From Haliotis rufescens (taxonomy: Eukaryota): DNA of 64,000 nucleotides. Location of the stretch: NCBI RefSeq assembly GCF_023055435.1, contig NW_025964013.1, positions 4,030,001-4,094,000 of the forward strand. Direction: 5' to 3'. Shown here one piece after another: positions 1 through 64,000 of this stretch. The notes below the pieces were generated by a model. That model worked only from the letters and a program-made list of their open reading frames with translations, ran no database searches and was not told the origin of the DNA. Made by a program: the position numbers and the translations under genes. Numbering within the stretch: position 1 is the stretch's first letter; the number at the start of each line of letters is the position of its first letter.

Positions 1-292
1 TTGGCATGTGGTAGTAATTCAATAACGAATGAATGTTATCCGATCTGGGTGGATTTTTATAGGGCAAGAAATGGGGGAAAGCATGTGCATTTCAATTTGC
101 ACGGAACTCACGTGCATCGGGCTACCATGGCCATTGCCGTGAAGCAATTGGGCGATCGGTTTTATTTCATTGCATTTTTCCGGACAAGATAATGTTGAAT
201 TTTAGAAACTTTGACAAAAAATACGCAGATATTTAAATGACAACTTTTCAAGCATTGTTACTAGGGGTGACGGTTCTTTTGTGGTTCAGTAT
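1..292 (-). mobile_element. 5' end (TIR plus leader) of a Tc1-like transposon; transposase would start at the window edge
   Basis: Reverse complement begins TATACTGAACCACAAAAGAACC, resembling the Tc1 end TATACTGAACCAAA at ~57219. It reaches ATG CCA A at 7..1, a typical MP start. Confidence 0.5.
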
Positions 293-899
293 AGTTGATT
301 TATACATGGTATGCTATGAGAAAGGAGGCAAGCATTCACTCTAATTGTTGACAGGAATTGAACTGCTATATATAATTAGGATTTTTATTCCTCGACACTT
401 CTAATTTTAACCCCAACACGGCACATTCCGTAAGTGTACATATTTTTTCGAAACTGAAAGTGACAAAACCCTCTTAGCATCCGGCTCGCAAACAAGTATC
501 TGTTATATATACAGGTAGCTGTGTCACCACAATTTCACTTACTTGTAATCATTGTGCTGTTAGGTTTATGTTTTGTGTGCAATAAACTTTCGAAAAAACA
601 CCATGTTCTTGTATTATTCCTGAGTATCATTTACTACCGGATAGTTCATTGAACCTGACAACAGAAAATCCGGTATATAAATTGAATATATGTTATTGGA
701 AAATGTTGGTGGTCTGATATTCGACAAACGATGCGTCAAAACGCAGCCAGTGTCGATTTGCAATGCCTTAAACGGCATTGTTTACAAACTTGTTCAAAAA
801 TGTAACGGGGGAAAACAGAAAAGCAAAATGCACGTGCGAGTTATGGCATTCGTAATTCGTGGTAGTGGCTATAAAAAGGCCAGCATAAGCCAATAATAT

Positions 900-1751
900 C
901 ATTCAATTGTCAACATTGTTTCAAGTTCGAAAATTGCCCAGACCCAGCGCTGTCGAACGAAACATCGCCATTGGACGTATCCAAAGAGATGAATAGCAGT
1001 CTTCTGTTGCACGCCACTGCAACGTCCACCACAGCACCATTTGCCGCATTTGGGACCGATACACAGTTCAATTCAATTGCAGACCGTCCGAGAACCGGCC
1101 GACGCATCCCTGATTTGAGGAGGATAACGGACCAGACTGTCAGGAACCATCTTCGCGAGGCTGGAATCCGACTCAGAAGACCAGTTATCGTCCCTGTTTT
1201 GCAACAGATCCATCGACAGTGACGCTTGCATTGGTGTCATACCTTACAGTCTTGGAAATTGAGAAACTGGAGACGAGTGTGGTTTAGCGATGAATCACGA
1301 TTTCTTCTTGACAGGCGAGATAGAAGTCAAAGTGTTCATCGTCGTCGAAATGAGCGTTTGGACCCACAATGTGTACCTGAGTTAGTGTCATGGTGTGTGT
1401 ATGTGTGTGTGTGGAGGAGGAGGCATATCCTTCACCAGGAGATCTGGTTCAGGTAAATTTGACAGCAAGTCGCTACATGTTACGGTAAACTACCCTCATA
1501 ATGCCAACATCAACGGCATGCCCTGGCCGTCGAGATCTCAAGATCTCACACAAATCGAACACCTCTGGGATGAACTCGGTCGACGTGTTCGTCAGGGCCA
1601 GAACATGCGGCAGACACTCCCACAACTGGCGAACGCGTTACAAGCAGAATGGCGCAGAATTCCGCAGGACAGAATTCGTACTCTTATCCAGTCAGTACCG
1701 GGAAGATGCAGAGCCATGATTGCTGCCCGGGGCGGTCGCACGAGATACTGA
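900..1751 (+). pseudogene. Degenerate Tc1/mariner transposase with frameshifts and an internal deletion
   Basis: Fragments in different frames: DRPRTGR, TVRNHLREAG, WRRVWFSDESRF, WPSRSQDLTQIEHLWDEL, C-terminal RGGRTRY*. Confidence 0.9.
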
Positions 1752-2574
1752 GTTCAGCGCAACCTTGTGGCCTTATGTGACATAACAATGTACAGTTTTC
1801 AATGCCTTTGTACAACGACAACATGTGACTATCGAGGTTTCATATTTCATATTTGTATCTATGATTTTAGATTAAATACATCGACTTTATTAGGTACAAT
1901 ACAAAGTACTAAAAATCAACATACAGAGGAAAGTCAGTTGTTCACCAAAGGCTCGAGCGGCTGACATATTATTTACATAAACAATAGTTTCATGTTTACA
2001 AGGGAAGGTTTATGGCACTCCTACACTTGTGAGTGAAAAGTAGAAGTGTATACAACTACCGTTACCAAATAGGAAATGGATTATAAATATAAGCATCCAA
2101 AGCATACAAGCATGGCAAAAGCCAACTGGGTATCAGTGGCAGGCAACTGTACATGGTATATCGGATTTCGAACAAGCATGTGCCACGACCAATATTAAAT
2201 TTTTATAAATATTTAAATGGAAACAGCGACATTTATCAGAGTAGTCTGGTCACGGCATAAAGGGATATTATGGATTAGTTGCGAGTTTTTCTCTGTATGG
2301 CGGACATACACGTGATGTCCAGGGCGGGCAATCGTGATGGAAGCTATCATAACTGTACTCAAGCACATGAAAAGCAGATGACAAATTTACATGACCAAAC
2401 ATATCATAAATACTTGCGCAAAAGAACACCACAATTGTAAGAGGGGGTGTTATACGGTTTGAATTTGTCTAACATTTTCTTCTTAGAAATGTTTATTTTC
2501 TTGTTGCTGCCTTTTTCTATCAATTGTACATTCTTAGCCGACGAAGGAAGTCCAACTCAATCACCGGCTCAAAT

Positions 2575-3115
2575 CATTCAAGAGTGACTAGGACCTAGGC
2601 TGACAGCACTCAAGAATGACTTGGGCCTAGGCTGAGATGACTCAAGAGTGATATGGGCCTAGGCTGAGATGACTCAAGAGTGATAGGGGCCTAGTCTGAG
2701 GTCACTCAAGAGCGACTTGGACCTAGACTGAGATTACTCAAGAGTGACTAGGACCTTGGTTGAGATCACCCAAGAGTGACTTGGACCTAGGCTGAGATCA
2801 TTCAAGAATGATAGGGGACTAGGCTCAGATCACTTAAGAATGACAAGAACCTAGGCTGAGATCACTCAAGAGTGACTAGGACCTAGGCTGAGATTACTCA
2901 AGAGTGAATTGGACCTAGACTGAGATCACTCAAGAGTGATATGGGCCTAGGCTGAGATCGCTCAAGAGTGACTTGGACCTAGGCTGAGATCACTCAAGAG
3001 TGATATGGACCTAAACTGAGATCACTCAAGAGTGACTTGGATCTACGCTGAAAGCACTCGAGTTATCTGGACCGTGGCTGAGAACACTCAAGAGTGACTT
3101 TTACCTAGGCTGAGA
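2575..3115. repeat. 32-bp minisatellite (CACTCAAGAGTGACTTGGACCTAGGCTGAGAT)n, about 17 units
   Basis: Period 32 (ACCTAG at 2881 and 2913). Confidence 0.95.
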
Positions 3116-3119
3116 AGAA

Positions 3120-5410
3120 TTGACGAGTGGACGTGTGGACGTGCGGGCGTGTGGACGTGTAGTCGAGTGGACGTGTGGGCGTGTGGACATGTAGACGTGT
3201 GGGCGTGTGGGCGTCTGGGCGTGTGGACGTGTGGACGTGTGGACGAGTGGGCGTCTGGACGTGCGGGCGTGTAGACGTGTGGTCGAGTGGACGTGTGGGC
3301 GTGTGGACATGTAGACGTGTGGGCGTCTGGGCGTGTGGACGTGTGGACGAGTGGGCGTCTGGGCGTGTGAACGTGTGAGCCTGTGGGCGTGTGGTCATGT
3401 GGACGTGTGGACGTGTGGACGTGTGGACGAGTGGGCGTCTGGACGTGTGGACGTGTTTGACGCGTGGAAGTATGGGCGTTTTGACGTGTGAACGTGTGAG
3501 CATGTGGGCGTGTGGTCATGTGGACGTGTGGGCGTGTGGACGTGTGGACGAGTGGGCGTCTGGGCGTGTGGACGTGTTTGACGCGTGGACGTATGGGCGT
3601 TTTGACGTGTGAACGTGTGAGCGTGTGGGCGTGTGGTCATGTGGACGTGTGGGCGTGTGAACGTGTGGACGTGTGGGCGTCTGGGCGTGTGGACCTGTGG
3701 ACATGTGGACGCGTAGACAAGTGGACGTGTGGACCTGTGGACGTGTGGACGTGTAGACAAGTGGACGTGTGGACGAGTGGACGGTTAAGGATGCATTGAC
3801 GAGTGGACGTGTGGACGATGTGGGCGTGTGAACGTGTGGACGCGTGGGCGTGTGAACGTGTGGACGTGTGGACTTGTGGACATGTAGGCCTGTGGGCGTG
3901 TCGACGAATGGATGTGTGGGCGTGTGGACGAGTGGACGTGTGGACGTGTAGACAAGTGGACGTGTGGACGTGGGAAGTTGTAGATGCATTGACGAGTGGA
4001 CGTGTAGACGAGTGGACGATGTGGGCGTTTGAACGTGTAGACGAGTGGGCGTGTGAACGTGTGGGCGTGTGGACGTGACGACGAGTGGACGTGTTGTCGT
4101 GTGGACGAGTGGGCGTGTTGACGTGTGGACTTGTGGACATGTGGGCGTGTGGACGTGACGACGAGTAGACGTGTGGGTGTGTTGACGTGTGGACGCATGG
4201 ACGCGTGGGCGTATGAATGTATGGACGAGTGGACGTTTTGAAGTCTAGGCGTGTGGACGTGTTGACGTTTGGGCGTATTGGCGTGTAGACGTGTCGACGA
4301 GTAGACGTGTGGGCGTGTGGACGTGTTGACGTGTAGACGTGCAGACCAGTGAACGAGTGGACGTGTGGACGGGTGGACGAGTGGACGGGTGAAGTTGTGG
4401 ATGCATTGACGAGAGGACTTGTGGAGAAGTGGATGTGTGGGCGTGTGAACGTGTGAACGTGTGGACGTGTTGACGTGTAGACGTGCAGACCAGTGAACGA
4501 GTGGATGTGTGGACGTGTGGGCGTGTGGGCGTGTGGTCATGTGGACGTGTGGGCGTGCAGACCAGTGAACGAGTGGACGTGTGGACGGGTGGACGAGTGG
4601 ACGGGTGAAGTTGTGGATGCATTGACGAGAGGACTTGTGGAGAAGTGGATGTGTGGACGTGTGGACGAGTGGGCGTCTGGGCGTGTGGACGTGTGAACGT
4701 GTGAGCGTATGGGCGTATAGTCATGTGGACGTGTGGGCGTGTGAACGTGTGGACGTCTGGGCATGTGGACCTGTGGACATGTGGACGTGTAGACGGGTGG
4801 ACGAGTGGACGGGTGAAGTTGTGGATGCATTGACGAGAGGACTTGTGGAGAAGTGGATGTGTGGACGTGTGGACGAGTGGGCGTCTGGGCGTGTGGACGT
4901 GTGAACGTGTGAGCGTATGGGCGTATAGTCATGTGGACGTGTGGGCGTGTGAACGTGTGGACGTCTGGGCATGTGGACCTGTGGACATGTGGACGTGTAG
5001 ACGGGTGGACGAGTGGACGGGTGAAGTTGTGGATGCATTGACGAGAGGACTTGTGGAGAAGTGGATGTGTGGGCGTGTGAACGTGTGAACGTGTGAACGT
5101 GTGGACGTGTTGACGTGTAGACGTGCAGACCAGTGAACGAGTGGACGTGTGGACGGGTGGACGAGTGGACGGGTGAAGTTGTGGATGCATTGACGAGAGG
5201 ACTTGTGGAGAAGTGGATGTGTGGGCGTGTGAACGTGTGAACGTGTGGACGTGTTGACGTGTAGACGTGCAGACCAGTGAACGAGTGGACGTGTGGACGG
5301 GTGGACGAGTGGACGGGTGAAGTTGTGGATGCATTGACGAGAGGACTTGTGGAGAAGTGGATGTGTGGACGTGTGGGCGTGTGGGCGTGTGGACGTGTGG
5401 GCTTGTGGGC
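3120..5410. repeat. 8-bp-based satellite (GTGGACGT/GTGGGCGT)n with higher-order repeats
   Basis: Direct reading; 208-bp higher-order duplication (4635 vs 4843). Confidence 0.95.
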
Positions 5411-7299
5411 TGTAGTTATATGATAGAGCCGATTGTTCCTAAACTTCGTTTACAACTAGCATAGGTGCGGGGTAAATCAGTGACACATTCTCGTTGGTTA
5501 CTTAAGAATTGACCTTCACTTTGTGTGAGTTCATTGGAGTATGAACCTTCGTAGAATGAGGGCCAAACTGTATGAACGTCGGAGTTTGCGATTAATTTGC
5601 GGTAAATTCATAGATTGCTGGAGACGGTAAATGTCAGCCTAGGCACAGATTGAGTCAATACTACGATAGTTTAGATGTGCATTTCTTCGTTTGTCCATTA
5701 GGATGGGCCGCAGCGAGGATATTCGTGAACAATCATGCATTCACGCTGTCTGACATTTCTCAATGCATACTGAAACGCTGAGACCAAGAATAAAGGTGCT
5801 AAATGATCAGAAAGAACGCTTATGTATGTTTACGTGCTAGGGAATTCCCAGGGTTTCCCCCAGGAATGTGGAAGTAGTCCGTCAGTGTTTACGTCATTTC
5901 AAGAGCACGATCTCGTAAAAAACGTATGAACGTCAAATTGTGTCGTTCATACACTTATGAACGTCAATTTCGCGGTCATGTGACCGACCTTTCGTCCAAT
6001 GGAAAAGCCGTATATCGTGTAAACTTCAAATTTAAAAATTATTTACTAATGACCACATAGGTTTAGCTAAGGAAGATGTCCATAACATCTCTATATCATG
6101 CAATCCTCTAACTTGGCTCTACGTGGGGACGCATTTATTCCAGACACAAAAGAATGATGAAGCTGCACATGTTTGACATCGATCATGATATCATTTCGAT
6201 ATTTAATCTAGAGAATATAGGTTTTACAGACTGAACAGCGCTTGCCTTGTGACACCAGTATCTAGACTTAATAAGTATCTTGCATACTGAAATAACGTAA
6301 ACTATTGTCCTTAAAAGACAAATTCTATGCATCACTATTTTGTGATCCCTCGTGAATTTCCGAAGTAATCGTGACAGACGCATACGCATGCTAAGTGTAA
6401 AATAAAAAGCACTGCCGGACGATGCTGTGTAGTCTAACCAGCTGTTGCTCTGGTGTATTGTTACGGCGTGCATTCGGTATTACAGTAATTAGCTCGTTCT
6501 GACATTTTCCCCTCTGAATCGCTGAGGTAAGTACACAATGTATCACAGTGAACTCGCAGTTCGGTCAGCACTAATTGAGCTGGGAAGCACAGGCAGGTCC
6601 ATGACATACACATACATGGATCACGCCCATGATGTCGACGTGAAAGCCAGTGGGGACAAAGCCTCATTGATTTCACCATTTTCCTATAATTGCATACTTT
6701 GGCTCGCGTATACAATGTTTATACAATGTTGTTGTTTTCTAATACAGAATATTTACCATCTAAAACTCACTCGCGAGATAACTTCATTTATGTGCTGCTG
6801 TTGTTGTTGTCAACTTTATATTTATTTGTTTTCACTTTCGTTGTTGCGGATTCGACGACAAATATCAACTCATCCATTCACTCACATCCTTACTTAAAGC
6901 CCATCTTTTCGGCGCACCGTGTATTGCTCAAGCAAATTGACAATCCTCGCATGGATATGATTCTGTTTGACTATTGTATTAAGGTTCTTGTAGCTTCGTT
7001 GTGGTTGCTAATGTTGATGATGATGATGATGATGTTGTTGTTTCTTTCTGACTGTACATGATTGTCACAGGGAGGCTACTCAGCACGTACATTATTACAT
7101 GCTTACATTATTAAGTGGACAAGCGAGAAAATGGCACAAACATAAATTTCGTATTCTTTTCCCATGACAACATCCTGAGTGAAATATTCTCCTCTGGGAG
7201 CTTCAGTGGTGATAAGCTGCATCTTATCGCATGGGAAATCACGACCAGTCCACAAAGCCCAAGGTGACACAAAAGGTCTGAACGTTTCCCCTACTATTA

Positions 7300-8195
7300 A
7301 TGATGATTGCCTCCCAAATAATCATGCAGATTGTTTCCTCCACCTATTATGCAGATTGCTTCCTCCACCTATTATGCAGATTGCTTCCTGCACCTATTAT
7401 GCAGATTGTTTCCTCCAACTATTACGCAGATTGTTTCCTCCAACTATTACGCAGATTCTTTCCTCCAACTATTATGCAGATTGTTTCCTCCAACTATTAT
7501 GCAGATTGTTTCCTGCACCTATTATGCAGATTGTTTCCTCCAACTATTACGCAGATTGTTTCCTCCACCTAATACGCAGATTGTTTCCTCGAACTATTAC
7601 GCAGATTCTTTCCTCCAACTATTATGCAGATTCTTTCCTCCACCTATTATGCAGATTGCTTCCTCCACCTATTATGCAGATTGTTTCCTGCACCTATTAT
7701 GCAGATTGCTTCCTCCATCTATTATGCAGATTGCTTCCTCTACCTATTATGCAGATTGCTTCCTCTACCTATTATGCACATTGCTTCCTCTACCTATTAT
7801 GCACATTGCTTCCTGCACCTATTATGCAGATTGTTTCCTCCACCTATTATGCAGATTGCTTCCTCCACCCATTATGCAGATTGTTTCCTCCAACTATTAC
7901 GCAGATTGCTTCCTCCACCTATTATGCAGATTGCTTCCTCCACCTATTACGCATATTGCTTCCTCCACCTATTATGCGGATTGTTTCCTCCACCCATTAT
8001 GCAGATTGCTTCCTGCACCTATTATGCAGATTGCTTCCTCCACCCATTATGCAGATTGCTTCCTCCACCTATTACGCAGATTGCTTCCTCCACCCATTAT
8101 GCAGATTGTTTCCTCCACCTATTACGCATATTGCTTCCTCCACCTATTATGCAGATTGCTTCCTCCACCTATTATGCAGATAGCTTCCTCCACTA
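7300..8195. repeat. 25-bp minisatellite (ATTATGCAGATTGCTTCCTCCACCT)n, about 35 units
   Basis: Period 25 (7321, 7346). Confidence 0.95.
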
Positions 8196-8956
8196 ATGAT
8201 GCAGGTTCACCCAGAATCCCCATTCTTCCAGCAATGGTTAGTGAGAACAGTTGCACTGAAGGCCGATCTTGCATAGAATATCGACAACGTCAACGCTTTG
8301 TGTAACATCCAAGAAATGATAACAAGGGGTTGTAACAGCGCATGCCCCACGTTGACGAAGTATATAGACTCTGAAACGAGGAGTCCGTCCTTTATCCCCT
8401 TCATGCTGAGCGCCAGAGAGGGTAACAAAAATTATCATTTTTAACGTCCTTATGGTGACGCTCTATCAACAAGACCACAAGGCGGTCTGTCACCATTAGG
8501 AAGATCATGAAATCTTATTTAAACTGTATTGCCCCTTGTACTTCAAAAATATAACCAGTGTATAGGTCTAAAACTTAGCATGTACCTGGAAGGTATGAGA
8601 CGGACGAATCTTTTGCACATGTTCTCTAACCAAAAAGTAGGCGAGTGCACGAATGTGGACGTGTGAACGTTTGGACATCGAAGCTCTCACATTATTAAAT
8701 TATATCATTGAGGACGGTGTTGTTTGCTTGCTTACTTCCCCAATGGCATTAATTGCACAGTAACTGATCACGGGTGTCCAGGGTAGCATGTATCCAAAGT
8801 GACCAATGCTTTTGAAAAAAACAACTTTAACAGGATCGGTTTGCTACAGGGCATAGAATAGATTGTTGCGACAAAAGTCCACGAAAATTCATCCATAATG
8901 ATTGCTAAAGACAAAGGATATCCGCTATTTTAAACTTCATACTTTTCACTAATATC

Positions 8957-9257
8957 GGGGGGCACGGGTGGCCCAGTGTGTCGCAGTCTCTGCGATTCGC
9001 TGTGCAGAGTTGCGTCCCTTGGGCAAGCCAGAAACCTATGATTGTGGGTTCGAATCTCGGTTCGCCCTGATCATGTTTCTAGGTTTGTCAGCACCATATC
9101 CGTGCTCTCGGGTTTCACCGAAGAGGTAAACGTCTGAGACCTTCATCACGTCGGGCTTTCTTCCCACATTAAGCTGACACGCCATGAAATAACTGGAATA
9201 CTGTTAAAAGCGGCGTTAACCCAAACCCACTCACACAATCGCTCACTCACTCACTCA
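8957..9257 (+). mobile_element. tRNA-derived SINE, family A (long head), (ACTC)n tail
   Basis: A-box GTGGCCCAGT, B-box GGTTCGAATC, 3' end GGAATACTGTTAAAAGCGGCGT plus (CACT)n; second copy at 11402. Confidence 0.9.
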
Positions 9258-10338
9258 ATAATATTGAAATCAAATCAGGATGGATAGGTTTTGAATTTGA
9301 AGAAAGATGTGTCAAATCTACAATAACATGTTTACTCGATAGGGGGATATGCCAGATTGCTCCCCCCTCTAATTATACACCAGTCACTGAACCTTCATTC
9401 TCCTAATCATATCCGCAGATTGGACAGCCGCATAGCTGTATCTTGACGTTCAGGTGGCATTTTCAATAGTTAATGTACTGGTTCAACAGTAAGCCTTAAA
9501 CCAATGGTGACATTATTCCATCAGGTGATGTGCACTCGACATCTGGGTGATTTTATCCTGGTCATTATACCAATACTGACAAAGGAATAGGAGTACAGAG
9601 AGGTATCAAAGATCATGGAACTGACACCATATATCCACACTGTAGTTATGCCTTTATTTGACAATTTGGCACAGGACACTTATTTGAATTACAACTATTA
9701 AATTACCACAGAGGCCAAACCACAAGACCTGGTGCATGGCCTCGCGGACAAGGGACTGACTGTGAGAACTAAGCTAATGAGGCTGACTATATAAGTGACC
9801 AGGCTATACACCTGTGAGAGTTCAGACATACTGTCTCAGTAAAATAGAAGATGTGAACCCGCAGACTGAATTGTATGTTAATGTAGAACTCCCCTTAGAG
9901 ACACCACACTAAGTGTGATACTGGCGAGAATCCGATCTCCGGTACCCCAAGCATTCAAGTCCAAACCAAAAGGTTAGTGTTGAACTTATAAATTTTAGTC
10001 TGGGGTTCACACCATTAGGTACATTATCTACAATAACTCCAAAAATACTGGACCCCATGAAGACTCTTCCAGTTCGACAACAGTATATTCATCAGCTGTG
10101 CCCTTAAATAACTATCATTGTTTCCACGTACCAGCGTTTGGAATCTGTCAGCCCCAACTCCAGGACTCCGACTCAATCCCCACTGCAGGATATCTACCTC
10201 CATCACACGTACAAGGCCAACGCAATTGTGACAATCTTCCAGTACTGTTTCTGTGTGGTTCTTGTCAATCAACTCACTATCTATCAGTCAAATTCAAAGG
10301 CTGCTTGTCCTTTTGGTAAGCGTTAATTTATCTCTTTA

Positions 10339-10780
10339 TATACTTTTCAAAACAAGGATTCGATCATGAAATATGAAATCTTAATACCAAGAATAAGAAC
10401 AAAGATAAATGATGACGACAACCATCCTATGCAAGAACGTTTATATCTGCAAACATAAAAACAAAACGCATCATACAGTTTGTACGTGCGTAGGGTGCAA
10501 TTCCTGATTTTGACATTTGCAAAGAAGGTTGAATAATTTCTATGGATCATTATTTCTGTCAATCTTATTGATTCTGCGTACCATACAATTGTAATTTACA
10601 TGATTTCATTTATTGTGTACTAGCGATGCCGCGTCGGAAACGCGCAGAGCGTCTACGCGCTATCAGAATGCTGGAATCTGGTCAGCGTGCGGACCCGAAA
10701 GGTCGTGTCCACGTGCCATCTTTTCCCAGGTCAACGACAAGAGTACGGGATCGGTTGATCCGAAAACAGGTTCCGTGACA
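10339..10780 (+). mobile_element. 5' fragment of a Tc1-like element
   Basis: TATACTTTTCAAAA terminus; ATG at 10626 reads MPRRKRAERLRAIRMLESGQ, a Tc1 transposase N-terminus like MPSLSDVQRERVICMLQTG at 57522. Confidence 0.65.
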
Positions 10781-10929
10781 TCGAGCTCAAACGGCAAATC
10801 AAATTGCTGCAAACTTTCATCAGGCGACTGGACACAGGGGGAAAGCGCTGTCCATGCCAAACCGGAAGTTGGTAGGTAGCAACTACCATTTTCTCGCTGG
10901 ACAGTAGAAAATGTAATTTCTCCCGAATA

Positions 10930-12510
10930 CAATACGACCTTATCTGTACCCTAAAACAATAAGACCGTCACCTACATGCGTCCAAACATCCCATATAACA
11001 ATGGTCTGTGTTCTGATGCAATAAGACACTCACCTTACCTTTATCCCGATACTACAGCACGGCCACCTTACCTATGCAGTAAGACCGTCACATCATGTGT
11101 GCCCTGATACAATATCATAATCACCTTATCTGTGTACTGATGCAATACGACAGCCACCTTATCTTTGCCCTGATACAATATGACAGACACCTTATGTGTG
11201 CCCTGATACAACAAGACAGGAACCTTATGTGTGCCCAGATACCACAAGACAAGCACCTTATGCGTGCCCTGATACGATATGACAGACACCTTATGTGTGC
11301 CCTGATACAACAAGACAGGAACCTTATGTGTGCCCAGATACCACAAGACAGACACCTTATGCGTGTTCTGATACAATATGACAGATGCCTTATGTGTTCC
11401 TGGGGGGCACGGGTGGCCCAGTCGTCTAAGTCGCCGCGATTCGCTGTGCAGAGTTGCGTCCCTTGGGCACGCCAGAAACCTATGATTGTGGGTTCGAATC
11501 CCGGTTCGCCCCGATTATATTTCCAGGTTTGTCAGCACCATACCAGTGCTCGTGGGTTTCACCGAAGTGGTAAACGTCTGAGACCTGCATCACTTCGGGC
11601 TTTCCTCCCTCATTAAGCTGACACGCCGCGATATAACTGGAATACTGTTAAAAGCGGCGTCAAACTCACTCACTCATTATGTGTTCCTGATACAACAAGA
11701 CAAGCACCGTATGTATGCCATGATATAAAAAGACAAGCATCTTATCTTTGCTCTTATACAATATGACAGGCACCTTATGTGTTCCTAATACAACAGGATA
11801 GGCACCTCACGTGTGCCCTCCTACAACAAGACAGGCACCTTGTGTGTGCCCTGATACAACAAGACAATCACCCTATGTATGCCCTATTATAATTAGACAA
11901 ACATCTTACCCTTGCCGTGATACAATATGGGAAGCACTTTCTGTGTGCCCTGACACATCAAGACAGGCACTTGATATGATATGACAGATGCCTTATGTGT
12001 TCCTGATACAATAAGACAATCAACTTAATAATGTGTTTCTTATACAAGACAAGCACCTTATGTATGCCCTGAAATGATACGACAAGCACCTCATCTTTCT
12101 TCTGATACATGCACCTTATCTGTGCCCAGATACAGCATAACACGCACCTTATGTGTGACCTCATGCAACCAAACAAACATCTTATATGCGCCGTGATATA
12201 ATTAGATAAAAACCTTATGTGTGCCCCGATACAACAAGAAAAGCACCTTATGTGTGCCCCGATACAACAAGACAAGCACCTTATGTGTGCCCTAATACAA
12301 TACGACAAGCACCTTATGTGTGCCATGATACAACATGACAAGCACCTTATGTGTACCCTGATACCTGAAGACAAGCACCTTATATGTGCCCTGATACCTC
12401 ACGACAAACGCCTTATGTGTACGCTGATACAATATGACAAGCACCTTATATGTGTCCTATTAAAAATAAGGCAGGCACCTTATGTGTGTTCTGATACACA
12501 AAAACTGTAA
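10930..12510. repeat. 33-bp minisatellite (GACAAGCACCTTATGTGTGCCCTGATACAACAA)n upstream of gene copy 1
   Basis: 11-aa periodicity in the ORF track; interrupted by a SINE. Confidence 0.93.
11402..11676 (+). mobile_element. tRNA-derived SINE, family A, inserted in the minisatellite
   Basis: 12-bp TSD TTATGTGTTCCT at 11390-11401 and 11677-11688; A and B boxes; ACTC tail. Confidence 0.93.
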
Positions 12511-12898
12511 ATCCTCTCACAAGGAGAGTTGCCCTACCTGTGTCATAATCCAGTGTAACACATCTCACAAGAATGGATACGAACATGAATATGTACACCG
12601 TTTACTATAAACCCTTGTCCCCCCGAATAAGTTTTTGCCCATATGGCGCTCACTCCCGTATAAGTACTAGTGTTTTATCTGCTGATGAGCATGTATATTT
12701 AAAAAGTCAGAAGTCGTATTCACAATGCTCGTCAAAACATAGAGTACAAACAGGGTAATATTGTGGCCTCATGATAACAATCAATTACTGCACAAAGTGA
12801 TCTATTGTCTCCATGTTCATGCGTGATTTCAGCAATGGCCAGAGCATGTGTATAACTTTCAAAGTAGTTCAGACAGCGCCCATCTCCCATAAAAACCT

Positions 12899-13240
12899 AT
12901 GATTCAGAACAATGTAACTTTGTTAACAGTAGAATGAGAAGTAAATTTCATCTAATTCCCACACTTTTGTAACACCTTTACCCCAACCCCTTATGAGTTA
13001 GACAGTGACGTCAATGAATTAATAACACAGGATCCAACGTTTGTAGCACGGATTTGGAGACATTCTCCATATATTGTAGTAAAGTAACCAAAGTTCGTGC
13101 TCAATTACTGCCCACTTCTGACACGTTATTGTTCACCATCGCCTGTATCGACAGCTGCAATAAGACAGATCTATTGCAGGACAGGCCTATATAAGATAGA
13201 GTTGACGGGAGCACATCACCTCTTGTTCCTCGGATCCAAG
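12899..13240 (+). promoter_or_regulatory. Proximal promoter of copy 1: TGATTCA, CRE, dyad, TATA, Inr-like TCA
   Basis: TGACGTCA 13006-13013; CTGCAATA-N9-TATTGCAG ~13155-13179; TATATAAG 13188-13195; TCA at 13216-13218, about 30 nt after TATA; same motifs in the paralogs. Confidence 0.75.
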
Positions 13241-15035
13241 ATGACGTATCTCGTGGTTGTTCTGCTGCTGTTGGCGTGTTCAGTCCCACTTTCCTCCTCG
13301 AGGCAGGTAGGTGATGATGACATCCAAGAGTTGTACGGAGTAGCCAGCAGCTATTCGCAGTGCTCCAACACCTACTGGAGAAGACTTCGATCTGCTAGTG
13401 GTATTGTTCTGGTTGTGAGAAGCGGATGCCTGAAGGATCAGAACACTTTCCGGGCATCACTGAAGACGATTCAATGTTCTGACATAACGGCTGCTGTTTC
13501 TAAGTTCTGTACTGGACGATTCACCAGGTATTGGTCTACAAAATTGGTATGTCGGTTTGCCAGAAAAGTCAATAAGCGCTGTGAGGCAAGCGATGACAGA
13601 AGCCCCTTGTGCAAACAGGCAATGTCTCGAATGCCTCAAAAATGGGCTAGTTTAACGTGTAAAGGATACGAAAGGTATTGCAAAAGCTCCAGTTACCTCC
13701 GCAGATACTACATTAGATTTATGTGTAAACTGGCTGAAAACTTCTATTCTAACTGCTGTCAAGTCGATCCAGTGACAGAGCCAATCTCAACAACACCTGC
13801 AACAACGGCAACAACCGACGTCCCTACAACTGAGCCGCCTACAACTGAGCCGACCACTACGATTACAACCGACGTCCCTACAACCGAGGTCCCAACAACT
13901 GAGCCGACCACTACGGTGACAACCGAAGTCTCTACAACCGAGTCGACCACAGTCCCAACGACCACAGTCCCAACGACCACAACAACTGAAACAACTCTCC
14001 CCGAAGTTGCGGACAAAACTTTCTGTATGTATTCTTGTATGTTTCCTATACTGACTGTACACATAGAGCTTTACAATGTTTATTCTTATGAATTCTTTGA
14101 AACGTGGGCATGTTTATGTTTGGTCAGTCGTCGATACGTTACGAAACAACATTAATAGCTTAAATTAAAAGTCCAGTTTCCATCCTTGCCGAATTGGAAT
14201 TTCGTGTCCCGATCATAGCGCCACCAGTGGCCGTTACGAGTTATGTCCTTTCTGTGTCCCTCCTATTGACAAATCAGATTCCACCTCTCCTTTCACTCAT
14301 TTTTTCAAACAGAATGGGGGCGTCAAGAACGTACGATCTGATCGATAACCAAGATCTTTATTGTACTAAAATGTGTCTCACCTCGCGAGGTACATCAAAT
14401 CACTTGGGCACCTTGATTTAATATATGGAAACATTTGAAAAACATCTGTCGACGCCCAGCTGACAGTACACATGTTCGGCAAATCCTGCAATCGCCCGAA
14501 ATCTGCACGGCAGTCGCCACGTTACCAATATCTATTTCGTTCCGCGATTTTGATTGGATTAAGCATAGACTCGTTCGTCAAGCCAACATGTAACTCCATA
14601 ATTTCCGACCAGTTCGGCAAGGGTGGAAACTGGACTTTCAAAGGCAGTTTACTATCTTGTCTTGTGAAGATGAGGCATTGTTCAAAAAGACAGTTCCTGT
14701 TCTTAAAACTATAGAATAAAGGACAGCTCATTTGGATTTGTTTAATGTACAGCGATCTGATATCATACTCATTTTCTATTTTATTCCACTTATCTAAAAT
14801 TGTAGACTGGTATTTATAGTTCCCATGAGACGTAACACTTTTTTACAGTTGGAGTGGTCATTGTTAACTTGTAATGACCTGTTTCTTTTGTTGATTCACA
14901 GTAACCGCTTGTACGCAACGATGTGTGCGCAACGACCTAGTGGGTTCACTGTGTGATACTGGAACGCTGGTCGAGGAATGTGACAATCTTCTTGTTGCAG
15001 AGTATGTGGGCTCGTATACCTGCTGTTCAGGTTAA
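13241..15035 (+). CDS. Secreted Cys-rich cationic/mucin-stalk protein, copy 1 (305 aa); CDS join(13241..14024,14902..15035)
   Basis: Signal peptide MTYLVVVLLLLACSVPLSSS. Donor TTCT|GTATGT and acceptor TTCACAG| are phase 1 and give ...ADKTF-LTACTQRCVRNDLVGSLCDTGTLVEECDNLLVAEYVGSYTCCSG*. Exon 2 is conserved across paralogs while the introns diverge. Confidence 0.9.
14165..14641. mobile_element. MITE in intron 1 of copy 1 with ~26-bp TIRs and TTAA-like ends (Kolobok-like)
   Basis: AAAGTCCAGTTTCCATCCTTGCCGAA (14168-14193) vs TTCGGCAAGGGTGGAAACTGGACTTT (14613-14638), 1 mismatch; absent from intron 1 of copies 2-5. Confidence 0.8.
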
Positions 15036-16420
15036 TACAGGTAAGCCTTGGATAAACTTTTCGTAAGGTTCACATAATTGGTGGCCATCATTCCTTCTTC
15101 AATCGGATGGAACACGTTTCTGATTCAAACCATTATCTAGAAATTCTTGTATCATTGTATCAAATCAAACATTCAGACGGCTGCAATAGTGTCATGCTAA
15201 ACACGAATTATAATTGTATCTTCATGTTATGGTTTTTTGAGCCCCTAATAAATTGTGTGATTTCGTGACTTGCAACAATCCTAATACACTAAAATTAAGT
15301 CTTAACTTTGAGAATATTTATTTCTGTTAGCACTTAGATGGGTCAAATGACTTTGTCTTGTTTATTTTATGTTGATAATGTCTCGCTGAGCGAGACGCGT
15401 CGATCAGCCGAAATCTTATTACCGTCACATGATTTCGAGCGTCTCCATCACAGTCAAGTTTAACATAGATCCATAACATCATCAGTTACATGGCATTACA
15501 GTCAGCAGGTTACCAACAACAGCCGATGCAAAATGCATAAGAACAAGTTTGATTAAAATGTGAATTTGTGAACAAGTAAGTTTTGAGGTATGTTTTCATT
15601 ACTTTTTGAATATCTTTCCTCGTGTAGCTTAATTCATAACATAACTTCAGCAACAAGAGGCAAACACATTGAAGAGTCAACCTTGATTACGATATTGAGC
15701 GCGAGGCTGCATACTAGTATTAAGGGCTCGAAAATATATTAAAATTAAGGGCTTGAACACTTGTGTCGTGGTGGCATGTATGGCTGTGTCAGTTAATTTA
15801 ACTGTTGATCCCTACGGGGAGTAGTTTTCGTTTCTAATTTATTTCATAAGTTCGCAAGCGAATGCAACGCACGGTTCAAATATTGCTGTCGTGGTTGGAG
15901 AGATAGAGCTGGATCGGTAACCATTCGAGTTTAATGTATCATTTGGGTAGTGCGTGAATACTGCTTATTTAACTCAATATACAGACTGAATAGGATTCGG
16001 TTAGTTTGAAAAGCGCAAACTGTTTTATTCTTTAAGTCTTTTGGGCAGATGATATATTGCTAAGTTGATAACTAGGGTAGATATTGACTCAAGGAGTTTT
16101 ACAAACAAAACTTTAAGTGTTGTGGCCGATTCACTGTGTGGCTATAACTAACATTAACAGTAAAATCAGCGGCTTCACAATCCGAAGGTGCAACGTTCGT
16201 AACCCACTTGAGAAAGATTCAACATTCTCATTATATTTATTTTTTTCCATTTCTGGAAAGATTCTGGGTTCCTTGTGCCTCTTCAAATATTTGTGTAGCA
16301 ATCTGTGACTCATCGAGAACGTCAATTATAGAAGTTGTTTATATATAATCTGTTTGTCGTCATCATTGCAGCACAACAGTGAGGCTAGTATTTATTATAA
16401 TTAAGTTTTCTATATTTCAG

Positions 16421-16500
16421 GGGGGCGTCTCCACATTTGCACCGGATGCTGAACTCCATCTTAATTCCATAAAAATAAACTGATATTGCAGCAAAACAAT
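16421..16500 (+). other. Non-coding exon 3 (3'UTR) of copy 1 with polyA signal
   Basis: Donor CAG|GTAAGC at 15041, acceptor TTTCTATATTTCAG| at 16420, AATAAA 16474-16479, downstream GT-rich tract; homologous in all copies. Confidence 0.75.
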
Positions 16501-17799
16501 GTCTGTCTTCACTTGATTATGGATTTATGCCCAACTATACAAGCAACAAAGGAATTAGATTGATGATTTAATGTCATCATGATTTCCTAAATGTGAATCA
16601 GAGACAAATGTTAGCTTGTTACGACTGCCATTAGAGCTATACTTGACTCTGTCCCAAAGTTATCTCACTTACGACACAAATCTTAGCTAAATCAGTCATC
16701 TCTTATTAGACGGGGGTGCCATAAATTGGTGGTTTTCAAATAACGTTATCGACCATTCAGGGAAATTCCCAGTGTGAAAACCATTTTTGCATTTATAATT
16801 AAAAAATAATATATACAATTTTAAGATAAACAATTGAACAGCAAGTGGAGAAATGTGTTGGTGGTTTGATTAATGATGGTATCGATCTTTTTTCGACATA
16901 TTATTGTCATAAACAGTTGACCATTGTTAAATATATCATAAAGCTGTTTTCCATTATAAATAGATCCAGCAAGCTTTGAATATAAATATAAAAGACTAAA
17001 GATGAGTGACAAACAAATTTTTAAGTAAATTAAATGACTAACCAGAATATAACAGCTGCTTTACTGTCTTGCGTGCACTGAGTTGGATCTTCTGCAACAT
17101 TGTAACATTAGTATATGAAATTAACAAATATTCAACCAAGCGGCATGCATTTGGTCTTATTCGGCACTGTTACATATCACTCATCAGTAGAATGCACCTT
17201 TATGTACCGACAAAGCCCTTTGTCTTGCCATTCATTGCATATGCATGTATTTGATAGTTTGACACGAACAATTGACAAGACTTTACATACATTTGTGTAA
17301 GAATAGTCCGATTTCATTTTCTTATTCCGCTAACGATTAGGTCAGTTGAGACTGGATATAAATTCACACGGCGATAACATGGTTCACTTTAAAACAATTA
17401 GAATACAATTTCTAAGAAACTGACACGACACGACACGACACTCAAGTAACAAAACAAACAATTCTCAAAGGAAAATACTCCAGTAGAAGACGTGATTTGT
17501 CAACATTGGGCGTTAGCCTAAAACATTTCTGTCTGTTCAGTGGCGGGTAGGGAAGGAATATTCAAAGTTGAGAGAATAAAATTCAATTGTGTTCTATTAT
17601 CATGCCTAATGAAATATTCGCATACTATTTTTCAGCACTGAATTTGATACATTGTACAGCAGTCGAAGGAAATCAACACTGACACTATATAAATTAATTG
17701 CTCTTGACAGTTTCACGATTATGGCGATATCGTGCAATCAGTGTGTTAGGTTTTGAAAGGCATTTATAAGTGATGAGGAAGAGAATTTATGCATGTCAA

Positions 17800-18822
17800 T
17801 TCTTTATTTTGAGGAACATAACGTTTCGGCGTATATGCTTACTCCTTCATCAGGTGAATGAATGATATGAGGCCGAGAGAATATTTTTTCACGTAAGAAC
17901 AAAAGTAATAAGATCACAAAAGGTGGACAAGTAGCAAGGGAAGCCAACAGATAACTGACGACGATCAGCAACAGACAATGGAATGCTACAGTCACACAGA
18001 CGACGCGAACGCGATGCAACCTATCACCGATCAGAACATAATGCATATAAAAGGTGCTTTTTCTGAATCAAATCATTTCTTTGCAAGTTGTCATCGATGA
18101 AGCGCCGTTTCATCACCGCCTCATCACGGATCAATCACCGATAGGTTGCCACTTGGTTGCAAAGAGTCGACGAGTAGGCGAAACCGATCGCCACAGGGGG
18201 AAAGCAATCTGGGATTGAAATAACACCAAGTGACCCCTAGGAGACCAATGAAACCTCCGAGCGACCACATCGATCGCAGCCAGTCTTTTGTGCATGTTCA
18301 AAAGACTGGTTGCGACTGAATGGGTTTTGCGACCGCTCTGAAACCTTATAGCGACCTCAGTAAAATCTTTCAGAGACCCCTTGAACCTCATTGCGATTGT
18401 CAAATATTTTGGTCGCAAGGAGGTTGCATCGCGGTCGCATTGTCTGTGTGACTGAGGCTGAAATAGCAATGGCAAATAGAGGCCAGCTAGATAACTGGCA
18501 CTGACAAAGATCAAAGCAATAAGTCCCAAGCACTTGGCAGGTATGTTCCCTGGTCACGGTTGCTGGCTGGCTGGTGTCTTCTGATGTCAATGGCTTCTTG
18601 CAGGTTTTTTTGTCGACAGTTGTTGTTGTTGTTGGTAGACAGAACTTTGGTGACTTCGCACATGATGTTATTGTCTTGGTTCTTGAGGATGCGTTCGGAA
18701 ATAGTGGATTTCTGGCCTAGTTTGTTGACGGAGGTCTGATGTTCTTTAAGTCTTGTGTTGAGGGGTCTGAGAGTTTCTCCAATGTACTGGTGGCCACAGT
18801 CACGGGGAACCGGAATATACAT
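17800..18822 (-). mobile_element. Penelope-like retroelement 3' fragment: GIY-YIG endonuclease plus terminal region with hammerhead-like motif
   Basis: ORF 18511-18822: C..QYIGET.RPLNTRLKEH...EAIDI...NRDQG; CTGATGA..GAAAC at 17853-17823. Confidence 0.85.
17984..18459. mobile_element. Non-autonomous DNA transposon (Harbinger-like MITE) nested in the Penelope fragment
   Basis: ~37-bp TIRs: GCTACAGTCACACAGACGACGCGAACGCGATGCAACC vs reverse complement GCCTCAGTCACACAGACAATGCGACCGCGATGCAACC. Confidence 0.8.
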
Positions 18823-18949
18823 CCTCGGGGTCGGAAATTACACTGTAGATGTGTCTTGATTGACTATATTACAGGAGTGTTTCTGAGCAGTTCGTGAGAG
18901 ATTATATCTTTACGCTTAATCAGCAATATGGAAGCTATTCACGCATATG

Positions 18950-20510
18950 ACATGAAAAAGGACAGTCACCTCACGCGTTTCCTCATGCATTACGATAGTC
19001 ACCTCACCCGTTTCCTCATGCATTAAGAAAGCCACCTCACCCGTTTCATCATGCATTAAGATAGTCACCTCACCCGTTTCCTCATGCATTAAGAAAGCCA
19101 CCTCACCCGTTTCCTCATGCATTAGGAAACCACCTCACCCGTTTCCTAATGCATTACGACAGTCACCTTACCCGTTTCCTCATGCATTAAGATAGTCACC
19201 TCACCCGCTTCCTCATGCATAAGGATAGTCACCTTACCCGTTCCCTCATGCATTACGACAGTCACCTCACCCGTTTCCTCATGCATTAAGAAAGCCACCT
19301 TACCCGTTTCCTCATGCATTAAGATAGTCACCTCACCCGTTTCCTCATGCATTAAGATAGCCACCTCACCTGTTTCCTCATGCATTACGACAGTCACCTC
19401 ACCCGTTTCCTCATGCATTAAGAAAGCCACCTCACCCGTTCCCTCATGCATTAAGATAGTCACCTCACCCGTTTCCTCATGCATTAAGATAGTCACCTCA
19501 CCCGTTTCCTCATGCATTAAGATAGTCACCTCACCCGTTTCCTCATGCATTAAGATAGTCACCTCACCCGTTTCCTCATGCATTAAGATAGTCACCTCAC
19601 CCGTTTCCTCATGCATTAAGATAGTCACCTCACCCGTTTCTCATGCATTAAGACAGTCACCTTACCCGTTTCCTCATGCATTAAGAAAGTCACCTCACCC
19701 GTTTCCTCATGCATTACGACAGTCACCTTACCCGTTTCCTCATGCATTAAGAAAGTCACCTTACCCGTTTCCTCATGCATTAAGATAGCCACCTCACCCG
19801 TTTCCTCATGCATTAAGAAAGTCACCTTACCCGTTTCCTCATGCATTAAGATAGTCACCTCACCCGTTTCCTCATGCATTAAGAAAGTCACCTCACCCGT
19901 TTCTTCATGCATTAAGATAGGCACCTCACCCGTTTCTTCATGCATTAAGATAGCCACCTCACCCGTTTCCTCATGCATTACGACAGTAACCTCACCCGTT
20001 TCTCATGCATTAAGATAGTCACCTCACCCGTTTCCTCATGCATTAAGAAAGCCACCTCACCCGTTTCTTCATCCATTACGATATTCACCTTACCCGTTTC
20101 CTCATGCATTAAGATAGTCATCTCACCCGTTTCCTCATGCATTAAGATATTCACCTTACCCGTTTCCTCATGCATTAAGATAGTCATCTCACCCGTTTCC
20201 TCATGCATTAAGATAGACACCTTACCCGTTTCCTCATGCATTAAGATAGTCATCTCACCCGTTTCCTCATACATTAAGATAGACACCTTACCCGTTTCCG
20301 CATGCATTAAGAAAGACACCTCACCCGTTTCCTCATGCATTAAGATAGTCACCTCACCCGTTTCCTCATGCATTAAGATAGTCACCTCACCCGTTTCCTC
20401 ATGCATTAAGATAGTCACCTCACCCGTTTCCTCATGCATTAAGATAGTCACCTCACCCGTTTCCTCATGCATTAAGATAGTCACCTCCTCCTGCATTACG
20501 ACAGCCACCT
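18950..20510. repeat. 33-bp minisatellite (GCATTAAGATAGTCACCTCACCCGTTTCCTCAT)n, about 47 units
   Basis: Direct reading; 11-aa periodic spurious ORFs. Confidence 0.95.
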
Positions 20511-21164
20511 CGTTAGTCCAGCCTAAATGTAACTTCATAATACCAGCCCAGTTCGTCAAGGGTGGAAACTTGACTTTTATAGTCAGTTAACTCTCTTGCC
20601 TCGGGAAGATGGATTTTTGGTACGCATTGATTGTTCCATACCTAACCGTAACCACATTAACATTTACATGTATTTATAGCTATGTCATTTCCATTTCTTT
20701 TCAAATTTTGTCCTTCAGGGCTGTCCAAAACTCCTTTGAAGATGAAATGCTATTTTCAAGAATTTCCTATTTTAATCAAGAAGCAGTTGCTTTTGCTGTA
20801 AACAAATAGACTTGTTGTTACATTTGGCTGCAATATAGCACGATGGCGCCTTTTTTTCATCATGTGCCCTGAAAGTATTTAGGCCAGCACACTGAGCTTC
20901 TTTCAAACCTCACATTCCCAGTGAAACCATTGCCTGTTTTCTATACCTTGATTAATTTCCCGCTGCATGGTTTCCCCAGCATATTAACTATTCTTATGCT
21001 CTCATCAAAGTTGAGAATAGAAAGGCATTTCAGTCATACACGAAACTGTATCGAATAAAAGATGATTTATAGAAAGCCTTCTTCCATTCTATAATCCAAT
21101 TTAAAGTAACATCGTTCATGATCCTTGCGCATGATCGGATTGGGTCCTGGATGAAGCGCTCGTG

Positions 21165-23240
21165 AGACAATATCCACTGTGATCTGCTGACTGCAGACAG
21201 ATGGGGCTAGGCCTGTGACTTACAGACAATATCCACTGTGGTCTGCTGACTGTAGACAGATGGGGCTAGGCCCGTGACTTACAGACAATATCAACTGTGG
21301 TCTGCTGACTGTAGACAGATGGGGCTAGGCCTGTGACTTACAGACAATATCCGCTGTGGTCTGCTGACTGTAGACAGATGGGGCTAGGCCTGTGACTTAC
21401 AGACAATATCCACTGTAGTCTGCTGTCTGTAGACAGATGGGGCTAGGCACGTGACTTACAGACAATATCCACAGTAGTCTGCTGTCTGTAGACAGATGGG
21501 GCTAGGCCTGTGACTTACAGACAATATCCACTGTAGTCTGCTGTCTGTAGACAGATGGGGCTAAGCCTGTGACTTACAGACAATATCCGCTGTGGTCTGC
21601 TGACTGTAGACTGATGGGGCTAGGCCTGTGACTTACAGACAATATCCACTGTAGTCTGCTGTCTGTAGACAGATGGGGCTAGGCCCGTGACTTACAGACA
21701 ATATCCACTGTGGTCTGCTGACTGTAGACAGATGGGGCTAGGCCCGTGACTTACAGACAATATCCGCTGTGGTCTGATGACTGTAGACTGATGGGGCTAG
21801 GCCTGTGACTTACAGACAATATCCACTGTGATCTGCTGACTGTAGACAGATGGGGCTAGGCCCGTGACTTACAGACAATATCCACAGTAGTCTGCTGACT
21901 GTAGACAGATGGGGCTAGGCCTGTGACTTACAGCCAATATCCACAGTAGTCTGCTGACTGTAGACAGATGGGGCTAGGCCTGTGACTTACAGACAATATC
22001 CACTGTGGTCTGATGACTGTAGACAGATGGGGCTAGGCCTGTGACTTACAGACAAATCCACTGTGGTCTGCTGACTGTAGACAGATGGGGCTAGGCCTGT
22101 GACTTACAGACAATATCCACTGTGATCTGCTGACTGTAGACAGATGGGGCTAGGCCCGTGACTTACAGACAATATCCACAGTAGTCTGCTGACTGTAGAC
22201 AGATGGGGCTAGGCCTGTGACTTACAGACAATATCCACTGTGATCTGCTGACTGTAGACAGATGGGGCTAGGCCCGTGACTTACAGACAATATCCACAGT
22301 AGTCTGCTGACTGTAGACAGATGGGGCTAGGCCTGTGACTTACAGACAATATCCACAGTAGTCTGCTGACTGTAGACAGATGGGACTAGGCCTGTGACTT
22401 ACAGACAATATCCACTGTGGTCTGATGACTGTAGACTGATGGGGCTAGGCCCGTGACTTACAGACAATATCCACAGTAGTCTGCTGACTGTAGACAGATG
22501 GGGCTAGGCCCGTGACTTACAGACAATATCCGCTGTGGTCGGCTGACTGTAGACTGATGGGGCTAGGCCTGTGACTTACAGACAATATCCACAGTAGTCT
22601 GCTGACTGTAGACAGATGGGGCTAGGCCTGTGACTTACAGACAATATCCACTGTGGTCTGATGACTGTAGACTGATCGGGCTAGGCCCGTGACTTACAGA
22701 CAATATCCACAGTAGTCTGCTGACTGCAGACAGATGGGGCTAGGCCTGTGACTTACAGACAATATCCACTGTGGTCTGCTGACTGTAGACAGATGGGGCT
22801 AGGCCCGTGACTTACAGACAATATCCACAGTAGTCTGCTGACTGTAGACAGATGGGGCTAGGCCTGTGACTTACAGACAATATCCACAGTAGTCTGCTGA
22901 CTGTAGACAGATGGGGCTAGGCCTGTGACTTACAGACAATATCCACAGTAGTCTGCTGACTGTAGACAGATTGGGCTAGGCCCGTGACTTACAGACAATA
23001 TCCACTGTGGTCTGCTGACTGTAGACAGATGGGGCTAGGCCCGTGACTTACAGACAATATCCACTGTGGTCTGCTGACTGTAGACTGATGGGGCTAGGCC
23101 CGTGACTTACAGACAATATCCACTGTGGTCTGCTGACTGTAGACTGATGGGGCTAGGCCCGTGACTTACAGACAATATCCACAGTAGTCTGCTGACTGTA
23201 GACAGATGGGGCTAGGCCCGTGACTTACAGACAATATCCA
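21165..23240. repeat. 59-bp minisatellite, about 35 units
   Basis: GACTTACAGACAATATCCACTGTGGTCTGCTGACTGTAGACAGATGGGGCTAGGCCTGT; period 59 (21217, 21276). Confidence 0.95.
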
Positions 23241-24539
23241 TGTTAGTATGATGTTAGTAGAAGATAGAATTTGAACAGAGAAGTCATTTGAACTTGATTT
23301 GAATTTACATGTCAGGATGCAGGGATGTAGGGAGCGATGAGGATAAACAATGGCAGTGCATTGTACTTATTATATTATACCTTGCCGGCACTCAAGTGAA
23401 CAAGGACTGATGGATGGCAACAATCATTCATGTCCCTGACCTAATGGCTGTAACCGCCTGGGTCCAGTTTCTCAAAGCGTTCTTAACGCTAGGACTCTCC
23501 AACGTCTATGTTAAAGTATGGGTTAAATCTTAGAACTAGGTCGCTCAGTGGAATAGTGTTGTTCTGAAGGTCGTTTCATTCAGTGAGTGAGTTATTAACG
23601 TTATACGGCGCTAAGCAACGTCCAAGCATTAACACCGCGGGGATAACCTACAGGGCTTCACACATTTTCCCTATGTGGGATGAGGATCGAACAGTTTTAG
23701 CATTAGGCTATCCTACTGCCCCCAACAAATTGGTGCTTTCAAAATCCACTGTGAAATATGCCCTTCATGTATTTTTATTTTTATTTTTCACGTTTCAGGT
23801 TTATTCCGTCCCCAAACTAATGCACAATCAACTGACGTGCTCATGTAATGGATCTGAAAACGTGTATCATTCACATTATCTTATCATTATCACATGAGGC
23901 CGCTGGGATTAATGTTAGTGTGTGGTATAATGTGGTATAATGTACGTATGGTATGTGTGTGTGCGTGCGTGGGGTGGGTGTGTGAGTATCTACGTGTTTG
24001 TGTATGATAACTTTAATTTGGCGTGTGTGTGCGTGTGCGTGCGAGCGTGCGTGTTCATAACCCAACCTTAATTTTAAACATTGTGTTAGTATATGTCTTA
24101 TTTTACCTTATCCAGATCATGACGTTATAATTTGCTTTTATGTCTTAGTGTCTCGTAAACCAATACCTGGTCGGATGTTAAATTTTATTGTTCGTGTACG
24201 TGTTTTAGTATGAAGTGTATATAACATGTGACACTATAATAAACATTATTCTCCCTCTCTCTCTTCTCTCTCTTCGTACAGAGAACAGACTTTGTGTCAT
24301 TCATTCATTCATTCATTCAAAGAAAATACGACACTACACGTCTTTTATTGTGCTTCAAAAGTCAATTTTCCCTGGACGCACGTATCTTACGCTATCCAAT
24401 GACACCTGTATAGTCGTATCTGTGTGCGTGACACATGAATACTCATTTCATTACCCTGCAATCCCCTCACACATGTTCTCAAATGTTGCTGTTATTTATA
24501 TATCTGTACATGTTCCAGTCTTGCTTTCTTATCTTTATC

Positions 24540-24705
24540 GGGGCGGTCGGGTAGCCTAGTGGTTAAAGCGTTCGCTCGTCACGCCGAAGACCCGGGTTCG
24601 ATTCCCGACATGGGTACAATGTGTGAAGCCCATTTCTGGTGTCCGCCGCCGTGATATTGCTGGAATATTGCTAAAAACGGCGTAAAACCATACTCACTCA
24701 CTCAC
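24540..24705 (+). mobile_element. tRNA-derived SINE, family B (short)
   Basis: A-box TAGCCTAGTGG, B-box GGTTCGATTCC, ACTC tail, 13-bp TSD TCTTATCTTTATC (24527-24539 and 24706-24718). Confidence 0.93.
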
Positions 24706-25129
24706 TCTTATCTTTATCCTACTCCGTATCTGATATCCAATTGGTTTATCATCTGCCCAACAGACATGTTCATTGGCTAATTTATTTTAATTGTGTCTCA
24801 CAACGTTTTTTAATGAAAATCTCGCATGTCCTTTCTTCCACGATTTCAAAGAACGTCATACAACTCTTGCTTAGAAGTTGTTTGATCAAGGTTACAAGGC
24901 CTCAGTAAAGCTTTCAAAACGTGCTATGGTAGGCGTGTGGAGGGCTTTTCCCAATTTGACGCATGAGTGACTAAAATGATGTCGATGCTGTACCTCATTT
25001 TGACGTGTACCATATATTCCCGTGTGTTTTCATGTGAACACTTGACTTGCCATTGCATGTGTTTGTAACATGCCACCAGTGGGGAAGGACACGCTCACCT
25101 ATTCGCGAACAGCAATATTTGATAGTGTT

Positions 25130-25662
25130 CGTAAATCCATGCTGATGACATATCAAAGCTACAACGCATTCAGAACTCTGCAGCTTGATGCATCTCTAAA
25201 GTTCCAAGATCCAATCATATCAGTCCTGTCCTCAAAGCACTACATTGGCTTCCAGTCTCCATTCGTATAAACTATAAGATATGTATCATCACTCACGACT
25301 GCCTCAACAATAGCGACTATCTCAAAGATCTTATATCCCTGTACTCTCCAGAGCGTGCTCCCCGATCCTCTGGTGGAACTCTACTGTATCAGCCTCTGTC
25401 TACTTCTGCTATGTCTGACCGTGCCTTCTCCTTTTGCAGTCCACCGTTATGGAACTCTTTGCCTTTGAATCTGAGAATCTCTGCTTCTAAGGAAACGTTT
25501 AAGTCTCTCCTCAAAACCCACTTCTTCACTTCAGCTTTTCAATAGATCTCCTGATTGTTGGCATATGTACATAGACATTACATTTTAACTTTGTCACAGC
25601 GCCAGTGAGCAACTGTCGATGGATATTAGGCGCTTTACAAATCAATTATTATTATTATTATT
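25130..25662 (+). mobile_element. L2-group LINE 3' fragment
   Basis: Degenerate ORF2 end with LHWLPV..RINYK and DRAFS...P.LWNSLPLNLR......FKSLLKTHFF; 3' AGCGCC..GGCGCT stem and (ATT)n tail. Confidence 0.85.
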
Positions 25663-26579
25663 TAGCCGGAATCGATCGTTTAATCGACTCTGTTTGTGAC
25701 AGAGATTTCTTAGGAATATGGAAAGAGGTTTGTTGCTTTTATTTATCATTGTGCTGGTGCCACGTCCCCGCTTGATACTCACTTTTAATTAACATAAATA
25801 TTACATATAAATGTTGTAAGAGCCTCATAAGCCTTTTGGGCTGGGCCATGATTGTTTTATTGTTCTGCACTCTACTATGTACATATATTATACAGTAGGT
25901 CTATGTGTGTCCTTACTGTATCGTTTTATCAGAATGCGTATCAATAGCTGTAATATCCATGTGCGTGACAATTCAATGAAGTATTTCAATAACAAGAAGA
26001 TCTTTAAAGGTGACGGACAGACAGGTATATGTTTATCTTTTGTTGAAGTGTCACATCGCTATATTTGTTTAAGATAAACAGTGAACACGTTATAACAACT
26101 CACAAATAACACAGAGAGAGAGAGAGAATATTGTTTATTAAAGTGTCACATGTTATATACACTTCGTAATACGATATATACAAAACAGTAAAATATAACA
26201 TCCGGCCAAATATGACCTACGAGACACTATAAAACATATCAATCATAAAACTATTCAGTTGAAACAGAATAAAAAATACATACCTCGTGATGCAGGCGCG
26301 GAGCACGGCCGTGGGCGGTTTCAGCGAAGAGCGCACCAGTATGCCAGGATACAGGGCAACTGACTTCGAAAGTCCTTAGTTAAACAGTGCGCTCCCCCTT
26401 AACTCCCCCCACCGCGTTGCGCCNNNNNNNNNNNNNNNNNNNNNNNNNNNNNNNNNNNNNNNNNNNNNNNNNNNNNNNNNNNNNNNNNNNNNNNNNNNNN
26501 NNNNNNNNNNNNNNNNNNNNNNNNNNNNNNNNNNNNNNNNNNNNNNNNNNNNNNNNNNNNNNNNNNNNNNNNNNNNNNN

Positions 26580-28290
26580 GCCGGTCTCAACATGTAAAGG
26601 TAAAATACCACATCGAAAGGATGCTAAAAGTCTTCGATGATCTCTAAAACGTACATGACATAAATAAGGCTCAGCAGTAGGTGATGATTTGTACATTCTG
26701 TATGTGCGTAATTTATTGCCATTTGGATTATTCTTGTCATTCCATAGCGCAGTATACCACATATCACAATCTTCAGCAGTTAAGAAACACTTTACACGGT
26801 CAACACACTGTTTAATGCTGTATCCACAATAAGGTAAATTTGACAAATTATAGTGAGCTAAAATGTTTACGATTTTTTTATCCCAGGATTGTGATCGGAT
26901 TTTGGACCAATTATGAATGATAAGAGGGAGATGATGGGCCTGCATATTCTGAATTCTAAAATATAATCTAAAGCATTCAACGTGCTGTGACACTTTCACA
27001 GAACACCAGCCCATGTCCCCCCTCATAGCAGTAACTGGGGCATTTTTTCTTACGCCTAGAAACAAACGACAAGCCTTATTTTGAATTATTTCTACTTCCT
27101 TATACTTATTCAAACCCCAAATGCCAGCACCATAAAATAGAACAGGTTCTACAAGAGCTTTATAAAGCTTGTTAAATACTTCGTAAGACATGCCACCCGC
27201 GTGTTTAAACTTTGAATACAACGCAGAAAGAGCTCTGCTAGCCGATTTACACAGTACCTGGACTGTTTTGTGCATATCTAAATGCTCATTAAAAGTTAAA
27301 CCAAGATATTTGTAAGAGCTTTCATAATCAATAATAGATTTGCCGCATACAAATACTCGCTCAGATCTAGCCACAGCTTTGTTTCTGAAATGCATGATTT
27401 TGGTTTTGTCTGAATTAATATCCAAACGCCATTTTTGACACCATATATTTAAAACATTTAACATTTTCTGTAACGAGTCTTCGTCTTCAGCTAACAAGGC
27501 TATATCATCAGCATACAACAAAACTGATAACACAGAACTTTCAATAGGTATGCCACAGTTTAACTTATTCATGTCTAACACCAAATCATTAATATAAACG
27601 GAAAATAACGTTGGCGATAACTTGCATCCTTGTTTAACGCCCAAGGTAACATTAAAAGATTCAGTGATAAAACCATTGAGCTTAACTGCACACTTTACGT
27701 CCATATATAAGGCTTGTACAGCTTGTAGCATTTTACCATGAATACCAACAGACATAAGCTTGTACCAAAGGCAATTGCGATTAACCCTATCAAACGCCTT
27801 CTTAATATCAACAAAACAGACATACGTAGATCGTTTAGAGGCTTTACGGTTATTAACAATATTATAAAGTGCATATAAGTGATCAGTGCAGTTTCTCTTA
27901 GGTCTAAAACCATTTTGCTCTTCCACAAGAATATTATTTGACTCCAACCACTTCTGTATCCTACAGTTCAGTATACACGTGTAGACTTTACAGGGTATTG
28001 ATATGAGAGTAATGCCCCTGTAAGACAAAGGATCTGACGGGGTACTTTTGTCCTTAGGAATAGGAGTAATTAGTCCTGCTCCCCACTGAGACGGCGACAC
28101 TGAATGTTCAAAACAATACTTAATGATATGGTGAAGTAAGTTAATACAATGAGGATTTCGTAGTACTTCTACCGGTATACCGTCTACCCCAGGCGCTTTT
28201 CCTGTCTTCATCTGCATAACAGCAAGGTCAACTTCCTGGACTGAGACAGAGCGGTTCAAATCCGACAGATCATAATCTGCACACTCCACG
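26580..28290 (-). mobile_element. 5'-truncated non-LTR retrotransposon ORF2 (CR1/L2-group reverse transcriptase), uninterrupted up to the N gap
   Basis: GKAPGVDG, YRGITL, EQNGFR, FVDIKKAFD, GVKQGCKLSPTLF, LYADD, YKYLG, KLRTY, RCGILPLHVETG. A possible 3' tail (AATAAA..(TC)n on minus) lies at ~26113-26140. Confidence 0.95.
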
Positions 28291-28929
28291 GTACCGCTAC
28301 GCACACGTTCGCACACAGTATCATAATGAGCACACAATAAAATATGACGAGACACCCCATGTGGAGTATAACGATATATAAAATGAAAAAATATGTACAA
28401 TAATATAATTTTCACAGTAATGAAAACGTAACATATGAACAATCTACACTGTGCTCTAGTTTTTACACCGAAACGTCGCAGCAGTATGAATAGAGATCTT
28501 GTCATCCATACAATGCAAAGTTGTCCGGTTCAATTCAATATCAAGTTGATGTCCTTCGTGAAATCATGTCTAGTTATACCATGTTTACCGAAGGCAGACG
28601 TAAACCTATTTTACGAGGGTTGATAAGTGTGATACCACACTGAAACTAGTGTAATATTCTATTTTATTACCACTGGGCGAAGAGACATGTGGTGAGGTAC
28701 TAAGCTGGTCAGGCTGACCTCGGTTTACTTGTTCTGATTGGATAACCGACCCCGTTAAGGTCACCCACGAGGATCATGCTTAAAGGGGCACTCGAGATCC
28801 GGTCGTCAAAGGCGCCGCAATATCGGTGTTGCGTCCCGTAGACGAACATAAACCTATGATCGATCGGTTGGAAACCTATATTTGCTCTAATTATGTTTGA
28901 GGGTTTGCAGGCACCATTCACTTGTTTTT

Positions 28930-29467
28930 GAGTGAGTGAGTGAGTGAGTGACTGAGTGACTGAGTGACTGAGTGAGTGAGTGACTGACTGAGGGAGTGAG
29001 TGANNNNNNNNNNNNNNNNNNNNNNNNNNNNNNNNNNNNNNNNNNNNNNNNNNNNNNNNNNNNNNNNNNNNNNNNNNNNNNNNNNNNNNNNNNNNNNNNN
29101 NNNNNNNNNNNNNNNNNNNNNNNNNNNNNNNNNNNNNNNNNNNNNNNNNNNNNNNNNNNNNNNNNNNNNNNNNNNNNNNNNNNNNNNNNNNNNNNNNNNN
29201 NNNNNNNNNNNNNNNNNNNNNNNNNNNNNNNNNNNNNNNNNNNNNNNNNNNNNNNNNNNNNNNNNNNNNNNNNNNNNNNNNNNNNNNNNNNNNNNNNNNN
29301 NNNNNNNNNNNNNNNNNNNNNNNNNNNNNNNNNNNNNNCGCGGCCTTTAGGAATATTCCAGCAATATCACGGCGGGGGACACCAGAAATGTGCCCATGTG
29401 TGGAATCGAATCCGGGTCTTCAGCATAACGAGCGAACGCTTTAACCACTAGGCTACCCCACTACCCC
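28930..29467 (-). mobile_element. tRNA-derived SINE, family B, minus strand, spanning an N gap
   Basis: 29341-29467 is the reverse complement of the 24540 SINE; (GAGT)n tail at 28930-29003; imperfect TSD TCACTTGTTTTTG / TCACTTGCTGTTG. Confidence 0.85.
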
Positions 29468-29690
29468 TCACTTGCTGTTGGATATCACAAAAGTGGGACG
29501 CGTCTAAGACCTGCACCACTCCGAGCTTCCCACACAAATCGTGATGTGATTAAAATGATGTTCAAAGAGGCTTTACCTGCATTCACTCTCTTACAGTTTC
29601 ATTCATAAAACATTCACGGTATTTCTTCACGGCTTAAGCTTTATTAGACCAATAAGCACAACAATCACCTTCATTTTGGTCATGTCAAGA

Positions 29691-30037
29691 TGGACCGCCT
29701 CCGTGGTCTAGTGGTAGAGCGTCCGCCCGGAAGGTTCGGGGTTCGATCCCCGGCCGCGTCATACCAAAATACGTTAAAAGATGGCACTTGTTGTTGATGG
29801 CACTGGCGCTCGGCATTAAGGGGCTAAAACAAGGACTGGTCGGCTCGGAGTCAGTATACTGTGTCTGCGTGGGGTGTTCATGTTAAACTGCGGCATGGTA
29901 TCTCAGTGAGCTAGCACTATAAATCGGCATCAGTCCGGACTAGTACAAGCAGCCACACACACACGTGCATGCACGTCGCTATATAAGTGCAATAATCGTG
30001 GACGCGACGTTAAACTCAATTTCACCTCACCTCATCA
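29691..30037 (+). mobile_element. tRNA-derived SINE, family C, resembling the MetaSINE/MESC type
   Basis: A-box TGGTCTAGTGG, B-box GGTTCGATCCC, core GTCATACCAAAA..GCATTAAGG (family recognised from memory), 10-bp TSD CATGTCAAGA (29681-29690 and 30038-30047). Confidence 0.88.
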
Positions 30038-31199
30038 CATGTCAAGACGATTCTTTAATATTACTATAGTTAGTCTGTCATGCATGCACGTATGCACAGT
30101 GAAATCAATCAATCGGGTGGTCTTAACTTCTTTTGCGTAGTATATGTAAGCCGTGTACTGCTGCTGTTGTCAATAACATTACGAAACAATATTACTTCCA
30201 TTGATTGTTCATCTGTTGCTTTTCAGGCGTAAACGCCAAAGTCTTTCTTAAAATCGAAATATAAGCGAATGGTATATTTAACTCAGTTGAGTTCAAGCTA
30301 ATGATTTAAAACTAAAGTGGGCAAACCAACTACCTCAAATTGGTAAATAAATGCGACAATCACAATTCCATAATTATAGGACACTTCTACAAAAAGAAGT
30401 GTCCATTGTACGATTGCGACAATATCATTACCATCTGTCTATGAACCACCATCTAATAGTCATGACACCAGGTGTCGCGAAAAATTGGCACCCACCGGTG
30501 ATCAGTGACGCATGCATTGTCAAGTGTTTACCTACAAGAACACGGGAACATATGGTACAAGTGAAAACAGGGAATTACATCGGACATAAGTTTTGTCACT
30601 GATGCGTCAAATTTAGAAATGTCCTCCACATCTTTCGAAAAAAATACCGGGAGACCTTGAACCCCGATTAAACAACTTAAAATCGTCTCGAAAAGAGCAT
30701 GCTCTATTGTTTCTCAAAAGTTGTGAAATGTTGACATCAAAGTCTGGAACTTCCGAAACATTGCTCGACATAAAGCTTACTCTGAATCAGTTTGCATTGA
30801 TCTGGTTAGGCAATAGATGCAACGCTAGGTTACATCAGGGTACCTCACCTGCCCTTCAGCTCCATTGTCAACACACAGACGTCGTCATCTGTTTTATTAC
30901 TGTGGGTGAAGTGAGAGTCCACCAATAGAATGAGGTGGCTGATAATAATGTTATACGCAATTGTACATATATATATGGGGTGTAGAAGAGTCCCCACGTT
31001 TCTCGTGCGTACTTCGCTGTTCACCTATCTGTTCAGGTACGTTATATAGGTGCGATGCTTACGAATAGATGGACATTGAATTCTAAGGAAGCTTTAACCA
31101 ATTGCACTTTAAATTCTTTTAAAATATTCGAAGGTTTCTATCTACATTATTTACTGCAGAGTAATATCAACGTATATATATCATATATATTTGGGTATA

Positions 31200-33850
31200 T
31201 TTGTTTGCAAGTATGTATCGTGACTGTATACTGTTTACATATATGTCTTCATATAGATGTATACATGTAGGTAACATTGATACATACATGTATGTTACAT
31301 GCTTCTATCGTGACGTATATGAAGTTATGTGTGTACATGTAGGTATCACCAGAGTATGTATGAACATGAATGTATCATGACGGTGTGTATGAACATGAAT
31401 GCATCATGACGGTATGTGTGTACATATATGTATCATGACGCTATATGTGTGTAAATCGCGATGAGATATATATGCACATGTTTGTCTCATGAGGGTATAT
31501 GCGTTTACATGTATCTATCATGAGTCTATTTATGTGTAGGTGTTTGTATCATGACGGTAGCGTTGTGGTGCAATTTCATCTCACCCAAGCGATATGTCCT
31601 GTGGGAGGTAGTTTTTGATGATAAAATTTGGTACATGTAGGTATCGCGACGTTATACATGTATATGTGTACATGTATGTCTCATGACGCTATGTGTGTGC
31701 AAATCGCGACGTTATATATGTGTACATGTATGTCTCATGACGTTATGTGTGTGCAAATCGCGACGTTATATATGTGTACATGTATGAATGAATGAATGAT
31801 CTTTATTTCCTCCATTAATTTCGGAGAGTGATATACATTTGGAATCATGTTAACGCAGCATATTTACACGAACATTATATTATGCAGAGAAATTGGCAAT
31901 ACTGAATTTTTACATGTCCTGGTCCTGGTATGAGATATACTGTCTATAGATAGAGCAGTGATCGCAGGTTCCAGGAGCTTATGTCTCGTGATACAGAAGA
32001 TATGAATTCAGCCCATCTGTCAAGGCTCATATCCTCTACAATAGGGGTTATACCACCTAGCAATGTCACAAGTTTGACTTCGTCATCTGCACAGTCCTCA
32101 ATACGCATGTATTGTTCGAGGTTTAAAGAGTCAAATAAATGTTCATAGAGGGTGTTCCTTGCATCAGCTAAAGCTGTACAACATAGCAGTTGTATCATGA
32201 CGCTATGTGTGTACATGTATGTATCATGACGCTATGTTTGGACATGTCTGTATCATGACGCTATGTTTGGACATGTAGGTATAATCAGAATATGTATGAA
32301 CATGAATGCATCATGACGGTATACATGTGTGTAAATCGTGACGGTATATATAGAATCTCACCCGAGTGTTTTTTTACATCAAATATATCAACACTAGTTG
32401 ATAAACGTTTGTAGACAGTAATATGTAGTGTCTTAGTGTAAAAAGTACTGCTTAACAGCTTCAGTAGCAGAGGCAGAAGTGACCAATGACGACACAATAG
32501 GTCTGCAAAGCGTTGTGGTGCAATTTCATCTCACCCAAGCGATATGTCCTGTGGGAGGTAGTTGTGGATGATAAATATGGGTACATGTAGGTATCGCGAC
32601 GTTATATATGTGTACATGTATGTCTCATGACGCTATATGTGTGTAAATCGCGACGTTATATATGTGTACTTGTATGTCTCATGACGCTATATTTGTGTAA
32701 ATCGCGACGTTATATATGTGTACATGTATGTGTCATGACGCTTTATGTGTGTAAATTGCGACGTTATATATGTGTACTTGTATGTCTCATGACGCTATAT
32801 GTGTGTAAATCGCGACGTTATATATGTGTACATGTATGTCTCATGACGCTATATGTGTGTAAATCGCGACGTTATATATGTGTACATGTATGTCTCATGA
32901 CGCTATATGTGTGTAAATCGCGACGTTATATATGTGTACATGTATGTCTCATGACGCTATATGTGTGTAAATCGCGACGTTATATATGTGTACATGTATG
33001 TCTCATGACGCTATATGTGTGTAAATCGCGACGTTATATACATGTATGTGTACACGTATGTCTCATGACGCTATATGTGTGTAAATCGCGACGTTATATA
33101 TGTGTACATGTATGTCTCATGACGCTATATTTGTGTAAATCGCGACGTTATATATGTGTACATGTATGTGTCATGACGCTATATGTGTGTAAATCGCGAC
33201 GTTATATATGTGTACATGTATGTCTCATGACGCTATATGTGTGTAAATCGCGACGTTATATATGTGTACATGTATGTCTCATGACGCTATATGTGTGTAA
33301 ATCGCGACGTTATATACATGTATGTGTACACGTATGTCTCATGACGCTATATGTGTGTAAATCGCGACGTTATATATGTGTACTTGTATGTCTCATGACG
33401 CTATATGTGTGTAAATCGCGACGTTATATACATGTATGTGTACACGTATGTCTCATGACGCTATATGTGTGTAAATCGCGACGTTATATATGTGTACATG
33501 TATGTCTCATGACGCTATATTTGTGTAAATCGCGACGTTATATATGTGTACATGTATGTGTCATGACGCTTTATGTGTGTAAATTGCGACGTTATATATG
33601 TGTACTTGTATGTCTCATGACGCTATATGTGTGTAAATCGCGACGTTATATATGTGTACATGTATGTCTCATGACGCTATATGTGTGTAAATCGCGACGT
33701 TATATATGTGTACATGTATGTCTCATGACGCTATATTGTTGTAAATCGCGATGAGATATATATGCACATGTATGTCTCATGAGGGTATATGCGTTTACAT
33801 GTATCTATCATGAGTCTATTTATGTGTAGGTGTTTGTACCATGACGGTAT
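31200..33850. repeat. ATCATGACG/(TA,TG)-rich satellite with a homogeneous 54-bp array at 32600-33750
   Basis: 18-aa periodic spurious ORF 32627-33754. Confidence 0.92.
31786..32190 (-). mobile_element. Short LINE 3' fragment inserted in the satellite
   Basis: On minus: LLCCTALADAR.. ORF2-like C-terminus, then AATAAA and (CATT)n tail at 31786-31808. Confidence 0.6.
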
Positions 33851-34749
33851 ATTTAAGACATGAACGACGAGTGGTCCTTGTTTACAGTACAATAAATTAC
33901 TTGAGGGAGCGCAGCACCGAGTGGTTTTTTAACCCTGCAGTGTTTTATTGTACGATTAACAACGACCACGAGTTGTTTATATCTTATATGTGTGACGTGT
34001 CGATTCCCAAATTGACACAATATGTTACCCTAGAAATCTGTACTTAAAAGACTAGAACACTTACTGTAAAACCAACAAACAACCGACAAATGGTGTACAA
34101 CTAACAAATTATTGTATTTCAAAATAAACTAAGTTTGCAAATCAATACAAATTACTACACAGCAATTACAATGGCAGTACACAAGAGAATGGAAATACAA
34201 TATTCAGTGGCAATATATAATGTGATGGCAGGGGTCAGTGTCAAATACACATACAGTGGTGATAGCAGAAGTCAGTGATAATAATATATGTTGTTAGGTG
34301 TCGATTCCATATTGAAACAATAACGTTAACCCAGAATTCTGTGCAACAAACAATTATCTTATAAAATTGACAAACTTTACAAAAACATACGAAAAACTGC
34401 TAAGCAATCACAATGGCAGTACCCGATAGCGTGGTAGTACAATATTTAATGGCAAAAATTATGGAGATTCTCACCCTCGTGTCTTTTGATTATCGAATAT
34501 ATCAACACTCGTACATAAACGTGCAAAAACTCCGAGGTTTGCCGTGCTTTCTGTTTACACACTTTTCAATTCTGAAAAGCAGAAGGCGCTCAAAACAGCG
34601 TACTGAGGACAGATGTTAACGTAGTCCCTCTGTAATTGTTGGGGTCAGACTTACTCTTACCATTGCCTTTGTGAATTGGTAAGATCTTACCTATTTTATA
34701 ATACGATGGTATACCTTCATATTTAATTATAGCATTGAACATAGTAGTT

Positions 34750-35850
34750 AAATTACCAAATAATGATCTATGAACATTGTAGTTAAATGGCCAAATAATG
34801 TTCTACCAGCACGTTTAAGGAGCTGGCTAGTTTGGCAATCTGGACCAGGGGATTTTCCCGTATTCAGTGATTTAACATCACACACAATCTCTTGCGAGGT
34901 GGAAGCATCGGATAGAGGTGAATGAAGCATGTCCGAATCAGAAGATATGTCAATAATTTCCATAATTCTACATCAAACGCAAAGGATTATCAAAACAATC
35001 AGACACTACAGACGTAGCTGAATCAGCAAAGTACATGCTAAACGCTGAGCATATATCCCCCGGCATATTTAAATAGTCTCATTAAAAGACAAGTTTGACA
35101 TTGATCTATCCTGTCTCGATAAGCGTCTGCTCACTTTTGCATATTCGCTAATGTCCACTTCAGCAGCTTTCGATATTTTCACAGTTTATCGACAAGAGAG
35201 CGGTTTTTTTATGATCTACGATGGTATTTACGGAATTTACACTCAGCGTCTTTGTCCTTTCTATAATGTACATCATCAATATTGTGAGATTTTCGTCTCA
35301 TTTCATCATTGAGAGATTTCAAGCCGTTTCTTTTCCAATACCGCGTTAGGTACGAGCGATATCCGAGCACGGTTTTCTGTTTGATGAATCTTCGGGTGCC
35401 TGCACGATAATGTCGTTGTAGGAGCTGATATATTCTGCAGGTTTTGTGTAACATGACATATCAACGCACGTCTCTCGAAGATGGTTATCATACCGGTATA
35501 GCATCAAGTCAACTTTTCTTCCAGTTAAACTTGTTTAAAAAAGCGCCACAGTGTTTACTGGACAAAGCTACTATAGGCAAGTGATCAGACACACATTTAC
35601 ACAAGGGAGGTACATTGCAATCTCTATGTTCAATCACATAATCAATGTGAGTTCTCAAAGAATTACACTTTGTCGAGAATGTAATTTGGGACTGGTCGTC
35701 CACAGGAACAATACGAATGAGAGTTCTTTCAGTGAGCTCTCTGCAAATACGATGTTTGCCTAGATTTGCATTAAAATCCCCCAGGACGATAGTGTCACCA
35801 TCATGTGACTATTGATCATACATCGCCATGGTAAAGTCTAGAGCTTCTAT
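34750..35850 (-). pseudogene. Highly degenerate LINE ORF2 (APE endonuclease to start of RT)
   Basis: TIVLGDFNAN, HIDYV, SDHLPI and LNTGKSPGPD fragments in broken frames. Confidence 0.8.
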
Positions 35851-35974
35851 ATACACACTATTCAGAACATTCAGACATAGATCAGTTCTTCGTTCGTTTT
35901 AATTTTAAGACCAAATATTCGGTCCCTGCCATTTCAATTCAGAAGCGTGATCTTGCAATTTTGTTTTTTTTTAC

Positions 35975-38900
35975 CAATATGTATGTATCATGACGGTATA
36001 TATGTGTACATGTATACATCATAACGGTATACATGTGTAAATGTATACATAATGACGGTATATATGTGTAAATGTATACATCATGACGGTATATATGTGT
36101 TAATGTATATATCATAACGGTATACATGTGTAAATGTATACATCATGACGGTATGTATGTGTAAATGTATACATCATGACGATAATTATGTGTAAATGTA
36201 CACATCACGATGGTATATATGTGTAAATGTATACATCATGAGGGTATATATCTGTAAATGTTGAATCATGACGGTATATATGTGTAAATGTATACATCAT
36301 GACGGTATATATGTGTAAATGTATGCGTCATGACGGTATACATGTGTAAATGTATACATCATGACGGTATATATGTGTAAATGTATACATCATGACGGTT
36401 TATATGTGTACATGTATACATCATGACGGTATATATGTGTAAATGTATACATCATGACGTTATACATGTGTAAATGTATACATCATGACGTTATACATGT
36501 GTAAATGTATACATCATGACGGTATATATGTGCAAATGTAAGCGTGTTAATATATATGTATCAAGACGGTATAGATGTATATACTATATGTATGCATCGA
36601 TATATAGATGTACATGTATGCATCATGACGATATACGTGTTTACAGGTATCAAGACGGTATACATCTATATATCTGTGTATTAAACAGAATGGTGGTATA
36701 TGTGTGTGTACATATATGCATCATTGAGGTGCATGTGCGTGTGTGTTCATGTATGCATCATGGAGGTGTATGTGTGTGTACCTGTATGCACCATGTCGGT
36801 ATATGTGTGTACATATATACATCATGACTGTATGTGTGTGTAGGTGTATGCATCATGTCGGGCAAAATATGTGTGCGTGTATGCATCATGCCGTTGTATG
36901 TGAGTTTACTTATATGCATCATCAAGTCTATGTGCATACTTGTATGCATCATGCCGCTATATGTGTGTGTACATGTATGCATCATGGCGGTAAATTTGTG
37001 TGTAGGTTTATGCATCATGAAGGTATATGTGTGTATAAGTTTATGCATAATGGCGGTAAATGTCTGTACATGTATGCATCAGGACGGTATGCATGTGTGT
37101 ACGTGTATGCATCATGGTGATATAGGAGTGTGTACATGTATGCATCATGACGTTATTAGTGTGTTTGTGTGTGTACCTGTATGCATCATGACGGTATATG
37201 TGTGTGTACATGTATGCATCAGGACGGTATATATGTGTGTACATGTATGCATCATGACGGTATATATGTGTGTACATGTATGCATCATGACGGTATATAT
37301 GTGTGTACATGTATCCATCGTGATAGTATATGTATGTGTAAGTTTATGCATCATGGCTGTAAATTTTGTACATATATGCATCATGCCGCTACATGTGTGT
37401 GTAATTGTATGCATCATGATGGTATATGTCTGTGTACATGTATACATCATGGCGATCTATGTGTGTTTGAGTTTATGCATCATGGCGGTAAATGTGTGTA
37501 CGTGTATGTATCATGCGGATATTTGTGTGTGTAGGTGTATGCATCATGGCGGGAAAAATGTGTGTACGCGTATGCATCATGACGCTATATGTGTGTGTAC
37601 ATGTATGCATCATGACGGTATGTGTGTGTGTACATGTATGCATCAGGACGTTATATGTGTGTGTACATGTATGCATCAGGACGGTATGTGTGTGTGTACG
37701 TGTATGCATCATGGTGATATATGAATGTGTACATGTATGCATCATGACGTTATGTGTGTGTTAGTGTGTGTAGGTTTATGCATCATAACGCTATATGTGT
37801 GTGCACATGCATGCATCATGGCGGGAAAAAATGTGTGTACGCGTATGCATCATGGTGATATATGAGTGTGTACATGTATGCATCATGACGTTATGTGTGT
37901 GTTTGTGTGTGCAGGTTTATTCATCATAACGCTATATGTGTGTGTACATGTATGCATCAGGACGGTATATGTGTGTGTACGTGTATGCATCATGGTGATA
38001 TATGAGTGTGTACATATATGCATCATGACGTTATGTGTGTGTTTGTGTGTGTAGGTTTATGCATCATAACGCTATATGTGTGTGTACATGTATGCATCAG
38101 GACGGTATGTGTGTGTGTACGTGTATGCATCATGGTGATATACGAGTGTGTTCATGTATGCATCATTGCGGTATATGTGTGTGTGTACATTTATACACCA
38201 TGGCGGTATATGTGTGTGTACGTGTATGCATCATGACGGTATATGTGTGTGTACATGTTTACATCGTGGCGGTATATGTGTGTATACATGAATACATCAT
38301 GGCAGTATATGTGTGTGTCCATATATATATCATGGCGGTATATGTCTGTGTACGTATATGCATCATGATGGTATATGTGTGTACGTGTATGCATCATACT
38401 TCTGTATGTGGGTGTACATGTATATATCATGGCGGTATATGTCTGTGTACGTGTATACATCATGATGGTATACGTGTGCACGTGTATACATCATGATGAT
38501 GTATGTGTGCACGTGTATGCATCATACTTCTGTATGTGTGTGTCCATGTATACATCATGGAGGTATATGTGTGTGTCCATATATACACCATGGCGGTAAA
38601 TGTGTGTGTACGTGTATACATCATGATGGTATATGTGTGTACGTATATGCATCATACTTCTGTATGTGTGTGTACATGTATACACCATGGCGGTAAATGT
38701 GTGTGTACGTGTATACATCATGATGGTGTATGTGTGTACGTATATGCATCATACTTCTGTATGTGTGTGTACATGTATACACCATGGCGGTAAATGTGTG
38801 TGTACGTGTATACATCATGATGGTATATGTGTGTACGTATATGCATCATACTTCTGTATGTGTGTGTACATGTATACACCATGGCGGTAAATGTGTGTGT

Positions 38901-39400
38901 ACGTGTATACATCATGATGGTGTATGAGTGTACGTATATGCATCATACTTCTGTATGTGTGTGTACATTTATACACCATGGCGGTAAATGTGTGTGTACG
39001 TGTATACATCATGATGGTGTATGAGTGTACGTATATGCATCATACTTCTGTATGTGTGTGTACATGTATACACCATGGCGGTAAATGTGTGTGTACGTGT
39101 ATACATCATGATGGTGTATGAGTGTACGTATATGCATCATACTTCTGTATGTGTGTGTACATTTATACACCATGGCGGTAAATGTGTGTGTACGTGTATA
39201 CATCATGATGGTGTATGAGTGTACGTATATGCATCATACTTCTGTATGTGTGTGTACGTGTATACATCAGGGCGGTATATGTGTGTTTAAGTTTATGCAT
39301 CATGATGGTATATGTGTGTACGTGTATGCATCATACTTCTGTATGTGTGTGTACATGTATACATCATGGCGGTATATGTGTGTGTACATGTCTGTGTCAG
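35975..39400. repeat. 31-33-bp CATCATGACGGTAT(AT/GT)n satellite with a 97-bp higher-order array at ~38500-39250
   Basis: ORF starts recur every 97 bp (38633, 38730 ... 39215). Confidence 0.93.
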
Positions 39401-40975
39401 AACGGATTTTAATGTAAATGTTTGTTTAATGACGGATATGAATTCTTGTGCTTTGCTTACCTCAACAAATCGAAACTTCATGTTAAATTATGTATCCAAA
39501 ATGTTCTCTGATTTCACATAATTATCATCAGAACATTTAGTTATGAAAGTCTAAGTGACACGTTTTGATGAATCAGCAATTCGATTGGTGATTTAATGTC
39601 ATCATGATGTTCCTGATGTTGTTGTTGCCTTTTCACAAATTTTTCTTACAAATCTTACAAATCTCTTTCTTTCTGCAATTTGTCCTGACACAAAACGACG
39701 GTAAACTTACGTCTGTCCTGATACAAAGAAAAGTCAACTTATAATGATACAGTCGCCTTACATGTGTCCAAGTACAACAAGACAATCATCTGGATATTGT
39801 CCTGATGCAATAGGACAGTAACCATACCTTCTGTCCGTATACAATAACATAGTCAACGTGTCTGTGTTTTGATGCAATAAGATAGTAATCCTCACCCGCG
39901 TTCTGACACAATAAGGCAGGCACCTTACATGCGTCCTGATACAATGCGATATTATCTAATGTGTTTTCTTACACAATACGACAGTCACATACTTGTGTCC
40001 TGATCCAATAGTCCAGATTCCTCACTTGTGTCATGAAAGGAAAAGATATCCACCTTTTCTGTCAAAGTAGACACAATTGATGGATAACAACTGTAACGAC
40101 GACGTTTCAGTACAGATCCCTATACCGTTGTCAAGCAAGACTCAGCAAGACCACAGTCATAATGAATTCTGTCCACTTCCATCAGCTAGTTGTTATCCAT
40201 AAATTGTGTCTACTTTGTCATACGTCAACTGTAATGCCTATTAAAAAATTAACATCCTCTGTGTTCCGTTGCAATAAGACACTCACCTTACGTGTGCCCT
40301 GATACAGGCACCTGATGTGTTTTCTGACACAACACAGCTGTTAATCCCCTCACAGGGAAAGATATAGTTTAATATATTACAGTGAAACGTGGTGTCCGTA
40401 AACAGATATGCTTATTTCTGATTGAGTTACATTGTAAGTACAAGTGTTTAGTGATCAGAAGCCGTGTCCACAAACCATACTGTCCATTCAGGAAACTGAA
40501 ATCACCTTTCCTTTGTCATGATAAAATATCACAATTACCATACCTGTGTCCTAAGTAAACGTACCACTTCTTACAAGAAGACAAATGAATATGAATATTG
40601 TCAACATTTACTTTGAACGCCTATAATCGAATAAAGTATTCCTCATTTTCACTGCACTCGCTTTCGTATATGTTTCCATTTCTTGGTGATCATATTTATG
40701 GAGGGAAGTTAGAGGTCACAACGCTTGTCAGGAAATAGATAAAATTCAGGGTAACTGAAGCATTATCATAACGATTAATTATTGTACAAACGGTCTATTG
40801 TAACCATGTTCGTGCGTGACTTCAACTATGGCCGGAACAGGTGTATTCAAAGTAGTTCAATCAGCGATTGATGATGATTCAGGAACCTGTTTTAACAATG
40901 GCAGTGAACGTCAATTTCATACATTTCTCACACTTTAGTACCCCGACACTTCGTTCCAAATAAGTAGTTAATCAT

Positions 40976-41214
40976 TGACGTCAAAACATGACTACACAAG
41001 GCTAGAGGCTTCTCTCACCCCTAATGATCTCGAGAAAATGACCATATGTGTTAGTAAATAACCTTAGTTCGTGCTCAATTACTGCCCACTTCTGACACGT
41101 TATTGTTCACCATCACTTCTATCGACAGCTGCAATAAGACAGATCTATTGCAGGACAGGCCTATATAAGAAAGAGTTGACGGGAGCACATCACCGCTTGT
41201 CCCTTGGATCAAAG
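40976..41214 (+). promoter_or_regulatory. Proximal promoter of copy 2
   Basis: TGACGTCA 40976-40983; dyad; TATATAAG 41162-41169. Confidence 0.7.
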
Positions 41215-42466
41215 ATGACGAATCTCGTGGTTGTTCTTCTGCTGTTGGCGTGCTCAGTCCCACTTTCCTCCTCGAGGCAGGTAGGTGATGATGACATCCA
41301 AGAGTTGTACGGAGTAGCCAGCAGCTATTCGGAGTGTTCCAACACCTACTGGGGAAGACTGTGGTATGCAAGAGGCATTGTTCTGGTTGTCAGAAGCGGA
41401 TGCAGGAAGGATCAGAGAACTTTCCGGGCGGCCCTGAAGAAGATTCAATGCTCTGACATAACGGCTGCCGTCTCTAAGTTCTGTAGTAGCAGATACACCA
41501 GATTTTGGGCTACAAATTTGGTGTGTCGGTTTGCCAGAAAAGTCAATGAGCGCTGTGAGTCAAGCGATGATAGGAGCCCCTTGTGCAAACAGGCAATGTC
41601 TCGAATGCCTCGAAAATGGGCTAGTTTAACGTGTAAAGGATACGACAGGTATTGCAAAAGTTCCAGTTACCTCCGCAGATACTACATTAGATTTATGTGT
41701 AAACTGACTGAAAAATTCTATTCTAACTGCTGTCAAGTCGATCCAGTGACAGAGCCAATCACAACACCTGAACCAACGACAACGACAACAGAGGTACCTA
41801 CAACCGAGCCGCCAACAACACCACCGACCACTGCGGCTACAACCGACGCCCCTACAACCGAGCTGCCTACAACCCCACCGACCACTGAGGCAACAACCAA
41901 CGCCCCTACAACCGAGCCGCCTACAATCCCACCGACCACTCCGTCTGGACCAACTCTGCCAGAAGTCGCGGACAAAACTTTCTGTGTGTATTTTTGGTCT
42001 GTTTGCTAAACAGACTTTACATTTAGAGCTTTACAATGTGTAATGGCATGAATTCTTTAAAACTTTGGCGTGTTTATGCTTGGTCAGTCGTCGATAACGT
42101 TATGTAACAATATTAATAGCTTAGGCATTTTAAAAAAAATATATATAAAAAGACCGATCATTTGGATTACTTCGATGTAGAGGGATCTCACATCATTCTC
42201 ATTTTCTGTTTTATTCCACTTATCTAGCATTGTAGTCTGGTATTTATAGGTTCCTTTGAGGGGTTACAACTTTTTACAATGGGAGTGATCATTGTTAAAC
42301 TGTGATGGCCAATTTCTCATATTGATTCACAGTAACCGCATGTACACAACGATGTGTCCGCAACGACCTAGTGGATTCACTGTGTGGTACTGGGACGCTG
42401 GTCGAGGAATGTGACAATCTTCAAGTTCCAGAGTTTGTGGGATCGTATACCTGCTGTTCAGGTTAA
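41215..42466 (+). CDS. Secreted Cys-rich/mucin-stalk protein, copy 2 (300 aa); join(41215..41983,42333..42466); UTR exon 3 from 43272, AATAAA 43324
   Basis: Same structure as copy 1; donor TTCT|GTGTGT; exon 2 LTACTQRCVRNDLVDSLCGTGTLVEECDNLQVPEFVGSYTCCSG*. Confidence 0.9.
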
Positions 42467-45400
42467 TACAGGTAAGCCTTTCATAAATTACATAATTCGG
42501 AAGCCATCATTTCTTCGTAAATTGGATGGAACATGTTTCTGTTTCAAAACAGTATCTAGATATACTTGTATCAATGTATCAGCTCAAATATTCAGACCAC
42601 TCAAATTGTGTGAAACAAGGAATTATGATGTTTCCTCATATTATGGGTTTTCGAGACCCTAATAAGTATTTCTGATCACGTGACTTGTAACGATCCGAAT
42701 ACATTAAAATTAAACCTTACCTTTGAAGACATGGATAGGTCAAATGACCATGTCTTGTTAATTTTATAGTGATATTGCCTCGCTCAGCGATATGAGTCGA
42801 TCAGGTGCGATCATGTTACCGTCACATGATTTCGAGCCCTTTCATCACAGTCAAGCTAAAAATAGATGCACAACATTATCAGTCTCGTGGTACTGACGCA
42901 TATATTATCATCACAACAAGTTTGATGATTTCATTTCTGATTTGTTTCATCAATTCATATGCGAAACTGTTGGTATAGTGGACATAGCTACCATTGTATA
43001 GCTATAACTAACATTAACAGTAAAATTAGCTGCTTCTCAATCCGAAGGCTTAACTTGAGAACAATTTCACATTCTCTGGATGTTTACGTGTTTAACATTT
43101 CTGGAAACAAATCTTCTTTGTTCTTTGTGGCTATTCAAATATATGTGCAGCAATATATGACTCGCCCAGAATGTCTATTATAGAAGTAATTTATACAAAT
43201 CTGTTTGTCGTCATCATTGCAGCACAACCCTGAAGCTAGTATAGAATATAAGACAGTTTTCTATATTTCAGTGGATGCCTCCACATTTCCACTGGATGCT
43301 TCACTCCATCTTTATTCCGTGATAATAAACTAATTTCGCAGCAATGTGTTTTCTGTCTTCACTTCATGTTGAATTATGTCAAGCTGAACAATCAGCAAAC
43401 CAACATGCTTCGAGTATCCAATTTTACATATCATCGAGAACATTCCGTTATGGGAGGTGATGACTTCTCATTAATCAGCAATTGGATTGGTGATTTCATG
43501 TCATCATTATCGGATGGTGGCCTATTCATGAATAGATCTTCTGCAACATTTTCTAACAAATCATTGGTGTATAACATCAACAAATAATCAAGCAAGCGGC
43601 ATGAAGTTTGTACTCATTCTGCACTCTTACAAATCAATCTGATCTACCATCAGGTACAATGCACCTTAACGTACCGACAAAGCCCTTTGTCCTGCCTTTA
43701 CAAAGATACATTTATGTGACAATTGTCCGATACCCAACACCTATTACACGAAAGGTTAGGCCAGTTAAGACTGGGTTTAAATCCGCAGACATACACCTTT
43801 TCGGCAGGAATATGGTTCACTTTACATCAATCAGAACAAATGTTCTAACAAACTCATACTTGAATCAAATACTTTTGCTTTTCTCGAAGGAAAACGGCCC
43901 AGCATGTATAGTAGACATTATTTGTCAACATTTTACTTTAGCCTGAAAAGATTTGTATGGTCGGTTTAAAATTTAAAAAACCGCTATAATGATGGTTTCT
44001 CTAGAAGCTTAACTAGATATGATTGAGCAATAAGACAATTCGAGAATAGCCGAAGCCACGATATGTCAACGACACTTTTATGACACTCTTCACGGTGATA
44101 TGTGCCCAATTTGTCCGGGGTGTCAATAAAACAAGAGTAACGCCATTATCAAAGCGAGGTAATAGCTTTACAGGTGTATGACCAACAGCTAATTGTATTA
44201 ATGGGCGACAATATAAAGAATCAAATAAACCCAATTTAAACTGACAAAGATCACTGATTACAAATATCACAGCAATCACACAAGTAGCTTAGCTAAGCCA
44301 CTATATTACAGTAATAAATTGCGAGTAGCCAAAACAACTCTTTCTAAAATTCACAAAAATACAAGACACTTGAAATAAAGTAGAAAAATATGAGAAGGTT
44401 GGTTATCCATGGAGTACTAGAAAAACGGAGTATTGAAAACCCTAGCTAATACGTTCAGCTCAATACAATGAGAGGAAATTAATACTAAATAAAAGGTGCC
44501 CCATATTCTCTTACTAACGCAACCAGAATGACCATCCAGTAACAAATCGACCCGTAAACGAACTAACAAGGTCTGGGGGTGAACACACAAGATTGTCATA
44601 GAGGTTTTATACCAGCTCACAGGCCTCGTAGGGGATAATCTCTCCTGATCAGCCAGGGAAAATGATAGTCTGGGACACCTAGCCACGATTAGCAAACTGA
44701 TTACTTCATACATATGGAAGATATACCTGTCAAAATAAAGCGCCGAACACAGGCTGTCCAACTATATCACGAATTTACGTGTACTGGTATGGAACATGAA
44801 ATTATACGCTTGTACGAGATTGAAACATAAGGATATACATGTAAAAAGGTATCATGACGGCATGTGTGTGCACAAGTATTCATCATGAAAGGATACACGT
44901 GTACATGTATGCATCAAAACGGCATATATGTGTACATGTATCTATCATGACTGTATGTGTGTCTACAAGTATGCATCATGACTGTATTTGTACGTACACG
45001 TACATATGATGACGTTATACATGTATATATGTGTATATGTACATGTATGTGTCAGAACGGTTTACACGTGTACATGTATGTATGAAGACGATATCTATGT
45101 GCAGACGTATATATTATGAAGGTATACCTGTGAAATCGATAGTGTGAACATTTGCCGGAACTTCTTTCCGGTGTTTTCCCGAACTCTCGATCGGTGTTTA
45201 CAACTAAATCGTTTTGTTATATATAAAATCCCTGCATTTATCAGCAACAAAATTTAGTATTTTGCTTGGTCTTGTAACGTTTTATCTGACTTTATAATAT
45301 ATCAACGCTTTGGTTCTGGTGTTTGATGTCGTCTGCTACATGAAACAAAATGGATTATCCTTACAATGATTTGGATAGGGACTGAGTATCTCTCAATTGT

Positions 45401-46564
45401 ATTTTTAGCGATATTGACTTTGGTGCCTTGTCGGAAAGGACAGTAATCTAGCACTTAGCGGCTTGCGAATGATAAATAATAAAAGGAACCTAGTTTTCAA
45501 ATAAATAAGACATAAACAGGTAAGGAAAGCGACTTAAATTATAAAAAAAAACCTTGTCAACCTATGTTATCGATCGGTCATCGGAGACGAGAAAAATATC
45601 CGTAGACTGGATTACTTTTCCGGTTTCTGTGTTGGCCGACCTTTTCCGTGCATTGTAGGCCGAGAATTCGAAGCGGCGGCACATGAAGAAGGACGGGGCA
45701 AAGATATGAAGCTAGCATCAGATCATTCAGTAGGTCTTTCTCATGATACATGTGTTCTGATTCAATAAGACAGATACCTCACCTATCTCATTATACAAAA
45801 GCTACGTATACCAAACTTCTGTGTTCCGTTGCAATAAGACACTCACCTTACGTGTGCCCTGATACAATAAGACAGGCACCTGATGTGTCTTCTGACACAA
45901 TACAACTGTGAATCGTCTCACAAGGAAAGATGTAGCTTTAAAGATTACTGTGAAACTTGGTGTCCGTAAACAGATATGCTTATTTGTGATTGAGTTACAT
46001 TATAAGGACAGGTGTTTTGTGATCAGAAGCCGTGTCCACAAACCACCCTGTTCATTCAGGAAACTGAAATCACCTCACCTTTGTCTTGATGAAACATAAC
46101 AAGTACCTTACCTGTGTCCTAATTCAATGTATCACATCTTACAAGAAGAGATATCAATATGAATATTGTCAACATTTACTTTGAACCTCCATCACCGAAT
46201 AAATAGTTTTCAGTTTCTTTCCAGTCGCTTTCGTATATGTTTCCATTTCCAGGTGATCACATCTGAAGTTAGAAGTCCACATCTCTTGTCAAGACATAGA
46301 TAAAATTCAGGGTAATTGAGGCTTTACGATAACGATCAATTATTTTACAAGTGGTCTATTGTAACCATGCTCGTGCGTGACTTCAACTATGGCCGGAACA
46401 GATATATATAAAGTGGTTCGGTCAGCGCCTATAAGAAAAATATAATTATGATTCAGGAAACCTGTTTTAACTATGGCAGGCAAAGTCAATTTCATACATT
46501 TCTCTCACTTTTGTAACAAAGCAAAGGTTCCCCGACACTCTATCCCAAATAAGTAGTTAATCAC

Positions 46565-46802
46565 TGACGTCAATACATGACTACACAAGGCTAAACGCTT
46601 TTCTCACCCCTACTGATCTACAGAAACTGACCATATGTGATAGTAAGGTAACCTAAGTTCGTGCCCAATTACTGCCCTACTGACACGTGATTGTTTACCA
46701 TCGCCTGTATCGACAGCTGCAATAAGACAGATCTATTGCAGGACAGGCCTATATAAGAAAGAGTTGACGGGATCACATCACCGCCTGTTCCTCGGATCCA
46801 AG
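46565..46802 (+). promoter_or_regulatory. Proximal promoter of copy 3
   Basis: TGACGTCA 46565-46572; dyad; TATATAAG 46750-46757. Confidence 0.7.
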
Positions 46803-48052
46803 ATGACGTATCTCGTGGTTGTTCTGCTGCTGTTGGCGTGCTCAGTCCCACTTTCCTCCTCGAGGCAGGTAGGTGATGATGACATCCAAGAGTTGTACGG
46901 AGTAGCCAGCAGCTATTCGGAGTGTTCCAACACCTACTGGAGAAGACTGTGGTATGCCAGAGGCATTGTTCTGGTTGTCAGAAGCGGATGCAGGAAGGAT
47001 CAGAGAACTTTCCGGGCGGCCCTGAAGAAGATTCAATGCTCTGACATAACAGCTGCCGTCTCTAAGTTCTGTAGTAGCAGATACACCAGATTTTGGGCTA
47101 CAAATTTGGTGTGTCGGTTTGCCAGAAAAGTCAATGAGCGCTGTGAGTCAAGCGATGATAGGAGCCCCTTGTGCAAACAGGCAATGTCTCGAATGCCTCG
47201 AAGATGGGCTAGTTTAACGTGTAAAGGATACGACAGGTATTGCAAAAGTTCCAGTTACCTCCGCAGATACTACATTAGATTTATGTGTAAACTGACTGAA
47301 AACTTCTATTCTAACTGCTGTCAAGTCGATCCAGTGACAGAGCCAATCACAACACCTGAACCAACGACAACGACAACAGAGGTACCTACAACCGAGCCGC
47401 CAACAACACCACCGACCACTGCGGCTACAACCGACGCCCCTACAACCGAGCTGCCTACAACCCCACCGACCACTGAGGCTACAACCAACGCCCCTACAAC
47501 CGAGCCGCCTACAATCCCACCGACCACTCCGTCTGGACCAACTCTGCCAGAAGTCGCGGACAAAACTTTCTGTGTGTATTTTTGGTCTGTTTGCTACACA
47601 GACTTTACATTTAGAGCTTTACAATGTGTAATGGCATGAATTCTTTAAAACTTTGGCGTGTTTATGCTTGGTCAGTCGTCGATTACGTTATGTAACAATA
47701 TTAATAGCTTAGGCATTTAAAAAATATATATATAAAATGACCGATCATTTGGATTACTTCGATGTAGAGGGATCTGACATCATTCTCATTTTCTGTTTTA
47801 TTCCACTTATCAGGCATTGTAGTCTGGTATTTATAGTTCCTTTGAGGGGTTGCAACTTTTTACAATGAGAGTGATCATTGTTAAACTGTGATGGCCAATT
47901 TCTCATATTGATTCACAGTAACCGCATGTACACAACGATGTGTCCGCAACGACCTAGTGGATTCACTGTGTGGTACTGGGACGCTGGTCGAGGAATGTGA
48001 CAATCTTCAAGTTCCAGAGTTTGTGGGATCGTATACCTGCTGTTCAGGTTAA
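46803..48052 (+). CDS. Secreted Cys-rich/mucin-stalk protein, copy 3 (300 aa); join(46803..47571,47919..48052); UTR exon 3 from 48883, AATAAA 48935
   Basis: Intact frame and splice sites as in copy 2. Confidence 0.9.
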
Positions 48053-51000
48053 TACAGGTAAGCCTTTCATAAATAAGTTGTAAGATTTACATAATTCGGA
48101 AGCCATCATTCCTTCGTAAATTGGATGGAACATGTTTCTGTTTCAAAACAGTATCTAGAAATACTTGTATCAATGTATCAGCTCAAATATTCAGACCACT
48201 CAAATTGTGTGAAACAAGGAATTATGATGTTTCCTCATATTATGGGTTTTCGAGACCCTAATAAGTATTTCTGATTACGTGACTTGTAACGATCCGAATA
48301 CATTAAAATTAAACCTTACCTTTGACGACATGGATAGGTCAAATGACCATGTCTTGGTAATTTTATAGTGATATTGCCTCGCTCAGCGATATGAGTCGAT
48401 CAGGTGAGATCATGTTACCGTCACATGATTTCGAGCCCTTTCATCACAGTCAAGCTAAAAATAGATGCACAACATTATCAGTCTCGTGGTACATACGATT
48501 GTTTTGATGCATATATTATCATCAGAACAAGTTTGATGATTTCATTTCTGACTTGTTTCATCAATTCATAAGCGAAACTGTTGGTATAGTGGACATAACT
48601 ACCATTGTATAGCTATAACTATCATTAACAGTAAAATTAGCTGCTTCTCAATCCGAAGGTTTAATTTGGGAACAATTTCACATTCTCTGGATGTTTACGT
48701 TTTTCACATTTCTGGAAACAAATTTTCTTTGTTCTTTGTGGCTATTCAAATATATGTGCAGCAATATACGTCTTGCCCAGAATGTCTATTATAGAAGTAA
48801 TATATACAAATCTGTTTGTCGTCATCATTGCAGCACAACCCTGAAGCTAGTATAGAATATAATTCAATTTTCTATATTTCAGTGGATGTCTCCACATTTC
48901 CACTGGATGCTTCACTCCATCTTTTTTCCGTGATAATAAACTAATTTCGCAGCAATGTGTTTTCTGTCTTCACTTCATGTTGAATAATGTCAAGCTGAAC
49001 AATCAGCAAACCAATATGGCCTAATGCTTGGAGTACCCAATTTCACATATCACCGAGAACATTTAGTTATGGGAGGTGATGACGTTTCATTAATCAGCAT
49101 TGAATAGGTGATTTAATGTCATCATTATCAGATGGTGGCCTATTCATGAATATGCCTTCGCTAAAAGATATCAAAGCGCAATGTTAGATCTTTTGAAAAA
49201 TTGTCTAACAAATCATTGGTATAAATCATCAACAAATATTCAACCAAGCGGCATGAAGTCTGCACTCTTACAAATCAATCTGATCTCTAATGCACCTTAA
49301 GGTACCGACAAAGCCCTTTGTCCTGCCTTTACAAAGATACATTTATGTGACAATTGTCCGATACCCAACACCTATTACACGAAAGGTTAGGCCAGTTAAG
49401 ACTGGGTTTAAATCCGCAGACATACACCTTTTCGGCAGGAATATGGTTCACTTTACATCAATCAGAACAAATGTTCTAACAAACTCATACTTGAATCAAA
49501 TACTATTGCTCCTTTTCTCGACGGAAAACGGCCCAGCCAGTATAGGAGACATTATTTGTCAACATTTTACTTTAGCCTGAAAAGATTTGTATGGTCGGTT
49601 TAAAATAACAAGAACGCAAAATGATGGTTTCTGTAGAAGCTTAACTAGATATGATTTAGCAATAAGACAATTCGAGAATAGCCGAAGCCAAGATATGGCA
49701 ACCACACTTTTATGACACTCTTCACGGTGATATGTGCCAAATTGATCCGGGGTGTCATTAAAACAAGAGTAACGCCATTATCAAAGCGAGGTAACAGCTT
49801 CACAGGTGTATGACCAACAGCTAATTGTATTAATGGGTGACAATATAAAGAATCAAATAAACCCAATTTAAACTGACAAAGATCACTGATTACAAATATC
49901 ACAGCACTCACACAAGCAGCTTAGCTAAGCCACTATATTACAGTAATAAATTGCGAGTAGCCAAAACAACTCTTTCTAAAATTCACAAAAATACAAGACA
50001 CTTGAAATAAAGTAGAAAAATATGAGAAGGTTGGTTATCCATGGAGTACTAGAAAAACGGAGTATTGAAAACCCTAGCTAATACGTTCAGCTCAATACAA
50101 TGAAGGGAAATTAATACTAAATAAAAGGTGCCCCATATTCTCTTACTAACGCAACCAGAATGACCATCCAGTAACAAATCGACCCGTAAACGAACTAACA
50201 AGGTCTGGGGGTGAACACACAAGATTGTCATAGAGTTTCTATACCAGCTCACAGGCCTCGTAGGGGATAATCTCTCCTGATCAGCCAGGGAAAATGATAG
50301 TCTGGGACACCTAGCCACGATTAGCAAACTGATTACTTCATACATATGGAAGATATACCTGTCAAAATAAAGCGCCGAACACAGGCTGTCCAACTATATT
50401 ACGAATTTACGTGTACTGGTATGGAACATGAAATTATACGCTTGTACGAGATTGAAACATATATATGTGTATACATGTAAAAGGGTATCATGACGGCATG
50501 TGTGTGCACAAGTATTCATCATGAAAGGATACACGTGAACATGTATGCATCAAAACGTCATACATGTGTACATGTATCTATCATGACTGTATGTGTGTCT
50601 ACAAGTATGCATCATGACTGTATTTGTACGTACATGTACATATGATGACGTTATACATGTATATATGTGTATATGTACATGTATGTGTCAGAACGGTTTA
50701 CACGTGTACATGTATGTATGAAGACGATATCTATGTGCAGACGTATATATTATGAAGGTATACCTGTGAAATCGATAGTGTGAACATTTGCCGGAACTTC
50801 TTTCCGGTGTTTTCCCGAACTCTCGATCGGTGTTTACAACTAAATCGTTTTGTTATATATAAAATCCCTGCATTTATCAGCAACAAAATTTAGTATTTTG
50901 CTTGGTCTTGTAACGTTTTATCTGACTTTATAATATATCAACGCTTTGGTTCTGGTGTTTGATGTCGTCTGCTACATGAAACAAAATGGATTATCCTTAC

Positions 51001-52199
51001 AATGATTTGGATAGGGACAGAGTATCTCTCAATTGTATTTTTAGCGATATTGACTTTGGTGCCTTGTCGGAAAGGACAGTAATCTAGCACTTAGCGGCTT
51101 GCGAATGATAAATAATAAAAGGAACCTAGTTTTCAAATAAATAAGACATAAACAGGTAAGGAAAGCGACTTAAATTATAAAAAAAAACTTGTCAACCTAT
51201 GTTATCGATCGGTCATCGGAGACGAGAAAAATATCCGTAGACTGGATTACTTTTCCGGTTTCTGTGTTGGCCGACCTTTTCCGTGCATTGTAGGCCGAGA
51301 ATTCGAAGCGGCGGCACATGAAGAAGGACGGGGCAAAGATATGAAGCTAGCATCAGATCATTCAGTAGGTCTTTCTCGTGATACATGTGTTCTGATTCAA
51401 TAAGACAGATACCTCACCTGTCTCATTATACAAAAGCTACGTATACCCAACTTCTGTGTTCCGTTGCAATAAGACACTCACCTTACGTGTGCCCTGATAC
51501 AATAAGACAGGCACCTGATGTGTCTTCTGACACAATACAACTGTGAATCGTCTCACAAGGAAAGATGTAGCTTTAAAGATTACTGTGAAACTTGGTGTCC
51601 GTAAACAGATATGCTTATTTGTGATTGAGTTACATTATAAGGACAGGTGTTTTGTGATCAGAAGCCGTGTCCACAAACCACCCTGTTCATTCAGGAAACT
51701 GAAATCACCTCACCTTTGTCTTGATGAAACATAACAAGTACCTTACCTGTGTCCTAATTCAATGTATCACATCTTACAAGAAGAGATATGAATATGAATA
51801 TTGTCAACATTTACTTTGAACCTCCATCACCGAATAAATAGTTTTCAGTTTCTTTCCAGTCGCTTTCGTATATGTTTCCATTTCCAGGTGATCACATCTG
51901 AAGTTAGAAGTCCACATCTCTTGTCAAGACATAGATAAAATTCAGGGTAATTGAGGCTTTACGATAACGATCAATTATTTTACAAGTGGTCTATTGTAAC
52001 CATGCTCGTGCGTGACTTCAACTATGGCCGGAACAGATATATATAAAGTGGTTCGGTCAGCGCCTATAAGAAAAATATAATTATGATTCAGGAAACCTGT
52101 TTTAACTATGGCAGGCAAAGTCAATTTCATACATTTCTCTCACTTTTGTAACAAAGCAAAGGTTCCCCGACACTCTATCCCAAATAAGTAGTTAATCAC

Positions 52200-52436
52200 T
52201 GACGTCAATACATGACTACACAAGGCTAAACGCTTTTCTCACCCCTACTGATCTACAGAAACTGACCATATGTGATAGTAAGGTAACCTAAGTTCGTGCC
52301 CAATTACTGCCCTACTGACACGTGATTGTTTACCATCGCCTGAACGACAGCTGCAATAAGACAGATCTATTGCAGGACAGGCCTATATAAGAAAGAGTTG
52401 ACGGGATCACATCACCGCCTGTTCCTCGGATCCAAG
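52200..52436 (+). promoter_or_regulatory. Proximal promoter of copy 4
   Basis: TGACGTCA 52200-52207; dyad; TATATAAG 52384-52391. Confidence 0.7.
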
Positions 52437-53686
52437 ATGACGTATCTCGTGGTTGTTCTGCTGCTGTTGGCGTGCTCAGTCCCACTTTCCTCCTCGAGGC
52501 AGGTAGGTGATGATGACATCCAAGAGTTGTACGGAGTAGCCAGCAGCTATTCGGAGTGTTCCAACACCTACTGGAGAAGACTGTGGTATGCCAGAGGCAT
52601 TGTTCTGGTTGTCAGAAGCGGATGCAGGAAGGATCAGAGAACTTTCCGGGCGGCCCTGAAGAAGATTCAATGCTCTGACATAACGGCTGCCGTCTCTAAG
52701 TTCTGTGGTAGCAGATACACCAGATTTTGGGCTACAAATTTGGTGTGTCGGTTTGCCAGAAAAGTCAATGAGCGCTGTGAGTCAAGCGATGATAGGAGCC
52801 CCTTGTGCAAACAGGCAATGTCTCGAATGCCTCGAAGATGGGCTAGTTTAACGTGTAAAGGATACGACAGGTATTGCAAAAGCTCCAGTTACCTCCGCAG
52901 ATACTACATTAGATTTATGTGTAAACTGACTGAAAACTTCTATTCTAACTGCTGTCAAGTCGATCCAGTGACAGAGCCAATCACAACACCTGAACCAACG
53001 ACAACGACAACAGAGGTACCTACGACCGAGCCGCCAACAAAACCACCGACCACTGCGGCTACAACCGACGCCCCTACAACCGAGCTGCCTACAACCCCAC
53101 CGACCACTGAGGCTACAACCAACGCCCCTACAACCGAGCCGCCTACAATCCCACCGACCACTCCGTCTGGACCAACTCTGCCAGAAGTCGCGGACAAAAC
53201 TTTCTGTGTGTATTTTTGGTCTGTTTGCTACACAGACTTTACATTTAGAGCTTTACAATGTGTAATGGCATGAATTCTTTAAAACTTTGGCGTGTTTATG
53301 CTTGGTCAGTCGTCGATAACGTTATGTAACAATATTAATAGCTTAGGCATTTAAAAAATATATATATAAAATGACCGATCATTTGGATTACTTCGATGTA
53401 GAGGGATCTGACATCATTCTCATTTTCTGTTTTATTCCACTTATCAAGCATTGTAGTCTGGTATTTATAGTTCCTTTGAGGGGTTGCAACTTTTTACAAT
53501 GAGAGTGATCATTGTTAAACTGTGATGGCCAATTTCTCATATTGATTCACAGTAACCGCATGTACACAACGATGTGTCCGCAACGACCTAGTGGATTCAC
53601 TGTGTGGTACTGGGACGCTGGTCGAGGAATGTGACAATCTTCAAGTTCCAGAGTTTGTGGGATCGTATACCTGCTGTTCAGGTTAA
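52437..53686 (+). CDS. Secreted Cys-rich/mucin-stalk protein, copy 4 (300 aa); join(52437..53205,53553..53686); UTR exon 3 from 54517, AATAAA 54569
   Basis: Intact frame and splice sites. Confidence 0.9.
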
Positions 53687-56199
53687 TAAAGGTAAGCCTT
53701 TCATAAATAGGTTGTAATATTTACATAATTCGGAAGCCATCATTCCTTCGTAAGTTGGATGGAACATGTTACTGTTTCAAAACAGTATCTAGAAATACTT
53801 GTATCAATGCATCAGCTCAAATATTCAGACCACTCAAATTGTGTGAAACAAGGAATTATGATGTTTCCTCATAATATGGGTTTTCGAGACCCTAATAAGT
53901 ATTTCTGATTACGTGACTTGTAACGATCCGAATACATTAAAATTAAACCTTACCTTTGACGACATGGATAGGTCAAATGACCATGTCTTGGTAATTTTAT
54001 AGTGATATTGCCTCGCTCAGCGATATGAGTCGATCAGGAGAGATCATGTTACCGTCACATGATTTCGAGCCCTTTCATCACAGTCAAGCTAAAAATAGAT
54101 GCACAACATTATCAGTCTCGTGGTACATACGATTGTTTTGATGCATATATTATCATCAGAACAAGTTTGATGATTTCATTTCTGACTTGTTTCATCAATT
54201 CATATGCGAAACTGTTGGTATAGTGGACATAACAACCATTGTATAGCTATAACTATCATTAACAGTAAAATTAGCTGCTTCTCAATCCGAAGGTTTAATT
54301 TGGGAACAATTTCACATTCTCTGGATGTTTACGTTTTTCACATTTCTGGAAACAAATTTTCTTTGTTCTTTGTGGCTATTCAAATATATGTGCAGCAATA
54401 TACGTCTTGCCCAGAATGTCTATTATAGAAGTAATATATACAAATCTGTTTGTCGTCATCATTGCAGCACAACCCTGAAGCTAGTATAGAATATAATTCA
54501 ATTTTCTATATTTCAGTGGATGTCTCCACATTTCCACTGGATGCTTCACTCCATCTTTTTTCCGTGATAATAAACTAATTTCGCAGCAATGTGTTTTCTG
54601 TCTTCACTTCATGTTGAATAATGTCAAGCTGAACAATCAGCAAACCAATATGGCCTAATGCTTGGAGTACCCAATTTCACATATCACCGAGAACATTTAG
54701 TTATGGGAGGTGATGACGTTTCATTAATCAGCATTGAATAGGTGATTTAATGTCATCATTATCAGATGGTGGCCTATTCATGAATATGCCTTCGCTAAAA
54801 GATATCAAAGCGCAATGTTAGATCTTTTGAAAAATTGTCTAACAAATCATTGGTATAAATCATCAACAAATATTCAACCAAGCGGCATGAAGTCTGCACT
54901 CTTACAAATCAATCTGATCTCTAATGCACCTTAAGGTACCGACAAAGCCCTTTGTCCTGCCTTTACAAAGATACATTTATGTGACAATTGTCCGATACCC
55001 AACACCTATTACACGAAAGGTTAGGCCAGTTAAGACTGGGTTTAAATCCGCAGACATACACCTTTTCGGCAGGAATATGGTTCACTTTACATCAATCAGA
55101 ACAAATGTTCTAACAAACTCATACTTGAATCAAATACTATTGCTCCTTTTCTCGACGGAAAACGGCCCAGCCAGTATAGGAGACATTATTTGTCAACATT
55201 TTACTTTAGCCTGAAAAGATTTGTATGGTCGGTTTAAAATAACAAGAACGCAAAATGATGGTTTCTGTAGAAGCTTAACTAGATATGATTTAGCAATAAG
55301 ACAATTCGAGAATAGCCGAAGCCAAGATATGGCAACCACACTTGTATGACACTCTTCACGGTGATATGTGCCAAATTGATCCGGGGTGTCATTAAAACAA
55401 GAGTAACGCCATTATCAAAGCGAGGTAACAGCTTCACAGGTGTATGACCAACAGCTAATTGTATTAATGGGTGACAATATAAAGAATCAAATAAACCCAA
55501 TTTAAACTGACAAAGATCACTGATTACAAATATCACAGCACTCACACAAGCAGCTTAGCTAAGCCACTATATTACAGTAATAAATTGCGAGTAGCCAAAA
55601 CAACTCTTTCTAAAATTCACAAAAATACAAGACACTTGAAATAAAGTAGAAAAATATGAGAAGGTTGGTTATCCATGGAGTACTAGAAAAACGGAGTATT
55701 GAAAACCCTAGCTAATACGTTCAGCTCAATACAATGAAGGGAAATTAATACTAAATAAAAGGTGCCCTATATTCTCTTACTAACGCAACCAGAATGACCA
55801 TCCAGTAACAAATCGACCCGTAAACGAACTAACAAGGTCTGGGGGTGAACACACAAGATTGTCATAGAGTTTCTATACCAGCTCACAGGCCTCGTAGGGG
55901 ATAATCTCTCCTGATCAGCCAGGGAAAATGATAGTCTGGGACACCTAGCCACAATTACCAAACTGATTACTTCATACATATGGAAGATAAACCTGTCAAA
56001 ATAAAGCGCCGAACACAGGCTGTCCAACTGTCACGAAAGATTTACAACAAGCTATGTGCAAGTATTGAGGGGGCAAAAACGATTATAAATACGTGATGAT
56101 ATCTGTGAGTACATGGATAACCCTAATGAGCGAAAATCAAAGTCACCAAACAAATTCAATACATGATAAAGGCCGCACACATACATGTGATAACATACA

Positions 56200-56904
56200 T
56201 CCAGTCAAAACATGGTAAGAGTGAGCCATTAAATTACAAGAGAAATGAAGAGAATGAAATAGTCAGTTGTTGGTTTTTTGTTAAAAAAAGGATGTTGTCA
56301 GTGTTGCCGTGTGAGGTCGGGCGTTGTCTCGTTTGAAAATGATTTAAGCTTACTGCACAATTGTTGTGGTCATACTCTGTGACCTTGCCATCAGTCGACG
56401 ATGTAGGTCTGTCCAAAAGACATCTCGAACTGAGCGAATACCTTCAATGAACAATTCGTCACTGTCTTGGCGGATCTCCTACGCAATCCTGGTATTGCCG
56501 TAGTTGTGTCTGTGGTGGTTCTGTCACGTAAATGACGTAGCCTTATGAATCTGTCCTGTATTCTGGTAGTGATACGTGGTCGGCCGGATCTGGGAAGTTC
56601 ATGTGTGTCTGATAACGGTTCCGCAGTCTTGTAATGGTGCTTGGTGCTACGTGAGAACACCTGGCTACAGCTGAAGATGATTCTCCTGTTTGAAGCCGGT
56701 TCGTAGCATGATTTTGCTGTTCACTTGCTCAGAGAATGTGATGGCATGCAAATGCAAACCAAACGTTTTTGTACAGCCAAACAAGTGATGTTGTAAGTGC
56801 TGTTGGTGAATTTCGGCGCCAGGGTCTCATTATTAATTCTGTATGGATGTCGGCAACACATTTAAGATTTTACTACTTTTGCGTTTCTTTTTTGTCACAG
56901 TATA
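56200..56904 (-). mobile_element. Truncated degenerate Tc1-like element (5' TIR plus N-terminal transposase)
   Basis: Reverse complement TATACTGTGACAAAAAAGAAACGC; ATGCCA at 56747; LPRSGRPRITTRIQDRFIRLRHLRDR. Confidence 0.85.
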
Positions 56905-57218
56905 GATACAAATTTGATTCATAACACGTTTAGATCATGAACGAGGACTCTCAAGCCGTTTGGATTTCTAACACAAATCTAAACATACTAAAATAATCAT
57001 AATTTGTTGGGATGAATGAGATAAAATGAGAGCAGGTGTTAAAAAAATGAACTTTCTCGCATTTTGCAATATGATACTTATCTTAAATTAGAATTGGTTG
57101 AGGACATGGATATGTTGTAACTTTTATTTAAGAAATAAACGACGAGTTTGAGCTGTTTATCATACAATAACCATGAGCGGCACATATATTTTATATGTAT
57201 GTGTCACAACGGTATATA

Positions 57219-58645
57219 TATACTGAACCAAATTAAAAACCTCACAATCCTAAAATTTTATCATTTTGACCAGTTATCACTGTGGGCCCTTATTGTGTAT
57301 TTAAACAGTAATAGCCACGTATTGTCTTCAGATAACACCCGTTTTTGTGCAGATGAATCAATCAAAATCATGTGAACAGCACTTTTGTGGCAAAAGTGGC
57401 TTTTCACGTGCAACTGGTCACGTGGCCATAATACCGCACGTGTTTTCAGCCAGACTTGTTAGTGGTCATTAACAAAAAAAAGAAAAACACAAGAAAACAA
57501 AAGTCTTTACGGCCATTTGTCATGCCAAGCCTTTCAGATGTGCAACGTGAACGTGTCATCTGCATGTTGCAGACGGGAACGTCCGTAGCTGAAGTCGCAA
57601 GGACGATGGGTTGTAGCCGACGGACTGTTTATGATTTACAGACGCGTCTACAGCAAACGGGTACCACCGCTGATCGCCCTCGGCCAGGTCGACCACGTGT
57701 GACGGCACATGCAGAGGATCGTCAGATTGTCTTACGTCACCTCCGGAACCGATATTTGACGGCGACATCAACCAGAAATGAACTGTTTAGGGGTAGACTG
57801 AGTGCGCAAACTGTTCGAAACCGTCTGAGAACTGCTCACCTTCAAGCACCACGGCCATACTGCGGGCCGATTCTGACTCAATTACACAGACGTCAACGTC
57901 AGTTGTTGGCACAGCGACACTTATGATGGATTCAGTGGAATTGGAATCAAGTCGTCTTCAGTGATGAATCCCGATTTAATCTTCGATTTGCTGATGGTAG
58001 GACGAGGGCGTGGAGGCGCCGTCATGAACGTTACGCCCAGTGTTGTGTACAGGAAGTTGACAGATTTCGAGGCGGAAGTGTCATGGTGTGGGGTGATTTC
58101 TGTGACAGTGCACGTTCCAGGCTTATTGTCATCCGTGGCAACCTCAACGCTGCTGCTTACCGCGACCAGGTACTGGCACTAGAACTCCTGCCTTTTATGG
58201 CAGCACATGGACCCGGTTTGATCTTCCAACACGACAATGCCAATGCCAGACCCCACACAACAATTTTGACAAGGAATTTCCTTCAGAATGTGGGAGTCAA
58301 CGTCATGGACTGGCCGTCAAGATCTCCAGACCACAATCCCATCGAACACGTCTGGGATGCTCTTGACAGAAGTCTGCGCACTCTCCAGAAACAACCCCAG
58401 AATTTGCAAGATCTTGGCATCATTTTGCAGCAACAATGGCGCCGTTTTCCCAATCATGTGTTCACAAGCATCACAAGGTCCATGCGGAGGCGTTGTGTGG
58501 CAGTTGTCAACGCACATGGTGGCCAAACACGCTACTGAACTTGTGTGCCATCAGATTCTCGTGCTTGGGACTTATGATTTAAACTGTTGATGTTATTACC
58601 GAATACCGTAGGTGCTTGGAACAAAATATGGTTACCAACGTTAAT
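57219..58645 (+). mobile_element. Tc1-like transposon; 5' TIR present, 3' TIR not seen
   Basis: TATACTGAACCAAATT terminus; contains a near-intact transposase. Confidence 0.85.
57522..58538 (+). pseudogene. Tc1 transposase with a single in-frame TGA (57924-57926)
   Basis: HTH region, GRPR, FSDESRF, GGSVMVWG, FQHDNA, WPSRSPDHNPIEHVW and GGQTRY all in one frame. Confidence 0.93.
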
Positions 58646-60192
58646 ACATACGTTATACATGTATATATGTGTATATGTATGTGTCAGAACGGTTTACACG
58701 TGTACATGTATGTATGAAGACGATATCTATGTGCAGACGTATATATTATGAAGGTATACCTGTGAAATCGATAGTGTGAACATTTGCCGGAACTTCTTTC
58801 CGGTGTTTTCCCGAACTCTCGATCGGTGTTTACAACTAAATCGTTTTTCTATCTATAAAATCCCTGCATTTATCAGCAACAAAATTTAGTATTTTGCTTG
58901 GTCTTGTAACGTTTTATCTGACTTTATAATATATCTACGCTTTGGTTCTGGTGTTTGATGTCGTCTGCTACATGAAACAAAATGGATTATCCTTACAATG
59001 ATTTGGATAGGGAATGAGTATCTCTCAATTGTATTTTTAGCAATATTGACTTTGGTGCCTTGTCGGAAATGACAGTAATCTAGCACTTAGCGGCTTGCGA
59101 ATGATAAATAATAAAAGGAACCTAGTTTTCAAATAAATAAGACATAAACAGGTAAGGAAAGCGACTTTAATTATAAAAAAAACAACTTGTCAACCTATGT
59201 TATCGATCGGTCATCGGAGACGAGAAAAATATCCGTAGACTAGATTACTTTTCCGGTTTCTGTGTTGGCCGACCTTTTCCGTGCATTCTAGGCCGAGAAG
59301 CGGCGGCACATGAAGAAGGACGGGACAAAGATATGAAGCTAGCATCAGGTCATACATTAGGTCTTTCTCATGATACATGTGTTCTGATTCAATAAGACAG
59401 ATACCTCACCTGTCTCATTATACAAAAGCTACGTATACCCAACTTCTCTGTGTTCCGTTGCAATAAGACTCTCACCTTACGTGTGCCCTGATACAATAAG
59501 ACAGGCACCTGATGTGTCTTCTGACAAAATACAACTGTTAATCGTCTCACAAGGATAGATGTAGCTTTAAAGATTACTGTGAAACTTGGTGTCCGTAAAC
59601 AGATGTGCTTATTTGTGATTGAGTTACATTATAAGGACAGGTGTTTTGTGATCAGAAGCCGTGTCCACAAACCACCCTGTTCATTCAGGAAACTGAAATC
59701 ACCTCACCTTTGTCTTGATGAAACATAACAAGTACCTTACCTGTGTCCTAATTCAATGTATCACATCTTACAAGAAGAGATATCAATATGAATATTGTCA
59801 ACATTTACTTTGAACCTCCATCACCGAATAAATAGTTTTCAGTTTCTTTCCAGTCGCTTTCGTATATGTTTCCATTTCCAGGTGATCACATCTGAAGTTA
59901 GAAGTCCACATCTCTTGTCAAGACATAGATAAAATTCAGGGTAATTGAGGCTTTACGATAACGATCAATTATTTTACAAGTGGTCTATTGTAACCATGCT
60001 CGTGCGTGACTTCAACTATGGCCGGAACAGATATATATAAAGTGGTTCGGTCAGCGCCTATAGAAAAATATAATTATGATTCAGGAAACCTGTTTTAACT
60101 ATGGCAGGCAAAGTCAATTTCATACATTTCTCACACTTTTGTAACAAAGCAAAGGTTCCCCGACACTCTATCCCAAATAAGTAGTTAATCAC

Positions 60193-60430
60193 TGACGTCA
60201 ATACATGACTACACAAGGCTAAACGCTTTTCTCACCCCTACTGATCTACAGAAACTGACCATATGTGATAGTAAGGTAACCTAAGTTCGTGCCCAATTAC
60301 TGCCCTACTGACACGTGATTGTTTACCATCGCCTGTATTGACAGCTGCAATAAGACAGATCTATTGCAGGACAGGCCTATATTAGAAAGAGTTGACGGGA
60401 TCACATCACCGCCTGTTCCTCGGATCCAAG
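60193..60430 (+). promoter_or_regulatory. Proximal promoter of copy 5 (variant TATA)
   Basis: TGACGTCA 60193-60200; dyad; TATATTAG 60378-60385. Confidence 0.65.
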
Positions 60431-61680
60431 ATGACGTATCTCGTGGTTGTTCTGCTGCTGTTGGCGTGTTCAGTCCCACTTTCCTCCTCGAGGCAGGTAG
60501 GTGATGATGACATCCAAGAGTTGTACGGAGTAGCCAGCAGCTATTCGGAGTGTTCCAACACCTACTGGAGAAGACAGTGGTATGCCAGAGGCATTGTTCT
60601 GGTTGTCAGAAGCGGATGCAGGAAGGATCAGAGAACTTTCCGGGCGGCCCTGAAGAAGATTCAATGCTCTGACATAACAGCTGCCGTCTCTAAGTTCTGT
60701 AGTAGCAGATACACCAGATTTTGGGCTACAAATTTGGTGTGTCGGTTTGCCAGAAAAGTCAATGAGCGCTGTGAGTCAAGCGATGATAGGAGCCCCTTGT
60801 GCAAACAGGCAATGTCTCGAATGCCTCGAAGATGGGCTAGTTTAACGTGTAAAGGATACGACAGGTATTGCAAAAGCTCCAGTTACCTCCGCAGATACTA
60901 CATTAGATTTATGTGTAAACTGACTGAAAACTTCTATTCTAACTGCTGTCAAGTCGATCCAGTGACAGAGCCAATGACAACACCTGAACCAACGACAACG
61001 ACAACAGAGGTACCTACGACCGAGCCGCCAACAACACCACCGACCACTGCGGCTACAACCGACGCCCCTACAACCGAGCTGCCTACAACCCCACCGACCA
61101 CTGAGGCTACAACCAACGCCCCTACAACCGAGCCGCCTACAATCCCACCGACCACTCCGTCTGGACCAACTCTGCCAGAAGTCGCGGACAAAACTTTCTG
61201 TGTGTATTTTTGGTCTGTTTGCTACACAGTTTTTACATTTAGAGCTTTACAATGTGTAATGGCATGAATTCTTTAAAACTTTGGCGTGTTTATGCTTGGT
61301 CAGTCGTCGATTACGTTATGTAACAATATTAATAGCTTAGGCATTTAAAAAATATATATATAAAATGACCGATCATTTGGATTACTTCGATGTAGAGGGA
61401 TCTGACATCATTCTCATTTTCTGTTTTATTCCACTTATCAAGCATTGTAGTCTGGTATTTATAGTTCCTTTGAGGGGTTGCAACTTTTTACAATGAGAGT
61501 GATCATTGTTAAACTGTGATGGCCAATTTCTCATATTGATTCACAGTAACCGCATGTACACAACGATGTGTCCGCAACGACCTAGTGGATTCACTGTGTG
61601 GTACTGGGACGCTGGTCGAGGAATGTGACAATCTTCAAGTTCCAGAGTTTGTGGGATCGTATACCTGCTGTTCAGGTTAA
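60431..61680 (+). CDS. Secreted Cys-rich/mucin-stalk protein, copy 5 (300 aa); join(60431..61199,61547..61680); UTR exon 3 from 62511, AATAAA 62563
   Basis: Intact frame and splice sites. Confidence 0.9.
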
Positions 61681-64000
61681 TACAGGTAAGCCTTTCATAA
61701 ATAGGTTGTAATATTTACATAATTTGGAAGCCATCATTCCTTCGCAAGTTGGATGGAACATGTTTCTGTTTCAAAACAGTATCTAGAAATACTTGTATCA
61801 ATGCATCAGCTCAAATATTCAGACCACTCAAATTGTGTGAAACAAGGAATTATGATGTTTCCTCATAATATGGGTTTTCGAGACCCTAATAAGTATTTCT
61901 GATTACGTGACTTGTAACGATCCGAATACATTAAAATTAAACCTTACCTTTGACGACATGGATAGGTCAAATGACCATGTCTTGGTAATTTTATAGTGAT
62001 ATTGCCTCGCTCAGCGATATGAGTCGATCAGGTGAGATCATGTTACCGTCACATGATTTCGAGCCCTTTCATCACAGTCAAGCTAAAAATAGATGCACAA
62101 CATTATCAGTCTCGTGGTACATACGATTGTTTTGATGCATATATTATCATCAGAACAAGTTTGATGATTTCATTTCTGACTTGTTTCATCAATTCATAAG
62201 CGAAACTGTTGGTATAGTGGACATAACTACCATTGTATAGCTATAACTATCATTAACAGTAAAATTAGCTGCTTCTCAATCCGAAGGTTTAATTTGGGAA
62301 CAATTTCACATTCTCTGGATGTTTACGTTTTTCACATTTCTGGAAACAAATTTTCTTTGTTCTTTGTGGCTATTCAAATATATGTGCAGCAATATACGTC
62401 TTGCCCAGAATGTCTATTATAGAAGTAATATATACAAATCTGTTTGTCGTCATCATTGCAGCACAACCCTGAAGCTAGTATAGAATATAATTCAATTTTT
62501 TATATTTCAGTGGATGTCTCCACATTTCCACTGGATGCTTCACTCCATCTTTTTTCCGTGATAATAAACTAATTTCGCAGCAATGTGTTTTCTGTCTTCA
62601 CTTCATGTTGAATAATGTCAAGCTGAACAATCAGCAAACCAATATGGCCTAATGCTTGGAGTACCCAATTTCACATATCACCGAGAACATTTAGTTATGG
62701 GAGGTGATGACGTTTCATTAATCAGCATTGAATAGGTGATTTAATGTCATCATTATCAGATGGTGGCCTATTCATGAATATGCCTTCGCTAAAAGAAATC
62801 AAAGCGCAATGTTAGATCTTTTGAAAAATTGTCTAACAAATCATTGGTATAAATCATCAACAAATATTCAACCAAGCTGCATGAAGTCTGCACTCTTACA
62901 AATCAATCTGATCTCTAATGCACCTTAACGTACCGACAAAGCCCTTTGTCCTGCCTTTACAAAGATACATTTATGTGACAATTGTCCGATACCCAACACC
63001 TATTACACGAAAGGTTTGGCCAGTTAAGACTGGGTTTAAATCCGCAGACATACACCTTTTCGGCAGGAATATGGTTCACTTTACATCAATCAGAACAAAT
63101 GTTCTAACAAACTCATACTTGAATCAAATACTATTGCTCCTTTTCTCGACGGAAAACGGCCCAGCCAGTATAGGAGACATTATTTGTCAACATTTTACTT
63201 TAGCCTGAAAAGATTTGTATGGTCGGTTTAAAATAACAAGAACGCAAAATGATGGTTTCTGTAGAAGCTTAACTAGATATGATTTAGCAATAAGACAATT
63301 CGAGAATAGCCGAAGCCAAGATATGGCAACCACACTTGTATGACACTCTTCACGGTGATATGTGCCAAATTGATCCGGGGTGTCATTAAAACAAGAGTAA
63401 CGCCATTATCAAAGCGAGGTAACAGCTTCACAGGTGTATGACCAACAGCTAATTGTATTAATGGGTGACAATATAAAGAATCAAATAAACCCAATTTAAA
63501 CTGACAAAGATCACTGATTACAAATATCACAGCACCCACACAAGCAGCTTAGCTAAGCCACTATATTTCAGTAATAAATTGCGAGTAGCCAAAACAACTC
63601 TTTCTAAAATTCACAAAAATACAAGACACTTGAAATAAAGTAGAAAAATATGAGAAGGTTGGTTATCCATGGAGTACTAGAAAAACGGAGTATTGAAAAC
63701 CCTAGCTAATACGTTCAGCTCAATACAATGAGAGGAAATTAATACTAAATAAAAGGTGCCCTATATTCTCTTACTAACGCAACCAGAATGACCATCCAGT
63801 AACAAATCGACCCGTAAACGAACTAACAAGGTCTGGGGGTGAACACACAAGATTGTCATAGAGTTTCTATACCAGCTCACAGGCCTCGTAGGGGATAATC
63901 TCTCCTGATCAGCCAGGGAAAATGATAGTCTGGGACACCTAGCCACAATTACCAAACTGATTACTTCATACATATGGAAGATAAACCTGTCAAAATAAAG

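Follow-up and report, generated by a model that had tools for sequence, protein, structure and literature searches.

What protein is encoded by a gene that Haliotis rufescens repeats along one stretch of its genome, and what might its many copies be for? The question is raised by a window of 64,000 nucleotides (the whole stretch of DNA analysed), for which a preliminary description, made from the letters alone, had reported a secreted protein with a cationic cysteine-rich head, a mucin-like stalk and an acidic tail, encoded by five tandem genes and assignable to no known family.

Gene structure, transcripts and the tandem array

Five intact paralogs were found in the window, supported by their open reading frames, their splice sites and matching RefSeq models (Table 1). 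In each of them exon 1 closes with ...AAAACTTTCT before a phase-1 GT donor, and a CACAG acceptor stands 5' of exon 2. Copy 1 encodes 305 aa and copies 2-5 encode 300 aa, the translations of the latter four being exactly those of 300-aa RefSeq models entitled "uncharacterized protein". Copy 1 is orthologous to the H. cracherodii protein P0002 and a spliced contig of its type is present in run X1; the greater length of its intron is due to an element of about 480 bp with inverted ends.

Table 1. Positions of the gene copies and associated features, counted from the first letter of the window.
Feature	Position	Strand	Remarks
Copy 1 TATA box TATATAAG	13188..13195	+	53 nt upstream of ATG
Copy 1 exon 1 CDS	13241..14024	+	signal peptide, acidic DDDIQE, 12-Cys head, Thr/Pro stalk, phase-1 donor
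Copy 1 intron	14025-14901		877 nt
Copy 1 exon 2	14902..15040	+	6-Cys tail, stop 15033-15035, donor CAG/GTAAGC
Copies 2, 3, 4 TATA box TATATAAG	41162, 46750, 52384	+	from sequence
Copy 2 exon 1 CDS	41215..41983	+	spliced product = XP_048236543 (P0008)
Copy 2 exon 2	42333..42471	+	tail, stop 42464-42466
Copy 3 exon 1 CDS	46803..47571	+	signal 46803-46862, head about 46863-47327, stalk 47328-47570; contigs from 4 runs; = XP_048236549 (P0006)
Copy 3 intron 1	47572..47918	+	347 nt, GT..AG, phase 1; joint in X1, X4, X5, X10
Copy 3 exon 2	47919..48057	+	44-aa 6-Cys tail, first codon split by intron; stop 48050-48052, next donor 5 nt downstream
Copy 3 exon 3	48883..48955	+	3'UTR only, AATAAA at about 48926; from contig joints, loose ends and sequence
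Copy 4 exon 1 CDS	52437..53205	+	= XP_046349073 (P0013)
Copy 4 exon 2	53553..53691	+	tail, stop 53684-53686, last bases AAG not CAG
Tc1/mariner-type transposon insert	56030..58649	+	spacer of copy-4 unit
Copy 5 TATA-box variant TATATTAG	60378	+	from sequence
Copy 5 exon 1 CDS	60431..61199	+	= XP_046342865 (P0010)
Copy 5 exon 2	61547..61685	+	tail, stop 61678-61680; exon 3 start 62511

The splice joint that had been predicted for copy 3, 47571/47919, was observed in transcript-like contigs of four runs, each from a different study. The first two exons had been correctly described, but a third, non-coding exon behind an intron of the 3'UTR had been missed; this second intron, 48057/48883 (joint 48054(+3)/48880), was seen in runs X1, X4 and X5. 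Poly(A) and adaptor follow positions 48952-48955 in transcript contigs, an end that the earlier prediction also lacked, and a cDNA 5' end carrying adaptor lies at 46792 in run X1. Transcript-like contigs occur in 14 runs from 7 studies, and those of high word depth, which is a poor measure of expression, come from four studies under four species labels. The gene has three exons, with a TATA promoter, a short 5'UTR, a signal peptide, a phase-1 intron, a tail exon and a 3'UTR intron, and its spliced, polyadenylated transcripts are made in several abalone species.

Five is the right number for the window and too small a number for the family. The full array holds 10 intact copies and one fragment over ~106 kb (C235:4043241-4150105), the window covering the first five, and at least nine further genes carry the tail behind other heads. 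The tandem units are 92-99.6% identical, in keeping with the recent amplification already proposed: copy 1, an older paralog type, has 87% nucleotide identity to copies 2-5, and the young copies differ from one another by ~1%. A unit of 7,994 bp that contains the Tc1/mariner-type insert (52437-60430) is repeated with 99.6% identity at 60431-68424, beyond the end of the window. The array is a recent amplification in which a transposon-marked unit has been duplicated again, a clean example of ongoing tandem amplification with copy sets that look species-wise. It is unlikely that the array is an artefact of mis-joined haplotype copies, as the interval of 41-74 kb is gapless, the units lie 0.4-8% apart and three or more copies are present in H. 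cracherodii too.

Two assembly gaps (26424-26579 and 29004-29338) fall in the 26-kb spacer of repeats and transposons between the end of copy 1 at about 16500 and the copy 2 promoter at about 41130, the first of them interrupting a LINE-type reverse-transcriptase ORF. No exon or intron of any array copy overlaps a gap, so the gene models do not depend on frame continuity across them, and the resulting uncertainty is limited to the distance between copies 1 and 2.

Protein architecture and search for relatives

Each copy encodes 19 cysteines, distributed over signal peptide (one), head (12) and tail (six). Across the copies the 133-aa head holds 29 K/R against 8-9 D/E (about 29 against 8 had been counted by hand in copy 3), with a net charge of +20/+21, a pI of 9.9, 19-21 aromatic residues and a cysteine spacing of 21,15,10,13,9,9,15,6,14,9,0. 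The stalk (net charge -10, 32 S/T, 21 P) contains 2.7 copies, at 92%, of a 54-nt (18-aa) repeat of PTTE type and, judging from its composition, is probably O-glycosylated; the tail has a net charge of -4 and the spacing C-x3-C-x9-C-x8-C-x13-CC. Composition and signal peptide agree with the secreted, charge-polarised protein of the preliminary description, and composition likewise suggests a disulfide pattern. The series 15,10,13,9 and 15,6,14,9 within the head hint at an internal duplication; the local alignment score was equalled by 5-7% of shuffles.

A common signature, consisting of signal peptide, 12-Cys head, Thr/Pro stalk, the residues ...KTF, a phase-1 intron and a tail of the form T-x-C-T-Q-R-C-V-R...Y-T-C-C-x-G, is carried by the five window copies, the five further copies and proteins of H. 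cracherodii and H. asinina; all 18 of the 18 mature cysteines are retained in the latter species. RefSeq already predicts these genes as uncharacterized proteins in H. rufescens (XP_048236549), H. cracherodii (XP_071103257), H. asinina (XP_067687649) and H. rubra (XP_046560361), with the same architecture and exon join, 12+6 cysteines and sequences that are identical (H. rufescens) or 61-99% alike. The models are computational predictions to which no name, domain, fold or function is attached, and in that of H. rubra the second half of the head is missing. The family had been called unrecognised, which holds for function and fold but not for the gene models.

Relatives were sought exon by exon with the window sequence and, for full-length searches, with the identical RefSeq proteins. 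Pfam at E<=10 returned no family for exon 1, exon 2, copy 1, the full RefSeq protein or the two related subfamilies described below (B, and the head of C). When 1.84 billion (1.84e9) representative proteins were searched exhaustively with the head (phmmer), two matches were obtained, both from Haliotis; a word-indexed search with the whole protein, the head region and the tail region gave Haliotis matches only; and sequences in the PDB matched either domain at chance level (E>=0.4). As far as sequence can tell, both domains match no known family, as first stated, and have matches confined to Haliotis species.

The ESM Atlas held no usable match to head or tail. The head is predicted to be helical, by secondary-structure prediction only, since the full-length AlphaFold2 model (12-sequence alignment) is unusable at a mean pLDDT of 45; its Foldseek matches, generic helical structures with E>=0.8 and TM<0.25, were discounted. 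The model of the tail (pLDDT 70) had no Foldseek matches. Secreted phospholipase A2 and i-type lysozyme, which are basic, with about 12-14 cysteines in about 130 aa, were rejected on the lack of a Pfam match and, for phospholipase A2 with its catalytic histidine, of any histidine in the mature protein.

Selection and candidate functions

Between copies 1 and 3 dN/dS is 0.27 in the head, 0.31 in the tail and 0.54 in the stalk (dS 0.25); on this sequence comparison, head and tail are under purifying selection with dN/dS about 0.3. Among copies 2-10 only 30 codons vary, pN/pS is 0.53 and two pairs of copies encode identical proteins, which points to dosage rather than diversification. We infer that gene dosage would answer the need for a product in quantity, such as an extracellular mucus, glue or matrix.

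Our tentative reading, to which we give somewhat less than an even chance, is that the array may encode a Haliotis-restricted, tandemly amplified, secreted mucin-like glycoprotein, a bulk component of mucus, glue or matrix that would act much as the Drosophila glue proteins Sgs3, Sgs7 and Sgs8 do, without being related to them. Sgs glue genes share common N- and C-terminal parts, have variable Thr-rich repeats, are clustered with copy turnover, and have cysteines proposed to cross-link (PMC6352337). The likeness to Sgs3/7/8 lies in secretion, clustering, turnover of copy number and conserved ends (with a Cys-rich C-terminal part of about 50 aa) around a variable, glycosylated Thr/Pro middle, and in members that differ by the presence or kind of an internal block; its Haliotis counterparts, by analogy only, are the 18-aa Thr/Pro repeats, the ten tandem copies and middles that vary between subfamilies. 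However, head (phmmer) and tail (word search) have no sequence similarity outside Haliotis, the 133-aa cationic head has no counterpart, and the phylum is another. Also, Sgs3/7/8 have a phase-1 intron inside the signal peptide (PMC6352337), whereas in Haliotis exon 1 encodes the signal peptide without interruption and the phase-1 intron separates the stalk from the tail.

Gel-forming and other secreted mucins offer a second comparison, as they also have Cys-rich domains on both sides of a Pro/Thr/Ser region for O-glycosylation, with disulfide assembly probable. In contrast to them, the Haliotis protein lacks VWD, C8, TIL, CTCK, SEA and trefoil domains (Pfam) and has just 300 aa with a stalk of about 80 aa. 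In the glycoprotein that we favour, a hydrated spacer would be provided by the glycosylated stalk. The aromatic head, at +20, may bind polyanions, for example glycans with sulfate or carboxyl groups, surfaces, or adjacent molecules through their acidic stalks and tails.

The same head, strongly cationic, aromatic-rich, Cys-stabilised and placed behind a short acidic segment, also suits a mucosal or hemolymph antimicrobial or immune effector, in which it would attack or agglutinate microbes while stalk and tail retain it in mucus. This is an unlikely explanation, although a polycationic repeat in a sister subfamily speaks for it too. The tail resembles beta-defensins and the C-terminal domain of big defensins in its about 40 residues, six cysteines, CC end and own exon with a phase-1 intron, and AvBD11 and DLP-1 are its best, weak structural matches in the pLDDT-70 model; yet these VIA-wide matches (Z 2.0-2.5) are at noise level and were not accepted as evidence. 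Against an effector stand the acidic charge of the tail (beta-defensins being cationic), its cysteine spacing (3, 9, 8, 13, 0), which differs from that of beta-defensins, the near-identity of the paralogs with pN/pS <1, unlike most expanded immune effector families, and the absence of matches to known antimicrobial families in Pfam, the phmmer search of the head and the PDB sequences.

A protein of the digestive fluid, binding algal polyanions (alginate, fucoidan) or phlorotannins through a non-catalytic module on a Pro/Thr linker like that of carbohydrate-active proteins, is improbable. In its favour, abalones feed on polyanion-rich brown algae, the head combines positive charge with aromatic residues, and transcripts seem to be plentiful; Pro/Thr linkers between a compact binding domain and another module are typical of glycan-degrading systems. 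The protein, however, has no similarity to carbohydrate-binding or peritrophin-type modules and no catalytic partner domain.

Just as improbable is a role in the shell matrix or in biomineralisation after secretion by the mantle. Secreted proteins that are repetitive, restricted to one lineage, tandemly duplicated and equipped with basic Cys-containing domains are frequent in molluscan mantle secretomes, and the orthologue set is confined to Haliotis. But Pfam, abalone shell-protein families included, gave no match, a literature search revealed no Haliotis shell-matrix protein of such composition, and acidic Asp-rich or Gly/Ala/Gln-rich mineral-interacting blocks are lacking. A wider search for abalone glue, mucus, shell matrix and mucin, with the LOC and XP identifiers, returned nothing relevant and no mention of these loci.

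Most improbable of all is a reproductive protein of egg coat, jelly or sperm granule, with charge-based packing or binding. Abalone gametes are known for charge-based packaging and are rich in strongly basic, helical proteins about 135 aa long (lysin, sp18), and the head resembles these in size, charge and aromatic content. Lysin and sp18 (Egg_lysin) were nevertheless rejected, there being no Pfam match to the family and chance-level rows only in the PDB sequence search; the head is also Cys-rich, which lysin is not known to be. Furthermore, dN/dS of 0.27-0.36 is far from the values under positive selection that abalone fertilisation proteins typically show, and the breadth of contigs across runs and studies seems large for a gonad-only gene.

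If the bulk-glycoprotein reading holds, the array would specify one of the major secretory products of abalones, animals of commercial importance and in part endangered; the product would be specific to the genus and built from two domains without known relatives in a clear modular gene design. It would also give a handle on abalone mucus, adhesion and mucosal biology, and a natural charge-block glycoprotein model for biomaterials. This importance is tempered by the gene models being in RefSeq already and by lineage-restricted arrays of secreted Cys-rich or mucin-like proteins being common in molluscan genomes.

A tail exon shared by three head types

The tail exon was located at no fewer than 20 loci with three types of head. 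The nearest subfamily, B, shares promoter, signal peptide, tail exon and 3' end at 76-81% nucleotide identity, the head being replaced by a (KSRNP)n polycation and (PPTTAPPTPP)n. Subfamily C combines another kind of Cys-rich head with Thr-rich exons that are repeated; its head is acidic, therefore a cationic business end is not general, a point against the reading that we favour. Since the tail is common to at least two other head types, it may supply a common job, such as disulfide-stabilised assembly, cross-linking or granule packaging.

A more ambitious and rather unlikely interpretation is a modular cassette, in which a fixed promoter, signal peptide and 6-Cys tail exon would carry interchangeable cargo: the 12-Cys cationic helical domain (a new fold), the polycationic KSRNP repeat or another Cys-rich head. 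Such genes would yield block polyampholytes whose positive heads and negative stalks and tails self-assemble into a coacervate-like mucus or underwater adhesive; were this true, these proteins would form a new class of molluscan biomaterial proteins with two new disulfide-rich folds. The sister subfamily of H. cracherodii is labelled "Sgs-3-like" by NCBI.

Gene models and transcripts

Within the window, the preliminary description had claimed five intact paralogs with two coding exons and, once spliced, a Cys-rich, charge-polarised product, which is supported by the sequence, by identity with RefSeq proteins and by transcript contigs. The products comprise 305 aa in copy 1 and 300 aa in copies 2-5, with 19 Cys in each, and the phase-1 donor (…AAAACTTTCT/GT) and the acceptor (CACAG/TAACCGC) are kept in all five copies. 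The spliced products of copies 2, 3, 4 and 5 are letter-for-letter the H. rufescens RefSeq proteins XP_048236543, XP_048236549, XP_046349073 and XP_046342865, respectively, and the two-exon coding model is an exact match to the NCBI prediction, named only “uncharacterized protein LOC...”. This identity marks the window as red abalone DNA. The gene models themselves are therefore already public, as unnamed predictions. The modular architecture is given in the table, and a 54-nt repeat is present in the stalk DNA.

Features of the array family, its relatives and the surrounding sequence (plain coordinates are window positions; C235, the contig holding the window; C334, a second contig; L, genomic loci)
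Feature	Location	Strand	Remarks
Array copies 1-5, ATG starts	13241, 41215, 46803, 52437, 60431		Five intact in window
Signal peptide	residues 1-20		
Acidic stretch	residues 21-30		Net -3
Head	residues 41-173		29 K/R, 8 D/E, net +21, pI 10, 19 aromatic residues, 12 Cys, no His
Stalk	residues 176-256		32 S/T, 21 P, net -10
Tail	residues 257-300		6 Cys, net -4
Subfamily B, four genes (L023-L026)	C235:5477861-5572198	-	1.4-1.5 Mb from array, same contig, opposite strand
Subfamily C, five genes (L027-L032, L036)	C334:51248905-54377236		Tail exon
Tc1/mariner-type insert	56030-58649	+	HTH_Tnp_Tc3_2 and DDE_3; in 7,994-bp unit, copy-4 ATG to copy-5 ATG
Tc1/mariner-type transposase, two ORF pieces	57456-57926, 58083-58538	+	
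N runs	26424-26579, 29004-29338		Both in copy 1-copy 2 spacer
LINE-type reverse-transcriptase ORF	26376-28505	-	PF00078, E 2.6e-39; 3' part cut by gap 26424-26579
Mini-/microsatellite arrays	2566-5408, 7324-8204, 11095-12498, 18964-20487, 21165-23240, 32593-33791, 35979-39391		Dense

Contigs from four public runs, which represent four studies and four species labels, were aligned to 46300-49000. In all four, exon 1 and exon 2 were covered and 47572-47918 was skipped exactly (GT..AG), which is the splice that had been put forward for a junction-read check at 47571/47919. Contigs of three of the four runs also skipped 48058-48882, a 3'UTR intron with the stop codon 5 nt upstream of its junction at 48058; the gene structure predicted earlier was thus right in its first intron but lacked this second one. 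In run X1, poly(A) and then sequencing adaptor follow 48952-48955, with AATAAA upstream, and adaptor also adjoins 46792, about 40 nt downstream of a conserved TATATAAG box. Both splice joints and the poly(A)/adaptor end therefore define a three-exon gene with a polyadenylated mRNA. Copy 1 is transcribed as well, as its stalk and tail variants are carried by a spliced contig of lower depth (loose end at 47539). Word depths reach thousands in the sequencing runs X1 and X10, and since depth is unfit to rank genes, the transcripts are called only “not rare”. Small regulatory differences exist among near-identical copies: the box of copy 5 (60378-60385) reads TATATTAG, where others have TATATAAG, and the 3'UTR donor of copy 4 (53689-53691) is AAG/GT in place of CAG/GT.

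Array extent, duplication and constraint

When the entire genome (1.33 Gb, 615 contigs) was searched in six frames with the head as query, the array grew from the five intact genes described in the window to 10, plus a fragment bearing a TGA stop, all within C235:4043313-4149397. The 10 intact copies share one exon structure and one Cys count and encode eight distinct proteins, and the nine 300-aa RefSeq proteins correspond one-to-one to copies 2-10. The fragment, C235:4103941-4104749 (L011, L015), lies between copies 6 and 7; of the head it has only residues 105-154, with one TGA stop, and an intact tail exon follows. It is a pseudogene fragment.

The DNA of copy 1 is 87% identical to that of the other window copies, and copies 2-5 each lie in a tandemly repeated unit of 5.6 kb at 92-99.4% identity. 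The transposon-bearing unit of 7,994 bp is itself repeated at 99.6% (60431-68424), and at least one duplication is therefore later than the transposon landing. The recent tandem amplification proposed earlier is borne out by these near-identical units and by the re-duplicated transposon unit. A transposase C-terminal fragment, similar to the transposase at 57456-58538, is also found at 1395-1751.

Between copy 1 and copy 3, dS is 0.25 and dN/dS is 0.27 in the head, 0.31 in the tail and 0.54 in the stalk, while intron and upstream flank have diverged more than the exons. Copies 2-10 differ at only 30 variable codons (pN/pS 0.53) and include two identical-protein pairs; in H. asinina proteins, at 61-73% identity, the 12+6 Cys are all retained. 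This is how a product under constraint behaves when its gene has been amplified for dosage, and it does not resemble a recognition or fertilisation protein that is diversifying; a gamete protein is ranked below a bulk component of mucus, glue or matrix. In a protein tree, copy 1 is sister to the H. cracherodii protein P0002 (support 100/99), so that the two paralog types are older than the H. rufescens/H. cracherodii speciation. Three H. cracherodii type-II proteins are separate from the nine of H. rufescens with weak support (92/93), which fits species-wise amplification or gene conversion.

Orphan domains, a common tail and candidate roles

No match was obtained for the family in Pfam, even at E 10, in the ESM Atlas, or above chance rows among PDB sequences. 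A word-indexed search of 5.8 billion proteins gave no matches outside H. rufescens, H. cracherodii, H. asinina and H. rubra, and the proteins matched are all unnamed. With the head as query, an exhaustive phmmer search of 1.84 billion cluster representatives gave two matches, both Haliotis. AlphaFold2 modelled the full protein at pLDDT 45 with an all-helical head, a model too poor for fold comparison, and the tail at pLDDT 70; the tail model had no match in Foldseek. That neither domain could earlier be assigned to a known family is upheld by these searches, and head and tail are both orphans within reach of the tools used. As far as these searches reach, the family is restricted to abalones. 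It is real and well defined, an expressed orphan family of modular design. A likeness of the tail to beta-defensins was considered, with best rows of only Z 2.0-2.5, taken as noise; its Cys spacing and acidic charge also differ from those of beta-defensins. The H. rubra model (P0005/P0016, XP_046560361/60) is missing the latter half of the head, so that the stalk begins right after the 7th Cys; this is either a natural deletion at a putative internal repeat boundary or a gene-model error.

A genome search with the 43-aa tail returned at least 20 loci; among the matches listed, 11 are in the array (family A), four are in subfamily B and five are on C334 (subfamily C), and the tail is strongly conserved, 22/43 columns being invariant over all three groups. 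Subfamily B has a signal peptide as in A, and retains of the head only an 18-residue end remnant (…FMC.LA..YYS.YCQV…). Its order is a (KSRNP/KSRKP)n polycationic repeat, a long (PPTTAPPTPP)n stalk, a …VADKTF junction as in A and the tail. In DNA, A and B align at 76-82% over core promoter, 5'UTR and signal peptide (46697-46862), over exon 2 and 3' flank (47899-48225) and over the poly(A) region, with no alignment across the middle. In one subfamily B gene, L023, the repeat block is much longer and the usual start is apparently absent. With subfamily C, only the tail exon is common in DNA (72-73%). The first exon of the one gene examined (L032:4540-4899) is different, acidic and Cys-rich, its head is without a Pfam match, and the gene contains three tandem 2.36-kb units with one Thr-rich exon in each.

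The family is transcribed, spliced and recently amplified, and its product is signal-peptide-bearing, Cys-rich and charge-polarised, with a Thr/Pro stalk. The preliminary description is thus supported in part, on a secreted, charge-polarised, amplified and spliced product. The protein may be secreted in bulk as part of mucus, glue or another extracellular matrix, with an O-glycosylated stalk and nine disulfides formed by the 18 mature Cys. The common tail could then serve assembly, cross-linking or packaging, and the cationic aromatic head of A would bind polyanions, a role that the polycationic repeat may take over in subfamily B. A digestive polyanion binder, an antimicrobial effector and a shell matrix protein are ranked lower than such a bulk component. 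The nearest working analogy is the Drosophila Sgs3/7/8 glue cluster, in which the ends are common, the Thr-rich middle varies, copies turn over and the cysteines have been proposed to form cross-links (PMC6352337). However, the abalone family has no sequence similarity to Sgs3/7/8 and its intron is placed differently, and membership in that family fails on both points. The H. cracherodii orthologue of subfamily B has been auto-named “salivary glue protein Sgs-3-like”.

Spacers and repeats

The spacer between copies 1 and 2, from the last exon of copy 1 (about 16.5 kb) to the promoter of copy 2 (about 41.1 kb), is made up of satellites and the LINE-type ORF, with the second gap just past that ORF. 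No family exon or intron crosses a gap and, as the gaps are confined to this spacer, only the copy 1-copy 2 distance is uncertain. Mini-/microsatellites occur upstream of copy 1 and in the same spacer, including a strongly GC-skewed 8-bp GACGTGTG array that spans 2.3 kb, and other units of 25, 33, 54, 59 and 97 bp; long spurious ORFs arise from them. The copy 1 intron, at 877 nt versus 347, is lengthened by an insert of about 480 bp (14163-14640). Inverted repeats of about 29 nt (AAGTCCAGTTTCCA.CCTTGCCGAA...) form the ends of this insert, which resembles a non-autonomous DNA transposon of the MITE type.
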